Made by a program: the position numbers and the translations under genes. 64,000 nucleotides of DNA, from the NCBI GenBank assembly GCA_964517415.1, contig CAZFCA010000004.1, positions 18,754 through 82,753 on the forward strand. Reading direction: 5' to 3'. The stretch is from an uncultured Rhodospirillaceae bacterium. Its GTDB lineage: Bacteria > Pseudomonadota > Alphaproteobacteria > UBA9219. The notes beneath the pieces were generated by a model. The model was not told the origin of the DNA, did not search any database, and saw nothing but the letters and a program-made list of their open reading frames with translations. Below are positions 1-64,000 of the stretch, piece after piece (positions within the stretch are counted from its first letter, which is position 1; the number at the start of each line of letters is the position of its first letter).

Positions 1-1
1 A

Positions 2-424
2 GTTCTTTTGGGGCGGGACGGCTTGAATATCCTAGACGACTTCAATTTCAAAATTTGCGCCGATAAAAAAACCGCAACGTCCGACACGCATAATCTTTTT
101 GCGCTGCAACCGACCTCATATTCCACGATTTTTCTGCTTCCTGCAGGCGCCAAGCCCAAGCCGGATCCGACGATTTATTTGCTTACGAAAGATTTTTTTG
201 AAGAGAAAATGGAGAGATTCGATCTCGACTTCCTCGTCTTTGAAGATTCTTCTTCAGGCGTTAGGGCCGCTAAAGGCGCGGGGATGTTCTGTTTTGCCGT
301 GCCGAACCGCTACACGATGAATCAAGATCTCTCACGAGCCGACGCGGTTATCGAAAGCCAAGAGTTCGATACGCCTGCGCATTGGGTTAAAAAATCTACT
401 CGCCGCGCACCAGCATGCGGCTGA
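2..424 (+). CDS. HAD-superfamily (IA-type) hydrolase, C-terminal part; partial at the window edge
   Basis: The reading frame is open to the window start. C-terminal HAD motifs are present (KPKPDPTIYL, LVFEDSSSGVRAAKGAGM). An odd segment of about 25 aa precedes motif III. The 3' end overlaps the convergent transporter gene by 29 nt. Confidence 0.5.
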   Translation, partial: VLLGRDGLNILDDFNFKICADKKTATSDTHNLFALQPTSYSTIFLLPAGAKPKPDPTIYLLTKDFFEEKMERFDLDFLVFEDSSSGVRAAKGAGMFCFAVPNRYTMNQDLSRADAVIESQEFDTPAHWVKKSTRRAPACG

Positions 425-1316
425 CGCGGCGTTCCTGGCGGATCAGCCAAAGGCCTGAGGCTATGATAATGGCCGAGCCGATAATCAGATAAAGACTCGG
501 AATATCGCCCCAGATGAAATAGCCGAGCAGTGCGCCCGTGATAATCTGGGAATACTGAAAGGGGGTGACGGCCGCCGCAGGCGCGTTTTTATAGGCCTTG
601 GCCAAAATCGCCCATCCCGCGCCGCCCAGCGCGCCCGACAGGCACAGGATAAAGAATATCCACGGCTCCATGGGGCGCAGCCCCGTGCCCATGCACATAA
701 AAAGACCGGCAAAGGCTACGATGCCGCGGGGATAGAAGGCCGTGGCCTCGCATTTTTCCTCTTTGCTCACGATAGCGCGCAGCATAAACATCTGGGTTGC
801 TATGCCCAGCGTGTGGCAAAACAAAAACAGATAAGAAAGCCGTTCTCCGTTGGCTTGAAAAAGGGTGGACGGATGAACGGCGACCACTACGCCTGCGAAA
901 CCGATGCCAATCGCCAGCGCCCGCTTCCAACCCAGTTTTTCTTTCAAAAATAGGGCGGCCATGCCCGCGACCACCAGCGGCGTCAGGAAAGGGACAACGT
1001 ACATATTGGCGAACGGAAGGTGCGGCACCGCAAGCATCCAGAAGATGAAAGCCACGATCTGGCAAAGCCCCAAAACGATCAGGCCGGGTGGGTAATGCGG
1101 CCTCAGGTTGGCGGCCTTGCCGCGCAGAAGCGAGACCATAAAAATAACGGCCATGCTCCATGTGCCGCAAATAAAAAGAATTTGACCCAGCGAAACGCCA
1201 TGAACGCGCGCCGTTTTCAACAAGGCGTCGCTAACGACCCAGATGGTGAACGCGAACAGCGCCAATACGGCCGCCAGAGGATAGTTTCTTTGCGAGAGAG
1301 GCGGCGGGGAATGCAA
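396..1316 (-). CDS. EamA/DMT-family membrane transporter
   Basis: 306-aa ORF that is almost entirely hydrophobic helices arranged as two similar halves. The family call rests on architecture only. Confidence 0.65.
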   Translation of the reverse strand: MHSPPPLSQRNYPLAAVLALFAFTIWVVSDALLKTARVHGVSLGQILFICGTWSMAVIFMVSLLRGKAANLRPHYPPGLIVLGLCQIVAFIFWMLAVPHLPFANMYVVPFLTPLVVAGMAALFLKEKLGWKRALAIGIGFAGVVVAVHPSTLFQANGERLSYLFLFCHTLGIATQMFMLRAIVSKEEKCEATAFYPRGIVAFAGLFMCMGTGLRPMEPWIFFILCLSGALGGAGWAILAKAYKNAPAAAVTPFQYSQIITGALLGYFIWGDIPSLYLIIGSAIIIASGLWLIRQERRVSRMLVRGE

Positions 1317-1328
1317 GCATCTCTCCGT

Positions 1329-4073
1329 TTAAACAGCCGACCCGTGGCAATGTTTATACTTTTTTCCCGAACCGCAGGGGCAGGGGGCGTTTCTGGGGGT
1401 ATCGCTCCATGTTTGGGAATTGGCGGGATCAAAAGGGCTGTGCCGGATCGGCAGTGCCATGATAGCATGAGCGCCGGCTGAGCCTTTCATCATGTCCTCG
1501 GGCAGGGGCTCGCCGAAAGGCATTGCTGCGCCTGCTTCCGCCCCGCTCAGTTCCGTCAGAGCGGCGGCGCGGTTGCGCTCCATAATCTCCTCAAGAGAAG
1601 GCAAGCGCATGCCCGCGTGCATAAGGCTGCGCGTCACTTCCTCCCGCACCGATACCAGCATCAATTGAAACAGGCCGAACGCTTCGCGGCTATATTCGTT
1701 CAAGGGATCGCGCTGCCCATAGCCCCGCAAATGAATGCCCTGCCGCAACTGGTCAAGCGCGAGCAGGTGGTCTTTCCAGGCCTGATCCAGCGTGCCGAGC
1801 AAAGCCGCCTTTTCCGCGTGGCGCATCGCGTCGGGATCGATGATCGAGGTTTTTTCCTTCAGCTTTTCCTCAATCGCGCTGCGGGTGCGCTCTTCAATCT
1901 CGACCTCGGCGATATTGTCTTCGGCAGCCCACTTGTCGATAGGCAGGTCGAGCGCGAATACATCGCTGATGCGCTCCATAAGCCCAACGATATCCCATTG
2001 TTCGACATAGGAATGGGGCGGAATCGCCTTGGTTACGAAATCGTGAATCACTTCCTCGCGCAGGTCCTTAATGACGCCGCTGACGTCCGCCGCGCTCATG
2101 ATATCGCGGCGCTGTTCGTAAATGACTTTGCGCTGGCTGTTCATGATGTTGTCGAATTTCAGCAAATTTTTGCGCATATCGAAATTGCGCGCTTCCACCT
2201 TTTGCTGCGCTTTTGCCAAAGCGGTGGTGATCCATGGATGCGAAATTTTCTCCCCGTCGCGCAGACCGAGTTTCGTCAAAATGGCCTGAGTCTGGTTATG
2301 CGCGCCGAAAATGCGCATCAAATCGTCTTCCAATGAAAGAAAGAATACCGACGCGCCTGGATCACCTTGCCGCCCCGAACGACCGCGCAACTGATTGTCG
2401 ATGCGGCGGGATTCGTGCCGTTCCGTGCCGATCACGAAAAGGCCTCCGGCTTGCCGCGCTTTTTCCCGCGCGGCGTCGATTTCCTTGCGCAAGGCGGCGA
2501 CGGTGGCTTCGTCCGGCTCGCCGTTGGCTGAAAGTTCGGCAAGGCGGGCTTCGAAATTGCCGCCCAGCTGAATGTCCGTGCCGCGCCCTGCCATGTTGGT
2601 TGCGATGGTCACGTTTCCGGGCCTTCCGGCCTGCGCGATGATCTGCGCCTCCTGATCATGGAAGCGGGCGTTCAATACATTATGCGGAACGCCTTTTTTC
2701 TTTAAAAGCGCCGAAAGCGCTTCTGACTTTTCAATTGACACGGTGCCGACCAAAGTGGGCTGCCCGCGCTTCTGGCACTCCTCAATCAATTTCACGATGG
2801 CGTCGGTTTTCTCGGCCATCGTTCCATAAACCTCGTCGTTTTGGTCGTCGCGGACGATGGGCACGTTCGTGGGTATTTCAAGGACTTCAAGATTATAGAT
2901 TTCCGCGAATTCGGCCGCCTCGGTCAACGCCGTGCCCGTCATGCCCGACAGCTTGGGATACAGGCGGAAGTAATTTTGAAACGTGATGCTGGCCAAAGTT
3001 TGGTTCTCGCGCTGGATCGTCGTGCGCTCCTTGGCCTCCAAAGCCTGATGCAGCCCGTCGGAATAGCGGCGGCCTTCCATCATGCGCCCCGTGAATTCAT
3101 CGATGATGACGACCTTGTCGTTCTTGACGATGTAATCGACATCGCGCGTGAACATTTTATGCGCCCGAAGCGCCTGATTGACATGATGCACGATTGTTAC
3201 GTTGGCGGGGTCGTAAAGGCCCGCGCCCGGAGTCAAAAGGCCGGCTTCACCCAAAAGGACTTCGATTTTTTCGTTTCCAGCTTCGGTCAAGGCGATGGTC
3301 TTGCTTTTTTCGTCCTTTTCAAAATCGCTGTCGGACAGTTTGGGGATGATTTCGTCGACGCGCTTGTAAAGCTCCGAAGAATCTTCAGCCGGGCCGGAAA
3401 TAATCAGCGGCGTGCGCGCCTCGTCGATCAAAATGCTGTCCACTTCGTCGACAATGGCGAAATTGAATGCGCGTTGAGCCAGATCGCTATAAGCGAACTT
3501 CATGTTGTCGCGCAAATAATCGAAGCCGAATTCGTTATTAGTGCCATAGGTGATGTCGGCGTTATAGGCGGCGCGGCGTTCATCGTCTTCAAGACCGTGC
3601 ACGATGCAGCCGACCGATAGGCCGAGGAAATTATGGATTCGCCCCATCCACGCGCTATCGCGGGTGGCAAGGTAATCGTTAACGGTCACGATATGCACGC
3701 CCTTGCCCGTCAGGGCGTTCAAATAGCTGGGCAAAACGGCGACAAGGGTTTTGCCTTCGCCGGTTCTCATTTCGGTTATTTTGCCTTGATGCAGGACAAT
3801 GCCGCCGCGCAATTGCACGTCGAAAGGCCTTTGCCCCAAAACGCGCCACGCGGCCTCGCGCACGACGGCAAAGGCTTCGGGCAAAAGGGCGTCCAGCGTT
3901 TCGCCCTTGGCCAAGCGTCCCTTGAATTCGTCCGTCTTGGCGCGTAAAGCCTCGTCGGAAAGAGCCTTCATCGACGGCTCCAGCCCGTTGATTTTTGCGA
4001 GAATGGGGTTCTGAGCGCGCAGGACACGATCATTATGCGAACCAAACAATTTCCGCGCCAAAGAGCTAATCAT
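1329..4073 (-). CDS. secA: Preprotein translocase ATPase SecA
   Basis: 914 aa. Motor motifs [14 protein letters not shown] and [20 protein letters not shown] are present, plus the C-terminal zinc motif [14 protein letters not shown]. Confidence 0.97.
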
Positions 4074-4337
4074 TATCTTTTGTTTCTGCCAGAATGCCGA
4101 GCGCGGGAACTGCTGCCCGCGCCTTGTCCTTAATAAATGGATGCTTTATGGGCAAAATGCAAGAGAATGCGAAGAATCTTATAATACTAAAGGATCAGTG
4201 AACGAACGCTTCCTGTCTGCGCTAAAAGGCGCAGTGTTAACAAAAGATTAACTAACAAAAAACAGGAGGATATGATGAGCCAAACGGTATCTCGTGATCC
4301 CGCCTTGGTAAGGCTCTTAAGCTGCCCTTAATAGGAA

Positions 4338-4368
4338 GAACCCGCCTTGCGACTCGCAAGGCGGGTTC
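4338..4368 (-). terminator. GC-rich hairpin downstream of the dotF-like gene
   Basis: Near-perfect palindrome GAACCCGCCTTGCGA / TCGCAAGGCGGGTTC lies 29 nt past the stop at 4397. The T-tract on the minus strand is only weak (TTCTTCC). Confidence 0.45.
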
Positions 4369-4396
4369 TTTAACTGAAAAACAGTTTCAAAAAGGA

Positions 4397-5356
4397 TTAT
4401 TGAAGGGTGCCTTTTGTTCCCTGAATGACCCATTTGTCGCCCTGCATTTTTATGTCCGTGATGCGGCCGATGCCTGGGAGCGAATCGCCGACCTGGACCT
4501 CTTTCAAATCGGTGGAATTGACACTTTTTGACACCCACGCCTGCCCATTGGAAGCGGCGCGCAAAACAAGGCCTGAAGCGGCTTTCTTCTGCGTTGCCCG
4601 CTCAACCTTTGCCTTGGGGGCGCGCTTGGGTTCGGACGCGGCGCGGGATGACTGTGGCGCACGGTCGGTTGCGGACAGCTTTTGTTCGATCTTTTCGACC
4701 TTGTCCAGAAGCTCTTTATAAGAAGGAACAGTCGCTTCCCCGCCAGCGGTGCTACCGCCCGTAAGAGAGTCGACAGATTTTTGAAGAGTATCGATGCGGC
4801 TTGTCAGAGCTTCGATGCGCTGCTCGGGGGTAGGTGGCGTCGGAACGGCCTCTGCCGAAGCAATGGGAACAGGAACGCTTGCCCCTGTGGGCGCGGCTGC
4901 GGCCGGCGCGCCCATGGGAACCGTCGTGACGGCGGCCGGAGAAACCGGCGCGACCGCGTCGGGCGCGAGGGGCGGCGGCGCAAGGATTTCGCTTTCCTTA
5001 GGCGCTTCGACCAAATTGGTTTTCTGGGCGGGCTGCGCTTGCTCTTGCGGGGAAGGAGGCGCGACAGGCAATTCCGCGACCGGCGCCGAGGGAATCGCGA
5101 AACTGTCCGCGCTGAATCCCTGTACCGAGGAGGAATTTCCGCTGAATTGCCACCAGGCGACCGCGCCCAAAAGGAAAACACCGCCTACCGCAGCCGCAAT
5201 CGGCAATACGGGCGAACGTTGAGACTTCGCAGAAGGCGGAGTTCTAGTATCTTCGACGGCAAACTCCTCTTCGGAAGGCAATTCGTGGACAGCGTCGCCG
5301 TCCTGAGTCGTGCCAGCGTCATGATCTTGCGGTTCTGAGCCAAAGGTATCAGTCAT
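4397..5356 (-). CDS. DotF/IcmG-like (IncI TraP-like) bitopic membrane protein
   Basis: The architecture matches DotF: acidic N-terminus, one TM segment (PVLPIAAAVGGVFLLGAVAWW), a Pro/Ala-rich spacer, a coiled coil, then a small C-terminal beta domain (GQAWVSK...VQVGDSLPGIGRITDIKMQGDKWVIQGTKG). That domain resembles the Legionella IcmG C-terminus as I recall it. The gene sits in the icmK-icmE-icmG order. Confidence 0.6.
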   Translation of the reverse strand: MTDTFGSEPQDHDAGTTQDGDAVHELPSEEEFAVEDTRTPPSAKSQRSPVLPIAAAVGGVFLLGAVAWWQFSGNSSSVQGFSADSFAIPSAPVAELPVAPPSPQEQAQPAQKTNLVEAPKESEILAPPPLAPDAVAPVSPAAVTTVPMGAPAAAAPTGASVPVPIASAEAVPTPPTPEQRIEALTSRIDTLQKSVDSLTGGSTAGGEATVPSYKELLDKVEKIEQKLSATDRAPQSSRAASEPKRAPKAKVERATQKKAASGLVLRAASNGQAWVSKSVNSTDLKEVQVGDSLPGIGRITDIKMQGDKWVIQGTKGTLQ

Positions 5357-5443
5357 TTATCCACTCCTGCGATTATTATTCAAGCCAAGGGCTTGCGGAC
5401 GCTCAAGATCAAAGGACTTAGGTCAGGATAGGCAAGACCGAAT

Positions 5444-7027
5444 TTATCGTCCCATGATTTGTTGAGCATAAGGCGAGTACCCCATAGTGCCATAAGACGC
5501 GCCGTAAGGATAGGGACTTATCGCCTGATTATATGGATTATTTATATATGCGCCCGGCGTGATGTTCCCATAATTGGGGGATCCGTAGCCGTTGACCGTC
5601 GTCCCAGGATAAAGCGGAACGTTTCCGCCCGTATAAGCGCCGTAGGAAGAAGTTCCATAAGGGGCGTTATAGGGGTTTGTGGCATTATAAACCGTGTTTG
5701 AACCAGGCGCGGGTAAAAACTGCCTTTGCGCCGTGGTTGGCATCGTGCTGGAAACGGTATCGGGGTCCATGACAGGGGAGAGAAAAAACAGCCCCATAGG
5801 CGTGCCGGCCGCGACGCGGACCAAAGGCTTTGTGATGTCGGCTTGATGCTGGAAGAAGCGTCCCATCGTTTGCGCGCCCGTGCCAATGCCGCTGTATAGG
5901 CCTTCGCGGATGCCTTCGCGGCTGTTGGTGACGATTGTCGTATTGCCGTTCATCACATAAGACACGTCGTTGTGCCCCATGGCGGAACCGAAGCCTTCCA
6001 GAAAGGCGGCGGCCGTGGGCAGGACAAGCCTTGTAAAATAGCGTTCATCCACTTCTGTGGCCATGCCGCCAAGCGTGGTGTTCGGGTCAAGGGCGATGGC
6101 GTCGATGGTGTAGTCTTTGCCCTTCTTGGCGGCGAGATGGAACCGGAGAACAAGGTATTTTTCATACCCTTCCGCCACTTGGAATGAGCCAACCACGCGC
6201 GCGCCGTTCAGCGGGCCGGAAACGATTTGCCCCAGAATAGGACCCGGAACGTCCGAATTGGCCTCCGTCAGCAATTGCGCATAGCTAACCGTGCCGGCGG
6301 CGACCACTTTCTTTGCCTTTGTCTGGTCGCTAGCCGCTTGCTTGGCCTTCAGCGCATTGGCAAGCGCTTGAGCTTGGCGTTCCTGTTCGGCCTTCAGTTC
6401 GTCCGCGCTGATAACTGTCACGCTTTTCATGCCTTGCGGAATCCAGCTTTGCAAAAGCTGGTTCATCTGGCGCTGCATTGCTTGGGCAAGCGAATCATCG
6501 AAAGGCTCGGGCGGGCGTTGCTGTATTTGCATCTGCTGCTGGGCGAGCTGCCGCCTTTGCGCCTCCATTTCCAGCCTCAAATCCCTTAACGGATCATCCT
6601 TGTTGTCGCCCATGCCGGGCAGGCCGACATCCGACTTTTGCCCGATGGGCGTCGGCATCGCGCTGCCGCCCGATTGAAGGGCGTCCCGCGAGCGCGTAGC
6701 CGTGGCTTTTTTCGTTTGCTCGATCATGTAAGGCGAGGCTTCGCCGCCCGGCGGCTCGCTAATATTGGGGGGCTTAATTAAATGGGCGATTTCGTTATTG
6801 GCGGGGCCACCAAAGAAACTGACAAGAGCTACGCCCACTAAAAAAACGCCGATAACCAGCACGAAGAATTTAAAAAGCGGACGATTGTGCCAGGCGTGCG
6901 CGATATTGCCCGAAAGGGTGTCTTTTTTATCGGGAGAATCCGAAACGGTTATCTCCGGCTCGGCAAATCCTTCGCCGTTGTTGATCTCGTTTCCGTTCTC
7001 GTTTTCGTTTTCAAAATCATTTGTCAT
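5444..7027 (-). CDS. DotG/IcmE-like VirB10/TrbI-domain protein with a Tyr/Gly/Asn/Pro-rich C-terminal tail
   Basis: N-terminal TM, Gln-rich coiled coil, then a DotG-type TrbI domain (NSDVPGPILGQIVSGPLNGARVVGSF, AIALDPNT, AAFLEGFGSAMG, VAAGTPMGLFF). The start overlaps the dotH-like stop by 11 nt (ATGACAAATGA). Confidence 0.85.
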   Translation of the reverse strand: MTNDFENENENGNEINNGEGFAEPEITVSDSPDKKDTLSGNIAHAWHNRPLFKFFVLVIGVFLVGVALVSFFGGPANNEIAHLIKPPNISEPPGGEASPYMIEQTKKATATRSRDALQSGGSAMPTPIGQKSDVGLPGMGDNKDDPLRDLRLEMEAQRRQLAQQQMQIQQRPPEPFDDSLAQAMQRQMNQLLQSWIPQGMKSVTVISADELKAEQERQAQALANALKAKQAASDQTKAKKVVAAGTVSYAQLLTEANSDVPGPILGQIVSGPLNGARVVGSFQVAEGYEKYLVLRFHLAAKKGKDYTIDAIALDPNTTLGGMATEVDERYFTRLVLPTAAAFLEGFGSAMGHNDVSYVMNGNTTIVTNSREGIREGLYSGIGTGAQTMGRFFQHQADITKPLVRVAAGTPMGLFFLSPVMDPDTVSSTMPTTAQRQFLPAPGSNTVYNATNPYNAPYGTSSYGAYTGGNVPLYPGTTVNGYGSPNYGNITPGAYINNPYNQAISPYPYGASYGTMGYSPYAQQIMGR

Positions 7028-8198
7028 GTTCTTCGTCCCTGGAAATATTCGCGCGCATCATGGCGCCATTGTCCGACAGCAAAAGAATGGGCGCAGTGCC
7101 TATTTCATATGCTGATGTGCCGTCAGCCGACGTCACGCAGGCGTTCCAGGCAGGGGACAAGAGGCTAAGGGGTGTGCGAAGATATATTTTTTCGCCGACG
7201 GCCCAGGCTTTGGTTCGAGCGTCCAGTCCCCTCACTTTAAGCGGAACGGCTGAATTCGGCGGCGCGTTTTCGAGGATCAGTGTAATTGTTTCGTCGCCCG
7301 CTTCAAGGCGTGGGCGCTTGATGATTTGCGGCTTGGCGTTGGGCCCCAGTTTGCCGATCCGCGCATCGTAACGAAGATCGACCGTGGGGCCTCCCGAAGC
7401 GAGACGGAAAATAACGGGCGTCGGCAATCCCTGCAAAAGAACCGAGAGATCGCCTGTGCCTACGCGGGTCAAAGGCATGATGCGGACGACATGGGTTCCA
7501 GCCTTGGTGGGCGAAACCTCGAAATTGCCGCCGATCCCGACGTCCATAATGGGCCACGGCTCGCCCGTCGCGTCGACAATGGCGATGGTGGAAACGAAAC
7601 CGGCGTTCAGGTTGACTTGAGGCGTTTCGGTGCCCGGGTCGAGCGTGATCGTCGAAACGCGCGTTTGCCCCTTAGGCGTGCCTTCAGAAGGCATTTGCGA
7701 GGCGTCTTGCGTTTGTTCCAGCCGCTGCATGAACATGTGAATCTGTTCGGGCGAAAGCGGCATTAGACCCATAGAAGCCTTGTCGAAAGACTTGGCGTTA
7801 TGCTCCTGTTCGCGCCTGCGCTGATCGGCTTCGGCTTGGGTTTGCGCCTCAAGCGCCGCCTTCTCGGCTTCTATGGCAAGCTGGTTAGCGTCGGCCGAAA
7901 AAGCGGGAGCGGGCGGCGGCGACGGAACATCTTCTAGCGCGATTCCTTGGGGGGTGCTTGACGGCAGCGCTGATTGCGAAGCGCTTTTTTGAGGAAGAGG
8001 GAGCGAATCCGTAATAGAGCCGGGCCTCGCGATGCTGTTGCTTGCGGCGAATGCGGGCAGGGGCGTTTCGGAAAAAGCAAGAAGCGACCCGATGGCCAGA
8101 AGGGATAAGGATCCCGATTTAAGGCGGAGACAGGGGAATGTTTTGCGCAAAGACGGCTCCGAATCAGATAATTGCTTTGATTCTTTTTTTGAGCACAC
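7017..8198 (-). CDS. DotH/IcmK-like (IncI TraN-like) T4BSS core-complex protein
   Basis: Long collinear motif matches to DotH/IcmK as recalled: LSPEQI, AGFVSTIAIVDATGEPWPI, GLPTPVIFRL, VDLRYDARIGKLGPNAK, YLRTPLSLLSPAWNACVTSADGTSAYEIGTAPILLLS. It has an N-terminal signal-like segment. The start is a non-ATG (GTG) codon and is uncertain. Confidence 0.85.
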   Translation of the reverse strand: MCSKKESKQLSDSEPSLRKTFPCLRLKSGSLSLLAIGSLLAFSETPLPAFAASNSIARPGSITDSLPLPQKSASQSALPSSTPQGIALEDVPSPPPAPAFSADANQLAIEAEKAALEAQTQAEADQRRREQEHNAKSFDKASMGLMPLSPEQIHMFMQRLEQTQDASQMPSEGTPKGQTRVSTITLDPGTETPQVNLNAGFVSTIAIVDATGEPWPIMDVGIGGNFEVSPTKAGTHVVRIMPLTRVGTGDLSVLLQGLPTPVIFRLASGGPTVDLRYDARIGKLGPNAKPQIIKRPRLEAGDETITLILENAPPNSAVPLKVRGLDARTKAWAVGEKIYLRTPLSLLSPAWNACVTSADGTSAYEIGTAPILLLSDNGAMMRANISRDEEHDK

Positions 8199-8400
8199 GA
8201 AAGTTAATAGGAAGTTTATATGCCTCGAGGAATTTAGGAATTGGATGAGGTGTTACAAAGATAGTTGCCGAAAAAATTAACCATATAGTCTGGGAAAAGC
8301 TCGTTTGAAGGGAGTCATAAGGCGCGAAACGAAGGTGAAAGCCCTCGGCGTTGAATGGTATTCTTTGGCTCAGGAAAGGAAAAGCTGATCAAATAATGCG

Positions 8401-9852
8401 TTAGCTTTGCAAAAGACGCCTTAGCAACTCCACGTCTTCTTTGAAGGCGGCGTCATAGGAAGAAAGTTCTTCAATCTTGCGCACGGCATGAATAACCGTG
8501 GTATGATCGCGCCCGCCAAATTTTCGCCCGATTTCCGGCAAACTGCGCGGGGTCAGCTGTTTGGCAAGGTACATCGCCACTTGCCTTGGCCTTGCTACAG
8601 AACGAGCGCGGCGTGCTGAATGCATATCGGCGACGCGAACGTTGTAGTGCTCGGCCACTTTTTTCTGGATTTCGTCGATGGTGATCCGGCGTTCCGAAGC
8701 GCGCAGAAGATCGGCCAAGACTTCCTGCGTCATTTCCAGCGAGATCGTGCGACCGACAAGCTGAGCATGAGCGACGATGCGGTTCAAAGCGCCTTCCAAC
8801 TCGCGCACGTTCGAGGTGATTTTATGCGCCAGAAATTCCATCACCTTATCGGGAACGGGGCAGCCCAGCTTGTCGGCCTTGGCGTGGAGAATGCCAAGGC
8901 GAAGCTCGTAATTGACTGGGTGAAGGTCGGCGACCAGACCCCATCCAAGGCGAGAGCGTAGCCGCTCCTCCATGCGGTCGAGATCCTGTGGAGATTTATC
9001 GGCGGAAACAATGACCTGCCGATTGCGGTCGACCAAGGCATTGAAGGTATGGAAAAATTCTTCCTGCGTGGACTCTTTTCCGCCGATGAACTGCACGTCG
9101 TCGATCATCAAAACGTCAACAGACCGGAATTGTTCCTTGAACGAGACTGTGTCCTTGAAGCGCAGGGCGCGAACGAACTGGTACATGAATTTTTCCGCAG
9201 ACATATAAATAACGCGGCGGTTCGGATAGGTGGTGCGAATATGCCAAGCGATGGCGTGCATCAGGTGGGTTTTTCCAAGGCCGACGCCGCCATAAAGAAA
9301 AAGGGGATTAAAAGCAGGATTTTCCGTATCCGCCACGCGCCGCGCCGCCGCATAGGCCAACTCGTTTGGTTTGCCGACCACGAAATTGTCGAAGGTAAAG
9401 CGCGGATCGAGATCCGCCGCCGTCTCGCCAGTCAAATGAGAAGGCGAAAAAGGAACAGCCTGAGCGGGAGCCGTCGCTGCGCTACGACCCGCGGGCGGCG
9501 AAGCGGATGCGGCGCTGTCAATGGCGTTTTTGGCTTGCGCCGCTTTGGCGAGCGGCGACAGGACGGAGAAAGTCACTCCGCCCCGAAGCGAAAATCTTTG
9601 CCACAAAACGCGAATGACCTCGCCATAATGCGCTTCGACCCAGTCGCGCATAAAGCGCGTCGGCAGAATCATATTGGCGTGGGCGATGCCCGCGTTATCG
9701 CGGGAGATTTCACTGACCATAGGCTCCAGCCAGCGGCGAAAGGCCGTTTCGCCGAAGCGCTCGCGCAAAAGAAGACGCAGATCATTCCAGGCTGTGTCGG
9801 GGGTATCCGTCGTCTTTGCTAAACCAATTTCTGCCGCTTGAACGCTCATCAT
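8401..9852 (-). CDS. dnaA: Chromosomal replication initiator DnaA
   Basis: 483 aa. AAA+ motifs (LFLYGGVGLGKTHL, LMIDDVQF) and the C-terminal DNA-binding helix (GGRDHTTVIHA). Confidence 0.97.
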   Translation of the reverse strand: MMSVQAAEIGLAKTTDTPDTAWNDLRLLLRERFGETAFRRWLEPMVSEISRDNAGIAHANMILPTRFMRDWVEAHYGEVIRVLWQRFSLRGGVTFSVLSPLAKAAQAKNAIDSAASASPPAGRSAATAPAQAVPFSPSHLTGETAADLDPRFTFDNFVVGKPNELAYAAARRVADTENPAFNPLFLYGGVGLGKTHLMHAIAWHIRTTYPNRRVIYMSAEKFMYQFVRALRFKDTVSFKEQFRSVDVLMIDDVQFIGGKESTQEEFFHTFNALVDRNRQVIVSADKSPQDLDRMEERLRSRLGWGLVADLHPVNYELRLGILHAKADKLGCPVPDKVMEFLAHKITSNVRELEGALNRIVAHAQLVGRTISLEMTQEVLADLLRASERRITIDEIQKKVAEHYNVRVADMHSARRARSVARPRQVAMYLAKQLTPRSLPEIGRKFGGRDHTTVIHAVRKIEELSSYDAAFKEDVELLRRLLQS

Positions 9853-10126
9853 AACCCCATGGAATAAACAGAACTAACCGCCGGAAAGGGAAAATCCCGA
9901 TACGAAAAGAGATAAAGAATGTTAGGGGGCGCGCGATAGAGAGAAATGACGACGGGAAAATCTAAGCAAATACTGTCGGCAATATCTCATATTTTTATTC
10001 CTATGCTAGCAAGAACGCGTGGAATGGCGGGCGCCAAAAAGATCGGAATAGCTTATATTTTAACCCTATCGTAGAGAAAAGCGCGTCAACGAAAGGCGGG
10101 CAGACCATAGATCAGAAAGGCACTCT

Positions 10127-10135
10127 TTGTCCACA
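10127..10135. promoter_or_regulatory. Single DnaA-box-like 9-mer (TTGTCCACA) upstream of dnaA
   Basis: One mismatch to TTATCCACA, in the AT-rich rpsT-dnaA spacer. Only one such box was seen. Confidence 0.3.
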
Positions 10136-10285
10136 GGTCTGAAGCGAGAACAGAGGAAATTTTTTTAAAATTGACCCCAGCGTATTTTAATAAAAAAGGC
10201 TTAAAACAAATACGCAAATGAACGCGCGCGCGGAAAACCCACGCGCGGCAAAGCGATTATTCTGATACAATGAAAGCCAGAGAAG

Positions 10286-10555
10286 CTAGGCCTTGCCGGC
10301 CTTTTTTGCGCGCTTGGCAAGACGCGAGGTTTTCCGAGCGGCCGTCCTTTTATGAAGCGTGCCTTTCGCCGCGCTTTTGGCGAGCGCGGACTCGGCTTTG
10401 CGCAAAGCCGCCTTAGCGGCAGACGCGTCGCCGGAAGCAAGCGCGGCTTCCGCGCCCTTGATCAAAGTGTGAATAAGAGAACGCCGCGCGCGGTTCTTTT
10501 CATTATGCTTGACCGTCTGGCGCGCCCGTTTTTTTGCGGATTTGTGGTTGGCCAT
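10286..10555 (-). CDS. rpsT: 30S ribosomal protein S20
   Basis: 89 aa, very basic, starting MANHKSAKKRARQ. It sits in the classical position upstream of dnaA. Confidence 0.95.
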   Translation of the reverse strand: MANHKSAKKRARQTVKHNEKNRARRSLIHTLIKGAEAALASGDASAAKAALRKAESALAKSAAKGTLHKRTAARKTSRLAKRAKKAGKA

Positions 10556-10920
10556 TAAAACGTCCTGAAGTTCTTGGATGATATCGAGGCGAATTCAATA
10601 CGCGCTGCCTGCGTTACGGTCAAGCCCAAATAAAAACATCCGCCACGCAACCGGAAAGTCAATAATTTAAGGGAATTCGAAAGAACCCGAAGGATGCGGC
10701 GCGTAAAAAGTCAAAGCGCCGGGGAAGACCTTATGCTCCACAATTTTTGGCATCGGCCAACCATCACCGCCCCGTCGTCGAGTTTTGGAAAAAGAACGCG
10801 AAATCGTTTTTACGCGAGAACGAGTTTCGTGATTTTCCAAAAAAAACCGCCCAAAGCCGATGGCGAGTCTCGTTAAAGATACCGATGTCGTTCGTGGCCA
10901 AGTGTTGCACAAATATCATG

Positions 10921-10947
10921 TTGCCGTAACGGCTGTCGCACTATAGT
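10921..10947 (+). promoter_or_regulatory. Candidate sigma70-type promoter for the pilL-like operon
   Basis: TTGCCG, 15-nt spacer, TATAGT, about 50 nt upstream of the ATG at 10995. The spacer is short, so support is weak. Confidence 0.25.
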
Positions 10948-10994
10948 ATTTAACGAATCACCTTGAGTTCTTTCACAGACAAAGGGCAGTTGAT

Positions 10995-11960
10995 ATGCCA
11001 AATAAAATTGCTTCCATATCCTATGGTGCGGTATCTCTTGCGTTGGCTGCTGTTCTTCTTGCATCGCCCGCTTCTGCAGGTTTCCAGATGGGCTCTGGCG
11101 GTACGGCGGTACGATCTTCCGCCCCTCGGCCTGCTTCGGATATGCCCGAGGTAATATCCCCCATCGTCATTTCCGGCGAACCGCAGCCCGTTTCTCTTTC
11201 TGCCCCACCCCCGGCTCCTGCTGTTCTTCCTTCCGCGCCCGCGCCTACCTTTCAGCCTCCAGCCGCACCTGCGGTAGATGTTTCCAACGCGGTGGTTCGC
11301 GGCTTTGCCTCGCAGGTGCCGCTTGCGCTGGCCATGCGGCAACTTCTGCCCGTCGGCTATACCTTTTACATCGATCAGGATGTTGATACGAATGTGCTCG
11401 TTTCTTATCGTGGCGGAAGGCCTTGGCCCGAAACGCTTAAAAGCATGCTGGCTCCCGTCGGGCTTGTTGATCAGATACAAGGAACGGTCGTAACGGTAAG
11501 CCGTGTGCCTTCGGGCGCGCCTGCAATGCCAATCGCGGAAACAACGCCGCTGACACAGCCCGCGCCGGCCGCGCCAAGAACAATCGGCCAGCTAACTATC
11601 CCTGCGACCTCGGCGCCTCCTCCTCCGCAACGTTTTGCGGCGCCCGCTCCATTGGCAAGCGCGCCAATGACTCCGTATGCCGCTGCCGAGTCATGGTCGG
11701 CTCAGCGCGGCGACACGCTTCACAAGGTGTTGACGGCTTGGTGTCGCAAGGCCAACGTGGAGCTTCAGTGGCTTTCCGAGTACGACTATCCCTTGCAGGC
11801 TTCGGTCAGTTTTAGCAACGGATTCGAAGACGCTGTGCGCGGCCTTCTGTCGGGGTTTGAAAATGCCCAGCCCCAGCCGGTAGGAGAGCTGCATGCCAGT
11901 TCTATCGCAGGGCAAATGGTATTAGTCGTTCAGGTGCGCGGCAATAGTTACACGAATTAA
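10995..11960 (+). CDS. PilL/TcpQ-like periplasmic protein (type IVb pilus accessory)
   Basis: Signal peptide, Pro/Ala-rich linkers, an STN-like segment (VPLALAMRQLLPVGYTFYIDQDV...GTVVTV) and a C-terminal TcpQ-like domain (WSAQRGDTLHKVLTAWCRKANVELQW...FEDAVRGLL). It lies directly upstream of the PilN-like secretin, as in IncI/ICE pil clusters. Confidence 0.6.
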   Translation: MPNKIASISYGAVSLALAAVLLASPASAGFQMGSGGTAVRSSAPRPASDMPEVISPIVISGEPQPVSLSAPPPAPAVLPSAPAPTFQPPAAPAVDVSNAVVRGFASQVPLALAMRQLLPVGYTFYIDQDVDTNVLVSYRGGRPWPETLKSMLAPVGLVDQIQGTVVTVSRVPSGAPAMPIAETTPLTQPAPAAPRTIGQLTIPATSAPPPPQRFAAPAPLASAPMTPYAAAESWSAQRGDTLHKVLTAWCRKANVELQWLSEYDYPLQASVSFSNGFEDAVRGLLSGFENAQPQPVGELHASSIAGQMVLVVQVRGNSYTN

Positions 11961-11971
11961 CGGAGATTGGG

Positions 11972-13627
11972 ATGCCTTTGAAACGGACGTTGCTCATGAA
12001 AAAAGTTGTCGGACGCCTTACATTCTGTGCCCTTATCGCAGCAGTCTCCATCGGTTTTGGCGGCTGTGAATTGGCGGAAAAAACCCGAACTGAAATCGAT
12101 CGGCAAGGAGCCGAGGCTCGGACATCCCTCGATAATGCGCAAAACATCCGCACGACTTCTTTCGATCCCTTAAAGGTTACGAACAAAGTTTGGGGTGGCA
12201 ATGCTTCCTTACGCATGCAGCGCGGCATGCCCCTGCCATCGCGGTATGAAACCAATCGCGGCGTCACTCTCGTTTCTTCGGAGCCTATGTCCTTGGAAGA
12301 AGTCGCGAATGCGGTCAGTTCCCAAACTGGCATTCCCGTCCGCATGAGCGCGCTGTCGATACCCGGTCGCTCCGCCGCCGCTTCATCATCATCTTCTTCG
12401 TCGTCGTCTTCTTCGAAAGGCGGCATGCCGGTTTCCTACGAAGGGCCGCTGTCGGGGCTGATGGATAGAATCGGCGCCTATTTCGGTGTCAGCTGGCGCT
12501 TTGATGGATCATCTATCGCCATCTCGCGCTACGAAACGCGCATATTCGCGGTCGAAGTTATGCCCGGCACGCATCAAATTAACGAAGGCATGGAAGACGA
12601 CGAAACTAGCAGCAGCAGCAGCAGCGGCAGCAGCAGCGGCGGCGGCAGCAGCACCAAGGCGATTACGCAAAATTCCAAAGTTACGATGGATCTCAAATAT
12701 TGGGACGAACTGACGGCCGTCCTCAACTCGATTGTGGGCACTCAAGGCAGCGTCGTCGTTTCGCCGACGATGGGCACGATTACGGTTACGACAACGCCCG
12801 AAGTCATGTCGACAGTCGCCGACTATATCTCGAAGGAGAACAAACGTCAGGCACGACAGATCGCGATTAACGTGACCATATACAGCGTTAATCTTTCCGA
12901 ATCCGAAGATTTTTCGACCGCCTTCACTGCCTTCCTGCGCAAATATGCCGGTATTGGCGGCATAGATCCCATAACGGGAGGCGCGATGCCGGCTATCACG
13001 TCTCCATCTGTGATCGCCAGCGATATGGGCAGTTTAAACCTTGCTATCATCGACGGCCACAGAATGGGCGCGCGCGATGTTTTCAGCGCGTTGTCTGCCA
13101 TCGGGGATACGACAACCGTCGCCTCCTTCCCCATGACGACCCTGAACAATCGCCCTGTTTCGCGGCGCATCGGAACGGATACGACCTATATTTCCGAAGT
13201 GACGCAAAATACCACGTCGTCTTCATCCACGACGACCATTGCGACGCCGACCACATCGGTCGTTCACGACGGCTTTTCGCTTCAAATTACGCCGCGCATT
13301 CTGGATGATGGGCGCATCCTTCTTCAATACTCGCTTAGCTTGATCGCTCTTCAAACGATGGACACGGCGGGAACGGGCACGGATTACACAATCAGCCTGC
13401 CCGTGACGGACAACAGAATCTTCATTCAACAGTCCATGCTGCGCAGCGGGCAAACGCTTATGATCGGCGGCGTCGATCAGAAAAAGCTGGCGCAAAACAA
13501 GCAAGGCATAGGCGTGCCGGACAACATCTTCCTCGGCGGAGGGCAGTCCACCTACGACTCCCATGTCATGATGTTTATTTCGATAACCCCGAAGGTCATG
13601 GATATGGGGCTTGAGGAGCGCAACTAA
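11972..13627 (+). CDS. PilN-family type IVb pilus secretin lipoprotein
   Basis: Lipobox IGFGGC. C-terminal secretin domain (FPMTTLNNRPVSRRIG...GFSLQITPRILDDGRILL...LRSGQTLMIGGV). Two poly-Ser linkers. A GGAG RBS lies 8 nt upstream of the ATG. Confidence 0.8.
   Translation: MPLKRTLLMKKVVGRLTFCALIAAVSIGFGGCELAEKTRTEIDRQGAEARTSLDNAQNIRTTSFDPLKVTNKVWGGNASLRMQRGMPLPSRYETNRGVTLVSSEPMSLEEVANAVSSQTGIPVRMSALSIPGRSAAASSSSSSSSSSSKGGMPVSYEGPLSGLMDRIGAYFGVSWRFDGSSIAISRYETRIFAVEVMPGTHQINEGMEDDETSSSSSSGSSSGGGSSTKAITQNSKVTMDLKYWDELTAVLNSIVGTQGSVVVSPTMGTITVTTTPEVMSTVADYISKENKRQARQIAINVTIYSVNLSESEDFSTAFTAFLRKYAGIGGIDPITGGAMPAITSPSVIASDMGSLNLAIIDGHRMGARDVFSALSAIGDTTTVASFPMTTLNNRPVSRRIGTDTTYISEVTQNTTSSSSTTTIATPTTSVVHDGFSLQITPRILDDGRILLQYSLSLIALQTMDTAGTGTDYTISLPVTDNRIFIQQSMLRSGQTLMIGGVDQKKLAQNKQGIGVPDNIFLGGGQSTYDSHVMMFISITPKVMDMGLEERN
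12608..12652 (+). repeat. In-frame AGC/GGC trinucleotide tract inside the pilN-like gene
   Basis: (AGC)6 GGC (AGC)3 (GGC)3 (AGC)2 encodes a Ser/Gly linker. A second Ser run, built from mixed TCA/TCT/TCG codons, lies at about 12378..12417. Confidence 0.85.
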
Positions 13628-14862
13628 TGGCATCCGGCGTCGTCACTGTAGGCCGCCATCGCTATGCCGTCGGTCTTTACTGGGAAAACAGCCCGGGCGG
13701 CGGGCATGTGGCCCAGATTGCGAAGGAAGCCGCGCGCCAGCCCGGCCAACAGGCTGACTTTTACGTCATCCGCCGCGGCACAAAAGACAGGCATGTCCCC
13801 CAGTTCGGTCTATGCGCGGGGGAGGCAGGGCAAAAAGCCGGCATGCCGGTTCTTGCGGGGTGTCTTGCCAGCCAGATACCCGGATCCTGGGCAGGCGCTT
13901 TCCGCCTGAATGAGGGCGTTGCCGTCATTATCGTTCGCGACGACCTGATCGTTCCTGACGGCGACTTGTTTTTTACGGATGAATCAGACGCGCGCGAACG
14001 CCTGATACAGGAAATCGGTTTTGGCGGCTTGCAAACCATTTACGCCCCCGAGGCGTGGTCTATCCCGGGCGCCGATACCATTCCGCTAACGTTACTTATC
14101 AGCAATCGAACCGACATCCAATTACAGCGGGTGTCCATACCACCGAAAGTCAAAATGGCTATAGCAGCGGGGGCTTTGGCTTTCGCGATTATTTTAGGAA
14201 TCGTCTGGGCGATTAATGCACGATTGGAAAAGGAAAGAACCGAACGTGAAGAAGGGGCGAAACTCGCCGCCAATTTGCCCCAGCTCTTTCAGCAACAACA
14301 GCCGAAGCCCGAGTATATTAGATATTGGGAAGATGCGCCGCTGGTAAACGCCATTCTAAGCGCATGCAAAGAAGGCCTTTCCCTTATTCCATCCGGCATG
14401 AGCGGTTGGAATCTGACGTCCATGTCCTGTAGCGGCTCAAGCCTGTCCTTATCATGGTCCCGTACGAAAGGCATAACGGAGCCGCCATTGGGCGCTCATG
14501 TGGATGATTCCGGCGGAATAGCCACCAAATCGATATCGATGAAAGCCCTTGAAAAGCGCGGTCACGAAGATTTATTGAATATCGAAGATATAACAAAGCG
14601 TTACCTTCTCCAAACATGGCCGGGTTCGATTGCGCGCGCGCCTGACGATCCGCCTCCACCTCCTCCCCCGGGATATAATGGGCAATGGACTCCCCCTCCT
14701 GCGCCTTGGGTTAAGCGTTCGTTTACGCTTACTGTGCCAGAATTGCCGGGTGGGCTTCCGGGATATATAGGTGATATCCCCGGGGCTATGATTAACAGCA
14801 TGAGCTATACGCCGAACGGCGTGTGGACCATCCAGGGGGTTATCTATGAGAATCGCAGGTAA
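13627..14862 (+). CDS. PilO-like type IVb pilus accessory protein (R64 PilO / PilO2 family)
   Basis: N-terminus of the pattern (V)GRHRYAVGLYWE, typical of this family, one central TM, and a poly-Pro segment (PPPPPPPGY). The start overlaps the pilN stop (TAATG). Confidence 0.65.
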   Translation: MASGVVTVGRHRYAVGLYWENSPGGGHVAQIAKEAARQPGQQADFYVIRRGTKDRHVPQFGLCAGEAGQKAGMPVLAGCLASQIPGSWAGAFRLNEGVAVIIVRDDLIVPDGDLFFTDESDARERLIQEIGFGGLQTIYAPEAWSIPGADTIPLTLLISNRTDIQLQRVSIPPKVKMAIAAGALAFAIILGIVWAINARLEKERTEREEGAKLAANLPQLFQQQQPKPEYIRYWEDAPLVNAILSACKEGLSLIPSGMSGWNLTSMSCSGSSLSLSWSRTKGITEPPLGAHVDDSGGIATKSISMKALEKRGHEDLLNIEDITKRYLLQTWPGSIARAPDDPPPPPPPGYNGQWTPPPAPWVKRSFTLTVPELPGGLPGYIGDIPGAMINSMSYTPNGVWTIQGVIYENRR

Positions 14863-15682
14863 AATCATCTCGCCAGTGACGTTTTCGGCTTTTGCGGCTG
14901 TCGTCACTGTTCTCGGGCTTTGCGTGTTTGCAGCCAAAGGGACATTTGCCGCAGATCCGGCTCCGGCGATTGCCTCTTCGGCACCCGTATCTCAAGCGCC
15001 CATGTCCTCGGCGCAAGCGGCGCCTGTTGCGGCTCCCGCAGCCGCGCCGGCAAGCTCAAACGTCATTCCCACGGCTTTTCAGGTTCCTGAAGCCCCCAAA
15101 ACCGAAGGGGGAGACGATATCGCGAAAGCACTTTCCTCCATGGAGGACAAAGTAACCGACAACGCCAAGGCGCTTGTCAAAAAGCTCGATACGACGGAGC
15201 CGACGACCATATCGGATCTGAACTCGGCCAAGCAAACAGTTACCCGCATCGAAGCCATGATCGATATCGAAAAGAGGCTCGGCGAACTCGAAAAGCTGCG
15301 CAACGAGCGCAATTCACGCTCTTTTGCGGGCATGATGCCGGGACTTCCTGCAGGCCTTGCCGCAGCCATTCCGGCCAGCGCGCTTCAGCCTTTGCCAGGG
15401 CCGCTTGCCGCTGTGTCGCCCAGCGGTTCGCCCGACAGCCCACCAATCTTTCATGTCGGCAGCGGGCGTCCTGAAATTTCCCGCATTTCAGGCACGGAAG
15501 GAAAATATGTGGCGGTATTGAAGATGCCTGACGGCGAGAAAAAGTCGGTGAAAGCCGGCGAAAAATTCAGCCACGGCACTGTGAGATCGATCACGTCTTC
15601 GTCGGTGGAGATTGCCGACAAGGGAACTTCATACACCTTGCGTATTAAAAACGTTGACGCCATTTACAGCGCCATGCGCTGA
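14846..15682 (+). CDS. PilP-like periplasmic protein
   Basis: Signal peptide, Ala/Pro-rich linker, coiled coil, and a small C-terminal beta domain (GKYVAVLKMPDGEKKSVKAGEKFSHGTVRSITSSSVEI). It has the right position in the PilN-O-P-Q order and overlaps pilO by 17 nt. Confidence 0.5.
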   Translation: MRIAGKIISPVTFSAFAAVVTVLGLCVFAAKGTFAADPAPAIASSAPVSQAPMSSAQAAPVAAPAAAPASSNVIPTAFQVPEAPKTEGGDDIAKALSSMEDKVTDNAKALVKKLDTTEPTTISDLNSAKQTVTRIEAMIDIEKRLGELEKLRNERNSRSFAGMMPGLPAGLAAAIPASALQPLPGPLAAVSPSGSPDSPPIFHVGSGRPEISRISGTEGKYVAVLKMPDGEKKSVKAGEKFSHGTVRSITSSSVEIADKGTSYTLRIKNVDAIYSAMR

Positions 15683-15775
15683 GGGCGTGAGGGATCAGGG
15701 ACAAATGGAAACGCCTTTGTTGCCGGGTTCGTCGCCTCGTGGATCGATTTTAAAACGCTTCCAAAGGGTGTTTGT

Positions 15776-17701
15776 GTGTTCAGTTTGTCTGATCTTGTGG
15801 AAGGAAAATTAAAGGCTTTTAGCAAGCCTCGTCCTTCTGCGGCCAAAACGAAGCCCGGCCCGTCAGGAAGACAGTTTCAGAACGTAAAGCAGGGAAACGT
15901 GACGGCGGGCGTAAAACCAGCGCAGCCCCCCGCTGTGCCGATGCCTTCCGATACGGTCGATCCCGCGGCCGAAGCGTCAGGAGCCCCGGTTCCCAATCAA
16001 CCGCCTGCCGACGTCATTAAACTTGAAGACGAACGCGCGCTCGCTCTTTTGTTTGAGGGCGAAGTGCTTACCGCTGAAGGCGGCGCGCTAAAAATTCCCG
16101 ACGAAGCACGGAATTTATGCGTCCTTTTTAAATCAGGGTTATGGCTGGTGAGCGCGTCGCACAGACGTTCGCCTTTGGTCACCTCCGTCGCGCAGGTTGC
16201 CAAAAGGCAGGGCCATAAGGTCGACGAGCCGCGCTTTGTAACACCGAACGTTATCATTCAGGCCTATATATTTGCCGAGCGGAGCGGAAAAAGCGGTCGC
16301 TTTGATGAAAACGCGGTGCGCCGCCGCATCGTGGCCACGTTTGAGCAAGCCGTGTCGATGGGCGCGAACGATATCCATATTGAATCCGTCGGCGGGCGCG
16401 CGGTTGTCCAGTTCCGCATCGACGGGTCGCTGCGGAGGCAAGACGTATGGACGCAAACGGAAGGCGATCACTTTCTTGCCGCAGTCTATTCCCACTCTAT
16501 TGGCCAGTCTGGCGCGACGGCCAACTTTCAAGAACCTCAAGCCGCGATGCTTGTGGGCGACGCGCGCGGCAAGGAAGTCATCAATCTTCCCAAAGGCATC
16601 GTCAGCGTGCGCTGCCAATGGGTGCCTTTATCGAACAACGGCGCCTATCTCGATATGCGCCTGTCCTACGATTCAGGCCATTTGTGGGGCGAAAATTTCG
16701 TCATGGCCGATGTCGACTCGCTCGGCTTTTCGCAGGAGCAGTTGAAGGTCGTGCAAAGGCTGCGCGCCGCCCCCGGAGGATTGCGCATTTTTTCAGGTCC
16801 CGTCAACCAAGGTAAAACGACGACGCTGCGCGTCGTGCTGAACCGCCGCATGGCGGAAACCGAAATGCGGCTGAACTGCCTGATGATCGAAGACCCCCCC
16901 GAAGGCGGCGTCGAAGGGGCGCGCCAATTGGGCGTTTCCGCTTCGGTCAAGGACGAGCAGCGCGAAAAAACCTTCGTCGAAATCATGCGCTGCGCCTTGC
17001 GCCTCGACCCCGACATCGTCATGCTCGGCGAAATTCGTGATCCGCAAACAGCGCAATTCGCTTTTCGTTTGGCGCTTACAGGACGACAGGTGTACACGAC
17101 ATCTCACGTGTATTCCGCCTTGGCGACTCCCAAGCGCCTACGCGATATTGGGATCGAGCCTTACTTGGTGTACGACCACCATCTTGTGCGCGGCATGGCG
17201 TGCCAACGCCTTTTGCGAAGCCTTTGCCCTTATTGCCGCGTGCCGATTCAAGAGGCGATCAAAGAATACGGCCCTACGGTGCGCGAACTTGCCAAGCGCG
17301 TGCGCGCGGGACTTGCGATCTTGGACGCGCGCCGAAAAAAGGAAAACGTCGGTAAGCCGATCATGGAATGCCTGACTGAACCCGACCTCAGCAATGTCTA
17401 TCTAGCCAATCCAGAAGGCTGCCCGAAATGCTACAAGGGGCGGCAAGGGCGCACGGTTTGCGCTGAAATTGTTGAAACCGACCCGAAACTTATGGCCCTT
17501 TTGGAGGATAACCGCGAGGAGGAGGCCGAAAGTTATTGGCTCTCGCCCATCGGCCTGAATGGCATTACCATGCTGCAACGGGGTCTTGAAAAGGTTCGCG
17601 CGGGTGAAGCCTCGCCCGACGACGCTGAATTCGAGCTGGGAACTTTCGCCAGCGATAACGAGCTTCTTGAAGTTGAACAAAAACTGGGGCCACTGCGATG
17701 A
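15776..17701 (+). CDS. PilQ-like GspE/PilB-family assembly ATPase
   Basis: Walker A GPVNQGKTTT, Asp box/Walker B region (LMIEDPPE, IVMLGEIRD), and a tetracysteine motif (CPYC...CPKC). It has an N-terminal extension of about 200 aa. The start is GTG and uncertain. Confidence 0.85.
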   Translation: MFSLSDLVEGKLKAFSKPRPSAAKTKPGPSGRQFQNVKQGNVTAGVKPAQPPAVPMPSDTVDPAAEASGAPVPNQPPADVIKLEDERALALLFEGEVLTAEGGALKIPDEARNLCVLFKSGLWLVSASHRRSPLVTSVAQVAKRQGHKVDEPRFVTPNVIIQAYIFAERSGKSGRFDENAVRRRIVATFEQAVSMGANDIHIESVGGRAVVQFRIDGSLRRQDVWTQTEGDHFLAAVYSHSIGQSGATANFQEPQAAMLVGDARGKEVINLPKGIVSVRCQWVPLSNNGAYLDMRLSYDSGHLWGENFVMADVDSLGFSQEQLKVVQRLRAAPGGLRIFSGPVNQGKTTTLRVVLNRRMAETEMRLNCLMIEDPPEGGVEGARQLGVSASVKDEQREKTFVEIMRCALRLDPDIVMLGEIRDPQTAQFAFRLALTGRQVYTTSHVYSALATPKRLRDIGIEPYLVYDHHLVRGMACQRLLRSLCPYCRVPIQEAIKEYGPTVRELAKRVRAGLAILDARRKKENVGKPIMECLTEPDLSNVYLANPEGCPKCYKGRQGRTVCAEIVETDPKLMALLEDNREEEAESYWLSPIGLNGITMLQRGLEKVRAGEASPDDAEFELGTFASDNELLEVEQKLGPLR

Positions 17702-18795
17702 GCGAATTTGAAGAAAAACTAGCCTCCTTTCAGGAGAAACTCACGAAATTCCAGTTTCGCGTCAATCGGCGCATAAGGTACCGGATCTACCGGAAGCTGG
17801 AAGGCATGTTGAAGACGAACGAAGCGTTATCCCGCTCGTTGGATCGTCTTTATCAAAACATGACCGAAATGGGCAAATATCCGCAGCGTCCTTCCGCCAT
17901 CGCCCTTCGCGAATGGTTTTTGAAGGATCGGTCGGGCATTTCGCTTTCTCAAGCCATGGAAAGCTGGATTCCTGACGGCGAGCTTTACATGATCCGAGCG
18001 GGCGAGGAATCGGGCACCTTGGCCAAGGCGCTGGCGTCCATCCAAATCATGGGCAAGCGCGGTCGCGAAATGAGGGAGGCGGTGACCTATGCCATCGGTT
18101 ATCCGGCTTTTATCACTCTGCTGGTCGGCTTCGTGATTTGGACCTTCGGCGTCAACCTGATTGCCAACATGCGCGCCAACGCGCCGAAGAATATCGTGGA
18201 TTCCCTTGGGATGATCGTGCCGTTTTCTGATTTCATCGGCGACTGGGGGCTTTATATCGTCGCTTTCATCATTATCGTTTGCGTCGTGATAACGCTTACT
18301 ATGCCCTATTGGCGCGGGCCTTTGCGCTCCAAATTCGATATGTACCCGCCGTGGTCGTGGTATCGCGTCTTGCAGGGCAGCAGCTTTCTTTTAGGGTTAT
18401 CCTCGCTTCTTGGATCGCAGGTGCCGCTAAAACGCTCGCTGGAAATTCTTGAAGAGCAGGGCAGCCCATGGATCAAAGAGCGCATCAATGCCGCGCGGCA
18501 AGGCGTTTTGCGCGGGCAAAACCTGGGCGAGGCTTTGCGGCTTAGCAAAATGAATTTTCCAGAGCCCGGCGTGGCCATCGACCTTGAAATTTTGGCTGAT
18601 CGCGCCGACGTCGGCGCTGTGATCGAACAGGTCGCGGACGAATGGATGCAGGAACAGGTCGATACCATGAAAATGCAGGCTGTCTTTATCCGAAATGTCG
18701 GAATGGCTGTCGTCGGCGGCATTATCGCTTGGGCGATGATGTCCATCTTCAGCGTCGTGGGCGAGCTGTCCAAGGGCGGCTCAGCCATGGGCTAA
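17698..18795 (+). CDS. PilR-like GspF-family inner-membrane platform protein
   Basis: 365 aa with three hydrophobic segments separating two cytoplasmic helical domains. The start shares an ATGA overlap with the pilQ stop. Confidence 0.8.
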   Translation: MSEFEEKLASFQEKLTKFQFRVNRRIRYRIYRKLEGMLKTNEALSRSLDRLYQNMTEMGKYPQRPSAIALREWFLKDRSGISLSQAMESWIPDGELYMIRAGEESGTLAKALASIQIMGKRGREMREAVTYAIGYPAFITLLVGFVIWTFGVNLIANMRANAPKNIVDSLGMIVPFSDFIGDWGLYIVAFIIIVCVVITLTMPYWRGPLRSKFDMYPPWSWYRVLQGSSFLLGLSSLLGSQVPLKRSLEILEEQGSPWIKERINAARQGVLRGQNLGEALRLSKMNFPEPGVAIDLEILADRADVGAVIEQVADEWMQEQVDTMKMQAVFIRNVGMAVVGGIIAWAMMSIFSVVGELSKGGSAMG

Positions 18796-19015
18796 ATCAG
18801 AAGGCAGAAGGCCAGTATCAGGCATCAGAAAGCACGAGGAATAACCGAGCCATAATACCGATTTGGTTCCTTTTACCACGCCCCCAGCCCCCGACCGATA
18901 TGAATCGCTGGTACCCGCCATGCCTGTCCTGCCTTCGCAGGGAAAGGCTCTCGCGGCTCCATCCGTTTTCATTTTTTACGTGTAAAAACGCTCAAAAACG
19001 TTTTTCAGAAGACTG

Positions 19016-19975
19016 CTAATGGCTCATCGACACGACCTTGAGTATCGCCGGCCCCAAAAGAACGACGAACAGCGGTGGCAGAATGAATAGAATCATCGGC
19101 ACCGTAAGTGTCGCCGGCAGCTTCGCCGCCTTTGTCTCGGCCGCCATGATGCGGTCGTTGCGCATTTCGCCCGATAAAACCCGCAAGGCCTGAGCCAACG
19201 GCGTGCCATATCTTTCTGTTTGGATAAGCGTGTTTACAAGGCCGACCACGCCTGGCAAAGGCACGCGGTCGCCCAGATTTTGCAAGGCTTGGCTGCGCTC
19301 GGGGAAGAAGCTCAACTCGACCCCGGTCAAACCGACTTCCTCGGCCAATTCGGGGCAGGAAGGCTCCAATTCGCGACTTACGCGAGCCAAGGCCGCGTCA
19401 AGGCTCAATCCTGCCTCGGCGCATATCACCATCAAATCAAGCGCGTCGGGCATGGCCTTCCTTAAAATGGAAGCGCGCTTCTGGCTCAAATTTTTAACAT
19501 AAAGTGAAGGCAGCATGACGCCCAGAACAAGCATGCCGCAAAAAGCCAGCATGCGAGGCATAGTGTCGAAACTAAAGGCTTGCGCCACGAAAAGAACAAA
19601 AAAGGCGATAAACCCGATCAATACCGGGGAGACGATGCGAATCAAAAGATAGGTCATGACTGCCTCGCGCGACCGATAGCCTGCGCGCGCCAGTTTCAGG
19701 CGAAGCTCGCTCGTTTGTTTGCCTTGTTCGAGTCGCATCTTCTGCACAAGCCGCTTGATGAAATCCGTCTTGATCAGATTTTCTCGGCGGGATTTTTTCA
19801 GTTGCCGCTGCGCCTCCGTCAACTCTTTGCGCCTTTCCGCTATCCCTTTCAAGCGGTCTTCCAGAGGATTGTCGTCGACAAGCGCCATCCAGATCAAAAC
19901 CACGACAACGACGGCGCCCAATCCGCAAACAAAGGAAAGAACGGTCGGATCATGCAAGGCGCGGTCGAGCGTCAT
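19016..19975 (-). CDS. tadC: Tad pilus platform protein TadC
   Basis: GspF-like half-size membrane protein immediately downstream of tadB. Confidence 0.85.
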   Translation of the reverse strand: MTLDRALHDPTVLSFVCGLGAVVVVVLIWMALVDDNPLEDRLKGIAERRKELTEAQRQLKKSRRENLIKTDFIKRLVQKMRLEQGKQTSELRLKLARAGYRSREAVMTYLLIRIVSPVLIGFIAFFVLFVAQAFSFDTMPRMLAFCGMLVLGVMLPSLYVKNLSQKRASILRKAMPDALDLMVICAEAGLSLDAALARVSRELEPSCPELAEEVGLTGVELSFFPERSQALQNLGDRVPLPGVVGLVNTLIQTERYGTPLAQALRVLSGEMRNDRIMAAETKAAKLPATLTVPMILFILPPLFVVLLGPAILKVVSMSH

Positions 19976-19984
19976 CGCGTCTCC

Positions 19985-20959
19985 CTATAATTCAAAATTG
20001 ACCATTTTGAGCATTACGGCCCATCCCGTCGCCATCCAGCAAAGGCCGCCAGCCAATAAATACTGGCCCTTCGTCTGGGTGAATAGAATGGACACATAGC
20101 TATAATTCACGAACAAAAGCAGGGCGAACATGATAAAAGGCAACGAGCCGATAATCATCGCGCTGGCCTTGGCCTCTGACGACATGGCCTTGACCTTCTG
20201 CTTTAACTGCCGGCGCTTGCGGATAAGATCGGACAGGTTGCCCAGAGTTTCCCCCAGATTTCCGCCGGTTTCCTTCTGAATCGCCATGGCGATGATCAGA
20301 AAACGGAATTCCGGAACGCTGATGCGCCGCTCCACTTCCCACATTGAGGCTTCGAGCGTTTTGCCCATGCGCACGCCGTCGCTGACGCGCAAAAATTCGA
20401 TTCCCACGGGGTCCGGCAGTTCGCGACCGACGGCCGCGATGGATTCCGTAATCGGCAAGCCGGAACGAATGCCGCGGCACATGGTGTCGATAGCCTCGGG
20501 AAAGCTCGCGATAAATTTTTTATGGCGGCGCTTGACCATCCATCCGATGATAAAGTGGGGCAGGCCAAGCCCAAACATGATGGACAAAGGAAGGATCGCG
20601 GCCTTTTTTATCTCGAAAAAGTTCAACGCCAAATCAACCAGCAAAACCGACAAGGCGTTGGTCAAAAGATATTCGCCCAACGTCAGGCTACCCCCTGTCG
20701 CCGCAAGCCTGTCCCGCAATTTATCGGGATTCGGCAAAGCTTTCACAAGCCTGTCGAGCAAGGGAATGGCGCTGTCTTTCGTCGAGCGCACGCTGTTGAT
20801 TCGATCTGACGTGCTAATTTTATGCGCGACTTTTTGGCCTGCAACGCGCGCCAACCGCTTTTCGATGTTGAGGGACTCGCCGCCCAGCGCGTAGACGAGC
20901 AGCAAAACGAAGACCGACGCGCCGACCCCCAGCACAAGAGAAAGGAGAGTCGCGTGCAT
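19985..20959 (-). CDS. tadB: Tad pilus platform protein TadB
   Basis: GspF-like membrane protein downstream of cpaF. Confidence 0.85.
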   Translation of the reverse strand: MHATLLSLVLGVGASVFVLLLVYALGGESLNIEKRLARVAGQKVAHKISTSDRINSVRSTKDSAIPLLDRLVKALPNPDKLRDRLAATGGSLTLGEYLLTNALSVLLVDLALNFFEIKKAAILPLSIMFGLGLPHFIIGWMVKRRHKKFIASFPEAIDTMCRGIRSGLPITESIAAVGRELPDPVGIEFLRVSDGVRMGKTLEASMWEVERRISVPEFRFLIIAMAIQKETGGNLGETLGNLSDLIRKRRQLKQKVKAMSSEAKASAMIIGSLPFIMFALLLFVNYSYVSILFTQTKGQYLLAGGLCWMATGWAVMLKMVNFEL

Positions 20960-20961
20960 GC

Positions 20962-22590
20962 CTAGATCTCCATGGTTTCCATAAGCTGCTTGTCCAAACC
21001 GAAATAGGCGGCCTTGGGCAGGCAGTGCGGGCGCAGGCCGTGGTTCTTGAATTCGACGATCAGTCGGCCGTCCGGCATTTCGCCCGTGACGTCGCAGGTA
21101 TAAAGATCCTGCATGGTGATTACCTCGTCTTCCATGCCCGTGATTTCGGTCACATAGGTAACTCGGCGAGACCCATCGCGCAAGCGGCCTACTTGGATGA
21201 TCATATCCAGTGCCGAGGCTATTTGCTGCCTGATCGCGCGCGGCGAAAGATTGGCACTGGCCATGCCCACAAGGTTTTCAAGGCGCATGATCGCCTCGCG
21301 CGGGCGGTTTGCGTGCACGGTGGACATAGAGCCGTCATGGCCGGTGTTCATGGCCTGAAGCATATCCAGCGCTTCGCCGCCGCGCGTTTCGCCGACGATA
21401 ATGCGGTCGGGGCGCATGCGCAGAGCATTTTTTACGAGATCCCGCATGGTCACCTCGCCGCTTCCTTCAAGGTTGGGGGGGCGCGTTTCAAGGCGCACAA
21501 CATGCGGCTGCTGCAATTGAAGTTCGGCGGCGTCTTCGATGGTCACAATGCGTTCGCCATGATCAATCATCTGCGACAGCGCGTTTAAAAGCGTCGTTTT
21601 GCCCGATCCCGTGCCGCCCGAAATCAAGATATTGAGCCTAGATCGGCCTGCAATGCGCAGCAGCTTCGCCATAGGCGGCGAAAGGCTGTTAAATTTCAGC
21701 ATCGTATCCAGCGTTATTTTTTTCTTCGCGAATTTGCGGATCGTGATCGTCGCGCCGTCGATAGCCAGCGGAGGAATGATAATATTTACGCGGCTGCCGT
21801 CGGCAAGGCGCGCGTCGCAAAGCGGCGAGCTTTCGTCGATGCGCCGGCCGATAGCCGTGACGATGCGCGTCGCGATGGAAAGAACGTGCGTGTTGTCGCG
21901 GAATTGAACGTCGGACAGCGTCAGTTTGCCCTTGTTTTCGATGTATACTTTCTTGGCGCCGTTGACCATGATTTCAGAAATGCCTTCATCCGCCAAAAGC
22001 GGCTCCAGCGGCCCAAGCCCAAGCATATCGTCCAGCAATTGCTTGACCAGTTCGGCGCGTTCGGCGGCGTTCAATTGGATTCGCGTTTCATCCAAAAGCT
22101 CGGTTATCAGCCCCGTCAGGTCGCGCGAAAGTTCTTCGCGGGGCAATTTCGCGGCCGCGGAAGTGTCGATGCGCTCGAAAACGATGGGCTGCAATTTCAG
22201 CTTGGCCTGCTCTACGCTGGCGCGGCTTGAGTTGCGCATATAGGGATCGGCTGGCGCGGCGGGAACCGATATTTCCGGCATCGCCATCTTTTCAACCGGC
22301 GGCGAGACCTCGGCGATGGCCGGCGGCAAGGTTTTGACTGCGGCAACGCCATCGCTTTGCGCCATAAAACCGTTCACCAGCGCCGTGACAAGATCCCTTT
22401 GATCCAAAAGATTAAGCTCTATCTTCTGCGCGACGACGAACTGTGACACAACCGCCTTGGCTTCGCGCGCTATATCCACGCGATGCACCCACTTGACCTT
22501 TTCGGGAGGAATCTTTTCCTTGAGCGCGGACATTAAATGGTCGCGCAGGGCGGGAAGGCTCAAATCCGTGATGGGCGATTCGGCGTCCAT
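20962..22590 (-). CDS. cpaF: Tad pilus ATPase CpaF/TadA
   Basis: Walker [16 protein letters not shown], and the motifs [10 protein letters not shown] and [11 protein letters not shown]. Confidence 0.95.
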
Positions 22591-23855
22591 CAGGTTTTAC
22601 TCCGCGCCGCGCGCTTGATTTTAAGATTTTTAATTTTGCGAGCGATATCAGTCCAACGCGCAGCCTGCTTTTTCGAAACCGCCTGATCCTCGATATTGCC
22701 TAGATAGGCGGCAAGTCGGCGCAGTGATCTTGCCAATTCCGAATGAGGTGCGGCCGCGCCGATAGCCTTGCCGCTGTTCGATGCCGCCATCAAAGCCGCA
22801 GGATCTTCGGGTATGATAAAATCTACCGTGCCTTGGATGCCCTTTTCGAAAATCGCCTTTGAAACATGGCCGGCGGCGGATGCGTTCGTGCGTGCGCCGA
22901 CAACCGTGATCCGCGCCGTGCAACCAAGGTTATTGAGCGAATTCTTGATCCGGAGGGTGTCGCGAATGCCAGCCAGCGTCAAATCCGAAACAAGCACGAT
23001 TTCATCCGCCATTGTTTCCAGCCGTTTTTGCGAGGCCAGCATGTGCCGGGGAAGATCGATCAAAATGGCGTCGAAATTGCTGCGCATTTCCTTTAAAAGC
23101 GCGTCGATGGCCGCGCCGTCGATGGGAGCCAGCTCGTCCACGGCTTCTTCGGCGCATAATATCGAAAATTTATCGCTTTCTGGCATGATGGAACTGGCGA
23201 TCATAAGTGCGTCGACGCGATTGGGCGAACTGACGATATCGCGTAGGCCGCGCCCGGGCTCAAGATCAAGCGAAAGCGAACTTGTGCCGAATTGAAGATC
23301 CATGTCGAACAACGCCGCGCTCTTATTGTACGCATGCGATAAATTCCAACCGACGTTCAGGGCGATTGTGCTGGCACCAACGCCGCCGCGGGCGCCGATG
23401 AAAAGCGTAAGTCGCGCCTGCATGTTCTCGCCCTTGCCGGCAGACGGAGCGCGCAAGGCGGCGGCCAGCGCCTGATTCAACAAATCCTGCGACAGGGGCT
23501 TGACCAAGTAATCGACCGCGCCCGCGCCTAAAATGCGGCGATAAAGGAAGATGTCGTTTTCGGAACCGATGGCGATCAAGCGACAATCGCCCCCGCATAA
23601 ATTGGCAAGACGCGATATGACGGCGGCGGCATCGGCTTGGCCTTCGATATCGACAATCGCCATTTTTGGTGGCGCGGCTGATTCCAGCATTTGCGCAAAA
23701 ATATCGGGACCGCCTTGCTGAACCGCGGCTTTGGGAAAGCCCTGCCTTTCCGCCCAGCTGCGCAGCGATATAAGCGAGTCGTCATCGAGCACGAAACCCA
23801 TGAAGGCGCCGTACATCACCGGATCTTCGCTATGTCCTGAAAGCAATCCGCTCAT
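22590..23855 (-). CDS. cpaE: CpaE/TadZ (receiver-like N-domain plus ParA/MinD-like ATPase domain)
   Basis: Deviant Walker A GARGGVGASTIA. Correct position between cpaD and cpaF, with a 1-nt overlap with cpaF. Confidence 0.85.
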   Translation of the reverse strand: MSGLLSGHSEDPVMYGAFMGFVLDDDSLISLRSWAERQGFPKAAVQQGGPDIFAQMLESAAPPKMAIVDIEGQADAAAVISRLANLCGGDCRLIAIGSENDIFLYRRILGAGAVDYLVKPLSQDLLNQALAAALRAPSAGKGENMQARLTLFIGARGGVGASTIALNVGWNLSHAYNKSAALFDMDLQFGTSSLSLDLEPGRGLRDIVSSPNRVDALMIASSIMPESDKFSILCAEEAVDELAPIDGAAIDALLKEMRSNFDAILIDLPRHMLASQKRLETMADEIVLVSDLTLAGIRDTLRIKNSLNNLGCTARITVVGARTNASAAGHVSKAIFEKGIQGTVDFIIPEDPAALMAASNSGKAIGAAAPHSELARSLRRLAAYLGNIEDQAVSKKQAARWTDIARKIKNLKIKRAARSKT

Positions 23856-24328
23856 GGCGCTGCCGCTGCCCCCCCGGCGGCGGGCGAGCCTCCCGCCGTA
23901 ATATCGCCAGTCATTCCGGAGCTCGGGCTCGCCGCCGTCGTCGCGGCAATCGCGTTCGTATCCGCAGACGGCATCACAAGGCCGCGTGGCTGATTGTTGT
24001 CATAACGCCGCACGGCGCCCACCGCCATCACGCCGCGCTGGTTCGCCAGGTTGCGCCCCTCGACCAGATCGTTCGGCCTTTCGATCATGGCGGCCAAGTT
24101 CCTTGCATGGGCGCAGCCGTATTGAGGATAAGGCTGGTTGTCGAAGGGGTTCGTGACGGCGCCGCTCCAACTGGGGCACGGCGGCGGAGTCGCCTCGCCA
24201 TGCCCATCAACAGTTGGCGCCACGCGAATGGCGTAATCGGGTTGGGCCGTCGGCGGAAACCAGTTTGCGCACGCGGCCAAGGCCAACAGGCAGGGCGTAA
24301 GGAAAGCTAAAGTCAAAAAGCGATTCAT
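23852..24328 (-). CDS. cpaD: CpaD-like pilus assembly lipoprotein
   Basis: Lipobox LALAAC and a conserved GCAHARNLAAMIERPNDLVEGR segment. Correct position after cpaC. Confidence 0.7.
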   Translation of the reverse strand: MNRFLTLAFLTPCLLALAACANWFPPTAQPDYAIRVAPTVDGHGEATPPPCPSWSGAVTNPFDNQPYPQYGCAHARNLAAMIERPNDLVEGRNLANQRGVMAVGAVRRYDNNQPRGLVMPSADTNAIAATTAASPSSGMTGDITAGGSPAAGGAAAAP

Positions 24329-24331
24329 CTC

Positions 24332-26065
24332 TTACTCCACAATAAGGCCGCCGCTGCTTTTGTCGGCATCCCCCGCCGGATGCAAAACAAGCGGCGTCGC
24401 GCTTGCGGGAATGAGGGAGCCGGGAAGCGGCGGTATCGCCAGCGCGGTTTCCGCAGCATGGGATACAGGCGTAGACGTAGCGGCAGGCGTTTTTTCAGGC
24501 TTTTTTGCAACATACGCGGGATGGTTCGCCGACGATGCTTTAAGGGGTTCCGGCGCCTTTACCGAGGGTTCCGTCTCCGGCAGGGATTTCACTGCAATCG
24601 GCTCCGCTGTTTTAGTCAAAAGAGGCTCCGCGCTTTGAGAAAGCTCGGGCGCCATGGTCACAGGCTTGACCGGCGCGGCTTCGGGCGATTCCGAAACGGC
24701 CACGGGATCGCCGCTTGTCGGCCGCGTGCTCGGATCGGCGTTCGTATAGCGATGATCGAGAAGACGCTCGGATTCAGTCGGCGGCGCGAAGCCGTCCGTC
24801 GGCAGAGCGAGCTGCTTTTTCGAAGGCTTCACAATGTAGGGCGTGATGATGACAACAAGCTCGGTCTGGCCGTTGATAAAATGATCCGACCTGAAAAGCG
24901 TCCCTAAGACCGGTAGATCGCCGAGTCCGGGAAATTTCGTCACCGATTGCGTCTGGGAATTGTTCATAAGCCCCGCAATTGCGAAACTTTCCCCGCTTCC
25001 GACTTCGACGGTCGTCTCGGCCTTGCGCGTAATGAGGGCGGGAACCGAGATATTGCTGGAAACGACCGCGCCCGTTTGCGTCAATTCGCTAACCTCCGGC
25101 CGCACATGCAGGCTGATGCGGTCGCCACTGAGAAGCGTTGGCGTAAAGGCAAGCGAAATGCCGTATGGCTGGAATTGAACGCTGATCGTGCCGTTGCCTT
25201 GCGGAATGGGGATAGGAAACTGTCCGCCTGCAAGAAAGTTGGCTGTTTCGCCCGACATTGCGGTCAAGTTAGGCTCGGCCAAAATCGTCAGAAAGCCGTT
25301 TTGGGCCAAAGCGTCGATCATCGTGTCAACCGTGAATCTTCTGCCGGTGTACGCGGAACCGATCACATTGTTCGGCATGCTAAGGCTGGGATTGTTCGGC
25401 CTCGGGAAAAGCCCCGAATTGTTGGCGGCGCCGGTGTTGAAGACGCCAGCTCCCGCCATCTCCACGGCGTTGCCCGTCGCCAGGCCGAAGGTAATGCCCC
25501 CCGCGTGCAAAAGGCTTTGCCAGTTGAAGCCCAGCGAATTGTCGACCGTGCGCTGGACTTCGGCGAAGCGCACGCGAATATGAACCTGATTGCTTCCCGT
25601 GACAGTCGCGCGGTTGATGATATCGCCGCCTTGCGGCAAAAAACGCTGGGCGATTTTATAGGCGTCGGCGATGGCGGCAGCATCGTTCGCCGTGCCGGTC
25701 AAAACGATTCCGCCGGGAACCGAAGAAACCCTGATTGAACTGCCCGGAATGGCTGTCTTCAGTTCCTGCCGCAATAGAGACAAATCCTGCGACACGATCA
25801 GCGTGCGCTCGGCCAAAACCGCGCCTTTGCTGTCGGTGGCCATAAAGCTGGTCTCGCCGGTCCGCTTGCCGAAAAGCATAACCTGTGTGGGCGACATGAC
25901 CTGAACGTCGGCGATTTCCGGATTAGCGACAAAAACCGATGTCGCCGGCCCGCTTAGCATCAAGGATTCGCCGTGATCAACCGTTAAAGACATGGTTTTC
26001 GGCGCCGCCCATGCCGGCACCGCGAGGAACGCGAAGAAAGCGAAAAGAAGTGCGGCTTTTTTCAT
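24332..26065 (-). CDS. cpaC: Tad secretin CpaC/RcpA with a long Pro/Ala/Ser-rich C-terminal extension
   Basis: Signal peptide, N-terminal BON-like domain and a secretin domain (PGLGDLPVLGTLFRS...ELVVIITPYIV), followed by a low-complexity tail of about 170 aa. Confidence 0.9.
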   Translation of the reverse strand: MKKAALLFAFFAFLAVPAWAAPKTMSLTVDHGESLMLSGPATSVFVANPEIADVQVMSPTQVMLFGKRTGETSFMATDSKGAVLAERTLIVSQDLSLLRQELKTAIPGSSIRVSSVPGGIVLTGTANDAAAIADAYKIAQRFLPQGGDIINRATVTGSNQVHIRVRFAEVQRTVDNSLGFNWQSLLHAGGITFGLATGNAVEMAGAGVFNTGAANNSGLFPRPNNPSLSMPNNVIGSAYTGRRFTVDTMIDALAQNGFLTILAEPNLTAMSGETANFLAGGQFPIPIPQGNGTISVQFQPYGISLAFTPTLLSGDRISLHVRPEVSELTQTGAVVSSNISVPALITRKAETTVEVGSGESFAIAGLMNNSQTQSVTKFPGLGDLPVLGTLFRSDHFINGQTELVVIITPYIVKPSKKQLALPTDGFAPPTESERLLDHRYTNADPSTRPTSGDPVAVSESPEAAPVKPVTMAPELSQSAEPLLTKTAEPIAVKSLPETEPSVKAPEPLKASSANHPAYVAKKPEKTPAATSTPVSHAAETALAIPPLPGSLIPASATPLVLHPAGDADKSSGGLIVE

Positions 26066-26068
26066 GGC

Positions 26069-26926
26069 CTACCTGCGCCGTTCAAAGAAATTTTCGCTGA
26101 CCGTCTTGCCGCGCATCACCTGAACGCGGTGCAAAAGGCTGTCCTCGCCGTCCACCGAAGGGTACGAACTGCTGACGTCGCTATCCCACGTCGGATTCTT
26201 GGCCGAAGGCGGCGCCTTTTCATCGATGGCCAGCGAGCGTAAGACGAGAGAGATTGAGCCCCTGCCTGCCTGCATAGCCGTCATATCAATGGCCAAGGCC
26301 AGCCTTTCGGCATCTTTGGGGCTGACCTCAAGCGTCGCGATTTGCGCGACTTTCGGATCGGAAGATTGATTGTCGCTGCGCTGGTCAAGCGCAAGCACGC
26401 GCACGTTCTGCAAAATGGTTTCGCTGATGCGCCGCTCGTTAAGGCTGGAAACGTCCTTGCGGCTGAAGCTGTGGGTCAGAATGACATCCACCCTGTCGCC
26501 CGGGAAAATAAAGCCGGCCACCTCGGCGGTGGGCGAAAGAGCAATCGACATGGCGCGCATGCCGGGGGTCAACACGGCCGCCAGAAACCCGTGATTGTCC
26601 GGCGACGTGAGGCGCGAAACGATAAGCGGCTCTCCCGAGCGAAACCCGTCGCGCACAATAGAACCGATATAATCGGCCGGATTGTTCTTTCCCTTCACAA
26701 TCAGGTTGCTCGTATCCGCGTCCTTTACCCAGGAAACCCACTTGATATCCATATCCTTCAGAATCGCGCCGGTCGGAACGTCGCGCGCCGCGACGCCCAC
26801 CTCGACAGAGGAAACCGGCGCTTGCCCGTCGGTCGGCGGCGGCGCCATCAGCCCGTTCACGGCCAAAACGGTTCCAATGCCGACGAAGCCGGCGACGATG
26901 AGAAGAAGCATTTTTCTGGGTATCAT
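26069..26926 (-). CDS. cpaB: CpaB/RcpC Flp pilus assembly protein
   Basis: N-terminal TM followed by SAF-like and RcpC-like regions. Correct position between cpaA and cpaC. Confidence 0.85.
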   Translation of the reverse strand: MIPRKMLLLIVAGFVGIGTVLAVNGLMAPPPTDGQAPVSSVEVGVAARDVPTGAILKDMDIKWVSWVKDADTSNLIVKGKNNPADYIGSIVRDGFRSGEPLIVSRLTSPDNHGFLAAVLTPGMRAMSIALSPTAEVAGFIFPGDRVDVILTHSFSRKDVSSLNERRISETILQNVRVLALDQRSDNQSSDPKVAQIATLEVSPKDAERLALAIDMTAMQAGRGSISLVLRSLAIDEKAPPSAKNPTWDSDVSSSYPSVDGEDSLLHRVQVMRGKTVSENFFERRR

Positions 26927-27420
26927 GAGAGTCCTCTATCCGGCAGTAAAGGCTCAGCCAAAACGCGCAGGACGCATAATCCGCCGACGGCAATGGCGAC
27001 GCCGTAAGGAACGCGTGTCTGGGAAAGGGGCGTTTTTTCCGTCGCCTTGCGGTTTTTCGCATAGGCGGCCGCGAGGATAACAAGTGCCTCGACCCCTCCC
27101 GCAAAAACGGTGGCAAGCAAAAAAACATCGATCAAGCCTATTCCCGCCCATAAAGAGCCGGCGGCCAATAGCTTGGCATCGCCCGCGCCAATCCATTTCA
27201 TCAAAAAGGCGAAAAAACCCAAGGTGCCGATAACGACAAATGTGGCCGCATGGAGAATCCAATCGACCGGTTTGGGCGAGGAAAACGCGTATAAGAAAAA
27301 TAGAATAAGAAGACTAAGACTGATATAGTTTGGAATTAAAAACGAACGCGCGTCCTTCACCGCGGCCGCGATAAAAGCGGCGGCAGCCATAAAAAGGATT
27401 GCCCCGAAAAGAGCCGTCAT
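26923..27420 (-). CDS. cpaA: Prepilin peptidase CpaA (A24 family, short form)
   Basis: 165-aa polytopic membrane protein containing the GAGDAKL motif. It shares an ATGA-type 4-nt overlap with cpaB. Confidence 0.8.
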   Translation of the reverse strand: MTALFGAILFMAAAAFIAAAVKDARSFLIPNYISLSLLILFFLYAFSSPKPVDWILHAATFVVIGTLGFFAFLMKWIGAGDAKLLAAGSLWAGIGLIDVFLLATVFAGGVEALVILAAAYAKNRKATEKTPLSQTRVPYGVAIAVGGLCVLRVLAEPLLPDRGLS

Positions 27421-27450
27421 GCTCTCTATTCCCTTGAACGCATGTGAGAG

Positions 27451-27465
27451 TTAAGCCAGTTTTAA
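27451..27465. promoter_or_regulatory. CtrA-box-like motif TTAA-N7-TTAA upstream of cpaA
   Basis: TTAAGCCAGTTTTAA lies about 30 nt upstream of the cpaA start. Confidence 0.35.
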
Positions 27466-27593
27466 GAGACTACCAACGGTGTGGTTAATGAGGGGTGAAC
27501 AAAAGTTGAAAAAAGGACAATAAAAACCATAGGCTAAGACATTTTCTTAACTTAATGCCTTATCCATACACAGATGCCCGTTTTTATTGGAAA

Positions 27594-27652
27594 ATACCAA
27601 CCGCTCAACGCATGTGTTGCGAACGGTGCGAGGAACTTATCGCTCGCTAGAG
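27594..27652 (+). repeat. Possible degenerate fragment of the TAATACCAAC MITE-like family
   Basis: ATACCAACCGCTCAACG...GGTGCGAGGAACTTATCGCTCGCTAGAG resembles the 5' third of the copies at 34547 and 52587. The similarity was judged by eye only. Confidence 0.3.
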
Positions 27653-27705
27653 TTAGCGCAGACTTGGGCAGAACCTATATCCTGTAGGTGAAAACAGGCC
27701 TGCCC

Positions 27706-27736
27706 ACAAAAAGAGATGCCGGCTGTTAGGCCGGCA
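27706..27736 (-). terminator. Rho-independent terminator after flp
   Basis: Stem TGCCGGC / GCCGGCA with a 6-nt loop, followed on the minus strand by ATCTCTTTTTGT. Confidence 0.65.
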
Positions 27737-27762
27737 CCGTCTTCTCAACTCTAATTTCTCGT

Positions 27763-27924
27763 TTAGAGAGATGATTGAACAGAGTTGAACACACCGCTCA
27801 ACTTGGTTCCCAGTGCCGTAACCGCTGTGATGATCACGACGGCGATAAGGGCGGCAATCAGGCCGTATTCGATGGCCGTAGCGCCTTCTTCGCTCTTAAT
27901 AAAACGGGTTACTAGTTTACGCAT
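27763..27924 (-). CDS. flp: Flp-family type IVc pilin (53 aa; not in the supplied ORF track)
   Basis: Manual translation gives MRKLVTRFIKSEEGATAIEYGLIAALIAVVIITAVTALGTKLSGVFNSVQSSL. It contains the Flp processing motif G/ATAIEYGLI. A strong SD (AAGGAGGAG) lies 4 nt upstream of the ATG. Confidence 0.85.
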   Translation of the reverse strand: MRKLVTRFIKSEEGATAIEYGLIAALIAVVIITAVTALGTKLSGVFNSVQSSL

Positions 27925-28069
27925 CGTGCTCCTCCTTAAAGGTGTAAAATCTCGAGTCTCGAGTACCTATCAGGATAGGCCAGAACCGTTAATAAAGTGT
28001 GAAAACAAGGGGTTTTTTGCCAGAAAAATCAATCGGATATTATGTAAATAGAGTGGCTTTAAAGTGGTT

Positions 28070-28084
28070 TTAATTTCGAATTAA
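28070..28084. promoter_or_regulatory. CtrA-box-like motif TTAA-N7-TTAA upstream of flp
   Basis: TTAATTTCGAATTAA lies about 150 nt upstream of the flp start, in an AT-rich spacer. Confidence 0.35.
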
Positions 28085-28134
28085 TGTTACCTAATGCCCT
28101 TGTTTTTAAACCAGTTTTTTCCGCACTGCGGCAT

Positions 28135-28602
28135 CTAGCTGCCTTGTTTTTGACGGCTCGGTTGCCTCAACGCCTCGCCCAAGACCATTCCGGCGCTGAT
28201 TGCCACGTTTAAGGAACGCAATCCCGCCTTCATCGGAATAAGAACCCGCTCGTCTACGCGGTTTTGAACCGCCTCTGGGACACCCGCACTTTCGCGCCCC
28301 ACGATCAGAACATCGTCCGTTCGGTAGGTTAAATCAGTATAAGGCTTCTCGGTCTTTGTCGTCAGAAGAACAAGCCTGCGCTTTCCTGTTTGCCCAAGAA
28401 ACGCATCCCATGACTTGTGCTTTGTTAAATCTAGATGATCAAAATAATCCATGGCCGCGCGCCGCAATCGCGCATTGTCCAAAGGAAAACCGCAAGGGCC
28501 GATGATATCCATCGCGACGCCAAGGCACGCGCAAAGGCGCATCATCGCGCCCGTATTGGGCGGCATATCAGGCTGATAAAGAGCAAGGCGAAGAGAAGTC
28601 AT
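28135..28602 (-). CDS. trmL: tRNA (cytidine/uridine-2'-O)-methyltransferase TrmL (SpoU family)
   Basis: 155 aa, collinear with E. coli TrmL as recalled (LYQPDMPPNTGAMMRLCA, LRRAAMDY, RSLNVAISAGMV). Confidence 0.85.
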   Translation of the reverse strand: MTSLRLALYQPDMPPNTGAMMRLCACLGVAMDIIGPCGFPLDNARLRRAAMDYFDHLDLTKHKSWDAFLGQTGKRRLVLLTTKTEKPYTDLTYRTDDVLIVGRESAGVPEAVQNRVDERVLIPMKAGLRSLNVAISAGMVLGEALRQPSRQKQGS

Positions 28603-28610
28603 TTAAATAA

Positions 28611-29621
28611 CTAAAATTCCCTCTCAATCGTAAAATCCACGATATTAATCAAAGCGCGCTTCAAGGCCGAGTCAGGAAAAAGCCCCAAGGAATCCTTCGC
28701 AATCGCGCCGTAATGCCGCGCCCTATTGATGGCGTCCGATAGAGCGTGATGTTTTCTCATCAGCGCACGCGCCTCATCGAAATCCCCTTCGCGCTTATCC
28801 TCGTCGAAAGCGCACCGCCAAAACTCGCGCTCGGCCTCGTTTCCGCGATGAATAGCCAGAATAACCGGCAGCGTCATCTTCCCCTCGCGAAAATCGTCGC
28901 CGACCGTTTTGCCCAGCCTTTCCTGCGCGGCCGAGTAGTCCAAAACATCGTCCACAATCTGAAAAGCGATGCCCAGATTAAGGCCGAAGGTGCGCAAAGC
29001 CTCCTCTTCCGAAGCGGGGCGTTCCGCCACAATAGCCCCGATACGGCAGGCGGCGGCGAAAAGCTCAGCCGTCTTGGAACGCACGACCTCCAAATAGGCC
29101 TGCTCGCCCGTCGCAATGTCGTTGGTGGTCATCAGCTGCAAAACCTCGCCTTCGGAGATCACCGACGACGCGCGCGCCAAAACCCGCAGCACATCAAGCG
29201 AGCCGTCCTCCACCATCAGTTCAAACGCGCGGCTGAAAAGAAAATCGCCGACCAGAACAGAGGCTTCATTGCCGAAAAGGGCATTGGCCGATGGATTGCC
29301 ACGGCGCAAGTCGCTGGCATCGACCACATCGTCGTGCAAAAGCGTGGCGGTATGAATAAACTCGACGCTGGCGGCAAGCGCGGCGGCGCGCGGACCGCGA
29401 TAGCCGCATAAAGCGGCGCTGGAGAGCGTCAAAAGGGGACGAAGCCTCTTGCCCCCCGAAGCGATCAAATGCCCCGCAAGGCGCGGGATCATCTCAACCC
29501 CGCTTTGCATGCGTTGTATAATGAGTTGATTGACGGCGGCCAGATCGTCCGCAACCCAATTGGCCAGCGCCTCCAGCGCATCGCGCCGCTTTGGTTTTTC
29601 AAGGGGAATGATGGTGGCCAT
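28611..29621 (-). CDS. ispB: Polyprenyl (octaprenyl-type) diphosphate synthase
   Basis: Two Asp-rich motifs: LLHDDVVDASDLRRG and FQIVDDVLDY. Confidence 0.9.
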   Translation of the reverse strand: MATIIPLEKPKRRDALEALANWVADDLAAVNQLIIQRMQSGVEMIPRLAGHLIASGGKRLRPLLTLSSAALCGYRGPRAAALAASVEFIHTATLLHDDVVDASDLRRGNPSANALFGNEASVLVGDFLFSRAFELMVEDGSLDVLRVLARASSVISEGEVLQLMTTNDIATGEQAYLEVVRSKTAELFAAACRIGAIVAERPASEEEALRTFGLNLGIAFQIVDDVLDYSAAQERLGKTVGDDFREGKMTLPVILAIHRGNEAEREFWRCAFDEDKREGDFDEARALMRKHHALSDAINRARHYGAIAKDSLGLFPDSALKRALINIVDFTIEREF

Positions 29622-29812
29622 TACTCCCTTTTCCCAAATATCGACTCAATCCCCTCCCGATGCGCCTTCTTCTTGGCGATCATCTCGTCCGCGCGAGCAA
29701 TTTCGGCTTCCAACGCGGCGATGTAGTCCTCCAGCTCCTCCACCGAAAGATTCTGCAAATCGCGCGGCTTCGCTTTGGGCTTTTGGGGTTCGAGTTCGTC
29801 TGTATCAAGCAT
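29621..29812 (-). CDS. DUF1192-like small coiled-coil protein
   Basis: 63 aa containing LSVEELEDYIAALEAEIARADEMI, the typical alphaproteobacterial DUF1192 pattern. Confidence 0.6.
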   Translation of the reverse strand: MLDTDELEPQKPKAKPRDLQNLSVEELEDYIAALEAEIARADEMIAKKKAHREGIESIFGKRE

Positions 29813-31133
29813 AGTTCGCCAATTCCTTCACAGCCGAAACGCCGCGGCTTTTCCCTGCCGTTTGCCATTCAAAAGCGTCGAAGGAACCGCACGCCGGACA
29901 TGCCGGATGCCAATCCTCTTGCGCGCCGCCGCACACGCGGCAAAGCCAAACGGGGTCGGGCGAGGCGTCGGCCGCTTTGGCCAGCCAAGCGGCGGCCGCG
30001 CGTTCGTCGCCCCTTTCGCGCCGTTCGGCCTGCGCCAGCATTTTAAAAACGCCGGCCGTGGCCGCGCGTTCGTTCACAAGAGCCAAAAGATTCCGCCGCG
30101 CTTCGCCCCACACATCAGCGGCCAGCGCCGCTTCGGCAAGCGCGATGCGGCTTTCAAGCGTGTTTTCGTTCCCGCGCACAAGGCGCTCCGTTAAACGAAA
30201 CGCATCGATAGGGCTATCCGCCGTCCGTCGTAAAATGCGGGCGAGTTCCGGATGCGGGGTCGTTTTCCAGGCGCGTTCGATAAAGCGCGTAGCGGCGCGC
30301 GTATGCCCGGCGTTCGCCAGAACCTCGGCCAAGTTGATCGCTGCCGGCATCCATTGCGGCCTTTGCTTCACGGCTTGCTCGGCCGCGCGCAATGCCATGT
30401 CGGCATCGTCGGCGACAAGCGCGGCGCGCGACGCCGCGATGCGCAAAGCCGCGCGTTTGCGGCGGCCTTCCTCCGAATCCAGAAGACGCGCCGCCACAGC
30501 CTGCGATAAATCCGCCTCGGCCTCGCTCCATTGGCGCTTGCGTGCCGCGCTTTCCATGCGCATAAGGCGCAGCCACGGGGTTTCGGGCTTTTTGGCGTGC
30601 AATTCGTTCAACAGCAGATCGACTTCCTCCCATCGTCCCGCGAGCCTCGCCGCCGTAATCAGCCCGCGATAGCCAAGCACGGCCGTATCGTCCCGCGCCG
30701 CCAGTGAGCGGAAAATCTCATGCGCTGCGCGATGATCGCCCGCCAATTGGGCGGCCTGCGCCTGAAGCCACTGCGCCGCGATGCCGTCGGCGGCGTTTTT
30801 CCGAGCGGCTATGGCAAGCCTTCCCGCCTCGGCCGCCTTGCCGGAGGCGATGGCGACAAGCCCGCGCACCAATTGCTCCTCGCCCAGCTTCATTTTGTTC
30901 ATCTGCCGCCGAAGCCGCCAGTGCGCGGGGCCATGACGAACGAAATGCCATGCGCGAAAAAGAAGATAAAAAACGAAAGCCAGCGCAAGGATGCACAAAA
31001 ACAAGAACGGCGCAGTCGTTTGAACAACGATGTCGCGCCATTCGATCGTGGCCGTGCCCGGACGGTCGGTCATCCATAAAGCCAACGCGACCACGGCGGC
31101 GACCAAAACGATGAAACGGAAAAGACGCATCAT
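29805..31133 (-). CDS. HemY-like TPR membrane protein
   Basis: Two N-terminal TM segments, TPR-like Ala-rich repeats and a C-terminal CxxC...CxxC ribbon (CRVCGG...CPACGS). It is syntenic with hemD. Confidence 0.7.
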   Translation of the reverse strand: MMRLFRFIVLVAAVVALALWMTDRPGTATIEWRDIVVQTTAPFLFLCILALAFVFYLLFRAWHFVRHGPAHWRLRRQMNKMKLGEEQLVRGLVAIASGKAAEAGRLAIAARKNAADGIAAQWLQAQAAQLAGDHRAAHEIFRSLAARDDTAVLGYRGLITAARLAGRWEEVDLLLNELHAKKPETPWLRLMRMESAARKRQWSEAEADLSQAVAARLLDSEEGRRKRAALRIAASRAALVADDADMALRAAEQAVKQRPQWMPAAINLAEVLANAGHTRAATRFIERAWKTTPHPELARILRRTADSPIDAFRLTERLVRGNENTLESRIALAEAALAADVWGEARRNLLALVNERAATAGVFKMLAQAERRERGDERAAAAWLAKAADASPDPVWLCRVCGGAQEDWHPACPACGSFDAFEWQTAGKSRGVSAVKELANYA

Positions 31134-31975
31134 GAGGCATACCCTTGAGCAAAAAGATGCGACGAAAGTTCTTGCACGGCGGCATCAAGCGCAAGGCGCG
31201 CTTCGAGCTTGCCCCGCCACGGGGCGAGGCTTTGTTTTTCCTCTTCGGATAAATTTTGAAGAGCCGCCAGCACGGCCGCGCCGTCCTGCAGCGCGAGAGC
31301 GGTCTTGATGTCTTTAAACCTGTGCAAAGGCTGAACAGAAATAAGCGGCCGGAAAAGCTGCTTCACGCGCCGCCAAAACGATGAATCTTGGCCGGCAGAC
31401 GCGGGCATGTTTTTTTCCTCTTCCGCCAAAGCCTCGCCTAAACCTTCCCATGAAGGCGGCGGCGCGGCGGCAAAAGGCTCGATCTTTGCTGCGATGTCGC
31501 CCAAAGCCGCATCGTCTGGCGCGGCGGCGCGCACTGATGTCAGCGATGCCGGAAAAGGACGCCCTTCCCGCGCAGCCTCGCGCACATCGCGAAAAGCGAA
31601 AGCCGCGGCTATCATTTTTTGAACTATTTCTCTGCTTGGCGCGCCCGAGACCTCAAGATGCGCCATGCGGGACTCTACCCTTTTAAGAGCTTCGTCCATG
31701 AATGCCTGATCGGCGCCGGAAGGCTGAGGCGCTTCGCTTCTTTCTGCAAGCGAGGCCAGACGCGCTTCTATGTTCACGATGCGCCTTTGCATCGCCGCTG
31801 TTTCGAGAGCGGCCTCCGGCGTTTTGGAGGGCGCATTAAGGCTGGTGCTGTAAAGAATGATCCCCGTCGCCACGGCGCAAAGCACGCCCACCCCCATGAA
31901 ATGGGAAAAATGTTTTTTGGGTGGAACCTGTTGAGGCTGTTCGGTCTGGTCGCTGGGCGTTTCTGTTTCCGTCAT
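31130..31975 (-). CDS. Mitofilin/Mic60-like (COG4223-type) membrane protein
   Basis: One TM, a coiled coil and a C-terminal mitofilin-like segment (WRRVKQLFRPLISVQP...DGAAVLAALQNLSEEEKQSLAPWRGKLEARLALDAA). I chose the ATG at 31975, which lies 10 nt after the hemD stop and has a GGAAGA RBS. Confidence 0.55.
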   Translation of the reverse strand: MTETETPSDQTEQPQQVPPKKHFSHFMGVGVLCAVATGIILYSTSLNAPSKTPEAALETAAMQRRIVNIEARLASLAERSEAPQPSGADQAFMDEALKRVESRMAHLEVSGAPSREIVQKMIAAAFAFRDVREAAREGRPFPASLTSVRAAAPDDAALGDIAAKIEPFAAAPPPSWEGLGEALAEEEKNMPASAGQDSSFWRRVKQLFRPLISVQPLHRFKDIKTALALQDGAAVLAALQNLSEEEKQSLAPWRGKLEARLALDAAVQELSSHLFAQGYAS

Positions 31976-31985
31976 AAGTCTTCCG

Positions 31986-32693
31986 TCAGATGTTGGCGAA
32001 CGCGTCTTCTTCATCTGGCCTTGCCGCCACGCGCAACTCTTTCCACGGCAAGATTTTAAGAACCTCGGCGGCGGCATGGCTAAGGCCGATTGCGATTATA
32101 GCAGAGCATGCGTCCCTTAGCCCGTTTTTTTCGATAAGCGAAACAAGGGTCTGCGCGCCCCGCCTTGAAAAAGCGGAAAGAGCTTTGAACTGCCCTTGTA
32201 TGAACTGCGCTTTGGTGTCAGGGGAAAAATCGGTCATCGTCGCAGCGCGATAAAGCGGCCATTTTCGAAGCGCAAGCCCGTGCTCTTTCAAAACCGCTTG
32301 CGCCCGCATATCCACGATATCGCCGCATATGTAAAGTATCGACTTCGCCTTGCCTTTCAAGGAATCAATCGTCGCGCTCGTAACGCTTTCCGGCGAGCCG
32401 GATTGAACGATCACAAATCCCGCCTTTCGCGCGGCGTCGGCCGCGCTTGTTCCAATGCAAAAGCACGGCAAAGGAAGAATGTCCGATACATCTTCGCCTG
32501 ACGTTTTCAGTATTTCAGCCGAACTGGAAGAGGCAAGCCACACCGCGCCGAAAGTCCCTTCGGGACGCGGCAACAACGTATGTTCGATCATCAACAACGG
32601 CTCGATAACGCAGTCGTATCCCTTGCGCTCAAGCGATTCGATCAGACGCTCGGACGAGGAGCGGCTTTGGGTGAAAAGAATTTTTTTCTTCAT
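31986..32693 (-). CDS. hemD: Uroporphyrinogen-III synthase
   Basis: HemD-like two-lobed fold pattern and synteny with the Mic60-like and hemY-like genes. I chose the start at MKKKILFTQ. Confidence 0.65.
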   Translation of the reverse strand: MKKKILFTQSRSSSERLIESLERKGYDCVIEPLLMIEHTLLPRPEGTFGAVWLASSSSAEILKTSGEDVSDILPLPCFCIGTSAADAARKAGFVIVQSGSPESVTSATIDSLKGKAKSILYICGDIVDMRAQAVLKEHGLALRKWPLYRAATMTDFSPDTKAQFIQGQFKALSAFSRRGAQTLVSLIEKNGLRDACSAIIAIGLSHAAAEVLKILPWKELRVAARPDEEDAFANI

Positions 32694-33014
32694 GGTTCCA
32701 CTCGGAAGGATTGCATTCATTCTTATTCCGATAAATGCGCGGACGAAAGTTTTTTAAACGCCGACGCATAAGCCAAAAGAAAAAATACACGAATATATTT
32801 TCCTCCATGCGAGCGGGGCCATTGCTCGACATTTACCAATCGTTTACCCATATTTTGCAGTAGCGAACAAAAATCAATACGTTAACAAATTTGGTTAACG
32901 AAAATTTAATAATAGAATCAATGAATTAGTTTCATAAAATTTGTGTATAATGCAATTTATCGGACACAAAAAGTTTATCTAAAACGATCAAGCGGAAGAA
33001 AGGAGGGGCTAAAA

Positions 33015-33413
33015 ATGACTTCATACTTCTATATTCACAGCATGATCGCCCTCTTCGCCTTCTTCGGCGCCCTCTCCCTGTTGGTCTTTGCGGCGCCGTC
33101 GCGTGTTTTCGTGGTCGTCCCTCAGTTTATTGAATTTTTCGGTTTTGGGGGTCGGCGCTACGGCGTTCTGAACCAAGGGCGCCATGGCCTGAACATTCGG
33201 AACGGCTTTCGATACGACATCCTGAGGAAGCGCATTGCTGACAATCGGTGGGGGAAAGGATGGGACTTGCAAAGGGGCTCCCTGATAAAAACCGATTATT
33301 TCACTAGCGTATTAAATAATCCTTTAGAGGTTTCATGCAAGAACTTTCAAAAAAGTGATTCTTTTAAGGCTTCCTGCCTTTGTGATGGCGGAAAAAGGAA
33401 AGAAAAACAATGA
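33015..33413 (+). CDS. Hypothetical small membrane protein
   Basis: ATG with a strong SD (AGGAGG 8 nt upstream), one TM, C-rich third codon positions in the first half, and a stop that overlaps the next gene's start (ATGA). The C-terminal half looks odd, and an antisense 83-aa ORF also exists. Confidence 0.35.
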   Translation: MTSYFYIHSMIALFAFFGALSLLVFAAPSRVFVVVPQFIEFFGFGGRRYGVLNQGRHGLNIRNGFRYDILRKRIADNRWGKGWDLQRGSLIKTDYFTSVLNNPLEVSCKNFQKSDSFKASCLCDGGKRKEKQ

Positions 33414-34549
33414 TTAGCTCTCTCAAAGATACTCTGCCCACAATGTTGGCTTTGGCCCGCGAGCACACGGAGCTTTCGCGAGTCCAGCTCGCCTGCATGC
33501 TGGCCGACGTTTTTATGGACAAAAACATACACCTGGCTGCTAAGGAAGAAGCCCAATTGAACGACCTTATGGACGTTCTGATGTTTAATTGCTCGCAGGA
33601 CGTTCGCACGGAGCTGCTAAAGAAATTCGTCGATGTTGATTCCATGCCCCGCCGCATGGTGCGCAATCTGGCGCAGGATAATATCGACGTTGCCCGCCCC
33701 ATTTTGCTGACGTCGCCCACATTGTCGGATGACGATCTGATTCACGTCGTCGAAACCAAGGGCGGCGAACATGCCACGACAATCGCTTCGCGCGCGGAAA
33801 TCAGCGAGGCGGTCGCCGATGCGCTTGTCACGACAGGCGATCTGCGCGTGATGCAGGTCGTTGTCGAAAATCTCGGCGCGCATCTGACGCCTTCAGCTGT
33901 CGATATAGTCGCAGAGGCCGCACGGTTCAGCATCCAGTTGCGCAAGCCTTTACTTTCCCGCCCCGAGATGCATGTTGACGCGGCACTGAAGCTCTATTGG
34001 TGGGTAGAGCAGGATCTGCGCCGCGCGACGATCAAGCGTTTTGGCATCACGGCGGGACAGATCGATCAGGCTTTGTCCAAAACCATCGCGGGGCTTTTGA
34101 ACGACCATGTTTTCGAGAAATCGAACGACGATGTGATGATCCAGGTCGCCGACTGGTTCGAACAGCATGACGTTTTGCAAAAGGAAGCCCTGCCGCAGGT
34201 CCTGCGTCTCGGCCACTTCCGCCTGTTCAATATGCTGTTGTCGCGCATGGCGCGCCTGTCTCTGGCGCTTGTGGACACCATCACCGAGGAAATCGGCGGC
34301 CGCGGACTAGCAGCCATTTGCCGCGCTGTAGGGATCGATAAGCCCATGTTCGTTTCCCTTTTCCTCCTTTCGCGCGGCGGTCGCCCGGGCGAGCAGATCG
34401 TCCATCCGCGCGAGCTTGCGCGCGCCATCGACGCATTCGATCGGATGACCGTTTCAGACGCCAAGGACATGCTTCACAGTTGGAGCGTCAACCCGGCTTA
34501 CTTCCTGAACCACAGGAAAGAAGCGGAAGCCGCGCGTTCTTACGCCTAA
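33410..34549 (+). CDS. DUF2336-like protein
   Basis: 379-aa helical-repeat protein of the pattern I associate with alphaproteobacterial DUF2336. The function is unknown. Confidence 0.55.
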   Translation: MISSLKDTLPTMLALAREHTELSRVQLACMLADVFMDKNIHLAAKEEAQLNDLMDVLMFNCSQDVRTELLKKFVDVDSMPRRMVRNLAQDNIDVARPILLTSPTLSDDDLIHVVETKGGEHATTIASRAEISEAVADALVTTGDLRVMQVVVENLGAHLTPSAVDIVAEAARFSIQLRKPLLSRPEMHVDAALKLYWWVEQDLRRATIKRFGITAGQIDQALSKTIAGLLNDHVFEKSNDDVMIQVADWFEQHDVLQKEALPQVLRLGHFRLFNMLLSRMARLSLALVDTITEEIGGRGLAAICRAVGIDKPMFVSLFLLSRGGRPGEQIVHPRELARAIDAFDRMTVSDAKDMLHSWSVNPAYFLNHRKEAEAARSYA

Positions 34550-34722
34550 TACCAACCGCCCAATGAAATGCTCGTTATGGTCACGAGCGGTTGCGAAGAG
34601 CCTGCCCTTCGCCGAACCGAATAGATATTTGAAATCAATGGTTCCGCTCGGCAAGGGGTAGGCGAGGCGCAGAGCGAGTGAAGTCGGGCAATATCGATAC
34701 GTTCATTGATTGTTTGGTATAA
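34547..34722 (+). mobile_element. MITE-like element, full-length copy 1 (TAA | TACCAAC...GTTTGGTA | TAA)
   Basis: Imperfect terminal inverted repeats of about 25 bp, flanked by TAA on both sides. The left TAA is the stop codon of the upstream gene. It shares the core GGTCACGAGCGGTTGCGA and the 3' part GGCGAGGCGCAGAGCGAGTGAAGTC with the other copies. Confidence 0.7.
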
Positions 34723-34817
34723 AACGCGCCTTTTTCCGAGCTAAATGGCTTCTTTTGTCGATTAAGATTGACGAAACTAATTAAAGCCCGTAACCGTCTC
34801 GCACATCATCGGGCGGC

Positions 34818-34846
34818 ATTCGCGCGAAAGCGGGAATCCATTTTTC
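34818..34846 (+). terminator. Hairpin plus T-tract downstream of MITE copy 1
   Basis: ATTCGCGC-GAAA-GCGGGAAT stem-loop followed by CCATTTTTCT, lying 47 nt upstream of the typA start. Confidence 0.5.
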
Positions 34847-34892
34847 TAAGCAGCACACAGGCCCGAATAAAAATCATAGGAAAACGATACCA

Positions 34893-36707
34893 ATGAAACT
34901 GCGTAACATTGCCATCATTGCCCATGTCGACCATGGAAAAACGACGCTCGTCGACCAAATGCTGAAACAATCCGGCACGTTCCGTGAAAACCAGCATGTG
35001 GCGGAGCGCGCCATGGACAGCAACGATCTGGAACGTGAGCGCGGCATTACCATTCTGGCCAAATGCACGTCGATCATGCGCGGCGATTTGCGCATCAATA
35101 TCGTCGACACGCCCGGCCACGCCGATTTCGGCGGCGAGGTGGAACGCATTCTGTCGATGGTGGATGGCGTGGTTCTCTTGGTCGATGCCGCCGAAGGTCC
35201 TTTGCCGCAGACGAAATTTGTGGTCTCCAAAGCCTTGGCCATCGGCCTGCGCCCCATGGTCGTCATCAATAAAATCGACCGTTCCGATGCGCGCCCGCAT
35301 CAGGTGCATGACGAGATTTTCGATCTTTTCGCCGCGCTAGACGCCTCGGAAGAGCAGCTTGATTTCCCCACGCTCTTCGCATCAGGCCGCAATGGCTGGG
35401 CTATCGAGAAAATGGAAGATCAGCCGAAAGACCTAACCCCTCTCTTTGATCTTATCCAGCGCCATGTGCCGGAGCCGAAAGTTGATGGAACGGCGCCCTT
35501 CAAGCTGCTGGCCACTATTTTGGAAAGCAATCCCTATCTTGGCCGCCTGTTGACGGGACGTATTGAAAGCGGGACCGTTAAAACGAACATGAACATCAAA
35601 GCGCTGACGCATGACGGCAAGCTGATCGAGCAAGGGCGCATCACGCGCATTTTAGCCTTCCGAGGGCTGGAGCGCGTGCCGGTGGACGAGGCCTCAGCCG
35701 GAGACATCGTCGCGCTTGCGGGACTCAGCAAGGCGACAGTGGCCGATACGCTTTGCGATCCAAGCGTCGAAGCGCCCTTGCATGCGCGCCCAATCGATCC
35801 GCCGACGATCGCGATGACCTTTTCCATCAACGACTCCCCGCTGGCCGGAACCGAAGGCGACAAGGTGACAAGCCGCGTGATCCGTGACCGCCTGATGCGC
35901 GAGGTTGAAGGCAACGTGGCGATTCGCGTGACGGAAACGCCGGACAGCGACGCTTATGAAGTCGCGGGGCGCGGCGAATTGCAGCTTGGGATTCTTATCG
36001 AAACGATGCGCCGCGAAGGCTTTGAGCTTTCGATCAGCCGCCCGCGCGTTTTGTTTAAGACCATAGACGGCCAGAGGCACGAACCTATCGAGGAAGTCGT
36101 GATCGACGTGGACGACGCTTATGCAGGGACGGTCGTGAACCGCCTGTCCGAGCGCAAATCTGAAATGACGGATATGCGCCCCTCGGGCGGCGGCAAGACG
36201 CGCCTCACGTTCCTTGCGCCATCGCGGGGGCTGATCGGCTATTATGGCGACTTCCTTTCCGAAACGCGCGGCACCGGCATTATGAACCGCCTGTTCCACG
36301 GCTATGCGCCTTACAAAGGCCCCATCGCGGCGCGGCGCACGGGCGTTATGATCTCGACAGGCAAGGGCGACGCCGTCCCCTACGCGATGTGGAAATTGGA
36401 AGAGCGCGGCCCCATGATGATCACGCCAGGAACGAAAGTTTATGAAGGCATGATCGTGGGCGAGCATTCCAAGAGCAACGATCTGGACGTCAACGTTCTT
36501 CAGGGCAAGCAGTTGACGAACATTCGCACGACGAGCAAAGACGAAGCCGTGCGCCTGACGCCGCCGATGATCCTGACTCTCGAAAAAGCCATCGCCTACA
36601 TCACAGACGACGAGCTGGTTGAGGTCACGCCGGAGTCCATCCGCCTTCGCAAACGCTATTTGGACTTTAACACCCGCAAGAAGATGGCGCGGCAGGCGGA
36701 AGGCTAA
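34893..36707 (+). CDS. typA: Translational GTPase TypA/BipA
   Basis: 604 aa with G motifs [17 protein letters not shown] and NKID, and EF-G-like domains. Confidence 0.95.
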
Positions 36708-36826
36708 TACCAACCGGCCGATGAATTGACTCGCTTGGGTCACGAGCCGGGGCTCAGAGCATATCGCTCGCTGGACTTATTAAGCCCATGGAATCCATTG
36801 TGACGCCCAGCAAGCGATATGCGAGG
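36705..36826 (+). repeat. MITE-like element, 3'-truncated copy 2
   Basis: It starts on the typA stop codon (TAATACCAACCGG) and shares GGGTCACGAGC and GCTGGACTTATTAAGCCCATGGAATCC...CAGCAAGCGATATGCGAGG. No 3' TIR was found. Confidence 0.55.
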
Positions 36827-37123
36827 TCGGCGGACAGGTCCGCCAAAAGCTGCATTAATTAGAAGCCCCTCTAGGGCGAGCGGGGGCGCTTTCGAAAACA
36901 AGCGCGCTGGAAATTCTTTCTTAGATTGACCTTAAACCCAAAGGACAAGAGTATATTCTTGCCAACTCGCAAAACGCCTTTGCGCAATAAGAAGAAATAG
37001 GTTTTCTTGCGCCGCCCCTCCCCGCGCGAAAATCCATCGCGCCAGCGCGCGAAGGTGCTAGGACAAGGCGCATGTCTAAAATAGGGACAGTATCAGTTTA
37101 GGCAAATCTGCTAATAACTTGCT

Positions 37124-38079
37124 CTAAATCCGCGAGATGAAGTCGGCGAACTCTTTCTCAAGCTCGGCGGAACGTTTGGCGATGTCGCCGGACACCGTGA
37201 GCAGGTTGTTCGCCGATTGCCCTGTTTCTTGGGACGCCTTATGAACGCCGCTGATATTCTGGGCGACTTCTCCTGTGGCGGCCGATTGCTCTTCGACGGC
37301 TCCGGAGATGGAGATAGTGATTTCGTTGACCTTCTGAATGATCTCGGCAATCGAATTGATCTTGACGGCGGTTTGCTGGCTTGAGCTTTGGATGCCCTGA
37401 ACCTGCTGGCCGATTTCATCGGTGGCTTTCGCCGTTTGATTGGCCAAAGATTTCACTTCCGAAGCGACGACGGCGAAGCCTTTGCCCGCATCGCCTGCGC
37501 GCGCGGCTTCGATGGTGGCGTTAAGGGCGAGAAGATTCGTTTGCCCCGCAATTTGCGCCACGATGCCGCTGACGTTGCCGATTTTTTCGGCCGCGACCGT
37601 CAATTCAGAAACCATTTGCGCCGACTTGCTGGATTCCGAAACGGCCTTGGTGATGATTTTTGTCGCTTCCGTCAATTGCTTTGAAATTTCCGCCACGGCG
37701 GACGTTAATTCCTCGGAAGCGGTCGCGACGGCGACGGGTCGGCCGCTGCGGCAAGCGTTTGCGCCGTTGTTTGCAGTTCTGCGGCGGAGGAGGACAGGAT
37801 GGTCACAAGCTCGCGCACTTTTTCGGCGACATGCACCGTCGCTTGCTTGCGCATTGTGACGTCGATACAAAATTCGACGATTTTGTATGGCTTGCCGTTT
37901 TCGTCGAAAAGAGGATCGTAAGAGGCTTCCAGCCATACCTCTTTACCGTGTTTGCCGGTGATTTTTTTACCATGGGATTCCATCTGCTCGCCCATGTTCA
38001 AAGCCAGCCAGAACTGGCGGTATTCGTCCGTTCCCCTTTTAGAGGCTTCGACGAGCATGCTGTGGTGCTTGCCTTGCAT
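37124..38079 (-). pseudogene. Decayed PAS-domain methyl-accepting chemotaxis protein (5'-truncated and frameshifted)
   Basis: Two overlapping ORFs. 37705..38079 encodes the distal part of a PAS domain (EEMQGKHHSMLV...[29 protein letters not shown]) and the start of the signalling domain. 37124..37936 encodes the rest in another frame ([14 protein letters not shown]...[31 protein letters not shown]). The frames switch near 37745. An in-frame TGA lies 14 codons upstream of the first Met, and the N-terminal PAS strands are missing. Confidence 0.6.
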
Positions 38080-38210
38080 CTCTTCAAGCGTAAATAAATT
38101 TGGAAGTTCTATTGTTTTCAGTCAGTTGTTTAAAAATATGAGAGTGGCGGCAACTAGCCCTAATCTTGTAAAAAAGAGTTGCGCCTATTGCCGATTGCAA
38201 CGCCTTGATA

Positions 38211-38672
38211 TTAGGTTCCGCTACGTCGGCGCGAATTTCCCAAATCGGGGCGGGGGTGCTTGAAGTCGCCGATCAATTCGCGCAGAAGGGTGTTTTTCTG
38301 GCCAAAGGTGGGGGTTTCGCGATCCACGGGCGAGGCGTCGGCTGCTTGCGTGAGGTCGAGTTTTTTTATATCCGCGACAATACCTTTATCGTCGAAATCG
38401 ATTTCGATCACTTGCTGCTTGATAACGTCGGGCGAAAAGAAAGAGTACTGTTCGGTTTGACGCCCTGCGTAATACCAAATCCTTTCGTCGAACGTGCTGA
38501 TCAGGGTTGGTGAGCCAATCTTTGCGATCACCTCTTCGCGCGACGTCTCTCCGGATTTGAGTTGTTCAATCATTTCGGGCTCGAGCAGATTGCCGCGATT
38601 GGATACCGTCGGCGCGCACGAAGCGGCCATCGACAACGAGGCAAAGAGAAAGAAAACGGGCGATTTTTTCAT
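38211..38672 (-). CDS. bamE: Outer-membrane lipoprotein BamE (SmpA/OmlA)
   Basis: Lipobox MAASC and the BamE-like core (GETSREEVIAKIGSPTLISTFDERIWYY). Confidence 0.8.
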   Translation of the reverse strand: MKKSPVFFLFASLSMAASCAPTVSNRGNLLEPEMIEQLKSGETSREEVIAKIGSPTLISTFDERIWYYAGRQTEQYSFFSPDVIKQQVIEIDFDDKGIVADIKKLDLTQAADASPVDRETPTFGQKNTLLRELIGDFKHPRPDLGNSRRRSGT

Positions 38673-38762
38673 AGGAAAAGGGAAAAAGAGTCTGTAACTT
38701 TACAGTATAATACCGTCATAAAAGCCTTGCCTGGTCAAGTCTTGAATAAATGGAATAATAAA

Positions 38763-39323
38763 ATGTCCCCGAAAGAAACGGAATTTTCGCGTTTAATCAC
38801 CCTTAGCCGCATACCGCCAAAAGGAACCGAAGAGCGTCTGGAGGCAAGCGATGCGGAGCGCAAGGCTTTGGCGAAGCGATTTAATTTGATGGATTTGTCG
38901 GTTCTTCGCGCGCGCGTGGCGTTGCGCCCTAGCGAAGATCACACGTTCGTCGCCGAAGGAACGATAGAGGCCGAGGTCGTCCAATGCTGCGTCGCCACGC
39001 TTGAGCCATTGACAACCCGGCTTTGTTTGCATGTTTGCGTAGTTTTTATTCCGGAATCCAGCCGCTCGGTTGCGGAGGCGCTTTCTTCCGACGAGCTGGA
39101 GAACGAGTATGAATTCTATCGAAGCGGGAAGATCGATTTGGGCGAAATGGTCGCCCAGCAACTGGGGGTAAATACCGACCTTTATCCGCGGAAAGAGGGA
39201 ACGCCACTTGTGGAGGCTGAATTTGGCGCGAAAAACGCTGCGCTCAACCCTTTTGCCAGACTGTCGGATGCCGCCCAAAACATAAAAAAAGCCAAGCAAA
39301 ACAAAGGGAAAAAGAAGAGCTGA
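38763..39323 (+). CDS. yceD: YceD/DUF177 family protein
   Basis: Conserved position upstream of rpmF-plsX-fabH. It has the acidic DUF177 pattern and a basic C-terminal tail. I chose the start at MSPKETEF. Confidence 0.7.
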   Translation: MSPKETEFSRLITLSRIPPKGTEERLEASDAERKALAKRFNLMDLSVLRARVALRPSEDHTFVAEGTIEAEVVQCCVATLEPLTTRLCLHVCVVFIPESSRSVAEALSSDELENEYEFYRSGKIDLGEMVAQQLGVNTDLYPRKEGTPLVEAEFGAKNAALNPFARLSDAAQNIKKAKQNKGKKKS

Positions 39324-39450
39324 AAGGGAAATTTTGTTTGCAGCTTGCATCGCGCGCCGAAAGGCACTAAGAAAGGCGCATCGCGCGACTCCGAGCCTTG
39401 CGTCAGGAGCGCGCTTTCTTATTCGTTATTCAGTTCTGTGAGATAAGGCC

Positions 39451-39636
39451 ATGGCCGTACCTAAACGTAAAACATCCAAGTCCGTGCGCAATATGCGTCG
39501 TTCGCATCATGCCTTGTCGGCCGTTCAATCGGTCGAATGCCCCAACTGCGGCGAACCGAAGCTGCCGCATCGCCTTTGTTCCGCTTGCGGTCATTACAAG
39601 AGCCGCGCCGTTGTCAAATCCAACAAAACGGCTTGA
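39451..39636 (+). CDS. rpmF: 50S ribosomal protein L32
   Basis: [19 protein letters not shown] followed by CPNCGE...CSACG. Confidence 0.95.
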
Positions 39637-39727
39637 TCTTAGTCGTGTGGACGAGATGGCTGTTGAGGTCTCGCGCACCCGCGGCCAGAAGGCTTTGTCC
39701 GTCGACGATCTGTGAGGTCTAAAGCAC

Positions 39728-40795
39728 ATGATTTCTCCATTGACGAAGGACAGCGCGAACGTCATCGCTTTGGATGCGATGGGCGGCGATCATGCGCCCG
39801 CGTGCATCATTGCGGGCGCCGCTTTGGCGCGGAAACGCCATCCTGAAATCAGATTCATTTTTTTCGGCGATGAAACGCGGATTGCGCCTATGGCCGAAAA
39901 GCATGGGGAATTGAAGGGCTTTTATGAAATCCATCACGCGCCGGATATCGTCGCGCCGGACATGAAGCCTTCGCTGGCGTTGCGGCAGGGACGCCAATCG
40001 AGCATGCGCCTTGCGATCAACGCCGTTGCGGATGGAAAAGCCGGCAGCATCGTTTCCGCTGGAAATACCGGCGCTTTGATGGCGATGGCGAAATTCGTTT
40101 TCAAGACTTTGCCAGGGATAGACCGGCCCGCCATTGCGACGCTTATCCCGACGCAAAAGGGCGACACGGTGATGCTGGATTTGGGCGCGAATATCGAGTG
40201 CGATGCCGAAAATCTTGTGCAATTTGCTTTGATGGGCGCGATTTTCTGCCACACGATTTTGGGCAAGCGCGAGCCCACCATCGGCCTTCTGAACATCGGG
40301 ACGGAAGAGCTGAAAGGTCACGACGAAGTGCGCATCGCCGCCTCGATTTTGCGCGAGCGCCCCATTCCCGGCCGTTTGCATGGCTTTGTGGAAGGGAACG
40401 ACATAACCGCCGGAACGGTGGATGTGGTCGTGACGGACGGCTTCAGCGGCAATATCGCGCTGAAATCCATCGAGGGCACGGCGCGGCTGATTTCTTATTT
40501 TCTGCGCCAGACCTTTTCGTCCTCGATCTTCGCCAAGCTGGGCTATCTTTTGTGTCGAGGCGCGTTCCGGCGTTTGCGCAAAAGAGTCGATCCGCGCCGC
40601 TATAACGGCGCCATGTTCTTGGGCTTGCAGGGCGTGTGCGTGAAAAGCCACGGCTATGTGGACGCGGAAGGCTTTGCGAGCGCGATTGACGTTGCGCATG
40701 AGCTGGTTTCGCACGGCTTTAACGAGCGCATCGCATCCGAACTGGCCGCCGAATACGGGCTGAGCAATTCGGGAGAGGCGGAGGGCGAAGCATGA
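39728..40795 (+). CDS. plsX: Phosphate acyltransferase PlsX
   Basis: 355 aa with ALDAMGGDHAP, the GNTGALMA motif and GFSGNIALK. Confidence 0.93.
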   Translation: MISPLTKDSANVIALDAMGGDHAPACIIAGAALARKRHPEIRFIFFGDETRIAPMAEKHGELKGFYEIHHAPDIVAPDMKPSLALRQGRQSSMRLAINAVADGKAGSIVSAGNTGALMAMAKFVFKTLPGIDRPAIATLIPTQKGDTVMLDLGANIECDAENLVQFALMGAIFCHTILGKREPTIGLLNIGTEELKGHDEVRIAASILRERPIPGRLHGFVEGNDITAGTVDVVVTDGFSGNIALKSIEGTARLISYFLRQTFSSSIFAKLGYLLCRGAFRRLRKRVDPRRYNGAMFLGLQGVCVKSHGYVDAEGFASAIDVAHELVSHGFNERIASELAAEYGLSNSGEAEGEA

Positions 40796-41748
40796 TCCGC
40801 TCCGTTATTCTGGGCTGCGGCTCTTATTTGCCGGCGTCATGCGTGACGAACGACGAGCTGATTAAGAAATATAATCTCGATAGTTCGGATGAGTGGATTC
40901 AACGGCGCACAGGCATCAAGGAACGCCATTTCGCCGCGGCGGACGAGGATACCTCCGATATGGCGACCGTCGCCGCGCGCGCGGCTTTGGCGGATTCAAA
41001 GCTGGACATCAAGGATATTGATATCATCGTCATGGCGACGACCTCGCCCGACGATACGCTGCCTGCGTCCGCCGTTCGGGTGCAGGCGAATTTGGGCATG
41101 GCGCACGGCTGCGCTTTCGATGTGCAGGCTGTATGTTCGGGTTTTATATACGCGCTGACGGTGGCGGATAATTTCATCCGTTTGGGGCAGGCGCGGCGCG
41201 CGCTTGTGATCGGCGCGGAGAAATTGTCGAAGCTGATCGATTGGACGGATCGCGGCACGTGCCTTCTGTTCGGCGACGGCGCGGGCGCGGTTGTGCTTGG
41301 CGCAGCCGAAGGCAAGGGAACGAACGACGATCAAGGCATTCTGGCGACGGCGCTGCATTCCGACGGGCGGCAGTATCATTTGCTGCAAACGAACGAAAAA
41401 GGCTTTATCCGCATGGAAGGGCAGGAAGTCTTTCGCCATGCGGTGAATAATTTGTCTTCCGTGGTCGACGAGGCGCTTCAAATCACGGGGTTGACCGCCG
41501 ACCATATCGACTGGCTTGTGCCGCATCAGGCCAATCAGCGCATTATCGAAAGCACCGGCAAGAAGCTGGGATTGCCGGACGAGCGCATCGTGACAACCAT
41601 CGCGGGGCACGCCAATACCTCCTCGGCCTCCATTCCTTTGGCTTTATGCGCGGCGGTACGCGACGGGCGCATAAGGCGCGGGCAGCTTCTTCTGCTCGAT
41701 ACCATGGGCGCCGGCTTTACCTGGGGCATGGCCGTCGTCAGGTGGTGA
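40792..41748 (+). CDS. fabH: 3-oxoacyl-ACP synthase III FabH
   Basis: Active-site Cys context (FDVQAVCSGFIYAL), plus HQANQRI and GHANTSSASIP. ATGA overlap with plsX. Confidence 0.93.
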   Translation: MIRSVILGCGSYLPASCVTNDELIKKYNLDSSDEWIQRRTGIKERHFAAADEDTSDMATVAARAALADSKLDIKDIDIIVMATTSPDDTLPASAVRVQANLGMAHGCAFDVQAVCSGFIYALTVADNFIRLGQARRALVIGAEKLSKLIDWTDRGTCLLFGDGAGAVVLGAAEGKGTNDDQGILATALHSDGRQYHLLQTNEKGFIRMEGQEVFRHAVNNLSSVVDEALQITGLTADHIDWLVPHQANQRIIESTGKKLGLPDERIVTTIAGHANTSSASIPLALCAAVRDGRIRRGQLLLLDTMGAGFTWGMAVVRW

Positions 41749-41842
41749 CGCGCCCGTTAATTATTAATTTTTATGTCTTTTGAAAATAATTAAATAGACG
41801 TTTTTGTGGTATCATAGAGCCGAACCTTTATGTGGATTTTTT

Positions 41843-42556
41843 ATGCTGCCGCAATTCACAAATCCCGATTACGCGCATCCGAAAAAATATCTTCGGCAGG
41901 ATGCGCAAACTGAAATAACGCCTTTCATTCAGGAAATCGCCCAAACGATTGGCGACGAGAAAAGCGTTCAAACACTCGCGGATATCTGCGCGGCCATTCA
42001 TCGATTGGCGCCCTATAAAAGGCCGCCCAAAGCGCCTCTATTTGTGACGGCTGCGGATGAAATTTTTAAAAGGGGTTATGCGACAGGATGCACAAACTAC
42101 GCCATAACCTTTGCGACCTTGGCGCGCGCCAAAGACATTCCGGCGATTGTCGTCGACAGCGCCCATATGGATTGGGTCGAAAACGGCGCATCGCTAGAAT
42201 TCGTAAGCGGCCATTTTTTCTGTGAAGTGTTCTTAAAGAATAAATGGCGTTTGATCGATCTAACTTCTTGCGTTTATTATCCGGACTATAATCCGGACAA
42301 TCCATGCTTGCCGGGGCGCTACTATGCCTTTGCTAAAGGGCTTTCGGTGATCGATGTGGGCATCCCGAATGATGCGGCGCATAACCCCGCGCAACAGTCC
42401 GCGTTTTTAAACCGGAAAATTGATTATCAGGATCCCAAATACGATGTCTTCGATCTTAGGGTCTTATTCAAGGCGGTTCCGCAGGAATCGCCGTCCAGAC
42501 CGGCCGAGGTTGGAAGCATAGGCAACTCTGTTTCTGAAAGACGTCACCGACCCTGA
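41843..42556 (+). CDS. Transglutaminase-like cysteine-protease-fold protein
   Basis: Cys-His-Asp pattern (GYATGCTNYAITF...GHFFCEVFLKNKWRLIDL). It is flanked by an AT-rich spacer. I chose the start at MLPQF. Confidence 0.5.
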   Translation: MLPQFTNPDYAHPKKYLRQDAQTEITPFIQEIAQTIGDEKSVQTLADICAAIHRLAPYKRPPKAPLFVTAADEIFKRGYATGCTNYAITFATLARAKDIPAIVVDSAHMDWVENGASLEFVSGHFFCEVFLKNKWRLIDLTSCVYYPDYNPDNPCLPGRYYAFAKGLSVIDVGIPNDAAHNPAQQSAFLNRKIDYQDPKYDVFDLRVLFKAVPQESPSRPAEVGSIGNSVSERRHRP

Positions 42557-42577
42557 TGGGGAGACGGTATGACTCAC

Positions 42578-43279
42578 TTAAGCATAGGTCAGGACATCAA
42601 GCTGCCTGATTGAAGTCCCTGCAGACTTTGTTTCCGGCGGATAAATGATATTGCGGCATCTGATCGGCCTGCGGCCGACATCCGGATAGGCTTTGCCGCC
42701 GTTTGACGCATAAAGCGTCGTCAGCGCGAGCTGCACGATTTCATCGCCTTCGTGAATGGCGCGTTTGCCTGTAAGAGAAAGAAATTGCACGCGCCCCTTT
42801 TCCTCATGAAGAAGGGAAAAATTATGGCGCCTTGGATACGTTCGCCAATCAAACGCGGGGAAAATAGTCTCATAGGTGCATACGGCGATGCCTCTGCGGA
42901 GGGAATCCGCCGCTTTATCTTTTATTTGAAGAAGAACCTCGGCGGCGCGGGGTTTAAAGGGCGGCGGCGTTTCGCGGGCAAGGGACACGTGTTGGATGTC
43001 GCATCTATGTGCGGTTATTAGGGTTGCGACCGCTCTCAGTCCCGCGTGCGAGATAAGGCCGCCTTGTGCATTCCAGCTGCCAATCACGGAGACGGGGCGG
43101 GGTTTCGCCCATAAATAGCTTTCGGAGGCGATATCGCGCTGGTCGAGGATATGCGCCAGCGTTTCGATGGGCAGACCGCTGTTGGGTTTGGGGATGATGG
43201 GATGATATAGCCTTGCCAACGCCACAAGCTTTTGCGGCGGCGTTGCGTGAACAGGGCAAAAGATATCGAAGGCGGGCAT
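42578..43279 (-). CDS. Hypothetical protein
   Basis: 233-aa ORF with no family that I recognise. Confidence 0.4.
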   Translation of the reverse strand: MPAFDIFCPVHATPPQKLVALARLYHPIIPKPNSGLPIETLAHILDQRDIASESYLWAKPRPVSVIGSWNAQGGLISHAGLRAVATLITAHRCDIQHVSLARETPPPFKPRAAEVLLQIKDKAADSLRRGIAVCTYETIFPAFDWRTYPRRHNFSLLHEEKGRVQFLSLTGKRAIHEGDEIVQLALTTLYASNGGKAYPDVGRRPIRCRNIIYPPETKSAGTSIRQLDVLTYA

Positions 43280-43390
43280 ATATTCGGAAATCAGTGGAAA
43301 GAAAGCGCAACTGCGTATGTAGTTTTAAGCGCGGGTTGACTTGCAAAGCATATTCGATACGCTGTTTCAAGGACATTACGGGGATTTGCC

Positions 43391-43939
43391 GTGCGCGTTC
43401 TTCATTTCGCAATTTTGTTTTCGCTTTCGATTCTTTTCTTTCAACCGGCTCATGGAGGGAACAACATGACGCTTAAAATCATATCGCCTGCTTTCAGCGA
43501 TCACGGCAAAATCCCTCAGCGCTACACCGGCGAGGGCATGGACATCTCGCCGCCGCTGGTGTTTTCGAACGTGCCCAGCGCCGCGCGGAGCCTTGCGCTG
43601 ATCGTCGACGATCCCGACGCGCCGGATCCCGCCGCGCCGAAAAAGGTTTTTGTTCATTGGGTGGTTTTCGATATGCCGCCGACCACGGAGGGTTTGCCAG
43701 AAGGCACGCGGAATTTGCCGAAAGGCGCAAAAGAGGGGACGAACGATTTTCGGCGCACGACTTACGGCGGGCCCATGCCGCCTATCGGCCGGCATCGCTA
43801 TTTTTTCAAGCTCTTTGCGCTGGACAAGCGGCTCCTTCTTTCCGACGCGCCGACGAAAGCCGAGGTGGAAAAAGAGATGCAAGGGCATATTGTGGCGCAG
43901 GCGGTTTTAATGGGAACCTACGAGCTGAAAAATAAATAG
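43391..43939 (+). CDS. YbhB/YbcL-family PEBP (Raf kinase inhibitor-like) protein, exported
   Basis: Signal peptide, plus DDPDAP, HWVVFDMP and GRHRYFFKLFALD. Confidence 0.85.
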   Translation: MRVLHFAILFSLSILFFQPAHGGNNMTLKIISPAFSDHGKIPQRYTGEGMDISPPLVFSNVPSAARSLALIVDDPDAPDPAAPKKVFVHWVVFDMPPTTEGLPEGTRNLPKGAKEGTNDFRRTTYGGPMPPIGRHRYFFKLFALDKRLLLSDAPTKAEVEKEMQGHIVAQAVLMGTYELKNK

Positions 43940-43946
43940 GGACCTT

Positions 43947-44486
43947 ATGTCCAAGAAGAATTTCCAAGACGAAAATGCGAAATTGGCAGCTGCAGTCTTG
44001 CGCCTTGCGGCGGCAAAGGGCTGGGCGCGCGTTACGCCTGAGGCGGCTTTAAGAGAAGCGAAAGTGAAACGGCGCACGTTGACGAAAAAGGAGTTAGCGG
44101 CGGTCATTGTTGCGCAGATTTCGCGGCAGGCTTTGGCGCGGGCTTGCGCGTTTTCGGGCTCGCCGCATGACGTTCTCTTCGATTTGATGATGGCGCGTTT
44201 TGACGTTTTGCAGGAAAACCGCAAAGGCGTTCTGGCGGTGGCCTCGGCCGCGCGAAGGGACAAAGAGCTTGCGCTTTCATTGGCGCGGGCTGTTTTGAAA
44301 AGCATGGCGTCTATGGCATCGGCCGCGCGGCAAGCGGGGGTTGGCGTTCCGAAGCCTTTATTAACGGCGGGGCTTTCCGCGCTTTACGCCTATGCGTTTT
44401 GGGTTTGGCGGCGCGATGAAAGCCGCGACATGGCCGCGACAATGGCGGCGGTGGACAGGGTGATTCAGAAGGCGGAAGGAAGGTAA
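43947..44486 (+). CDS. Hypothetical helical protein (TetR-C/COQ9-like pattern)
   Basis: 179-aa all-helical protein. The resemblance to small alphaproteobacterial TetR-like/COQ9-like proteins is loose and not verified. Confidence 0.35.
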   Translation: MSKKNFQDENAKLAAAVLRLAAAKGWARVTPEAALREAKVKRRTLTKKELAAVIVAQISRQALARACAFSGSPHDVLFDLMMARFDVLQENRKGVLAVASAARRDKELALSLARAVLKSMASMASAARQAGVGVPKPLLTAGLSALYAYAFWVWRRDESRDMAATMAAVDRVIQKAEGR

Positions 44487-44538
44487 CAGGTATCAGAAAG
44501 AAAAAATCTGTTTCTTATTCCCTGCCTTCTGCCCTCGT

Positions 44539-45273
44539 TCATACATTCGTTTTAACGCGGGAGAGGGTGAGGATATGGACGCGCAATGCGCCCGATTTTA
44601 GCAGAGCGCGAGCGCATTCTTCGACTGTCGCGCCCGTTGTCATCACGTCGTCGATAAGCGTTATTGTTTTTCCGGCCACTAATGCTTTGTCTCTTTTTCG
44701 CAGGGCAAATGCGCCGCGCACGTTTTCGCGTCGTTCTTTTCTTTTCATGTGTCCTTGGCTTTCGGTATCGCGGATGCGGCGAAGCGTTTGCAGCAAGACG
44801 GGTTTGCCGGTTAATTTTCCGATTTCCAGCGCGAGCAGGGCCGATTGATTATAGCGTCTTTGGAACAGACGGCGCGGATGCAAGGGCACAGGCACAAGTG
44901 CATCGGATTCCGCAAGCGCTGCGCTGCCCGCGCGGTGCATCCACGCGGCGAGCGCGGGGGCCGCGTAAGTCCGGTCGTTTTTGAAGCCAATGACCAGTTT
45001 GCGGCTGTCTTCGTCATACAACATGGCGGCGCGGGCAGTTTCATAAGGCGGTTCTTCGGCAAGGCAAACCCCGCAAAGCGTTCCTTCCGAGACAGGAAAA
45101 TCGAAAGGCATGCCGCATCGCGCGCAAAAGGGCGAGGCGATGAATTTGATCTTTTTCCAGCAATCGGGGCAAAGCGTGGAAGCGCTTCCTACCGGCTCAG
45201 CGCACATCAAGCAAAGCGGGGGGAGGAGGAAATTGAGAATGCTGTTTTTCAGATTTTTTAAGGCAGGGGACAT
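44539..45273 (-). CDS. ComF-family phosphoribosyltransferase-like protein
   Basis: N-terminal double CxxC (CLMC...CPDCW...CARCG...CGVC) and a C-terminal PRTase loop (ITLIDDVMTTGATV). I chose the start at MSPALKNL. Confidence 0.75.
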   Translation of the reverse strand: MSPALKNLKNSILNFLLPPLCLMCAEPVGSASTLCPDCWKKIKFIASPFCARCGMPFDFPVSEGTLCGVCLAEEPPYETARAAMLYDEDSRKLVIGFKNDRTYAAPALAAWMHRAGSAALAESDALVPVPLHPRRLFQRRYNQSALLALEIGKLTGKPVLLQTLRRIRDTESQGHMKRKERRENVRGAFALRKRDKALVAGKTITLIDDVMTTGATVEECARALLKSGALRVHILTLSRVKTNV

Positions 45274-45379
45274 GGTTTCATCAACATTAGCAAAAAACCA
45301 ATAACACCGAATGGTTAACGCCAATAGGGGGTATGGAAAAGCCTTATTAATCGGGAAACAGTGCTTTGGGGCAATTTTC

Positions 45380-45409
45380 TTGACTCTCTAAGCCGTTACC
45401 ACCTATAAA
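45380..45409 (+). promoter_or_regulatory. Candidate sigma70-type promoter for rpmB
   Basis: TTGACT, 18-nt spacer, TATAAA, about 80 nt upstream of the rpmB ATG. Confidence 0.35.
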
Positions 45410-45488
45410 ACCGCGCTTATCCCTGCGCCGCTTTGGTTGGCGCGAATGATTAACAGGAACGAAGGGCGGGGCAATCCCGCAAAGACTT

Positions 45489-45782
45489 ATGGCCCGTGTA
45501 TGTAACGTCAGCGGCAAGAAGCCGCATTTCGGCAATAGCGTCAGTCACGCAAACAACAAAACGCGCCGTCGCTGGCAGCCCAATCTTCAGGTCGTATCGT
45601 TTCCCTCGGAACTCTTAGGGAAATCGGTTTCCTTGCGCCTGACGGCCAACGGGATCCGGACTGTCGAGCATAACGGCGGAATCGACGCTTGGCTTCTCGG
45701 GACGCGCAACAGCCGTTTGGGCGAGACCGCGCTTAAGCTAAAAAAGCAGGTTTTGAAAGCCAAGGAACGCGCCGCGAAGTAA
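45489..45782 (+). CDS. rpmB: 50S ribosomal protein L28
   Basis: [34 protein letters not shown]. Confidence 0.95.
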
Positions 45783-45821
45783 TCGCTTCTTCCTTTTTGC
45801 CTTCGACCCGCTCCTTGTCTT

Positions 45822-46682
45822 ATGCCATCCTTTGCCGCTTCCCTTCTTTCAAGAGCCATTGACGATTTGATCGTCTGGATTTCCGCTTGGGAACGGCGGG
45901 CGATTTTCGACCGCCAAGGCTATGCCGCGCGGACGGAATATCCCCCGTTGCCTTCAAGTTTTGCGGAATGGCGCAAAGAAGCGGAAAAAATCTTGCCCGA
46001 TATGCCGCAGATCGAGCGCCTTGTGGGGTATTACGAACAGTTGAACAGGCTTGCGCCTTTGGCCATTTGGAAAACCGCCGAAAACAAGCCCATCTCGGCC
46101 GGCGATTTCGACGCCGTGACCATGAATTTTCAGGCTCTTGTGAAGGAGCTTCGCAATCTGGAACGAACGCTTTCGCAGTCGCGCGCGGCGCCTACGCCTT
46201 CAGGTCTGCGTCCCGTGGGGGGCATGCGCGACGATTTGACGCGCGAGCTGAGCCGCTTTCAGCGGTCGGGAAAGCCTTTTTGCATCGCCATGATGTCGAT
46301 TGACGCGATGGATCATGTCAAAAAAGCGCACGGCTCCTCGAACGTAGAACGGATCTTGTCTTTCGTCGGCAATTATATCCGGTGCTGCCTAAGGCCGTTC
46401 GACGACGCCTGGCCGTGGGGCGAAGAGGAAATTTTACTGTGTCTGAAGGACGCCGACATTCGCGGCGGCAATCGCGCTTTGCAGCGCGTGCGCGACGGCT
46501 TGCAGAGGCTGCCTATTTCCCTGACGAACGGCAAGGAGATCAATATCTCCGCCTCGTTCGGGATCGCTTCATCGTTGAAAGACGTGACGATTGACGATTT
46601 ACTGCTGAAAGCCGGAAGGGCTTTGACGCGCGCAAAGTCGGGCGGCAGCGGGCGCATTGAATCGGCGATGCTGTTCGAGTAG
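45822..46682 (+). CDS. GGDEF-domain protein with a degenerate active site (WGEEE)
   Basis: GGDEF fold pattern (RDDLTREL...CIAMMSIDAMDHVKKAHG...ISASFGIAS). The signature reads PWGEEEI instead of GG(D/E)EF, and an RPFD motif lies just upstream. Confidence 0.65.
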   Translation: MPSFAASLLSRAIDDLIVWISAWERRAIFDRQGYAARTEYPPLPSSFAEWRKEAEKILPDMPQIERLVGYYEQLNRLAPLAIWKTAENKPISAGDFDAVTMNFQALVKELRNLERTLSQSRAAPTPSGLRPVGGMRDDLTRELSRFQRSGKPFCIAMMSIDAMDHVKKAHGSSNVERILSFVGNYIRCCLRPFDDAWPWGEEEILLCLKDADIRGGNRALQRVRDGLQRLPISLTNGKEINISASFGIASSLKDVTIDDLLLKAGRALTRAKSGGSGRIESAMLFE

Positions 46683-46762
46683 GGATTCGGGATTCAGCAT
46701 TCGGGACGGGGTTCTGAAATGACAATGTCCAGCTTTCTTCCCGAATCCAGAATCCCGAATCC
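46682..46762. repeat. GGATTCGGGATT-family inverted repeat (locus B1) between convergent genes
   Basis: Left arm GGGATTCGGGATTCAGCATTCGGGA and right arm TCCCGAATCCAGAATCCCGAATCC, about 24 bp each with about 32 nt between them. Confidence 0.7.
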
Positions 46763-46769
46763 AACTTTC

Positions 46770-47498
46770 TCAGGCTTTGCTGGCGGAGGCGCCGTAGCGG
46801 CGGTCGCGGCGCGCGAATTCGGCCAGAGCTTGCTCCATGTGCTCAGCCGCAAAATCCGGCCACAGCACATCGAGGAAAATATATTCGGCGTAGGCGCATT
46901 GCCAAAGAAGGAAGTTCGAGATGCGCTTTTCCCCGCTCGTGCGGATGACAAGATCAGGATCGGGCAAGCCCCCTGTGAAAAGGAACGACTGGAAAACATG
47001 CTCGTCGATAGCATCCGGCTTAAGCTGGCCGCGCTCGACTGCTGCCGCGAGGCCTCGCGCCGCTGCGGTTATTTCTTGTCGGCCGCCGTAATTTAAAGCC
47101 AAAGTGAGAACGAGTTTGTCGTTATTCTTCGTCAATTCCTCAGCATGCGCGATCTGCTTCACGATATCGGCGGGGAGTTGTTTCCTTTCGCCGATGACAT
47201 GCACGCGGATGCCTTCCTTGTGCAGAGAGGCCAACTCGCTGCGCAGATAGAAGCGCAACAGCTTCATCAGCTCGCCTACCTCATCTTCGGGGCGGCGCCA
47301 GTTCTCGGAAGAAAAGCTGTAAAGCGTCAGATGGCCGATTTTATGCTTGCCTGCCGCTTCGACGGCGCGGCGCACGGCTTCGATTCCCGCGCGGTGTCCG
47401 AAGGTTCGCGGTTTGCCGCGCGCCTTGGCCCAACGACCGTTGCCGTCCATGATAATGGCGACGTGAAGGAGTGTTGTTTTTTCCGCCGTTTTGGTCAT
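46770..47498 (-). CDS. uppS: Undecaprenyl diphosphate synthase
   Basis: HVAIIMDGNGRWA, plus the ENWRRP and RTSGEKRISNFLLWQ motifs. Confidence 0.93.
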   Translation of the reverse strand: MTKTAEKTTLLHVAIIMDGNGRWAKARGKPRTFGHRAGIEAVRRAVEAAGKHKIGHLTLYSFSSENWRRPEDEVGELMKLLRFYLRSELASLHKEGIRVHVIGERKQLPADIVKQIAHAEELTKNNDKLVLTLALNYGGRQEITAAARGLAAAVERGQLKPDAIDEHVFQSFLFTGGLPDPDLVIRTSGEKRISNFLLWQCAYAEYIFLDVLWPDFAAEHMEQALAEFARRDRRYGASASKA

Positions 47499-47824
47499 GG
47501 AAATGCTTTACCGTATGTGTTGCATGTGTAAAAGGCATTTTTTCAGCGCTAATTAAGCGCGTTTGTGGGCTCTTTTCTCCATTTCCTTGATATGATGATT
47601 TTAGAAAATTGCTGAGAGAAAGGTTTAGCAACGAAAGACGAATTGAGCCCCATGTAATTGAAAGGCGATTGGGCTTTGTTTTTTTTTAATAATATTTTAG
47701 CCTTGAAGGCAGCGCCTGCGGCGGCCGGCTTTTTCCATAATGCCAGCGAAAAGACTGAAAATTATAGTATCTCATTCTACTGGTTTTTCGCGATGATTTT
47801 GTATACAAAAGGGCTTCTAAATAA

Positions 47825-48079
47825 ATGGCCGATTTGCCAGCTTCGCTTTTGGGAGAGATAAAAGACATGAGAGTTAACAAAAACGCTTTAGTCTCGGGAG
47901 TTGCCGGTGGCGCTGCTGTTGGCCTTGCCATGCAGGTTGGCGAATCCTCGGTATTGGTAAGTTTTATGGCATCTGCGCTGCAAGTCACATCGCCTATCGC
48001 CAACTTTGCTATCGGCGCAGGAACGCTCGCTGCCCTCAGCATCGCTGGATATGCGGTTTTGCGCCAACCTATACCTTAG
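47825..48079 (+). CDS. Hypothetical small membrane protein (an alternative start at 47867 is likely)
   Basis: Gly/Ala-rich hydrophobic ORF. GGGAGAG lies upstream of the ATG at 47867. The 3' end overlaps the convergent frr by 11 nt. Support is weak. Confidence 0.3.
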
Positions 48080-48605
48080 TGATCTCTTTTTCTTTTGTGG
48101 CGTAGGAATCGTCGATTTTTTTGACGAATTCGTCCGTCAATTTTTGAACCTTGTCGTTTTGCGACTTGGCTTCGTCTTCCGGAAGTTTTTCCTTCTTGAT
48201 CGCGTCCATGGAATCGCGGCGCACGTTGCGTACCGCTATGCGCGCCTGTTCTGCGTACTTACCGGCCACCTTCACAAGTTCGACGCGGCGTTCCTGGCTA
48301 AGCTCCGGCAAGGGGACCCGGATCATCTGGCCATCGGGCTGGGGATTAAGGCCAAGGCCGGACTCGCGGATCGCTTTTTCGACGTTTTTGACAAGCGAGG
48401 CGTCCCACACATTGACGGTAAGAAGGCGGGATTCCGGCGCGCCGATGCTGCCAACCTGAGAGATCGGGGTCAGGCTGCCGTAGGCTTCGACTTTCACGGA
48501 ATCGAGCAGATTGACCGAGGCGCGACCCGTGCGAAGGCCTGCGAATTCCTTGTGCAGCGCTTCCAGCGCGCCTTCCATGCGTTTTTTCGTTTGATCGAGG
48601 TTCAT
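48069..48605 (-). CDS. frr: Ribosome recycling factor
   Basis: 178 aa with [25 protein letters not shown] and VRNVRRD. Confidence 0.93.
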
Positions 48606-48618
48606 TTTATATCCTTTG

Positions 48619-49374
48619 TTATTCGATGATGGTGAATGTGCCCTTGCCCTGCATCACATCGGCGAACGCGCCATGCGTGTAGATCGAAAAGACAAGGATG
48701 GGGATTTTGCTTTGCCGCGCAAGAGAGACCGCGGAAGAGTCCATGACCTGCAAATCCTGCGAAAGCACGTCCATGTAGCCCAACCTGTCGTAGCGGGTGG
48801 CGTCCTTCACTTTTGTGGGATCGGCACTGTAAACGCCGTCGACCTTTGTGCCCTTCAAAAGCGCGTCGCATTGCATTTCGGAGGCGCGCAAGGCCGCTGC
48901 GCTGTCGGTCGTAAAGAAGGGATTGCCTGTGCCTGCCGCAAAAACAACGACGCGCCCTTTTTCCATATGGCGTATGGCGCGGCGGCGGATATAGGGCTCG
49001 CAGATCGAGGACATCGGAATGGCGGATTGCACGCGCGTAGGCACGCCCGCTTTTTCAAGCGCGTTTTGCATGGCCAGCGCGTTGATGACGGTGGCCAGCA
49101 TGCCCATATAATCGGCCGTGGCTCTGTCCATGCCTTGCGCCGCGCCGGAAACGCCCCGAAAAATATTGCCGCCGCCGATGACGACGCAAACCTCGACGTC
49201 CATGTCGATGACTGTTTTAATCTCGCCAGCTACGCGGTCGACAATTTCAGGCTCAAGTCCGTAATCGCGGCCGCCCATAAGCGCTTCGCCGGATAGTTTC
49301 AGCAAAACGCGCCGGAAACGAGCGGATGTTGGGGGGTGTGCGGGCTTGTTGCATTTATCCGCGAATTCGGACAT
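48619..49374 (-). CDS. pyrH: UMP kinase
   Basis: [21 protein letters not shown] and [24 protein letters not shown] chose the start at MSEFADK. Confidence 0.93.
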
Positions 49375-49515
49375 GGATTTCTCCGTTAAGCATACCGTTG
49401 GGTTCTTTTGTGCGTCGGGCGGCATTATAGGAGGGGTTATTCTTAATGAACAGGGGAAATGCGTTGTTGAAAGTATTGGGCTGCCTTAAAATTATGAGGT
49501 TTTGAGGGGTCGAAA

Positions 49516-49983
49516 ATGAGAATCCTTTACGTTGACGGAAAAGAGATTTTCGCGAAAACGAACCTGCTGATCGCCTCGGTGGAAAACCCGCAAGCAGCGG
49601 AAAATTTTGTCCATGTGACGACTTTCAGCGCGGCTGTCTTGGAATTGGAGAAGGCTAAGGCGCAAGAGCCGTTCGATTTGATCATCTCCGCTTTGGTTTA
49701 CGAAGGAGCGGCGGCAGAAACCGGCGTGCGCGGCAACCTGGGCGGAATTGATCTTTTCAGGTTCTGCCATGAGAGAAACATTCAGTCTCCCTTTTGTTTT
49801 TTGACAAGGCCGGAAGGCTATCGGATTGTGAGCGCTCTTGACCGGGCGGGGCTTATGCCGCGTGAGGATACGCGGTTTTTTCGAAAAGGAACGCCTTTGA
49901 TGGAAATAATTAAGCAATGCATTCCGGAAAGAACCGACCGCGTGTTAAGCGATGCGCGCGCTCCAGACGTTCATCCGCGTTAA
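49516..49983 (+). CDS. Receiver-like (pseudo-receiver) protein lacking the phospho-acceptor Asp
   Basis: MRILYVDG...FDLIISALVYEG resembles a CheY-like fold, with DD changed to DG and the acceptor D changed to A. It is on the opposite strand inside the rpsB-uppS gene string. The call is tentative. Confidence 0.4.
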   Translation: MRILYVDGKEIFAKTNLLIASVENPQAAENFVHVTTFSAAVLELEKAKAQEPFDLIISALVYEGAAAETGVRGNLGGIDLFRFCHERNIQSPFCFLTRPEGYRIVSALDRAGLMPREDTRFFRKGTPLMEIIKQCIPERTDRVLSDARAPDVHPR

Positions 49984-50131
49984 AGTATAGGCTTGCTTCT
50001 ATGGTAGGAGAAAAGAGCGCAGGCATTTCGGCGTTTGCTGTCTGGAGTCCCTGTCTTGCCCCGCCTTTGGCGGGGCTCGCACGAGGATGACGCCCCTTTT
50101 TTTGATGCCTGTCTTTTAATCGCGGCATGCT

Positions 50132-50308
50132 GGGATTCATTATCCTGACTTTAGGATAATCCTAACCCTAACCCCCTCTCCTAACCCCCTCCGCCTACGC
50201 CCTTCGGGCTACGGCGCGACGGGGTGGGAACAAGACCGCGCCGAAGCGTAGCGAAGGCGGGCCGCAAGGGGAGGGGAATTTTTCTTTCTTCCCCGAATCC
50301 TGAATCCC
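50132..50308. repeat. Compound nested palindrome downstream of tsf, bounded by GGATTC-family arms (locus B2)
   Basis: Outer arms are GGGATTCA (50132) and CCCCGAATCCTGAATCCC (50291). Inner palindromes are TTATCCTGACTTTAGGATAA and an imperfect pair of about 40 nt (CCCCCTCCGCCTACGCCCTTCGGGCTACGGCGCG / CGCGCCGAAGCGTAGCGAAGGCGGG..GGGGAGGGG). Confidence 0.6.
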
Positions 50309-50311
50309 TAT

Positions 50312-51232
50312 TTATCCCGCCATCTTCGCAACTTCCGCAGCGAAGTCGTCGGCGGTTTTTTCGATGCCCTCACCAAGCTGGAAGCGCACAAAGCCCGAAA
50401 GTTTGATTCGCGCGCCAAGCGTTTTGGCGGCGTTCTCGATGACCTGTGCAACGCGTGTTTCGCCGTCGATGACGTAGATTTGCTCCGTCAAAACGACTTC
50501 TTCGTAATACTTGCGCAGGCGGCCTTCGACCATCTTGGCGATGATCGCTTCAGGCTTACCCGAGGCGCGCGCCTGATCGGCCAGCACGTTCTTTTCGCGC
50601 TCCAACGCTTTGGCGTCTACATCGGCAATGGTCAGCGCTTCGGGGCGCGCGGCGGCAATGTGCATCGCAAGCTGCTTGCCGAGCTCCTGCAATTTTTCCG
50701 GCGCGGCAGAGGATTCAAGCGCGACGAGCACGCCGATTTTGCCCAAGCAGGGCGCGACGGCGTTATGGATATAGGTGGCGACAATGCCTTGCGGAACCGA
50801 GAGCTTGGCCGCGCGGCGGATCGACATATTCTCGCCAATAGTGGCGATAAGGGTCGTCAACGCTTCCTGCACCGTGCCGCCGGAGGGATACTTGGCGTTT
50901 TTCATGGCTTCAACATCCGCGCCGGTATCGAGGGCGATTTTGGCCGCCTCCTGAACGAAGGGCTGGAACTTTTCGTTCATGGCGATGAAGTCGGTTTCCG
51001 CGTTGACTTCGACGACGGCGGCGGCTTTGCCAGCCGATGCCACGCCGATCAAGCCTTCGGCCGCGACGCGCCCCGCCTTTTTAGCGGCTGTCGAAAGCCC
51101 CTTTTTGCGCAGGCAATCAACGGCCGCTTCCATATCGCCGCCCGCTTCGGTCAGCGCTTTTTTGCAATCCATCATGCCCGCGCCGGTTTTCTCGCGCAGG
51201 TCTTTTACCATCGAGGCTGTGATTTCGGTCAT
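50312..51232 (-). CDS. tsf: Elongation factor Ts
   Basis: [27 protein letters not shown] followed by the dimerisation-domain pattern. Confidence 0.95.
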
Positions 51233-51252
51233 TGCATTCTCCTCATAAAAAA

Positions 51253-51386
51253 GGATTCGGGATTTGGGTCAGGATTCGGGGGATATATGCAACTTGCGTC
51301 ACATCTTCTGACGATAAGTAGCGGATTTTGGGATCAGGACCTTTTCGAATGAATCCCTGAATCCCGAATCCTGAATCCCAAATCCC
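51253..51386. repeat. GGATTCGGGATT-family inverted repeat (locus B3) in the rpsB-tsf spacer
   Basis: Left arm GGATTCGGGATTTGGGTCAGGATTCGGGGG and right arm GAATCCCTGAATCCCGAATCCTGAATCCCAAATCCC, with an extra partial unit (GCGGATTTTGGGATCAGGACC) in the loop. Confidence 0.7.
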
Positions 51387-51392
51387 TTCTTG

Positions 51393-52151
51393 TTATTCCG
51401 CCGTTTTCGTTTCCGCGCTTGGGACGACGGTGGCTTCGCCGGCGTCTTTCGCGCTTACGCCCATTTCGGCTTCAATGCCGTCAAGGATCGCTTGCGACAC
51501 GACATCGCAGTAAAGGTCGATAGCTCGCGAAGCGTCGTCATTGCCCGGAATAGGGAACGTGATGCTCGTCGGATCGGAATTGCTGTCGACGACGGCGACA
51601 ACGGGGATGCCCAGCTTGACGGCTTCGGCGATGGCGATGTCTTCTTTCAGCGTGTCGATGACGAAAAGAATATCCGGCAGGCCGCCCATGTCCTTGATGC
51701 CGCCGAGCGATTTTTCGAGCTTATCGCGGTCGCGCGAAAGCTGAAGGGATTCTTTCTTCGTCAACTTCTTGGCTTCGTTGTCAAGGCGCTCGTTCAATTC
51801 GCGCAAACGCTTGATGGACAGGGAAATGGTTTTCCAGTTCGTCAGCATGCCACCCAGCCAGCGGTGGTTCACGTAATATTGGCCGCAGCGCTTGGCCGCA
51901 TCGGCGATTTTGTCCTGCGCCTGGCGTTTGGTGCCCACGAAAAGCACGCGTCCGCCAGAGGCGGCGGTATCGCGCAAAGATTGCAGGGCGCGCTGGAACA
52001 TCGGAACCGATTGCTCAAGGTCGATGATGTGCACGTTATTGCGCACGCCGAACAGATAGGATTGCATTTTGGGGTTCCAACGGCGCGTGTTGTGGCCGAA
52101 ATGGACGCCCGCTTCAAAAAGCTGGCGCAAAGAGACGACAGGCATCGTCAT
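51393..52151 (-). CDS. rpsB: 30S ribosomal protein S2
   Basis: [19 protein letters not shown] and [10 protein letters not shown]. Confidence 0.95.
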
Positions 52152-52358
52152 GGGTGTAGTTCCTTTCTCCGGTTAAATCCGCCATGTGCGTGCGCCGATT
52201 TTATCGGCACCGGAAGGGCATTGATGAGGGATTTACCGCACCAGCCCAAAGCACATGTGTGTTTTTCTTCGCCCTTCAGGAACATCCTTAAGGACGGCGG
52301 TTTGTAGGCTGAAAACCAGCTAAAATCAAGGAATTTTAGAAGGGGTTGGCCTTAAGGC

Positions 52359-52393
52359 AAAAAAACAGCCGGAGCAAGGGGTTGCTCCGGCTG
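52359..52393 (-). terminator. Strong rho-independent terminator downstream of the porin gene and MITE copy 3
   Basis: On the minus strand: CAGCCGGAGCAA-CCCC-TTGCTCCGGCTG followed by TTTTTTT. Confidence 0.75.
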
Positions 52394-52410
52394 CTGGATG
52401 GCGATTTCTC

Positions 52411-52587
52411 TTATACCAAACGAGCACTGAATGTATCCACATCGCTTGACTTCACTCGCTCTGCGCCTCGCTTATCGCTTGCTGGATGCCCCTATGGATT
52501 CCAGGGGCTTAATATGTCCAGCGAGCAATGAGCTCCTCGCAACCGCTCGTGACCCAAGCGAGTCACTTCATTTTGCCGCGGGTATTA
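52411..52587 (-). mobile_element. MITE-like element, full-length copy 3 (reverse orientation)
   Basis: The minus-strand reading is TAA|TACCCGCGGCAAAATGAAG...GGGTCACGAGCGGTTGCGAGG...GGCGCAGAGCGAGTGAAGTC...CGTTTGGTA|TAA. The first TAA is the porin stop codon. A central hairpin GCCCCT-GGAATCCAT-AGGGGC is present. Confidence 0.7.
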
Positions 52588-54081
52588 GAAACTATACATG
52601 AACGAGCCTTGGAGGCGGTTGATGTCGCCGTCCGTGCCCGTGATGACCTTGCGGTAGCCGTACATGTATTCGATGCCGATCTTGTATGAAGGCGCGGGCT
52701 GCCAAATCAGGTTGGCGTGTCCCGAAGCGACGAATTTGTTCGCCACGCCTTGCGCCGTCGCGTTCAAGAAGCCGGTGTTGTTCAGAATGCGCGTGAATCC
52801 GCCGAAGATGTTGGAGCGGAATTCATCCGACCACAAATGCTGATAGCCGAACGTGCCGCCATAATACGGCTGGGTTTTCAAATTCCCCGTCGCCGTGCTG
52901 TAGTAAGCCGCCGCCGCGTTCACGTCGAAATCATAGCGTCCGGTTCCGTTGCCGCCGACGAAGTCGTAAACAATCGAATCCTTGTCGAAGACGCCCTGCT
53001 TGCCGGAAAGAGCCAAGCCATAACCCATTGCCACGGCCGTGTTTTCGTTTCCGATAGCGGTCGACGCCTTTTTGTCGACGTTGATCTGATTGACGACGGC
53101 GCGTAACGAGACATAGCCGTCCTTGGCATAAGCGTAGTCGCCGCGGGCGATAAGGTCGGGCAAGCGCGGGCGGTTCGTGACTGTCGTTCCCGACGTAGTC
53201 GGATTGGCCTGATAGATTCCGTTTTGCGTCGCTTGCACGACGTTTGCCGGGACTTCGACCGATCCGCTAAGAGTGAGGGGGCCGAAGGCCTGCGTGTACC
53301 GGACTTGTGGTTGGCGCACGAAAATGGTTCCTGCGGGGCCGATGTAATCAAGAGATTCGGGCATTGCATTGGTATCCATCAGGTTGGACCAAGTTTGGCC
53401 TGCGAGCAGTTGCCCCTTGGCGGGCGTGCCGACGCTGCCGTAGGCGTGGCGCAACATAAAGCCGTAGGTGCTCGTGTTGCTGTTCGTGCCCGAGGCGCCG
53501 TAGAAATCGCCTTCGACGAAGGTTTTGATCTCGCCCAAGAAAGACGCCGTGCGCGTTTCGAAGTTCACGCGTGATTGCTGCGCGCTGAAGGTCGTTTGCG
53601 AACTGCGGTCGGCTGCGGCCGTGTTGCCCAGCGGAATCATGAAAAACCGCGCGTAGGATTGGTCGTAGCCGACGCCGATATTCTCGACCAAATCGAGCTT
53701 GACGTAGCCGCCCAGCTTGACGGAAGTCGAGGTGCCCGGAATATGGAACGAACCCGGGAAGCTGCCTTTCGTGACGACTTCGTCTTCATTAACCGCAGCG
53801 GCGGCAACTGTTTTCGGCGCGGGGGTTGAGGAAAGGGTTGTTTTGTCCGTTGCGGGAGCGGGGGCGATGGCTACCGGCGCGGGCGCCGCAGCCGCCGTCT
53901 TCTTGGCTTCGGCTTTTTCTTTGCGGGTTTGCGTTTCCATTTGGTCGATTTTTTTGGTCAGCTTGGCGATTTGTTCTTTTAAAATCGCGATTTCTTTTTC
54001 GGTATCGGCGGCCGCATAGGAAGGAGATGCGACAAGCATGAGCGCCAGCAGGGAGGAGGCGACGAGAATTCGGTTTTTCAT
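52585..54081 (-). CDS. Outer-membrane porin with an N-terminal coiled coil (DcaP-like architecture)
   Basis: Signal peptide, a heptad-like KEIAILKEQIAKLTKKIDQMETQ segment, an Ala/Pro linker, alternating beta-strand pattern and a C-terminal ...GSFMYSF. Confidence 0.65.
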   Translation of the reverse strand: MKNRILVASSLLALMLVASPSYAAADTEKEIAILKEQIAKLTKKIDQMETQTRKEKAEAKKTAAAAPAPVAIAPAPATDKTTLSSTPAPKTVAAAAVNEDEVVTKGSFPGSFHIPGTSTSVKLGGYVKLDLVENIGVGYDQSYARFFMIPLGNTAAADRSSQTTFSAQQSRVNFETRTASFLGEIKTFVEGDFYGASGTNSNTSTYGFMLRHAYGSVGTPAKGQLLAGQTWSNLMDTNAMPESLDYIGPAGTIFVRQPQVRYTQAFGPLTLSGSVEVPANVVQATQNGIYQANPTTSGTTVTNRPRLPDLIARGDYAYAKDGYVSLRAVVNQINVDKKASTAIGNENTAVAMGYGLALSGKQGVFDKDSIVYDFVGGNGTGRYDFDVNAAAAYYSTATGNLKTQPYYGGTFGYQHLWSDEFRSNIFGGFTRILNNTGFLNATAQGVANKFVASGHANLIWQPAPSYKIGIEYMYGYRKVITGTDGDINRLQGSFMYSF

Positions 54082-54316
54082 GAGAGAACCCCTTAAGGAT
54101 GAAACGTAAAGTCACATAAAATTAGTTAGTATGAGACTCGCGCCGTTTGTTATGTAAAATGCATGCGCTTTGATATTTTTGACCAACGTTGCACAAAAGC
54201 AACGATGGCTTGAAAGAGGCGCTTTCGTGTTGTTTTTCCATGTTTGCTGCGGGTGTGTTATATCCTCCGCGCCCGACGGTCACATTGATCGTTTAACATT
54301 TGAGTCGGATGCCTTT

Positions 54317-55348
54317 ATGACTGCTGCCGTCCATCGTCGCTGGGATTTTGGTGTTCCCCTGTTGTCGCTGTGCGTCAGTCGAAACGGGGAATGGGTCATG
54401 GCCTCGATGGCGGACGGAACGGCGCGTTTGTTTTCCGCGTCTCCGGACGTGAAGGAATCCCGAAGTCTGGCGCTTTACAATGCTTCTTCGATGAGCGTCG
54501 CGGCGGACGTCGACGCGCATGCGTTTCTTGCTGGGGGCGAAAACGGCAACGTACACATTATTGATCCGATAATCAGCGAAACGACGTTAATCGCTGAAGC
54601 CAAAGGCAGCCCCATTCTATGCGTGGCTTCTGCGCCCAGAGGCGAACGGCGGGCTTACGGCGCGGGAAAGAATGTTTATCTGTTGGATGAAACGGGGAAA
54701 ACCAGCGGGACGCTCCCCGTCTCGAGCGAGCCTGTGGCCTTGGCCTTTAGTCCCGACGGCTGTTGCTTGGCGGTCGGCGTTTCCGATGGCGTTGCGCTGT
54801 GGCCTGTGGCGCAGGACGGCACTAAGCCGACGGTTTTGGAACTCAAAGGATCCCCTTGCGCGTTGATATGGAAGGCTGATGACGGCATGCTTTTGGCGGG
54901 AATGACGGAAGGCCGACTTTCGGGCTGGCGTTTGCCAGAAGGTGTGCCCTTTGCGCGGAACGGGTTTTTGGGACCTGTTAATTTCCTAAGTTTCACGGTT
55001 GGCGAAAAGTTTGTTGCAGCTTCCGGTGCGCGGGGGATTCTTTGCTGGCAAGTCAAAGAAAAGGGCATCGGCGAGCAGCCATTAGTATTAGGCGAGGCGG
55101 GGGAAAGGATTGTGACGGCGCTTGCGCCCCACCCCAAAGACCCCCTTATAGCCGCGGGCTATGGTGACGGCTTGGTTGTCTTGGCGCCTCTAGATGGGCG
55201 CAAGGCGATGGCGGTAGGGACTCCGAATGCAACAGCCGTTAACGGCCTTGCGTGGAATAAGGACGGAGACGCCTTGTTTGCGTCGACAAAATCCGGCACA
55301 ATCCTTTTATTCACAGTCGAAAGTGTAAGGAAAGCCTTTGTTGCCTGA
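54317..55348 (+). CDS. WD40/beta-propeller-like repeat protein
   Basis: Repeated units of about 40 aa (…ADGTARLFS…, …GENGNVHIID…, …SDGVALWPV…, …GDGLVVLAP…, …KSGTILLFT…). I chose the start at MTAAVH. Confidence 0.5.
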   Translation: MTAAVHRRWDFGVPLLSLCVSRNGEWVMASMADGTARLFSASPDVKESRSLALYNASSMSVAADVDAHAFLAGGENGNVHIIDPIISETTLIAEAKGSPILCVASAPRGERRAYGAGKNVYLLDETGKTSGTLPVSSEPVALAFSPDGCCLAVGVSDGVALWPVAQDGTKPTVLELKGSPCALIWKADDGMLLAGMTEGRLSGWRLPEGVPFARNGFLGPVNFLSFTVGEKFVAASGARGILCWQVKEKGIGEQPLVLGEAGERIVTALAPHPKDPLIAAGYGDGLVVLAPLDGRKAMAVGTPNATAVNGLAWNKDGDALFASTKSGTILLFTVESVRKAFVA

Positions 55349-56510
55349 TGTCGAAGATATTCTCTCCAGCCTTGTCGGTTTCGACACAACTTCGCGCAAT
55401 CCTAATTTTCCGTGCATCACGCTTATTCGCGATTATTTAAGCGATCTGGGCGTTGCGTGCGAGATTATCGCGGGCGGGAAAAAGGGAAAAGTCTGCCTTT
55501 TTGCGACGGTCGGCGAAGCTGGGAATTCTTGTCCCCTGCTTGCCGCGCATACCGATGTGGTGCCTGTCGACGGCCAGCCGTGGTCCAGCGATCCCTTCTG
55601 TCTGACCGAGCGGGATGGGAAGCTGTTCGGCCGCGGCGCGGCGGACATGAAAGGATTTATAGCCGCCGCCCTTGCTTTTGTTCCCCGATTCCTCGCCGCG
55701 AAAAGCGGCAAAGGCTTTCATCTGGCGCTGACGTTCGATGAGGAAGTCGACATGACGGGCGCGAAGCGGCTTAAGGGCTATATGATGGCGAACGCCATCA
55801 AGCCGCAGTGGATATGGATTGGCGAGCCGACGAGATTCAAAGTGATTAATCAACACAAAGGGTCTGCGGTTTGCCGGACGCGATTGAACGGAGTTTCCGG
55901 CCATTCCGGACAGCCGCAGAACGGCTTGAACGCCATCGAAATGGCGTCAGTGCTGATGAACGTCCTTTTGGACATGGGAAGGCAGAAAAAAGCGCACCCC
56001 TATGTGGGATCGCCTTTCAATCCGCCTTATACGACGGTCAACCTTGGCGTCATCAGCGGCGGAGCGGCAGACAACATTATTGCGGGAGCATGCGAGCTTG
56101 TTTGGCAATTGCGCGTCCATTCGGGGGATTGCGCGGCCGATTTCCTTGCCGAGGCCGAGGCCAAAACCCATGACATTCTGGCGCCGCGCCTGGCTTCTTT
56201 CCCCGCGGCATCGATAGAGTCGCAATGGGGCTTGGATACGCCTCCCTTCGCGTCCGCGCCGGGCAACAAGGCCGTCAAAGCCTTGCACAAAGCATTGGAT
56301 ACCGAGGAAACGCATGCCGTCAATTTTGCCACCGAGGCGGGGGTTTATCAGGAACTTTGCGCCGATCTGGCCGTCTGCGGACCCGGGTCTATCGAACAGG
56401 CACATCAACCCAATGAATTTATTGAAAAAAAACACCTTCAGCGTTGCGTTGACTTGATGGGCAAGGTTCTTCTATCTTCCTCTCCCATTTACGAAAGGGA
56501 GTCGACATGA
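55338..56510 (+). CDS. argE: Acetylornithine deacetylase-type M20 peptidase (ArgE-like)
   Basis: AAHTDVVPV...PF...GRGAADMKGF metal-binding motifs. Apparent TTG start. Confidence 0.75.
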   Translation: MLPDVEDILSSLVGFDTTSRNPNFPCITLIRDYLSDLGVACEIIAGGKKGKVCLFATVGEAGNSCPLLAAHTDVVPVDGQPWSSDPFCLTERDGKLFGRGAADMKGFIAAALAFVPRFLAAKSGKGFHLALTFDEEVDMTGAKRLKGYMMANAIKPQWIWIGEPTRFKVINQHKGSAVCRTRLNGVSGHSGQPQNGLNAIEMASVLMNVLLDMGRQKKAHPYVGSPFNPPYTTVNLGVISGGAADNIIAGACELVWQLRVHSGDCAADFLAEAEAKTHDILAPRLASFPAASIESQWGLDTPPFASAPGNKAVKALHKALDTEETHAVNFATEAGVYQELCADLAVCGPGSIEQAHQPNEFIEKKHLQRCVDLMGKVLLSSSPIYEREST

Positions 56511-56950
56511 GGAGCAAACCCATAGCCGCCGTCACCGTTCCGCCGAATTATAAGCCGACGGAAAAAGAGCCTTATATGAATCCGGTGATGCTTGAATATT
56601 TCAGGCAAAAATTGCTTCACTGGAAGGCCGACATCGTGCGCGAATCCGACATTACCTTGCAGGAGTTGCAGGACGACGGCGGCATGCAGGAGCCCGACAT
56701 CGCCGACCGCGCTTCCGCCGAGACGGAAGTCGCGCTTGAGCTGCGCACGCGCGACCGGCAGCGCAAATTGATCAGTAAAATCGACGAGGCTTTAGAGCGC
56801 ATCGACCGCAATGAATACGGTTATTGCGAGGAAACGGGCGAACCTATTGGCGTCAAACGCCTCGAAGCGCGGCCTATCGCCACGTTGACCGTGGACTCGC
56901 AAGAGAGGCATGAGCGTAAGGAGCGGACACAAAGGGACGAGAGGGAATAA
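56507..56950 (+). CDS. dksA: RNA polymerase-binding regulator DksA (Cys-less zinc-finger variant)
   Basis: A coiled coil carrying the DxxDxA tip (DIADRASAE), and a C-terminus GYCEETGEPIGVKRLEARPIATL with only one Cys, as seen in many alphaproteobacteria. ATGA overlap with argE. Confidence 0.9.
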   Translation: MRSKPIAAVTVPPNYKPTEKEPYMNPVMLEYFRQKLLHWKADIVRESDITLQELQDDGGMQEPDIADRASAETEVALELRTRDRQRKLISKIDEALERIDRNEYGYCEETGEPIGVKRLEARPIATLTVDSQERHERKERTQRDERE

Positions 56951-57090
56951 TACCAACAGCCCAAAAAAAGGACTCGTTTTGGTCACGAGCGGTTGGATTT
57001 ATTAAGCCCTTGGAATCCATAGGGACGCCCAGCAAGCGATAAGCGAGGCGCAGAGCGAGCGAAGTCGAGCGATATGGATACATTCATTGG
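56948..57090 (+). repeat. MITE-like element, copy 4 (3' end eroded)
   Basis: It starts on the dksA stop codon (TAATACCAACAGCCC) and shares GGTCACGAGCGGTTG, TTATTAAGCCCTTGGAATCCATAGGGACGCCCAGCAAGCGATAAGCGAGGCGCAGAGCGAGCGAAGTC and GGATACATTCATTGG. The terminal GTTTGGTA is missing. Confidence 0.6.
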
Positions 57091-57135
57091 GAGGGAAGTT
57101 CCTTTGAAATTAACGTCAAAACGGAGAGCCAGAAG

Positions 57136-57672
57136 ATGAAAACTTGCGCGCGACTTTTTCTTTTGGGGCTTTGCTCGGCCTTCTTTCCTGCCTCCGCTTT
57201 TGCCGCAGGGGCGGCTGTTTCGGATATGTACGGCGTGCGCGAAGTCGTGCTGGATCACGCGCTGTTCGACGATCCGCGGGCGTCCGACACCTGCGGCCTT
57301 TCGCGCGAATTGATCGCAACCGTCGTTTCAAATGGTTTAAAGGGGACTTCGGTTCCGGCTATTCCTGTCGATGAAGCGCGGCCTCCCGTTGCGGGCATTT
57401 TCCGCATCAATCTGGCGCCTTTGATCTCGACGTACGTCGATGAAACGATGGGCTGCGTGTCGTGGATTTCGCTGTCGGCCGAAAACCGCGTAAGCCTGAT
57501 GGTGCCGCCCCTTAACGTGCAGCGCGCGGTTCTGGCTGTTTTTTGGCGCGGCCACACAAAGGTCGTCAGCACGCATTCAACTCATTCGCCTAAAGTGTCG
57601 GAATCCCTCAAGACGCTTGTGGATAAATTTGCGCGTCAGTTCCGCGCCGATCAACCGCCCGATCTGCCTTAA
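57136..57672 (+). CDS. Hypothetical exported protein
   Basis: Signal peptide (LFLLGLCSAFFPASAFA). No family that I recognise. Confidence 0.45.
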   Translation: MKTCARLFLLGLCSAFFPASAFAAGAAVSDMYGVREVVLDHALFDDPRASDTCGLSRELIATVVSNGLKGTSVPAIPVDEARPPVAGIFRINLAPLISTYVDETMGCVSWISLSAENRVSLMVPPLNVQRAVLAVFWRGHTKVVSTHSTHSPKVSESLKTLVDKFARQFRADQPPDLP

Positions 57673-58664
57673 TGAGCACGGCAAAAAACAAAAATATAAA
57701 AACGGCGAAAGGCGAAACGCTTTATCTTGTTATTTCCGATGCTTTCTGTGGGCAAAGGGTCGATAAATCCTTGGCCGCGCTTTTGGCTGAAAAGCGCGGC
57801 TGTTTTTCCCGCGCGCGTTTGCAAGCGTTGATGGAGGCGGGACATTTGGAGCGCGACGGGTGCGTCGTGCGGCAAGGCAGCGTCAAGGCGAAAGCGGGCG
57901 AGATGTATAAGCTGACCGTGCCGCCGCCGGAAAAGGCCGAGCCGGAAGCGCAGGAAATTGATCTGAAAATCGTTTACGAGGATAAAGACGTTATCGTGAT
58001 CGACAAGCCTGTTGGGATGGTGGTGCATCCCGCGCCTGGAAATCGAGACGGCACGTTGGTGAACGCGCTTTTGGCGCATTGCGGGAAGAGCCTTTCGGGA
58101 ATTGGCGGCGTAGCGCGGCCCGGCATAGTCCATCGGCTCGACAAAGACACAAGCGGTTTGATGGTCGTGGCGAAAAATGACGTTGCGCATCAGGCTTTGG
58201 CCGCGCAATTCGCGGACCGCAGCCTAAGCCGCACGTATCAAGCGCTTGTGTGGGGCGTTCCGGTTCCGCCCTCGGGAAGCATCGATGCGCCGATAGGGCG
58301 CAGCGCGAGGGACAGAAAAAAAATGGCCGTGATCGCCAAGGGAAGATCCGCGCTTACGCATTACCGTGTGTTGAAGGATTTTGGAATCGCGTCGTTGGTT
58401 GAATGCCGGCTTGCCACGGGGCGCACGCATCAGATTCGCGTGCACATGGCGCACATCAAGCATCCCGTTGTCGGCGATCAGGTTTATGGGCGCGGACGCA
58501 CAGCGAAAGGCGCGAAAGATTTGCAGGGCTTTCCTCGACAGGCGCTTCATGCCGTTAAGTTGCAATTCATTCATCCGCGCACAGGCAAGCCGATGGCGTT
58601 TAAATCAGCAATGCCGAAGGACATGATGGATCCGCTGAAGAAGCGCGAACCTCTGCCTTTTTAA
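57672..58664 (+). CDS. rluD: RluA-family 23S rRNA pseudouridine synthase (RluD/RluC-like)
   Basis: N-terminal S4 domain and the catalytic motif GIVHRLDKDTSGLMVVAK, plus HQIRVH. Confidence 0.9.
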   Translation: MSTAKNKNIKTAKGETLYLVISDAFCGQRVDKSLAALLAEKRGCFSRARLQALMEAGHLERDGCVVRQGSVKAKAGEMYKLTVPPPEKAEPEAQEIDLKIVYEDKDVIVIDKPVGMVVHPAPGNRDGTLVNALLAHCGKSLSGIGGVARPGIVHRLDKDTSGLMVVAKNDVAHQALAAQFADRSLSRTYQALVWGVPVPPSGSIDAPIGRSARDRKKMAVIAKGRSALTHYRVLKDFGIASLVECRLATGRTHQIRVHMAHIKHPVVGDQVYGRGRTAKGAKDLQGFPRQALHAVKLQFIHPRTGKPMAFKSAMPKDMMDPLKKREPLPF

Positions 58665-58717
58665 GGTCATATTTGTGAAGGAGTATTTGTTCCGACATCA
58701 TTTATTTTGGAGACGGA

Positions 58718-59098
58718 ATGGACGACTGCGTTTTGAATACCAGAGAAGAAATTCAGGTGTATGTTCTGGCCCTCGTTCCCCTCTACGATGCCCATGAACG
58801 AGCGGGCGAAACAGGCGATTTCAGGGTTTACGAAACAGCCATTAATAAAATCAAAGCGAGGGATATCGAAAGTCTGGATCGGGAAACGCTACAGGACATT
58901 CTGCTTAATGAAGTTTTTAAAGGCAATACTGAAGACTATAAAAAATATGCGCAGGATTTTGTCTCCGCTTTTGATCTTACCGTGTCGGATAGAGAAGAAC
59001 TTGCTTTAAAAATTAAAAAAATGCAGGCCCTAACCGCTATGCGGCCAAAACAGCCTCCTTCTTGCTCCACGGGAGCCTTGCTTTGCGCCGCTAACTAA
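58718..59098 (+). CDS. Hypothetical protein
   Basis: 126-aa ORF with lower-GC codon usage by eye. The 3' end overlaps the convergent rpoH by 8 nt. Confidence 0.35.
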   Translation: MDDCVLNTREEIQVYVLALVPLYDAHERAGETGDFRVYETAINKIKARDIESLDRETLQDILLNEVFKGNTEDYKKYAQDFVSAFDLTVSDREELALKIKKMQALTAMRPKQPPSCSTGALLCAAN

Positions 59099-59981
59099 TC
59101 AGCCCTTCGCGCTCTGCTGCCAGCTTGATATTGTGCTGGAGCTTTTCAAAGGCGCGTACTTCGATTTGGCGCACGCGTTCGCGGCTTATGCCCAATTTTT
59201 GGGACAAATCTTCAAGCGTGGCGGGAGATTCGCTGAGGCGTCGCGCGACGATAATTTCGCGCTCGCGGGCGTTTAGCCCTTCCATGGCGTCGGCAAGAAG
59301 GCGCTGCCTATGCCCCAGTTCCTGCGCTTTGCCGAGCGTGACGTCCGCGGCCTCCGCCGTGTCGACCAGCCAATCCTGCCATTCCTGGCTGTCCTCGTCT
59401 TTCGTGACCGGCGCGTTCAGCGATTGGTCGCCGCCGATCATGCGACGATTCATGCTCACCACGTCTTCTTCGGGCACTTCCAGCCTGTCGGCAATTTCCT
59501 TGACCTGCTCGGACGATAAGTCGCCGTCGTCGATGGCTTTCATTTCGCCCTTCAAGCGGCGCAGGTTGAAGAAGAGCTTTTTTTGCGCGGCGGTCGTTCC
59601 GATTTTCACCAAAGACCACGAATGAAGAATGTATTCCTGAATTGCGGCGCGGATCCACCACATGGCATAGGTCGAAAGGCGGAAGCCGCGGTCGGGATCG
59701 AACCGCTTGACGGCCTGCATCATGCCGATGTTGCCTTCCGCGATCAGGTCGGCCAGCGGCAGGCCATACCCCCGATAGCCCATGGCGATCTTGGCGACAA
59801 GGCGCAGGTGGCTCGTGACCAGTTTGTGCGCGGCATCAAGGTCGCCATGCTCTTTCCAGCTTTTGGCGAGCATGAATTCTTCGTCGGCGTCCAGCACGGG
59901 AAATTTGCGTATTTCACGCAAATAGACGGCAAGGTTGCCCTCGCCGCGCAGGGCGGGAAGATTACTAAAATACGCGCTCAT
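59091..59981 (-). CDS. rpoH: Heat-shock sigma factor RpoH (sigma-32)
   Basis: RpoH box QKKLFFNLRRLK, region 2 (LADLIAEGNIGMMQAVKRFD) and the region 4 HTH. Confidence 0.93.
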   Translation of the reverse strand: MSAYFSNLPALRGEGNLAVYLREIRKFPVLDADEEFMLAKSWKEHGDLDAAHKLVTSHLRLVAKIAMGYRGYGLPLADLIAEGNIGMMQAVKRFDPDRGFRLSTYAMWWIRAAIQEYILHSWSLVKIGTTAAQKKLFFNLRRLKGEMKAIDDGDLSSEQVKEIADRLEVPEEDVVSMNRRMIGGDQSLNAPVTKDEDSQEWQDWLVDTAEAADVTLGKAQELGHRQRLLADAMEGLNAREREIIVARRLSESPATLEDLSQKLGISRERVRQIEVRAFEKLQHNIKLAAEREGLIS

Positions 59982-60154
59982 AAAGGGGGTTATACAATAC
60001 CTTTCGCGGCTGGGGTGGATAAAGTTGAAACTTGAAAAAGGCTTTTTTCAGACGGAAAAAAGTTCGCAAAAAATCAGCCTCGAGCGTTAAAATAATAAGG
60101 GCAAAAAAACCGCAAAAAAGAACGTAAAAACGGGGACTTAGAAGCAAGAAATCG

Positions 60155-60184
60155 TTGGCCTTTCGCGCGCTAATTGAGTAGAAT
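60155..60184 (+). promoter_or_regulatory. Candidate sigma70-type promoter for gyrB
   Basis: TTGGCC, 18-nt spacer, TAGAAT, about 85 nt upstream of the gyrB ATG. Confidence 0.3.
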
Positions 60185-60240
60185 GGCGTTTCGATTCCAG
60201 TTGTTTTTTTTAAGCCCCGTCCGGCGGCTTGAAAGAATGA

Positions 60241-62712
<2,472 letters not shown>

Positions 62713-62751
62713 GCCAGAGGAGAATGCGGGGATCAGAATACATAAAACACT

Positions 62752-62940
62752 GCAGCGTCATTCCGCAAAATTTGCGGAGCAAATTTATGCGGAATCCAGA
62801 CGACATCGCCGCCGATGCGCCCGAAAATTTTTGAGAACGCATTTGCCGGAATAACCCGCGTATGCCGTTTCAGTTTTCGTCGCAGTCTGGATTCCGGATA
62901 AATTCGTCGCTGACGCGCCGAATTTTCCGGAATGACGCTG
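62752..62940. repeat. Long nested inverted repeat (arms of about 50 nt) between convergent gyrB and purF
   Basis: Left arm GCAGCGTCATTCCGCAAAATTTGCGGAGCAAATTTATGCGGAATCCAGAC (62752..62802). Right arm GTCTGGATTCCGGATAAATTCGTCGCTGACGCGCCGAATTTTCCGGAATGACGCTG (62885..62940), followed by TTTTT. Each arm contains its own small palindrome. Confidence 0.7.
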
Positions 62941-63009
62941 TTTTTGAATGCTATAAATTTCTCAATATTAAGTTAAATTTCCTATCCCTAACTATGAGCC
63001 CCCCAGCCC

Positions 63010-64000
63010 CTACCTATTCCCTTGTTTCAGGAAAGAAAGTTCTTCCTGCGGGTCTTCGCCGTTGTGGTCTGCGAGATTAACGGGATAATCGCCGCTGAAG
63101 CAGGCGTCGCAGAATTGGGGATTTTTAGCATTGCGGCTCTTTTCGCCCACGGCGCGATAGAGGCCGTCGACCGAAATAAAAGCAAGGCTATCGGCGCCAA
63201 TAAACTTGCACATCTGCTCGACCGTGTAGTTATGCGCGAGCAATTTTTCATCTTCCGGCGTGTCGATACCGTAGAAGCAGCCGTGCGCCGTCGGCGGCGA
63301 TGAAATGCGCATGTGAACTTCGCGCGCCCCCGCATTGCGCACCATTTCGACGATCTTGGTCGAGGTCGTGCCGCGCACGATGGAATCGTCAACAAGAATA
63401 ACCCGCTTGCCGGAGATAAAGCGGCGGTTGGCGTTGTGCTTCAGCTTCACGCCCAAATGCCGGATGCGGTCGGTCGGCTGGATAAATGTGCGGCCGACGT
63501 AGTGATTGCGGATCAGGCCGAGATCGAAGGGGATTTTACTTTCTTCGGCATAACCGATAGCGGAAGGCACGCCGGAATCCGGCACCGGCACGACGATGTC
63601 GGCATCCACCGGCGCTTCGCGCGCCAGCTCTTTGCCGATGTTTTTCCGCATTTCGTAAACCGAACGGCCTTCCATGAATGAATCAGGACGCGCAAAATAG
63701 ATATATTCGAAAATACAGAATTTCCTTGGCGCGGCGCGGAAAGGACGCAAGGATTGGAGATTGCCGCCTTCGATCACGACCATCTCCCCGGGTTCGATAT
63801 CGCGCACGAATTCCGCGCCGATGATGTCGAGCGCGCAGGTTTCGCTGGCCAGAACATAGGCGGATTCATGCTTGCCGAGCACAAGCGGACGGATTCCATT
63901 CGGGTCGCGCACGCCGATCAGCATATCTTTGCCGAGGCAGACAAGGGAATAAGCGCCTTCCACCTGCTTCAAGGCGTCGATCAGGCGGTCCACCGGCTTT
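63010..64000 (-). CDS. purF: Amidophosphoribosyltransferase PurF (C-terminal about 330 aa; N-terminus beyond the window)
   Basis: PRTase loop (VILVDDSIVRGTTS) and a C-terminal Cys cluster (CFYGIDTP...CDACFSGDYP). The ORF is open to the window end. Confidence 0.93.
   Translation of the reverse strand, partial: KPVDRLIDALKQVEGAYSLVCLGKDMLIGVRDPNGIRPLVLGKHESAYVLASETCALDIIGAEFVRDIEPGEMVVIEGGNLQSLRPFRAAPRKFCIFEYIYFARPDSFMEGRSVYEMRKNIGKELAREAPVDADIVVPVPDSGVPSAIGYAEESKIPFDLGLIRNHYVGRTFIQPTDRIRHLGVKLKHNANRRFISGKRVILVDDSIVRGTTSTKIVEMVRNAGAREVHMRISSPPTAHGCFYGIDTPEDEKLLAHNYTVEQMCKFIGADSLAFISVDGLYRAVGEKSRNAKNPQFCDACFSGDYPVNLADHNGEDPQEELSFLKQGNR

Follow-up and report, generated by a model that had tools for sequence, protein, structure and literature searches.

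A DotH-DotG-DotF gene triad between dnaA and secA as a probable locus of a dispersed type IVB secretion system in a Micavibrionales-like alphaproteobacterium

The 64-kb stretch of alphaproteobacterial chromosome analysed here (the window) carries, between dnaA and secA, three consecutive minus-strand genes that encode a DotH/IcmK homologue, a short DotG/IcmE homologue and a DotF/IcmG-like protein (Table 1). Their order, icmK-icmE-icmG, is that of the Legionella pneumophila Dot/Icm core (PDB 6x62, 7muc) and equally that of TraN-TraO-TraP on the IncI1 plasmid R64. Of the larger icmL...icmB block the window holds K-E-G and its relatives hold the flanks: icmL/M and icmC/D/J/B adjoin the triad's orthologues in 29 loci of related species and are absent from the window. 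A first-pass annotation, made from the letters alone, had read the same three open reading frames in the same order, and every peptide it quoted is present in the translations.

Table 1. Features of the triad and its surroundings, in window coordinates
Feature	Position	Strand	Basis and remarks
secA	1329..4073	-	ORF translation; downstream anchor of the block, not a machine part
DotF/IcmG-like protein	4397..5356	-	weak NCBIfam matches, orthologue profile, position
Short DotG/IcmE (TraO-sized) homologue	5444..7027	-	TrbI, IcmE/DotG and TraO models, PDB DotG
DotH stop/DotG start overlap, 11 nt	7017..7027	-	read directly in the sequence
DotH/IcmK homologue	7017..8198	-	Pfam PF12293 and PDB 6x62 matches
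dnaA	8401..9852	-	ORF translation; upstream anchor of the block, not a machine part
R64-type pilL-pilN-pilO-pilP-pilQ-pilR cluster	10995-18795	+	Pfam/NCBIfam; just across dnaA-rpsT
Tad/Flp locus	19016-27924		after the pil cluster

The Pfam model PF12293 (T4BSS_DotH_IcmK) covers the product of the first gene over profile positions 1-237 of 238 (E=9.1e-69; 231.6 bits, cut-off 25), which places it in the DotH/IcmK family, and L. pneumophila DotH (PDB 6x62) aligns with it over chain residues 105-358 of 361, nearly all of the structured part (E=3.2e-45). An NCBIfam search returned no family for this protein, and hence no TraN model. Gene callers place the start at a TTG at 8150, which gives a protein of 377 aa and is likely to be the true start; a signal-peptide-like segment lies at the N-terminus. 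Homologues (n>340) come almost throughout from alphaproteobacterial metagenome-assembled genomes (MAGs).

The second gene encodes an inner-membrane anchor with a C-terminal VirB10/TrbI domain, as expected of a DotG/IcmE family member. From the translation, a cytoplasmic N-terminal tail and one transmembrane segment are followed by a Gln-rich linker, the VirB10/TrbI domain (residues ~242-418) and a Tyr/Gly/Asn/Pro-rich C-terminal tail that is kept throughout the clade. The domain is recognised by Pfam TrbI (4.1e-11; 43.5 bits, cut-off 35), by PDB DotG (residues 773-1045 of 1048, E=4.7e-22) and by the NCBIfam IcmE/DotG model (2.9e-46), of which only the C-terminal positions 740-1005 of 1008 align, the 158 bits lying under the full-length equivalog cut-off of 750. 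IncI1 TraO matches more weakly (3.3e-20; 72.7 bits, cut-off 225). With 527 aa the protein is about the size of TraO; compared with Legionella DotG it is without the repeat region, the ~700 residues that precede the VirB10-like domain there, and it adds the clade-specific tail of ~110 residues after that domain.

For the third gene the sequence signal is weak. Queried singly, its product matches the NCBIfam models for IcmG/DotF (1.9e-4; 21 bits, cut-off 200) and TraP (2.4e-4; 20.9 bits, cut-off 135) and matches nothing in the PDB. When a profile built from 36 positional orthologues is used, however, the top PDB match is L. pneumophila DotF (7muc_AF), colinear and with E=6.4e-6, and in the canonical clusters of relatives the gene fills the DotF slot after DotG. 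The predicted layout runs from a cytoplasmic N-terminus through a single transmembrane segment, a linker rich in Pro and Ala and a coiled coil to a small C-terminal beta domain; N-terminus, transmembrane segment, coiled coil and beta domain are laid out likewise in L. pneumophila DotF. We consider the protein a likely DotF/IcmG family member from this sequence signal combined with synteny. The profile searches bear out the DotH/IcmK identity and the DotG-type TrbI/VirB10 domain proposed in the first-pass annotation and, with the help of position, favour its DotF architecture.

The stop of the DotH gene and the start of the DotG gene share ATGACAAATGA, an overlap in which DotH ends in H-D-K-stop over the M-T-N with which DotG begins; this arrangement, already pointed out in the first pass, is kept in most of ~50 related loci of both context types and is consistent with translational coupling. 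GC content, GC3 and codon usage of the three genes fall inside the range of the other chromosomal genes in the window, so that the host-like codon usage first judged by eye holds on measurement. The open reading frames are intact and under purifying selection: against the nearest relative, L004 (85% DotH identity), dN/dS is 0.064 for DotH, 0.085 for DotG and 0.12 for DotF, next to 0.03-0.04 for secA and dnaA, all of them approximate values as dS is saturated (1.5-2.2).

Searches by tblastn with DotI, DotJ-like, DotE/TraQ-like, DotN, DotO and DotM sequences of the clade found nothing in the window, and IcmB/DotO is missing also from the 10 kb to its left, where the contig runs on into HAD, ETF, PNPase and rpsO; nor did any further Dot/Icm gene turn up in the ~74 kb around the triad. 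Of the Dot genes that the first pass had called absent, these queries cover DotM, DotN and DotO. Pfam scans of the main open reading frames revealed no further Dot/Icm, relaxase or integrase family, nor anything recognisable as DotC or DotD; several small or hypothetical frames match no family. DotC and DotD are the outer-membrane lipoproteins that put DotH in the outer membrane in Legionella. As first noted, tRNA genes, relaxase and integrase are absent from the window, and plasmid genes are absent as well.

The first pass had overlooked a type IVb pilus cluster, pilL-N-O-P-Q-R, of the type known from IncI/R64, 2.8 kb from the triad. It is recognised by models for PilL (TcpQ), PilO (PF06864) and PilP (TIGR03021 at 3e-7), together with a PilQ ATPase and a PilR platform protein; the PilN secretin scores 3.5e-76 on TIGR02520, slightly under its cut-off. 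These are homologues of components of the R64 PilL-V thin pilus, from which the cluster differs in having no PilM, PilS, PilT, PilU or PilV, and the window as a whole contains no prepilin motif, PilS, PilU or PilV. The same pilin-less cluster lies 2.8 kb away in L004, and in L016 a pilL gene is found 3.6 kb past secA. In most genomes with the triad between dnaA and secA there is no pil cluster within 10 kb.

The position among core genes is itself a conserved character. The block rpsT-dnaA-(MAPEG)-DotH-DotG-DotF-secA-EamA occurs in 17 of 49 species-level GTDB loci, all MAGs labelled Micavibrio, "Bdellovibrionales" or Rhodospirillaceae, and again on a 585-kb contig of L003 (62% DotH identity). 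The first pass was right about the core-gene embedding. The insertion point is kept down to 57-62% DotH identity. In neighbour-joining trees, which carry no support values, DotH proteins of the dnaA-secA type are monophyletic, nested among lineages with clustered genes and on branches no longer than the others, and a very long branch separates the window DotH from that of Legionella. The order-level placement, Micavibrionales, is taken from the submitters' record titles of related MAGs.

The cluster-type sister lineages keep the genes side by side. Their canonical cluster reads DotI-DotI/J-DotH-DotG-DotF-TraQ/DotE-like-DotN-DotO-DotM, with DotO-DotM-x-T4CP as a further arrangement, and DotM, DotN and a TraG/TrwB-type T4CP all occur in relatives of the clade. 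Fragmentation is graded: some loci lack DotO and others end after DotF; in the genome JBEOJY01, DotO and DotM are each solitary among ATP synthase, pyrF and ompA; and in the deep-branching L023 the triad is followed by secA-PBP2-mreD-mreC and then, ~6.4 kb past the triad, by DotM. The VirB4-family ATPase IcmB/DotO is found on another contig in six genomes whose triad stands isolated, namely four of the dnaA-secA type, one of the same type with an inversion and one with another triad context; in three of the six it is solitary after phaR. DotH and IcmB are linked by accession proximity in JAGWKW, JAGWIK, JARLJD, JAQVBU and JAQVZU, and record names assign both to the same assembly in JAQVBU (L019/L058), JAQVZU (L021/L060) and JAMFSS (L014/L062). 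MAG bins can be contaminated, so that sharing an assembly does not strictly prove that two contigs come from the same genome; the six IcmB proteins form one clade, and the congruence of the DotH and IcmB trees weakens this objection. IcmB is the one component traced within the triad-type sub-clade, DotM, DotL and DotI/J/E/N being seen just in cluster-type or more distant genomes.

The three genes are under purifying selection and have a host-like composition. We read the triad, with a probability of roughly 85%, as part of a chromosomal T4BSS that is inherited vertically and whose genes are dispersed over several loci, in a Micavibrionales-like alphaproteobacterium. The first-pass annotation had listed this among its alternatives, and IcmB in the six relatives and DotM close to the triad in another now speak in its favour. 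Judging from these relatives, other parts of the machine would presumably lie elsewhere in the window's own genome. The first pass had led with an orphan three-gene subset, perhaps repurposed, a view that finds no support here. Spelled out, it would mean that the ATPases and the coupling complex have been lost and that the triad now serves as a stand-alone periplasm-spanning scaffold, for example together with the neighbouring PilN secretin and type IVb pilus genes. Such a fate would suit the ~74 kb that yielded no further Dot/Icm gene and the pilin-less pilL-R cluster close by in the window and L004, or the pilL near secA in L016, but a pil cluster is missing within 10 kb in most dnaA-secA type genomes, neither the DotH branch lengths nor dN/dS carry a sign of relaxed or shifted constraint, and IcmB lies elsewhere in every one of the six isolated-triad relatives in which it could be traced. 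We regard it as improbable. Still less credible, and in our view very unlikely, is the idea that an IncI-like conjugative plasmid or ICE integrated recently and that the triad is what is left of it, in decay: the traN-traO-traP order, the weak IncI1 TraO and TraP matches and the nearby homologues of an IncI-type thin pilus are what one would expect of it, yet the window lacks genes for an integrase, a relaxase or a tRNA as well as flanking mobile-element genes, GC and codon usage are host-like, distant relatives share the insertion point, the reading frames are intact and selected, and DotG scores far better on the Legionella-type model than on TraO. Nor does the comparison with R64 go further than homology, as the window proteins are not equivalogs of TraN, TraO and TraP (all model scores are far under cut-off) and their context is chromosomal and vertically inherited, without relaxase, oriT or plasmid genes.

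On the dispersed-locus reading, a T4BSS would be old and vertically inherited in the Micavibrionales-like radiation, its genes having become dispersed step by step among housekeeping genes; in the sub-clade that includes the window DotH-DotG-DotF would have ended up between dnaA and secA, with IcmB/DotO elsewhere, typically alone after phaR, and the remaining components presumably elsewhere too. By analogy with the L. pneumophila structures, DotH would be exported by Sec and join the outer-membrane cap and periplasmic ring, DotG would be anchored in the inner membrane and supply the VirB10-like channel domain, and DotF would extend from the inner membrane to the periplasmic ring; coupling through the 11-nt overlap would hold the stoichiometry of DotH and DotG. 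The complete machine would pass proteins into a contacted cell, be it a protist host or bacterial prey.

A bolder possibility, for now unlikely, is that epibiotic predators use the system on contact, as a weapon or for feeding, against bacterial prey and not to manipulate eukaryotic hosts. If so, it would be the T4BSS counterpart of the bacteria-killing T4ASS of the Xanthomonadales, retained by hundreds of uncultured lineages of the Micavibrio-like kind and built into the core chromosome gene by gene (dnaA-dotHGF-secA, phaR-icmB). A narrower variant would join the triad and the adjacent pilin-less PilL-R secretin/ATPase set into a hybrid envelope machine in the window's lineage.

The dispersal of a vertically inherited T4SS has a parallel in another alphaproteobacterial lineage. 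The Rickettsiales vir homolog (rvh) T4ASS has its genes spread over a number of chromosomal islets among housekeeping genes; rvh is of the other class (IVA, VirB/D4) and built of other proteins, so the likeness is one of genome organisation only. In contrast to Legionella, where the genes form dot/icm islands, the window has no such island, and its host is alphaproteobacterial. The first-pass premise, which put Dot/Icm systems classically in Legionellales or on IncI plasmids, no longer holds: in NCBI the MAG proteins are already annotated as DotH/IcmK and IcmB, and a survey by Needham et al. 2022 (PMC9418006) counted pT4SSi systems, for which it required IcmB, six or more accessory genes and the absence of a relaxase, in seven marine Micavibrionales MAGs. 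The window's system is of the same kind and, by record titles, probably from the same order-level lineage; that survey counted systems only, and describes neither the gene-by-gene dispersal nor the dnaA-DotHGF-secA block.

For the three genes between dnaA and secA, the best explanation is that they form the core-complex locus of a Dot/Icm-type T4BSS whose genes are dispersed over the chromosome. The 393-aa protein (377 aa from the TTG at 8150 that gene callers take as the start) covers the whole of the Pfam profile PF12293 (9.1e-69) and matches L. pneumophila DotH in the cryo-EM core complex in the PDB (E=3.2e-45, residues 105-358 of 361); judged by its sequence, it is unambiguously DotH/IcmK. 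The next protein carries a TrbI/VirB10 domain (Pfam, 4.1e-11); among the NCBIfam models, the C-terminal part of IcmE/DotG (2.9e-46) fits it far better than IncI1 TraO (3.3e-20) or VirB10 (2.7e-3). Its alignment with residues 773-1045 of the 1048-residue Legionella DotG (PDB, 4.7e-22) implies a short, TraO-sized DotG without the approximately 700 residues that precede the VirB10-like domain in Legionella. The other end differs as well: L. pneumophila DotG stops right after the VirB10-like domain, whereas the DotG of this clade adds a tail. In the window this is a low-complexity stretch of about 110 C-terminal residues rich in Tyr, Gly, Asn and Pro; nearly all clade members, in both genomic context types, have tails of about 75-115 residues with the semi-conserved motif YPGTTVNGYG...VPYPNYA.

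As a single sequence, the DotF-like protein gave weak matches to IcmG/DotF (1.9e-4) and TraP (2.4e-4), and its PDB search returned low-complexity noise and no real match. When 36 proteins that follow DotG at this position in related loci were combined into a profile, Legionella DotF (7muc_AF, E=6.4e-6) came out as the top PDB match, and the alignment is colinear over the stretch between the transmembrane segment and the C-terminal beta domain. The first-pass annotation assigned the three genes to DotH, DotG and DotF types; the Pfam, NCBIfam and PDB matches bear this out for DotH and DotG, the profile match makes it likely for DotF, and all the peptides quoted there occur in the translations. 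The sequence also contains the 11-nt overlap described there, in which the end of DotH lies over the start of DotG (ATGACAAATGA, H-D-K-stop over M-T-N); it is kept in most loci of both context types.

Coordinates of the features discussed, in the window and in loci of related metagenome-assembled genomes
Feature	Sequence	Location	Strand	Basis
EamA-family gene	window	396-1316	-	ORF translation
secA	window	1329-4073	-	ORF translation
DotF-like, 319 aa	window	4397-5356	-	ORF translation
DotG-like, 527 aa	window	5444-7027	-	ORF translation
DotG C-terminal tail	window	5447-5782	-	
DotH-like, 393-aa ORF	window	7017-8198	-	ORF translation
dnaA-DotH gap	window	8199-8400		
dnaA	window	8401-9852	-	ORF translation
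rpsT	window	10286-10555	-	ORF translation
pilL (TcpQ domain), pilN secretin, pilO, pilP, pilQ ATPase, pilR platform	window	10995-18795	+	Pfam/NCBIfam
Tad/Flp locus (complete): tadC, tadB, cpaF, cpaE, cpaD, cpaC, cpaB, cpaA peptidase	window	19016-27420	-	
Flp pilin, followed by SpoU methylase gene	window	27763-27924	-	
WD40 repeat protein, 392 aa	window	54170-55348	+	
Inverted triad locus	L017 (JARLJD01)	7542-12317		
DotO	L056 (JBEOJY01)	10001-13006		
DotM	L056 (JBEOJY01)	20517-21746		
icmB/dotO	L058 (JAQVBU01)	10001-12985		
icmB/dotO	L060 (JAQVZU01)	9094-12090		
icmB/dotO	L062 (JAMFSS01)	10001-12994		

Homologues or homologue clusters of the window DotH number more than 340 at E<1e-5. The best 120 share 52-100% identity with it, and the named ones among these are all MAGs labelled Alphaproteobacteria, Pseudomonadota or "Bdellovibrionales". 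When a single genome for each GTDB species was scanned, 49 loci came up, every one from a MAG, with the labels uncultured Rhodospirillaceae, Alphaproteobacteria, Micavibrio sp., Micavibrio aeruginosavorus or "Bdellovibrionales bacterium". Since Micavibrio is filed under Bdellovibrionales at NCBI, these labels point to an alphaproteobacterial, Micavibrionales-like radiation, a placement taken from record titles. IcmB (DotO, the VirB4-family ATPase) has about 1,560 matches; the query was IcmB of the full-cluster reference locus L001, and the best 120 listed share 71-86% identity with it. The DotH of one Micavibrio-labelled MAG has 377 matches; the best 120 include neither a protein bearing the name of a cultured strain nor a contig above 1 Mb, so that within these 120 no cultured representative of the T4BSS-bearing lineages was found; this agrees with the genome paper on the cultured epibiotic predator M. 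aeruginosavorus ARL-13, which reports no T4SS (PMC3189940).

The proteins of the window and of the L001 cluster were mapped onto all loci. In 17 species loci and L003 the triad stands as it does in the window, in the order rpsT-dnaA-(MAPEG)-DotH-DotG-DotF-secA-EamA, and the nearest of these (L004) has 85% DotH identity to it. A further 29 species loci and L001 hold a canonical region-II-like cluster, X-DotI-DotI/J-DotH-DotG-DotF-TraQ/DotE-like-125aa-DotN-DotO-DotM (Pfam, NCBIfam), and a related contig from samples unrelated to those of the window (P0128) reads DotO-DotM-154aa-T4CP, the T4CP having TraG-D_C and TrwB domains. There are also intermediates: some clusters end after DotN or DotF despite 7-10 kb of flank, in two loci (L011 and L022) the triad stands by itself amid unrelated genes, and another (L023) reads Der-MAPEG-triad-secA-PBP2-mreD-mreC, followed by DotM on the opposite strand. 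DotH, DotG and DotF are adjacent in every locus showing all three, with the exception of one (L017) in which an inversion sets DotH-DotG opposite in direction to DotF, secA and dnaA (secA- DotF- / DotH+ DotG+ / dnaA-). This inversion implies that DotF can be transcriptionally uncoupled while DotH-DotG remains a unit, and the cohesion of that pair, with its conserved overlap, suggests that the two are constrained to assemble together.

The first-pass annotation had read the triad as an orphan and had offered a dispersed T4BSS as the alternative. In the window, tblastn with the clade's DotI, DotJ-like, DotE-like, DotN, DotO and DotM proteins gave no match, and Pfam searches of the main ORFs revealed no other Dot/Icm gene; the visible part of the contig left of the window holds housekeeping genes only, the window's own genome being visible over approximately 74 kb, and no IcmB could be linked to the samples in which the window occurs. 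The decision comes from its relatives. Six genomes with an isolated triad (four of the dnaA-secA type, one of the same type with the inversion and one with another context) have a VirB4-family motor elsewhere, IcmB lying on other contigs, which speaks against the orphan reading and supports the dispersed system. DotH and IcmB were paired per genome through NCBI protein accessions (JAGWKW01, MDE2030179 and MDE2030067; JAGWIK01, MDE1900046 and MDE1900868; JARLJD01, MDR3425751 and MDR3424077; JAQVBU01, MDD3028713 and MDD3030219; JAQVZU01, MDD4615615 and MDD4616979). Record names confirm a shared assembly for JAQVBU01 (contigs 1 and 13), JAQVZU01 (contigs 2 and 59) and JAMFSS01 (contigs 6 and 9), with MAG binning errors as a possible caveat on such contig pairing.

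In these last three genomes, all of the dnaA-secA type, icmB is solitary, immediately downstream of phaR (PHB_acc_N/PHB_acc) and surrounded by housekeeping genes; besides the triad block, phaR-icmB forms another conserved islet of the scattered T4BSS. The most extreme dispersal was seen in JBEOJY01, which has a cluster without DotO. There, DotO is a single gene on another contig, between an M23 peptidase gene and zapA, and DotM stands alone 7.5 kb beyond it on the opposite strand, between the genes for an AAA protein and a DUF4405 protein, in surroundings that include ATP synthase genes, pyrF, trpF, zapA and ompA. IcmB is the only component traced in the triad-type sub-clade. From the relatives we infer that other T4BSS genes are present in the window's own genome.

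With Legionella DotH as root, a simple neighbour-joining tree of DotH places the dnaA-secA type in one clade with L011 and L022, nested among cluster-type lineages and with branches no longer than theirs. The six IcmB proteins of the isolated-triad genomes likewise form one clade in the IcmB tree, built in the same way, and the matching clades suggest that triad and IcmB were co-inherited. Comparing the window with L004 gives dN/dS values of 0.064 for DotH, 0.085 for DotG and 0.12 for DotF, and of 0.03-0.04 for secA and dnaA; these are approximate because dS is saturated. In GC, GC3 and codon usage the triad stays within the values spanned by the other chromosomal genes in the window, in line with the host-like codon usage noted at first pass. 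Taken together, trees, selection, composition and conserved overlap argue for a T4BSS that is ancient in this radiation and for a single move of the triad to the dnaA-secA site.

Going by homology to the Legionella structures, DotH would be part of the outer-membrane cap and periplasmic ring, DotG would start at the inner membrane and reach as far as the VirB10-like channel, and DotF may be an inner-membrane protein that works with the periplasmic ring. Protein translocation is more likely than conjugation as the function of the system, because no relaxase gene stands beside a T4BSS gene in the roughly 60 loci inspected and because a published survey puts the systems of Micavibrionales into the relaxase-less class pT4SSi (PMC9418006).

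In the usual account, Dot/Icm systems mark the Legionellales and a small number of other host-adapted Gammaproteobacteria (PMC8896642, PMC11338181). The loci described here widen this picture to a large uncultured alphaproteobacterial radiation, in which the system is chromosomal and vertically inherited and in which gene dispersal reaches single genes while DotH-DotG-DotF hold together. Dot/Icm-type systems had already been detected in this lineage, and NCBI and JGI already name the homologues DotH/IcmK; literature searches on Micavibrio with IcmK or T4BSS gave no result. In the window itself the triad is an ordinary and explicable component of a machine of known kind, and what deserves attention is the extent of dispersal and the conserved dnaA-dotHGF-secA block. 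Cluster-based detectors and annotation by eye can miss dispersed systems or take a fragment for an orphan. A T4BSS is also a strong hint of cell-contact biology in these organisms, which may be protist-associated or predatory.

The first-pass annotation described the flanks correctly as core genes and overlooked the pilL-R cluster and the Tad/Flp locus across dnaA-rpsT. The pilL-R cluster, divergent from the triad, appears from its sequence matches (pilN secretin to TIGR02520, 3.5e-76; pilO to PF06864) to be of the IncI/R64 type IVb kind; pilM, the pilS prepilin, the pilU peptidase and pilV are all missing from it. No type IV prepilin motif occurs anywhere in the window, so here the cluster comes without its own pilin. 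It lies at the same place in L004, and in L016 pilL is found 3.6 kb past secA; most other dnaA-secA-type genomes have no pil genes within 10 kb. The icmB locus of JAQVBU01 has the same Tad-flp-SpoU block as the window, followed by phaR and the solitary icmB, where the window has ispB instead.

A scan of the dnaA-DotH gap revealed no sigma-70 promoter-like or terminator-like site; its overall counts were near shuffled expectation and barely above background, so read-through from dnaA is neither supported nor excluded. In agreement with the first-pass annotation, no tRNA, relaxase or integrase gene was found in the window. From about 28 kb on it consists of housekeeping genes (ispB, hemY, hemD, typA, plsX, fabH, uppS, pyrH, tsf, dapE, rluD, rpoH, gyrB), together with genes for an MCP, a porin and a WD40 protein. 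The last of these, a beta-propeller repeat protein encoded between the porin gene and dapE, has many eukaryote-type WD40 Pfam matches; its GC3 (0.59) is somewhat below that of its neighbours and its codon usage more divergent than theirs. It is conceivable as a eukaryote-like effector candidate, and WD40 proteins are also common in bacteria.

Follow-up and report, generated by a model that had tools for sequence, protein, structure and literature searches.

Dot/Icm-type secretion and type IVb pilus genes on either side of dnaA in a Micavibrio-like alphaproteobacterium: probable displaced parts of a chromosomally inherited system

Genes surrounding dnaA

The stretch of DNA analyzed here, which we refer to as the window, is 64 kb long and appears to represent core chromosome of a Micavibrio-like (Micavibrionales) alphaproteobacterium. 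It contained dotH, dotG, and a dotF-like gene, followed by dnaA, rpsT, a pilLNOPQR operon and a convergent Tad locus (Table 1), each where it had been placed in an earlier note made from the sequence alone. The 2.8-kb spacer between the dot and pil sets held no real genes other than dnaA and rpsT, also as described there, but the 2 sets are divergent in a restricted sense only: the genes dotHGF, secA, dnaA, and rpsT are all located on the same strand, and the 439-bp gap between rpsT and pilL is the only truly divergent junction. A strong terminator-like hairpin was located 3' of rpsT (10247-10225). The GC content was flat throughout the region, the other genes in the window were housekeeping genes (gyrB, typA, plsX, fabH, and hemD), and no mobility gene was identified in the window or in the examined flanks, which consisted of housekeeping genes. 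All 9 dot and pil ORFs were intact and of full length.

Table 1. Features of the dot, pil, and Tad region (positions within the window)
Feature	Position	Strand	Basis
DotF/IcmG (IncI TraP)-like	4397..5356	-	Weak profile matches and synteny
DotG/IcmE (IncI TraO, VirB10 family)	5444..7027	-	TrbI 4.1e-11; NF033900 2.9e-46; TraO 3.3e-20
DotH/IcmK (IncI TraN), outer-membrane core protein	7017..8198	-	Pfam PF12293 9.1e-69
dnaA, housekeeping bystander	8401..9852	-	Bac_DnaA 8e-70, with N- and C-terminal domains
rpsT, bystander	10286..10555	-	Ribosomal_S20p 1.1e-23
PilL-like, TcpQ domain and signal peptide	10995..11960	+	PF10671 TcpQ 1.5e-12
PilN-type lipoprotein secretin of type IVb pili	11972..13627	+	TIGR02520 3.5e-76; Secretin 9.5e-13; Secretin_N_2 2e-7
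PilO2, type IVb pilus accessory protein	13627..14862	+	PF06864 5.9e-24
PilP-like, C-terminal GspC/PilP 'HR' beta domain	14846..15682	+	TIGR03021 3e-7
PilQ-type assembly ATPase (GspE/PilB family)	15776..17701	+	T2SSE 4.1e-54; GspE 4.7e-52
PilR-type inner-membrane platform (GspF/PilC family)	17698..18795	+	T2SSF 8.2e-23
Tad/Cpa locus: tadC, tadB, cpaF, cpaE, cpaD, cpaC, cpaB, cpaA, flp	19016..27924	-	Pfam: T2SSF x2; T2SSE 2.2e-67; ParA-like/REC; Pilus_CpaD; Secretin and BON; RcpC; Peptidase_A24
flp pilin	27763-27924	-	G/ATAIEYGLIA motif

[quoted passage not shown] Its 342 homologs were nearly all encoded by alphaproteobacterial MAGs, and the database version of the protein is 377 amino acids long, which places the start of the gene probably near position 8150. 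The DotG protein contained a VirB10-like TrbI domain and a C-terminal tail rich in Tyr, Gly, Asn, and Pro but no pentapeptide repeats, and the absence of the repeat region would account for an NF033900 score below the full-length cutoff. The DotF-like protein was composed of an N-terminal transmembrane segment, a Pro/Ala-rich linker, a coiled coil and a small C-terminal beta domain. Its scores to IcmG_DotF (NF038218, 1.9e-4) and TraP (2.4e-4) were both far below the cutoffs, a profile built from 27 homologs gave a weak match to Legionella DotF (7MUC, 4e-4) that was collinear over all 3 regions, and a fold search with a single-sequence AF2 model of the C-terminal domain yielded nothing significant. 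The gene was located 3' of dotG in 45 of 45 loci, and this conserved synteny supports a tentative assignment to DotF/IcmG (TraP), for which the sequence matches are weak.

The pil operon encoded the R64-type pilus parts PilN and PilL, PilO2 and PilP, and PilQ and PilR. The gene for PilL also precedes that for the secretin at the related loci L052, L141, L144, and L147 and in the Bosea plasmid pBSY19_1, the secretin has a probable lipobox (GFGGC), and the 251 homologs of PilO2 carry the NCBI name 'type 4b pilus protein PilO2'. The PilP-like protein scored 31.5 bits against TIGR03021, just short of the 34.65 cutoff, and the AF2 model of its C-terminal domain had the GspC HR domain 3OSS_C as its top match (probability 1.00, TM 0.80, rmsd 1.4 A), followed by PilP and LspC. 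The resemblance of this domain to the C-terminal domain of the DotF-like protein, previously suggested by eye, was marginal in sequence (hhalign probability 42%, E 2.7e-4, 25 columns). The operon ended at pilR, with no pilin gene and no credible ORF in the segment 18795-19016, and no type IVa/b prepilin motif was identified anywhere in the 64-kb window, in which PilS, the PilV adhesin, and the PilU prepilin peptidase are all missing. For the window, the earlier description of a pil set lacking a fiber subunit holds.

The Tad locus is complete and converges on pilR. All 9 parts were identified, namely the CpaA peptidase, CpaB, the CpaC secretin, CpaD, CpaE, the CpaF ATPase, TadB, TadC, and the Flp pilin, and the locus is in this respect similar to the Tad/Cpa (Flp) pilus loci of Caulobacter and Aggregatibacter. 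The only prepilin peptidase (A24, CpaA) and the only pilin in the window belong to it, as had been noted, and it is a separate, self-sufficient locus outside the Dot/Pil set.

Partner genes in related genomes

We compared the region with 51 species representatives and 80 metagenome DotO loci. The relatives of DotH, PilO, and DotC were almost exclusively encoded by MAGs labeled as 'Alphaproteobacteria/Bdellovibrionales/Rhodospirillaceae', including 2 named Micavibrio (loci L033 and L039). Within the 64-kb window, no homologs were identified of DotC, DotD, DotB, and IcmT, of DotO, DotL, DotM, and DotN, or of DotI/DotJ and DotE/P, and no gene at the loci compared was assigned to DotA/TraY. The earlier observation that each set lacks essential parts is thus true of the window but not of the lineage, in which DotD, DotC, DotB, and pilins are present in relatives. 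In the closest relative, with a DotH protein of 85% identity, the genes for DotD, DotC, DotB (TIGR02524, 4.4e-125), and IcmT (locus L057) were located on the same contig as the dotHGF-dnaA-pil block, about 22 kb from the pil and Tad genes, and DotB was also found at loci L052, L141, L144, and L147. These 4 proteins are encoded both in that relative and in the lineage at large, and the Dot set therefore has its own lipoproteins and ATPase. The remaining T4BSS parts may be present elsewhere in the genome studied here.

A canonical T4BSS gene order around dotHGF (DotJ-DotI-DotH-DotG-DotF-TraQ-DotE/P-DotN-DotO-DotM-DotL) was observed in 28 of the 51 related species, with the genes for DotI and DotJ (PF11393, 3.7e-39 and 9.9e-27) directly 5' of the triad at 28 species loci, and the same order was found at 29 of the 80 metagenome DotO loci. 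The triad was followed by genes for a TraQ-like protein (NF033883, 5.7e-17) and IcmJ/DotN (NF038221, 5.5e-28), and further 3' by genes for a protein of about 1,030 amino acids with a Walker A motif in the DotO position, DotM (PF23127, 1e-47), and a DotL-type coupling protein. The 1,030-amino-acid protein had no sequence match in Pfam, NCBIfam, or the PDB, and its position, size, and Walker A motif suggest that it is DotO-like; together with DotM and DotL, it was present at loci L022-L047 and at the 80 metagenome loci. Pilin genes were located downstream of pilR at locus L145, which encodes 2 prepilins (KRKAFTLTE and KKRGFTLTE; PF08805 PilS) and a pilin-headed protein of 512 amino acids, and at locus L147, which encodes a PilS protein. 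In another 15 of the 51 species, the gene order was rpsT-dnaA-dotHGF-secA, and since the triad was without DotI/J and DotN/O neighbors at all 15 of these loci, T4BSS genes may have been lost rather than dispersed in the dnaA-linked clade.

Linkage of the dot and pil sets

The dotD-dotC-dotB(-icmT) genes were contiguous and co-directional with pilLNOPQR in at least 4 distinct genomes (L052/L053, L141/L142/L145, L144, and L147), with a spacing of about 230 to 1,300 bp between dotDCB-icmT and pilL, and in 2 of these genomes the cluster was followed by PilS-type pilin genes. The relatives of DotH, PilO, and DotC belonged to the same lineage and were repeatedly located on contigs of the same size; about 22 matches to DotC and PilO shared a same-sized longest contig, many of only 9 to 25 kb, where co-occurrence in a genome was read from shared contigs and not from a full phyletic profile. 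The gene clusters and the linkage in the relatives indicate that the 2 sets belong to one co-inherited system, and the earlier suggestion that they are co-inherited and functionally linked was in this regard supported. We consider it likely that these genes derive, as 2 displaced fragments, from a Dot/Icm (IncI-plasmid-type) T4BSS and the type IVb pilus associated with it, which Micavibrio-like predatory bacteria inherit on their chromosome.

It is unlikely that the 2 sets are instead neighbors by chance, with the pil operon functionally independent of the Dot genes, as a type IVb pilus in its own right or as the 'incomplete T2SS' of Micavibrio, and the proximity resulting from shuffling near dnaA. 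The sets were separated by about 145 kb on a 585-kb contig and by about 190 kb on a 218-kb contig, R64-type pil clusters without adjoining Dot genes exist, for example on the Bosea plasmid, and R64 builds its thin pilus and its T4BSS channel as physically separate machines, all of which would be consistent with independence, as would the T2SS lacking GspC, GspG, GspH, and GspK that was annotated in the Micavibrio genome paper (PMC3189940). However, chance does not readily explain the contiguous and co-oriented dotDCB-icmT and pilLNOPQR clusters, the many short contigs that hold both DotC and PilO, or the pilin-like genes that adjoin the gene for DotM at locus L066.

The earlier note had proposed a previously undescribed apparatus. 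In such an apparatus, the ATPase, platform, and secretin would come from the Pil set and a periplasmic and outer-membrane scaffold from the Dot set, and DotF and PilP would dock through their HR-type domains onto the N0 domain of PilN. We regard this as very unlikely: a new hybrid machine is not supported, and the placement of the genes around dnaA reflects a local rearrangement. The pilL gene adjoins rpsT only in the window and its closest relative (L001), corresponding to 1 of the 51 species representatives, and the dnaA-flanking layout is thus not conserved; elsewhere, the pil genes were located 3.6 kb beyond secA (L013) or about 27 kb from the dot genes (JAMFSS010000006.1). The solitary triad between dnaA and secA at 15 loci, the pil operon at most 4 kb from the dnaA-dot block in 2 arrangements (window/L001 and L013), the HR fold modeled for the PilP-like domain, its weak alignment to the DotF-like domain and the joint dot and pil cluster in other genomes could all be accommodated by such a machine. 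Against it stand DotD, DotC, DotB, and IcmT in the closest relative and across the lineage, the full T4BSS clusters and DotO-DotM-DotL islands across the order and the pilins after pilR. With these proteins, as well as DotI/J, DotE/P, and DotN, encoded in relatives, the proposed complementarity of the sets does not hold, and a canonical partner system, which the earlier note had named as evidence against its own proposal, is seen in the relatives for each set. Nor is the pairing undescribed, as the IncI1 plasmid R64 already combines a T4BSS with the PilI-V thin pilus. The similarity of DotF to the PilP/GspC fold and the N0 domain of DotD have both been published for Legionella (10.1101/312009; PMC8486379; PMC2951367). 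A further point against the hybrid is that DotD itself has the N0 domain with which DotF-type domains would make contact (PMC2951367; 10.1101/312009).

Least likely of all is that the genes are the decaying residue of an IncI-like conjugative element integrated long ago and no longer form a working machine, as might be suggested by their occurrence in small islands amid housekeeping genes and by the lack of pilins, DotC/D/B, and inner-membrane parts in the window, given that the 9 ORFs are intact and that the proteins are conserved in the genomes of the 51 species and at the 80 metagenome loci (DotC 60% to 87% identical, PilQ/PilR about 75%, DotH 48% to 85%), a pattern that argues for purifying selection rather than decay.

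Proposed arrangement and known counterparts

If the genes are displaced pieces of a T4BSS and its pilus, the lineage would carry a vertically inherited secretion system of the Dot/Icm and IncI-plasmid kind together with an R64-type type IVb ('thin') pilus module. The less rearranged members have 2 clusters, the first with the order GcrA-like - DotJ - DotI - DotH - DotG - DotF - TraQ/DotE/DotP-like - DotN - DotO - DotM - DotL. The second starts with unknown genes, a lytic transglycosylase, a DsbC-like protein, a small transmembrane protein, DotD, DotC, DotB, and IcmT, and continues with PilL, PilN, PilO, PilP, PilQ, PilR, PilS-type pilins, and a large pilin-headed adhesin candidate. Both clusters would have been broken up in the sub-lineage of the window, leaving dotHGF stranded between dnaA and secA, and there, as in the closest relative, the window would have had its pilLNOPQR operon moved beyond rpsT-dnaA, severed from dotDCB-icmT and the pilin genes. 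DotC, DotD, DotF, DotG, and DotH are predicted to form the outer-membrane core of the secretion channel, with energy provided by DotB, DotO, and DotL, and the PilN secretin machine would produce a type IVb pilus that draws target cells into contact, like the R64 thin pilus in IncI conjugation. The 2 machines may cooperate. For an epibiotic predator, such target cells would be prey cells, and the system could have a role in predation. The Tad locus would encode an independent adhesion pilus.

We also considered, as a decidedly unlikely extension, that the T4BSS of the sub-lineage has been pared down to DotC/D/F/G/H and DotB/IcmT and physically coupled to the PilN secretin, PilQ, and PilR as a single prey-contact apparatus, in which the N0 domains of DotD and PilN might each be bound by the HR-type domain of either DotF or PilP, and, more broadly, that Micavibrio-type epibiotic predators use the order-wide chromosomal T4BSS and type IVb pilus to attach to their prey and drain it, a device that has long been sought.

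According to the comparison, the members of the order have conserved, under selection, a chromosomal Dot/Icm-type T4BSS with gene linkage to an R64-type type IVb pilus. What is new is that a T4BSS and pilus system of this kind is chromosomal and order-wide in predatory bacteria. The detection of pT4SSi in 7 marine Micavibrionales (PMC9418006) is in favor of this reading, whereas the genome paper of the predator Micavibrio aeruginosavorus, which reported no T4SS (PMC3189940), speaks against it. The system provides a concrete, testable candidate for a prey-contact and effector-delivery machine of Micavibrio-like epibiotic predators, which breach and feed on prey, and a natural example of an IncI-like pair of secretion channel and thin pilus domesticated outside plasmids. 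It also serves as a caution in genome scanning, as gene sets that look partial and complementary in a single window may derive from canonical systems whose genes are dispersed.

Both modules occur together in R64 and ColIb-P9 (Tra/Trb T4BSS and PilI-V type IVb pilus), in which TraN/O/P correspond to DotH/G/F, TraM to DotI, and TraH/I/J/K to DotD/C/B/IcmT in the gene order of L057 and L141, with a TraQ-like protein and the same PilL-N-O-P-Q-R-S...V order; the IncI1 correspondences are backed by the NCBIfam TraO, TraP, and TraQ matches and the PilN, PilO2, and PilP families. In contrast to these plasmids, the genes are here chromosomal, scattered amid housekeeping genes and vertically inherited across the order, dotDCB-icmT precedes pilL instead of following pilV, the pil operon of the window is separated from its pilin genes, and neither a relaxase/oriT nor a shufflon, PilM, the PilU peptidase, or PilI-K was noticed at the loci examined. 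The icmM/L-icmK-icmE-icmG-icmC/D-icmJ-icmB order and the dotD-dotC-dotB operon of the Legionella and Coxiella Dot/Icm systems are reproduced in the relatives, whereas the pentapeptide-repeat region of DotG is missing here, IcmS/W/Q/R, DotK, and DotU/IcmF were not seen, Legionella has no associated PilL-R module, and the host is a bacterial predator rather than an intracellular pathogen. Bacteria-killing T4SSs (the Xanthomonas/Stenotrophomonas T4ASS and the Pseudomonas putida IsoF T4BSS, PMC9519443), which deliver toxic effectors into Gram-negative bacteria upon contact, offer a possible functional analogy and no more, as no effector, immunity gene, or killing phenotype is among the findings here. 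Finally, R64-like clusters of the PAPI-1 and ICE type, as in Bosea sp. RAC05 pBSY19_1, share the order TcpQ-family protein, secretin, PilO2, PilP-like protein, ATPase, and platform, but are located in mobile elements and extend further to genes for a PilT-like ATPase, a pilin, and PilV, and PilO identity was no higher than about 35%, within the N-terminal 170 residues.

Gene content of the window

The gene map of the earlier note was correct, with the secA-to-rpsT block, the pil operon and the Tad locus all located where it had placed them. The Dot set (dotH-dotG-dotF) and the Pil set (pilL-N-O-P-Q-R) had also been depicted as diverging from a block of dnaA and rpsT. This holds for the gap between rpsT and pilL, but dnaA and rpsT are encoded on the same strand as dotHGF and secA, so that the only divergent junction is this gap of 439 bp. 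Just 3' of rpsT, at 10225-10247 on the minus strand, lies a strong hairpin of terminator type (10 pairs, 8 of them G-C), implying separate transcription of rpsT and dnaA-dotHGF; nothing else in the promoter and terminator scans exceeded chance.

Features of the dot, pil and Tad gene region in the window
Feature	Position	Strand	Evidence or remark
secA	1329-4073	-	
DotF/IcmG-like gene	4397-5356	-	DotF-like family profile vs Legionella DotF, weak but collinear, 4e-4
DotG/IcmE-like gene	5444-7027	-	TrbI domain
DotH/IcmK	7017-8198	-	PF12293, 9e-69; DotH-relatives profile vs Legionella DotH in PDB, 1.6e-55
dnaA	8401-9852	-	
rpsT	10286-10555	-	
PilL-like gene	10995-11960	+	TcpQ domain
PilN-family secretin	11972-13627	+	TIGR02520, 3.5e-76
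PilO2	13627-14862	+	
PilP-like gene	14846-15682	+	
GspE/PilB-family ATPase	15776-17701	+	
GspF-family platform (pilR)	17698-18795	+	
Complete Tad locus (tadC, tadB, cpaF, cpaE, cpaD, cpaC, cpaB, cpaA, flp)	27924 to 19016	-	Convergent on pilR

The window contained no homologs of DotC, DotD, DotB or IcmT, and no type IVa/b prepilin motif was present in the 64 kb scanned. A comparison with the DotD/C/B and IcmT proteins and their neighbors in L052, a homologous locus, and in L057, from the closest relative, gave only weak ATPase cross-matches to PilQ and CpaF. The window appears to be core chromosome of a Micavibrio-like bacterium and not a mobile element; the GC content was uniform over the region, and the remaining 36 kb encode housekeeping functions (gyrB, typA, plsX, fabH, hemD/Y, bamE and a porin). 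A DcaP-like porin of 498 amino acids was located beside a bacterial WD40 beta-propeller protein of 392 amino acids among housekeeping neighbors (52585-55348).

It was also noted that the DotG-like protein carries a tail of about 110 amino acids after the TrbI/VirB10-like domain (residues ~420-527), rich in Tyr, Gly, Asn and Pro, and is devoid of the pentapeptide-repeat region of Legionella DotG. A 419-amino-acid pentapeptide-repeat protein was encoded directly after DotB-IcmT in L057 (12570-13829), and may represent the repeat module that belongs to DotG in Legionella.

Setting of the dot genes across species

Relatives of DotH, PilO and DotC were numerous and derived almost exclusively from metagenome-assembled genomes (MAGs) of uncultured alphaproteobacteria, labeled Alphaproteobacteria, Rhodospirillaceae or 'Bdellovibrionales', with two named Micavibrio. 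The scan for DotH relatives, with one genome retained per species, resulted in 51 loci, all of which had an intact dotH-dotG-dotF order as far as the contigs reached. The dnaA gene was located directly upstream of the triad in 15 loci, and secA usually downstream, but the pil operon adjoined rpsT in only 1 of the 51, namely L001 in the closest relative (GCA_964453225.1), the DotH protein of which was 85% identical. Elsewhere the operon was found 3.6 kb past secA (L013), about 27 kb away (JAMFSS010000006.1), or as far as ~145 kb and ~190 kb away on contigs of 585 kb and 218 kb, respectively. The dnaA-flanking layout is thus not conserved, and what had been described as a supercluster around dnaA represents a local rearrangement.

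A gene for a small MAPEG-family membrane protein (139 to 151 amino acids) was situated on the opposite strand between dnaA and dotH in 12 of the related loci that were inspected (within L003-L017), and was missing in the window, L001, L013 and L015. Furthermore, a tadC homolog (58% to 61% identical) was located 2 to 3 kb downstream of dotF in two Micavibrio-like genomes, in L031 (12145-13101) and L037 (15779-16723), indicating that Tad genes recur beside Dot genes in further arrangements.

Secretion and pilus genes in relatives

The canonical Dot/Icm region-II order surrounded dotHGF in 28 of the 51 loci, none of which belonged to the dnaA-linked group. Two DotI/IcmL-family genes (PF11393, 3.7e-39 and 9.9e-27) were located upstream of the triad. 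Downstream, a TraQ-like gene (NF033883) came first, then genes for small membrane proteins and IcmJ/DotN (NF038221, 5.5e-28), and thereafter a Walker-A protein of ~1030 amino acids at the DotO position and DotM (PF23127, 1e-47); in L064, a DotL-type coupling protein was also present. A small GcrA-like protein (PF07750, 9e-4) was encoded ahead of DotJ-DotI-DotH in the canonical cluster of L043 (770-1225), with an equivalent gene in 22 loci, which hints at cell-cycle-linked regulation.

The DotO-like protein had no sequence match in Pfam, NCBIfam or the PDB, and a metagenome scan with it yielded 80 loci, of which 29 had the canonical order, 37 were too short for judgement and 14 were split, with no dotH in an upstream stretch of 7.5 kb or more. 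The split loci show that fragmentation, rather than loss, of the system is frequent. The genes flanking split DotO-DotM-DotL loci showed no useful synteny with the window's clade, the sole match being a gyrB homolog near DotO in L111 (63% identity). Two loci with DotO near dnaA-rpsT, L072 and L116, were rejected as members of this clade, since their dnaA genes were only 42% to 60% identical and thus represent other lineages.

A second cluster encoded DotD (PF16816), DotC (PF16932) and DotB (TIGR02524, 4.4e-125), usually with IcmT, and in the closest relative it shared a contig (CAYVNS010000001.1) with the pil/Tad block, at a distance of ~22 kb. Lipoproteins and an ATPase are therefore part of the Dot set itself, and together with the canonical genes around the triad this contradicts the idea that each set fills the gaps of the other. 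A conserved block upstream of DotD (L052 878-3371; L057 7840-9392; L141 6116-9123) contained a cytoplasmic protein of 270 to 300 amino acids that matched no family, an SLT-type lytic transglycosylase and a membrane protein of ~90 amino acids, as well as, except in L057, a DsbC-like thioredoxin with a CPHC motif. Several Cys-rich secreted proteins were encoded further upstream.

In L052/L053, L141/L142/L145, L144 and L147, the dotD-dotC-dotB(-icmT) genes continued directly and co-directionally into pilL-pilN-pilO-pilP-pilQ-pilR. About 22 DotC and PilO matches had a longest contig of identical size, many of only 9 to 25 kb, and DotH and PilO occurred together on eight contigs. [quoted passage not shown] After these pilins, L145 (18440-19978) encoded a 512-amino-acid protein that combines the N-terminus of a type IV pilin (KRFGFTLVELAIV) with a Peptidase_S74 (intramolecular chaperone) domain at its C-terminus, a plausible PilV-like tip adhesin candidate; homologs of it and its neighbor adjoined DotM in L066 (15619-16977).

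The contiguous clusters and common contigs thus bear out a link between the Dot and Pil sets, but not one in which they complement each other, and a reduced, physically coupled Dot-Pil hybrid in this genome is quite improbable. We consider it likely that the window instead holds two pieces, both displaced, of an IncI/Dot-Icm-type T4BSS with an R64-type thin-pilus module that is chromosomal and inherited vertically, beside an independent Tad locus. On this view, the Pil module of the window has lost its connection to dotDCB-icmT and to its pilin genes.

Comparison with described systems

The closest described architecture is the transfer system of the IncI1 plasmid R64, in line with NCBIfam matches to TraO, TraP and TraQ. 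R64 combines TraH-I-J-K (DotD-C-B-IcmT), TraM-N-O-P-Q (DotI-H-G-F-E) and PilL-V, and its thin pilus brings cells into contact so that the T4BSS can act. The analogous roles here would be attachment to prey for the pilus and effector delivery for the T4BSS, which would make the system a candidate predation apparatus. Among plasmids, the closest counterpart of the pil operon was found on pBSY19_1 of Bosea sp. RAC05 (L146, 493060-529545), with genes for a TcpQ-family protein, secretin, PilO2, ATPase, platform, second ATPase and PilV, in what seems to be an integrated element with a tyrosine recombinase, a replication initiator and topoisomerase III.

The finding is not a categorically new machine. 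Our literature search on Micavibrio and Dot/Icm returned no dedicated description, the only mention being pT4SSi in seven marine Micavibrionales MAGs, where a T4BSS was noted in passing (PMC9418006); the Micavibrio aeruginosavorus genome paper, in contrast, describes the T2SS as incomplete and states that a T4SS is absent (PMC3189940). Nor did the search return an account of order-wide conservation, of the dotDCB-icmT fusion with a PilL-R(-PilS) operon, or of fragmentation around dnaA.

The earlier note had also seen a likeness between the C-terminal domains of the DotF-like and PilP-like proteins. A single-sequence AF2 model of the PilP-like domain (pLDDT 75) was closest to the HR domain of GspC in complex with GspD (3OSS_C; probability 1.00, TM 0.80, rmsd 1.4 Å), with PilP and LspC ranking after. 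The corresponding DotF-like model had no significant match among PDB folds (top hit an MCE domain, E 0.4), and the profile-profile alignment of the two domains was marginal (probability 42%, E 2.7e-4, 25 columns). [quoted passage not shown] A DotF-type domain is therefore expected to pair with DotD within the T4BSS, and not necessarily with PilN.

Follow-up and report, generated by a model that had tools for sequence, protein, structure and literature searches.

A conserved type IVb pilus assembly operon without adjacent pilin genes, and its co-localisation with Dot/Icm-type secretion genes, in an uncultured Rhodospirillaceae bacterium and its relatives

Within a 64,000-nt stretch of DNA from an uncultured Rhodospirillaceae bacterium (hereafter the window), positions 10995-18795 of the plus strand are occupied by six tightly coupled genes of the type IVb class known from IncI plasmids, PAPI-1 and BFP, in the order pilL-pilN-pilO-pilP-pilQ-pilR. 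These genes and the neighbouring features considered here are as follows.

4397-5356, minus strand: probable dotF/icmG (traP-like)
5444-7027, minus strand: dotG/icmE, T4BSS core component with a TrbI/VirB10-like C-domain
7017-8198, minus strand: dotH/icmK, T4BSS outer-membrane core component
8401-9852: dnaA, beyond rpsT
10286-10555, minus strand: rpsT, the upstream flank of pilL
10556-10994: non-coding spacer (439 bp) between the divergent rpsT and pilL, where the promoter of the pil operon presumably lies
10995-11960, plus strand: pilL, exported protein partnering the secretin, its linker rich in Pro/Ala and its C-terminal domain TcpQ/BfpG-like (N0-like)
11972-13627, plus strand: pilN, type IVb-class lipoprotein secretin, outer-membrane channel
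13627-14862, plus strand: pilO, assembly protein of the inner membrane with bitopic topology, its N-domain cytoplasmic and BfpC-like, its C-domain periplasmic
14846-15682, plus strand: pilP, periplasmic protein with a C-terminal PilP/GspC-HR-like domain, presumed link between inner-membrane platform and secretin
15776-17701, plus strand: pilQ, GspE/PilB-class assembly ATPase
17698-18795, plus strand: pilR, GspF/PilC-class inner-membrane platform
18796-19015: spacer (220 bp) between the convergent pilR and tadC
19016-19975: tadC, convergent with pilR
26923-27420, minus strand: cpaA, A24-family peptidase gene of the Tad locus (165 aa; Peptidase_A24, 1e-14)

The six genes follow the R64/PAPI-1-type order, and both their overall extent and their junctions (TAATG, a 17-nt overlap and ATGA) are as claimed in a preliminary description of this DNA. 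An 11-nt gap separates pilL from pilN, the TAATG at the pilN/pilO junction amounts to a 1-nt overlap, pilO and pilP share the 17 nt, a 93-nt gap precedes pilQ, and the ATGA joining pilQ to pilR is a 4-nt overlap. Together they constitute one operon encoding a complete envelope-spanning type IVb assembly apparatus of the IncI-plasmid/PAPI-1/BFP class. The spacer toward rpsT, given earlier as about 440 bp and non-coding, measured 439 bp and contained only short ORFs without family signal; a scan of it for the sigma-70 consensus yielded no site, so that the pil promoter can be placed there only presumptively.

Profile matches for all six proteins bore out the assignment to R64/PAPI-1-type type IVb pili that had been proposed, and T2SS, MSHA and Tcp were excluded as better fits. 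PilL carries a Pfam TcpQ domain (PF10671, 1.5e-12, residues 233-296) and an N-terminal signal peptide ending in ...SPASA↓G, without a lipobox Cys; a profile of 15 PilL orthologues matched BfpG (PDB 9u5s chain R, 2e-11), a protein that binds the secretin BfpB (PMC12531336). PilN, with Secretin and Secretin_N_2 domains and a lipobox-like ...GFGGC at residue 32, had the PilN family TIGR02520 as its best NCBIfam model (3.5e-76; 257 bits, below the 288-bit equivalog cut-off), as against 1e-28 on the MshL model and 9e-9 on GspD. It matched BfpB (9u5s_A) at 8.6e-61 over residues 42-545, with 28-31% full-length identity to the secretins of IncI plasmids and BFP. PilO, which has one predicted TM segment (173-191), matched PAP_PilO (PF06864, 5.9e-24) over its whole length, and its N-domain profile matched PDB 4bz0/4byz, deposited as type IV pilus biosynthesis proteins (3e-5), and BfpC 3vhj (0.0095); relatives of this protein carry the NCBI name 'type 4b pilus protein PilO2', and it is 25-35% identical to plasmid products annotated 'pilO2'. 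PilP was recognised by pilP_fam (TIGR03021, 3e-7; 31.5 bits, below the 34.65-bit cut-off), and a profile of 15 orthologues by the GspC HR domain 7oio (3.7e-4); its gene lies between pilO and pilQ in 49 of 56 clustered loci, which include four copies of the window's own species. Since PilN and PilP fall below their NCBIfam equivalog cut-offs, they are to be regarded as distant members of their families. PilQ matched T2SSE (4e-54), and all 44 aligned orthologues retain its two CxxC motifs along with Walker A (GPVNQGKT) and Walker B (IVMLGEIRD), while PilR, with three TM segments, matched T2SSF in two stretches (8e-23).

The preliminary description held that the cluster ends after pilR and that the 220-bp spacer contains no ORF with a prepilin leader, and a motif scan and a pilin HMM agreed with this. 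ORFs in the spacer are fragments of 23-63 aa, none with a prepilin leader. Scanning all start codons in six frames of the 64 kb for the class-III signal motif recovered only the Flp pilin (27763-27924), and when the window, translated in six frames, was searched with an HMM built from 60 related PilS-type pilins, no match reached E<=1. As the argument from incompleteness would fail if pil genes lay just outside the window or in small ORFs, it is relevant that none was found in about 9 kb past its left end (locus L072) or in the short spacer ORFs; the cassette has no linked pilin, pilV, pilT or pilM gene. Three candidates for this genome's own pilins, drawn from pilin matches, were rejected because they belong to other species. 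CpaA is the sole A24 prepilin peptidase within the window and is a candidate processor of type IVb prepilins; BLAST with it against the fetched pil loci detected no A24 gene.

A comparison across relatives, which the preliminary description had suggested, recovered the cassette from 52 related GTDB species loci, with the six-gene order kept wherever it could be read, several loci ending at contig ends. Some of these loci, from uncultured Alphaproteobacteria, bear the label Micavibrio, and it is from such labels, rather than from a phylogeny of the window, that its organism is placed as Micavibrio-related. In a neighbour-joining tree of PilN+O+Q+R (44 taxa, 1940 columns), 24 of the 26 terminals outside the window's clade have tandem prepilin genes (1-6, mostly 2-5) directly 3′ of pilR, the position of the pilR/tadC spacer, and the other two end before it. 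These prepilins carry a 5-25-aa leader with ...RG↓FTLTE as cleavage motif, measure about 190 aa in mature form, contain Pfam PilS and Bundlin domains and are sometimes accompanied by a PilV-like tip protein. All 18 loci without adjacent pilins, the window included, form one clade, which indicates that machine and pilins were uncoupled once; pilins were absent within about 6 kb downstream of pilR in 17/17 informative members. The 'pilin-less' cassette is thus a derived gene arrangement and not a new kind of machine, the ancestral form continuing with PilS-type pilins after pilR. No relative carries pilU, a shufflon or pilM/I/J/K in its pil locus. Their absence, earlier read as incompleteness of the cluster, is therefore a family-wide property, and the portrayal of the locus as an isolated oddity does not hold for a cassette conserved in at least 52 species.

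All six genes are under strong purifying selection in the pilin-less clade, evidence that the machine continues to be used. When the window was compared with its sister species (L001), dN/dS was 0.03-0.10 for the six pil genes and 0.04 for dnaA, values that are approximate because dS is saturated (1.4-2.4); the lowest among the six, 0.033, was that of pilR, whose product is 93% identical in the two species. Unlinked pilins are normal in this group: among metagenomic loci with PilS-type pilins and at least 3 kb of upstream sequence, 22 of 38 have no adjoining pilR. In one metagenome, a cassette with two minor pilins (L041) was found together with three unlinked pilin loci (L100, L138 and L140), the four having similar tetranucleotide composition (r 0.94-0.98). 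Micavibrio aeruginosavorus ARL-13, cited here for its pilin and peptidase genes alone and not for presence of the cassette, is reported to have eight prepilins in three dispersed operons, and a 'type IV leader peptidase' of 274 aa, GMV_1537, appears in its gene table (PMC3189940).

The context had been read as rpsT-dnaA only, which overlooked dotH, dotG and dotF just past dnaA. DotH (PF12293, 9e-69) is 377 aa long according to the gene callers, and 342 homologues were found, called DotH/IcmK family type IV secretion protein by those sources that give a name, in Alphaproteobacteria, Bdellovibrionales and Pseudomonadota MAGs, as are the pil loci. DotG matched Pfam TrbI and scored better on NF033900 DotG/IcmE (2.9e-46) than on IncI1 TraO (3e-20). 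The probable dotF has weak matches (NF038218, 1.9e-4; TraP, 2.4e-4), and it follows dotH-dotG also in two further loci (L083 and L084); Legionella and R64 have this order too. The sister species shares the arrangement dotF-dotG-dotH-dnaA-rpsT-pilL...R. Among relatives, 25 of 38 informative species have dotD-dotC-dotB immediately upstream of pilL and in the same orientation, almost always accompanied by icmT, and an SLT transglycosylase gene and a DsbG-like gene are found upstream alongside the dot genes; in the window's own subclade this dotDCB-pilL linkage is also broken. The pil and dot genes are thus co-localised, an association that constitutes the real link to the thin-pilus pairing of IncI plasmids. 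Adjacency alone is no proof of function, and we infer the functional coupling to the T4BSS.

The thin pilus of the IncI1 plasmids R64 and ColIb-P9 is encoded by pilI-pilV. The cassette shares with it the order of PilL (TcpQ-like), the lipoprotein secretin PilN, PilO, PilP, the ATPase PilQ and the platform PilR (plasmid type IVb loci likewise run TcpQ-family protein, secretin, PilO2, hypothetical protein, ATPase, T2SSF) and, in relatives, PilS-family pilins, a PilV-like large minor pilin and the physical proximity of pilus genes to homologues of DotD/TraH, DotC/TraI, DotB/TraJ and IcmT/TraK. It differs in being chromosomal and lineage-wide rather than plasmid-borne, in having no pilI/J/K/M, pilU peptidase or rci shufflon in the pil loci, in the position of the SLT transglycosylase and DsbG-like genes, which are with the dot genes and not after pilS, in DotB and DotG fitting Legionella Dot/Icm models better than IncI TraJ and TraO, and in the unlinking of pilins in the window's clade. 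The PAPI-1/ICE cluster of P. aeruginosa (pilL2-pilN2-pilO2-pilP2-pilQ2-pilR2-pilS2-pilT2-pilV2-pilM2) shares the core order L-N-O-P-Q-R, a comparison of gene lists rather than sequences, whereas here there are no ICE hallmarks, no pilT2 or pilM2, and no adjacent pilins in the window's clade. Among solved structures, BFP proteins of enteropathogenic E. coli gave the best matches (BfpB for PilN, BfpG for the C-domain of PilL, BfpC for the N-domain of PilO), and the relatives' pilins have the Bundlin domain; BFP differs in gene order and accessory genes, its cluster starting with bfpA and including BfpF as retraction ATPase, BfpP as peptidase and BfpU/H/I/J/K/L, and it is not known to be associated with a T4SS. 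Homologues of DotH, DotG, DotF, DotD, DotC, DotB, IcmT, DotI and DotM in the window and relatives, the relatives' order dotI-dotH-dotG-dotF...dotM (one has a fuller Legionella-like order with DotI, DotH, DotG and DotM) and the chromosomal, apparently vertically inherited state resemble Dot/Icm of Legionella and Coxiella. Here, however, the host lineage is alphaproteobacterial and Micavibrio-related, and the system has a type IVb pilus cassette linked to it, in the manner of IncI plasmids; no such link is known for Legionella Dot/Icm.

Taken together, the cassette probably serves as the thin-pilus module of a chromosomal Dot/Icm-type T4BSS passed on by vertical descent, with pilins and prepilin peptidase encoded elsewhere. 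Vertical inheritance is suggested by the spread of the system in uncultured Alphaproteobacteria and by uniform composition, and not by a species tree. Linkage between the machine genes and the PilS/bundlin-family prepilin genes 3′ of pilR would have been lost in the common ancestor of the window's clade, and the machine would still polymerise such pilins, presumably encoded elsewhere in the genome, after cleavage by an unlinked A24 peptidase that may be PilD-like or, possibly, the nearby CpaA. PilN would serve as the lipoprotein secretin and PilL as its BfpG/TcpQ-like partner, PilO and PilP would connect the inner-membrane platform with the secretin, and PilQ and PilR would act as assembly ATPase and platform protein. 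The R64 thin pilus stabilises mating pairs for a Dot/Icm-like Tra system; by analogy, the fibre would most likely bring about contact with a target cell and thereby allow the T4BSS to act. For epibiotic predators of the Micavibrio kind this target would be a prey bacterium, predation being, to our knowledge, known only for cultured Micavibrio. IncI plasmids pair their type IV pilus with a Dot/Icm-like system, and the PAPI-1-type pilus likewise cooperates with a transfer system (PMC12857230). Of the two alternatives offered in the preliminary description, the comparative data favour a subunit and peptidase encoded elsewhere, whereas a function other than a classical pilus found no positive support.

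It is nevertheless conceivable, if unlikely, that the clade truly lost its type IVb pilins and reuses the six-protein machine without a fibre, for instance for export in the manner of a T2SS or to provide the T4BSS with a secretin conduit. The empty searches in the window, its left flank and the 17 clade members, the purifying selection, and the reading of Micavibrio GspD/E/F-like genes as a T2SS without pseudopilins in the ARL-13 genome paper (PMC3189940) are consistent with such a loss. Against it, unlinked PilS-type pilin genes are frequent on related contigs, the motifs of PilQ and PilR show no divergence specific to the pilin-less clade, and the secretin is PilN/BfpB-like and not GspD-like. 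Moreover, all characterised type IV filament machines known to us (T2SS, T4P, Com, Tad) need pilin-like subunits. Borrowing from the complete Tad locus, which ends 220 bp from pilR and contains flp and cpaA, was also considered, since it would account at once for the lack of subunit genes and for the convergent neighbourhood, and two Micavibrio MAGs (L025 and L034) also have a convergent tadC a few kb 3′ of pilR. However, an ATPase, platform proteins and a secretin of its own are encoded in the Tad locus, its Flp (53 aa, G↓ATAIEY) does not resemble the PilS-type substrates of the machine's relatives, and at this position the sister species and the rest of the pilin-less clade carry yggS-like and aroA genes, so that the pil-tad adjacency is not conserved. 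Use of Flp and/or CpaA by the pil machine is accordingly given scant probability, CpaA as a shared peptidase being possible.

We consider it very improbable, though marginally less so than the borrowing of Tad components, that the cassette is a recently arrived piece of an IncI/PAPI-1-like integrated conjugative element or plasmid, truncated after pilR. Plasmids and ICEs harbour the closest characterised systems, the genes flanking the cassette vary between species, and it sits on the plus strand among mostly minus-strand genes; GC skew suggests that it lies on the left replichore, in which case transcription would be head-on to replication. The window nevertheless contains no integrase or relaxase, as previously claimed, and no tRNA or Rfam match; GC content is even across the region, with no composition shift, and the surrounding genes are housekeeping genes. 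Plasmid homologues are only 25-31% identical, every one of the 52 related species loci has the cassette, the spread of PilO identity among them (40-89%) looks like species divergence, and the sister species has the cassette in the same setting. That the cassette is a decaying remnant left after pilin loss, as the lack of linked substrate genes might suggest, is effectively refuted by the selection and motif data: the six ORFs are intact in every clade member, dN/dS is low, catalytic motifs are invariant, and the translationally coupled junctions are preserved.

The pil cassette occupies 10995-18795 of the + strand and comprises six ORFs of 321, 551, 411, 278, 641 and 365 aa, of which the first and second are 11 nt apart and the fourth and fifth 93 nt apart, while the others meet at TAATG (second/third), in a 17-nt overlap (third/fourth) and at ATGA (fifth/sixth). 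This reading agrees with the preliminary description, which had reported six coupled + strand genes with the TAATG, 17-nt and ATGA junctions. The matches of the six products, together with the locus that converges on the last gene, are:

pilL, + strand, upstream of the secretin gene: TcpQ (PF10671, 1.5e-12)
pilN, + strand: secretin, best model TIGR02520, the PilN family of type IVb pili (3.5e-76)
pilO, + strand, directly after the secretin gene: PAP_PilO, full length (PF06864, 5.9e-24)
pilP, + strand, between pilO and pilQ: pilP_fam, weak (TIGR03021, 3e-7; 31.5 bits against a 34.65-bit cut-off)
pilQ, + strand, before pilR: GspE-class ATPase (4e-54)
pilR, + strand, directly after pilQ: GspF-class platform protein (8e-23), three TM segments
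19016-27924, - strand, converging on pilR: complete Tad/Flp locus (flp, cpaA, cpaB, cpaC, cpaD, cpaE, cpaF, tadB, tadC)

PilN reaches 257 bits on TIGR02520, under the 288-bit equivalog cut-off, and matches other secretin models far more weakly (MshL 1e-28, PilQ 2.5e-11, GspD 9e-9). Its residues 42-545 align with BfpB (9u5s_A, 8.6e-61), the secretin of the bundle-forming pilus (BFP) of EPEC, and a lipobox-like Cys was found in it. A profile made from 15 PilL orthologues matches BfpG (2e-11), the binding partner of BfpB in the BFP complex (PMC12531336). PilO scores 85 bits on PF06864 against a cut-off of 26.7 bits and is matched by plasmid pilO2 genes; it has one TM segment and an N-domain that matches BfpC-like cytoplasmic domains. 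The PilP profile matches the GspC HR domain (3.7e-4), and the position of pilP is conserved among relatives, both of which favour the assignment suggested by the weak pilP_fam match. In PilQ, Walker A (GPVNQGKT) and Walker B motifs were recognised together with two CxxC motifs. A Bosea plasmid has the same order, with genes for a TcpQ-family protein, a secretin, PilO2, a hypothetical protein, an ATPase, a T2SSF protein, a second ATPase, a further hypothetical protein and PilV. Taken together, the profile and structure matches and the order shared with this plasmid make the assignment to the type IVb pili sound.

The IncI/PAPI-1-type identity proposed from the sequence alone therefore holds under profile searches, in which T2SS, MSHA and Tcp models did no better. 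A type II secretion system was rejected given the weak GspD match and the lack of any pseudopilin or GspL/M match within the window, and an MSHA pilus because the MshL model gives 99.9 bits (cut-off 250 bits), far less than the PilN model, and the gene set differs from mshI-Q. By these matches, PilN and PilL are homologues of the BfpB-BfpG secretin complex, PilO and PilP carry BfpC-like and GspC-HR-like domains of the kind expected of connectors between inner-membrane platform and secretin, PilQ is the motor and PilR the platform.

The same description had called the machine pilin-less, and within the sequence examined the spacers, a motif scan and a pilin HMM were all negative. No PilS-family prepilin gene lies within the 64-kb window, and no short ORF of the 220-bp pilR-tadC spacer or the 439-bp rpsT-pilL spacer encodes a prepilin leader. 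Scanning all 64 kb for class-III signals (a K/R-containing leader followed by G, xxxxE and hydrophobic residues; every start codon, six frames) gave three ORFs, of which one alone, the Flp pilin at 27763-27924 in the Tad locus, is plausible as a prepilin; the other two match by chance and lie within or antisense to other genes. In six-frame translation, the window had no match at E<=1 to an HMM made from 60 pilins of its relatives. Same-species contigs cover a further ~9 kb beyond the left window end and carry housekeeping genes only; on the right, the contigs with rpoH end within gyrB. The window species occurs in the samples SRR29243436, SRR29243437, SRR29243440, SRR16951080, SRR8925824 and SRR10769903, and its sister MAG is CAYVNS01. 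Three PilS-type pilins (P0214, P0189 and P0174) were considered as the window genome's own and rejected, as they come from other sample series; two belong to ordinary pilR-linked loci and one to an unlinked locus of another organism.

The only A24 peptidase in the window is cpaA of the Tad/Flp locus, and no A24 gene that might encode a dedicated prepilin peptidase (PilU) was detected in the fetched pil loci. An SLT gene for the transglycosylase (PilT) is absent from the window and lies upstream of the cassette in relatives. There is no PilV tip adhesin in the window, and no recombinase was noted among recurrent neighbours in relatives. The window ORFs still unassigned gave no additional pil or dot gene when searched with NCBIfam and Pfam. 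Nor did the window yield marks of an integrative element, in keeping with the earlier impression: no integrase or relaxase domain was found among the ORFs scanned, tRNA and Rfam scans gave no match, and GC is even, with no shift. Sigma-70 and terminator consensus sites were no more numerous in the window than in shuffled sequence, and none fell in the two spacers. The remaining genes are chromosomal housekeeping genes (secA, dnaA, rpsT, ispB, hemD/Y, bipA, plsX, fabH, uppS, pyrH, tsf, rpoH, gyrB).

We detected 251 PilO homologues, the named ones from uncultured Alphaproteobacteria, 'Bdellovibrionales' or Pseudomonadota MAGs; NCBI places Micavibrio under Bdellovibrionales. A scan of one genome per GTDB species provided 52 loci, three of them labelled Micavibrio, while the cultured Micavibrio aeruginosavorus strain ARL-13 was absent from its matches. 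The order pilL-N-O-P-Q-R is kept in all loci long enough to show it, and the flanking genes vary. Directly after pilR, 26 loci carry tandem genes for proteins of about 190-245 aa in which the leader is 5-25 aa long, the cleavage motif reads ...RG|F(T/S)L(T/I)E and two cysteines are conserved; their Pfam PilS and Bundlin domains identify them as true type IVb pilins. In some of the loci, genes for a 208-aa protein and a PilV-like one of ~450 aa come next. Such PilV-like minor pilins, of 441-452 aa, are encoded at:

L052 (related locus), 18736-20091
L098 (related locus, pilins unlinked), 12023-13381
L100 (related locus, pilins unlinked), 8649-9974

In the L052 protein a prepilin N_methyl leader is joined to a Peptidase_S74 domain at the C terminus, and the proteins of L098 and L100 are its BLAST homologues, at 36-41% identity; no shufflon was noted. 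Phage tail-spike and endosialidase proteins have Peptidase_S74 as their intramolecular chaperone, and the PilV-like protein may serve at the tip as a fibre-like adhesin. Two tandem ATPase genes of ~337 aa were also seen near the cassette in four loci (L004 570-2593, L005, L006 and L009) of the group without adjacent pilins. They share a sequence cluster with DotB and CpaF and are possibly PilT/PilU-like, in which case they might supply retraction.

No pilin gene follows pilR in the window and 17 other loci. A neighbour-joining tree of PilN+O+Q+R (concatenated; 44 taxa, 1940 columns) unites these 18 loci in a single clade, and about 2-5 adjacent pilins are present in every informative locus outside it, indicating that the linkage was lost once, in the ancestor of the clade. 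The absence first noted in the window is thus real, and it is now explained as a clade-specific uncoupling of the machine from its substrate genes. Where pilins appear to be 'missing' beside a type IV filament machine, a new function should be considered only after relatives have been compared; in this case, what looked anomalous proved to be a rearrangement that can be dated to a single event at the base of an 18-species clade.

A decaying remnant would also lack pilins, but this explanation is ruled out by low dN/dS and invariant ATPase motifs. Between the window and its sister species L001 (PilO 89% identical) dN/dS is 0.03-0.10 for all six pil genes, compared with 0.04 for dnaA and 0.06-0.12 for dotH/G/F; as dS is saturated these values are rough, although their direction is clear. 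The PilQ ATPase motifs are unchanged in 44 of 44 orthologues. We also rejected the idea that the window arose by a 3.7-kb deletion between pilR and tadC from the Micavibrio order pilR-pilin-pilin-...-tadC. tadC does lie a few kb downstream of pilR in the Micavibrio MAGs L025 and L034, and not in the window's nearest relatives; since neither L001 nor the rest of the pilin-less clade has tad downstream of pilR, the shared pil-tad adjacency is probably coincidental. Inside the clade the cassette sits in at least three different neighbourhoods: rpsT-dnaA-dotHGF upstream (window and L001); upstream genes for a response-regulator-like protein and one of 715-749 aa, combined with downstream yggS-like and aroA genes (most other members); or dotDCB-icmT upstream (L008, L010, L011 and L035). 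Its internal order is constant throughout, and it behaves as a self-contained operon.

Scanning metagenomes with the pilin profile gave at least 80 loci, 38 of which have at least 3 kb of sequence upstream of the pilin. Among the metagenome loci listed, pilR lies directly upstream of the pilin in 16 of these 38 and does not in the other 22. Lone pilins occur among housekeeping genes in L113 and L138 (the latter major-type and ~4 kb from dnaA), and modules of unlinked pilins with a PilV-like gene in L098-L100. On freshwater metagenome contigs, PilS-type HMM matches are divergent from rpsT(-dnaA) (L155 9238-9933 and 10758-11396; L163 9857-10360; L152 1663-2355); pilL takes the position divergent from rpsT-dnaA in the window, and pil and dot genes seem to recur in this origin-proximal rpsT-dnaA region. 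L041, which has the cassette and two minor pilins, and the unlinked loci L100, L138 and L140 come from one metagenome and have tetranucleotide correlations of 0.94-0.98, so that one genome probably holds both linked and unlinked pilins. In L079 (6590-12667, same as L092), another unlinked locus, three PilS/bundlin pilins precede a protein of 632-650 aa that had no family match and may be another tip or adhesin protein; its flanks are housekeeping and flagellin genes.

For ARL-13, eight prepilins over three dispersed operons have been reported, and the gene table contains, at GMV_1534-1544, a T4a-like cluster that comprises a secretin, ATPases resembling PilT/PilU and a 'type IV leader peptidase' of 274 aa, as well as Tad with a Tad peptidase (PMC3189940). 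The frequency of unlinked pilins and the dispersed operons and leader peptidase of ARL-13 indicate that pilins and peptidase encoded elsewhere are the expected state in this group.

While the preliminary description identified the pilus family correctly, it missed genes of a type IVB (Dot/Icm) secretion system (T4BSS) that lie beyond dnaA. They form a block at 4397-8198 on the - strand, followed by secA:

dotH/icmK, - strand, just beyond dnaA: PF12293, 9e-69
dotG/icmE, - strand, just beyond dnaA: NF033900, 2.9e-46, above IncI1 TraO at 3e-20
dotF/traP-like, - strand, just beyond dnaA: weak match

The clade-B genome L083 repeats the window order rpsT-dnaA-dotH-dotG-dotF-secA-eamA. In relatives, genes for an SLT transglycosylase, a DsbG-like thioredoxin-fold protein, DotD, DotC, DotB and IcmT lie on the same strand directly upstream of pilL. 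L025 (2213-7018), for example, encodes SLT, DsbG-like, a 94-aa protein, DotD, DotC/TraI, DotB and IcmT/TraK, as do 24 other species loci likewise. Scores in this block are 5.5e-26 for DotD, 2e-70 for DotC/TraI and 1.5e-22 for IcmT/TraK, and DotB matches TIGR02524 (6e-119) better than TraJ (6e-71). Overall, dotD-dotC-dotB, nearly always followed by icmT, adjoins pilL in 25 of the 38 species loci with enough upstream sequence, an order that we take to resemble traH-traI-traJ-traK of IncI1. One relative has dotI-dotI-dotH-dotG, five unassigned genes (one of 997 aa) and dotM, presumably a Legionella-like order. A 585-kb clade-B contig (Ga0455843_0000003) carries both a PilO (P0018) and a DotH (P0290); it does not figure among the 80 metagenome loci listed for the pilin profile. 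The cassette is thus found in association with an I-type (Dot/Icm-like) T4SS; given the dot genes in the window and the dot block adjoining pilL in relatives, it seems to serve a chromosomal Dot/Icm-type T4BSS as its thin-pilus module.

In the review literature, chromosomal Dot/Icm systems count as typical of Legionellales and of a small number of other gammaproteobacteria (PMC11338181). The text of the sole genome paper on the cultured predator ARL-13 sees no evidence for a type IV secretion system, and its gene table nonetheless lists icmO (GMV_383, 2583 bp), six genes after dnaA (GMV_376) (PMC3189940). We found no description of a T4BSS-type IVb pilus system in Micavibrio or Micavibrionales in the searchable literature, an absence that is not proof of novelty.

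Relative to the IncI/PAPI-1/BFP class of type IVb pili, the window machine is a distant member, at 25-31% identity. Unlike other members, cassettes of the window type are chromosomal and conserved across the lineage, the pil locus is without pilU, pilM and pilI/J/K, with no shufflon noted, the PilV-like protein of relatives bears an S74 chaperone domain, and pilins are unlinked in the window's clade. The pairing of a type IV pilus with a Dot/Icm-like system is the same as on IncI plasmids, where the pilus aids that system in liquid by favouring contact with recipients at a distance (PMC12857230). What was described for those plasmids is here a chromosomal trait of 52 or more species in an alphaproteobacterial group related to Micavibrio, and the conservation of this T4BSS-type IVb pilus partnership among relatives of a known predator is the more interesting result.

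In the mechanism proposed here, PilS-type prepilins from unlinked genes would be cut by an unlinked A24 peptidase, or possibly by CpaA, encoded 8 kb away, and polymerised into a thin pilus that would keep hold of a target cell during T4BSS action. For Micavibrio-like predators that cell could, speculatively, be the prey bacterium. The most far-reaching reading, tentative and rather unlikely, is that Micavibrio-related uncultured Alphaproteobacteria possess a vertically inherited chromosomal Dot/Icm T4BSS fused to an IncI-like type IVb pilus module and used against other cells. The pilus would capture and hold the target (bacterial prey, in predators) and the T4BSS would inject effectors, making this a bacteria-targeting type IVB system; the window would then show a machine operon freed from its pilin genes, so that pilin and adhesin sets encoded elsewhere could be exchanged or regulated independently. 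If the system does act on prey, it would provide a testable molecular handle on epibiotic 'leeching' predation and would be, to our knowledge, the first T4BSS aimed at bacteria.

The window has further features of note. Cumulative GC skew reaches its minimum at ~32000-39000, and genes are mostly on the - strand before ~32.7 kb and mostly on the + strand after ~39.7 kb. The replication origin is probably near hemD/hemY/DUF2336/bipA and not at dnaA, in which case the + strand pil operon would run head-on to replication. Three further genes encode a 270-aa protein made up solely of an MCP signalling domain (37124-37936), a GGDEF protein (45822-46682) and a bacterial WD40 beta-propeller protein (54170-55348).
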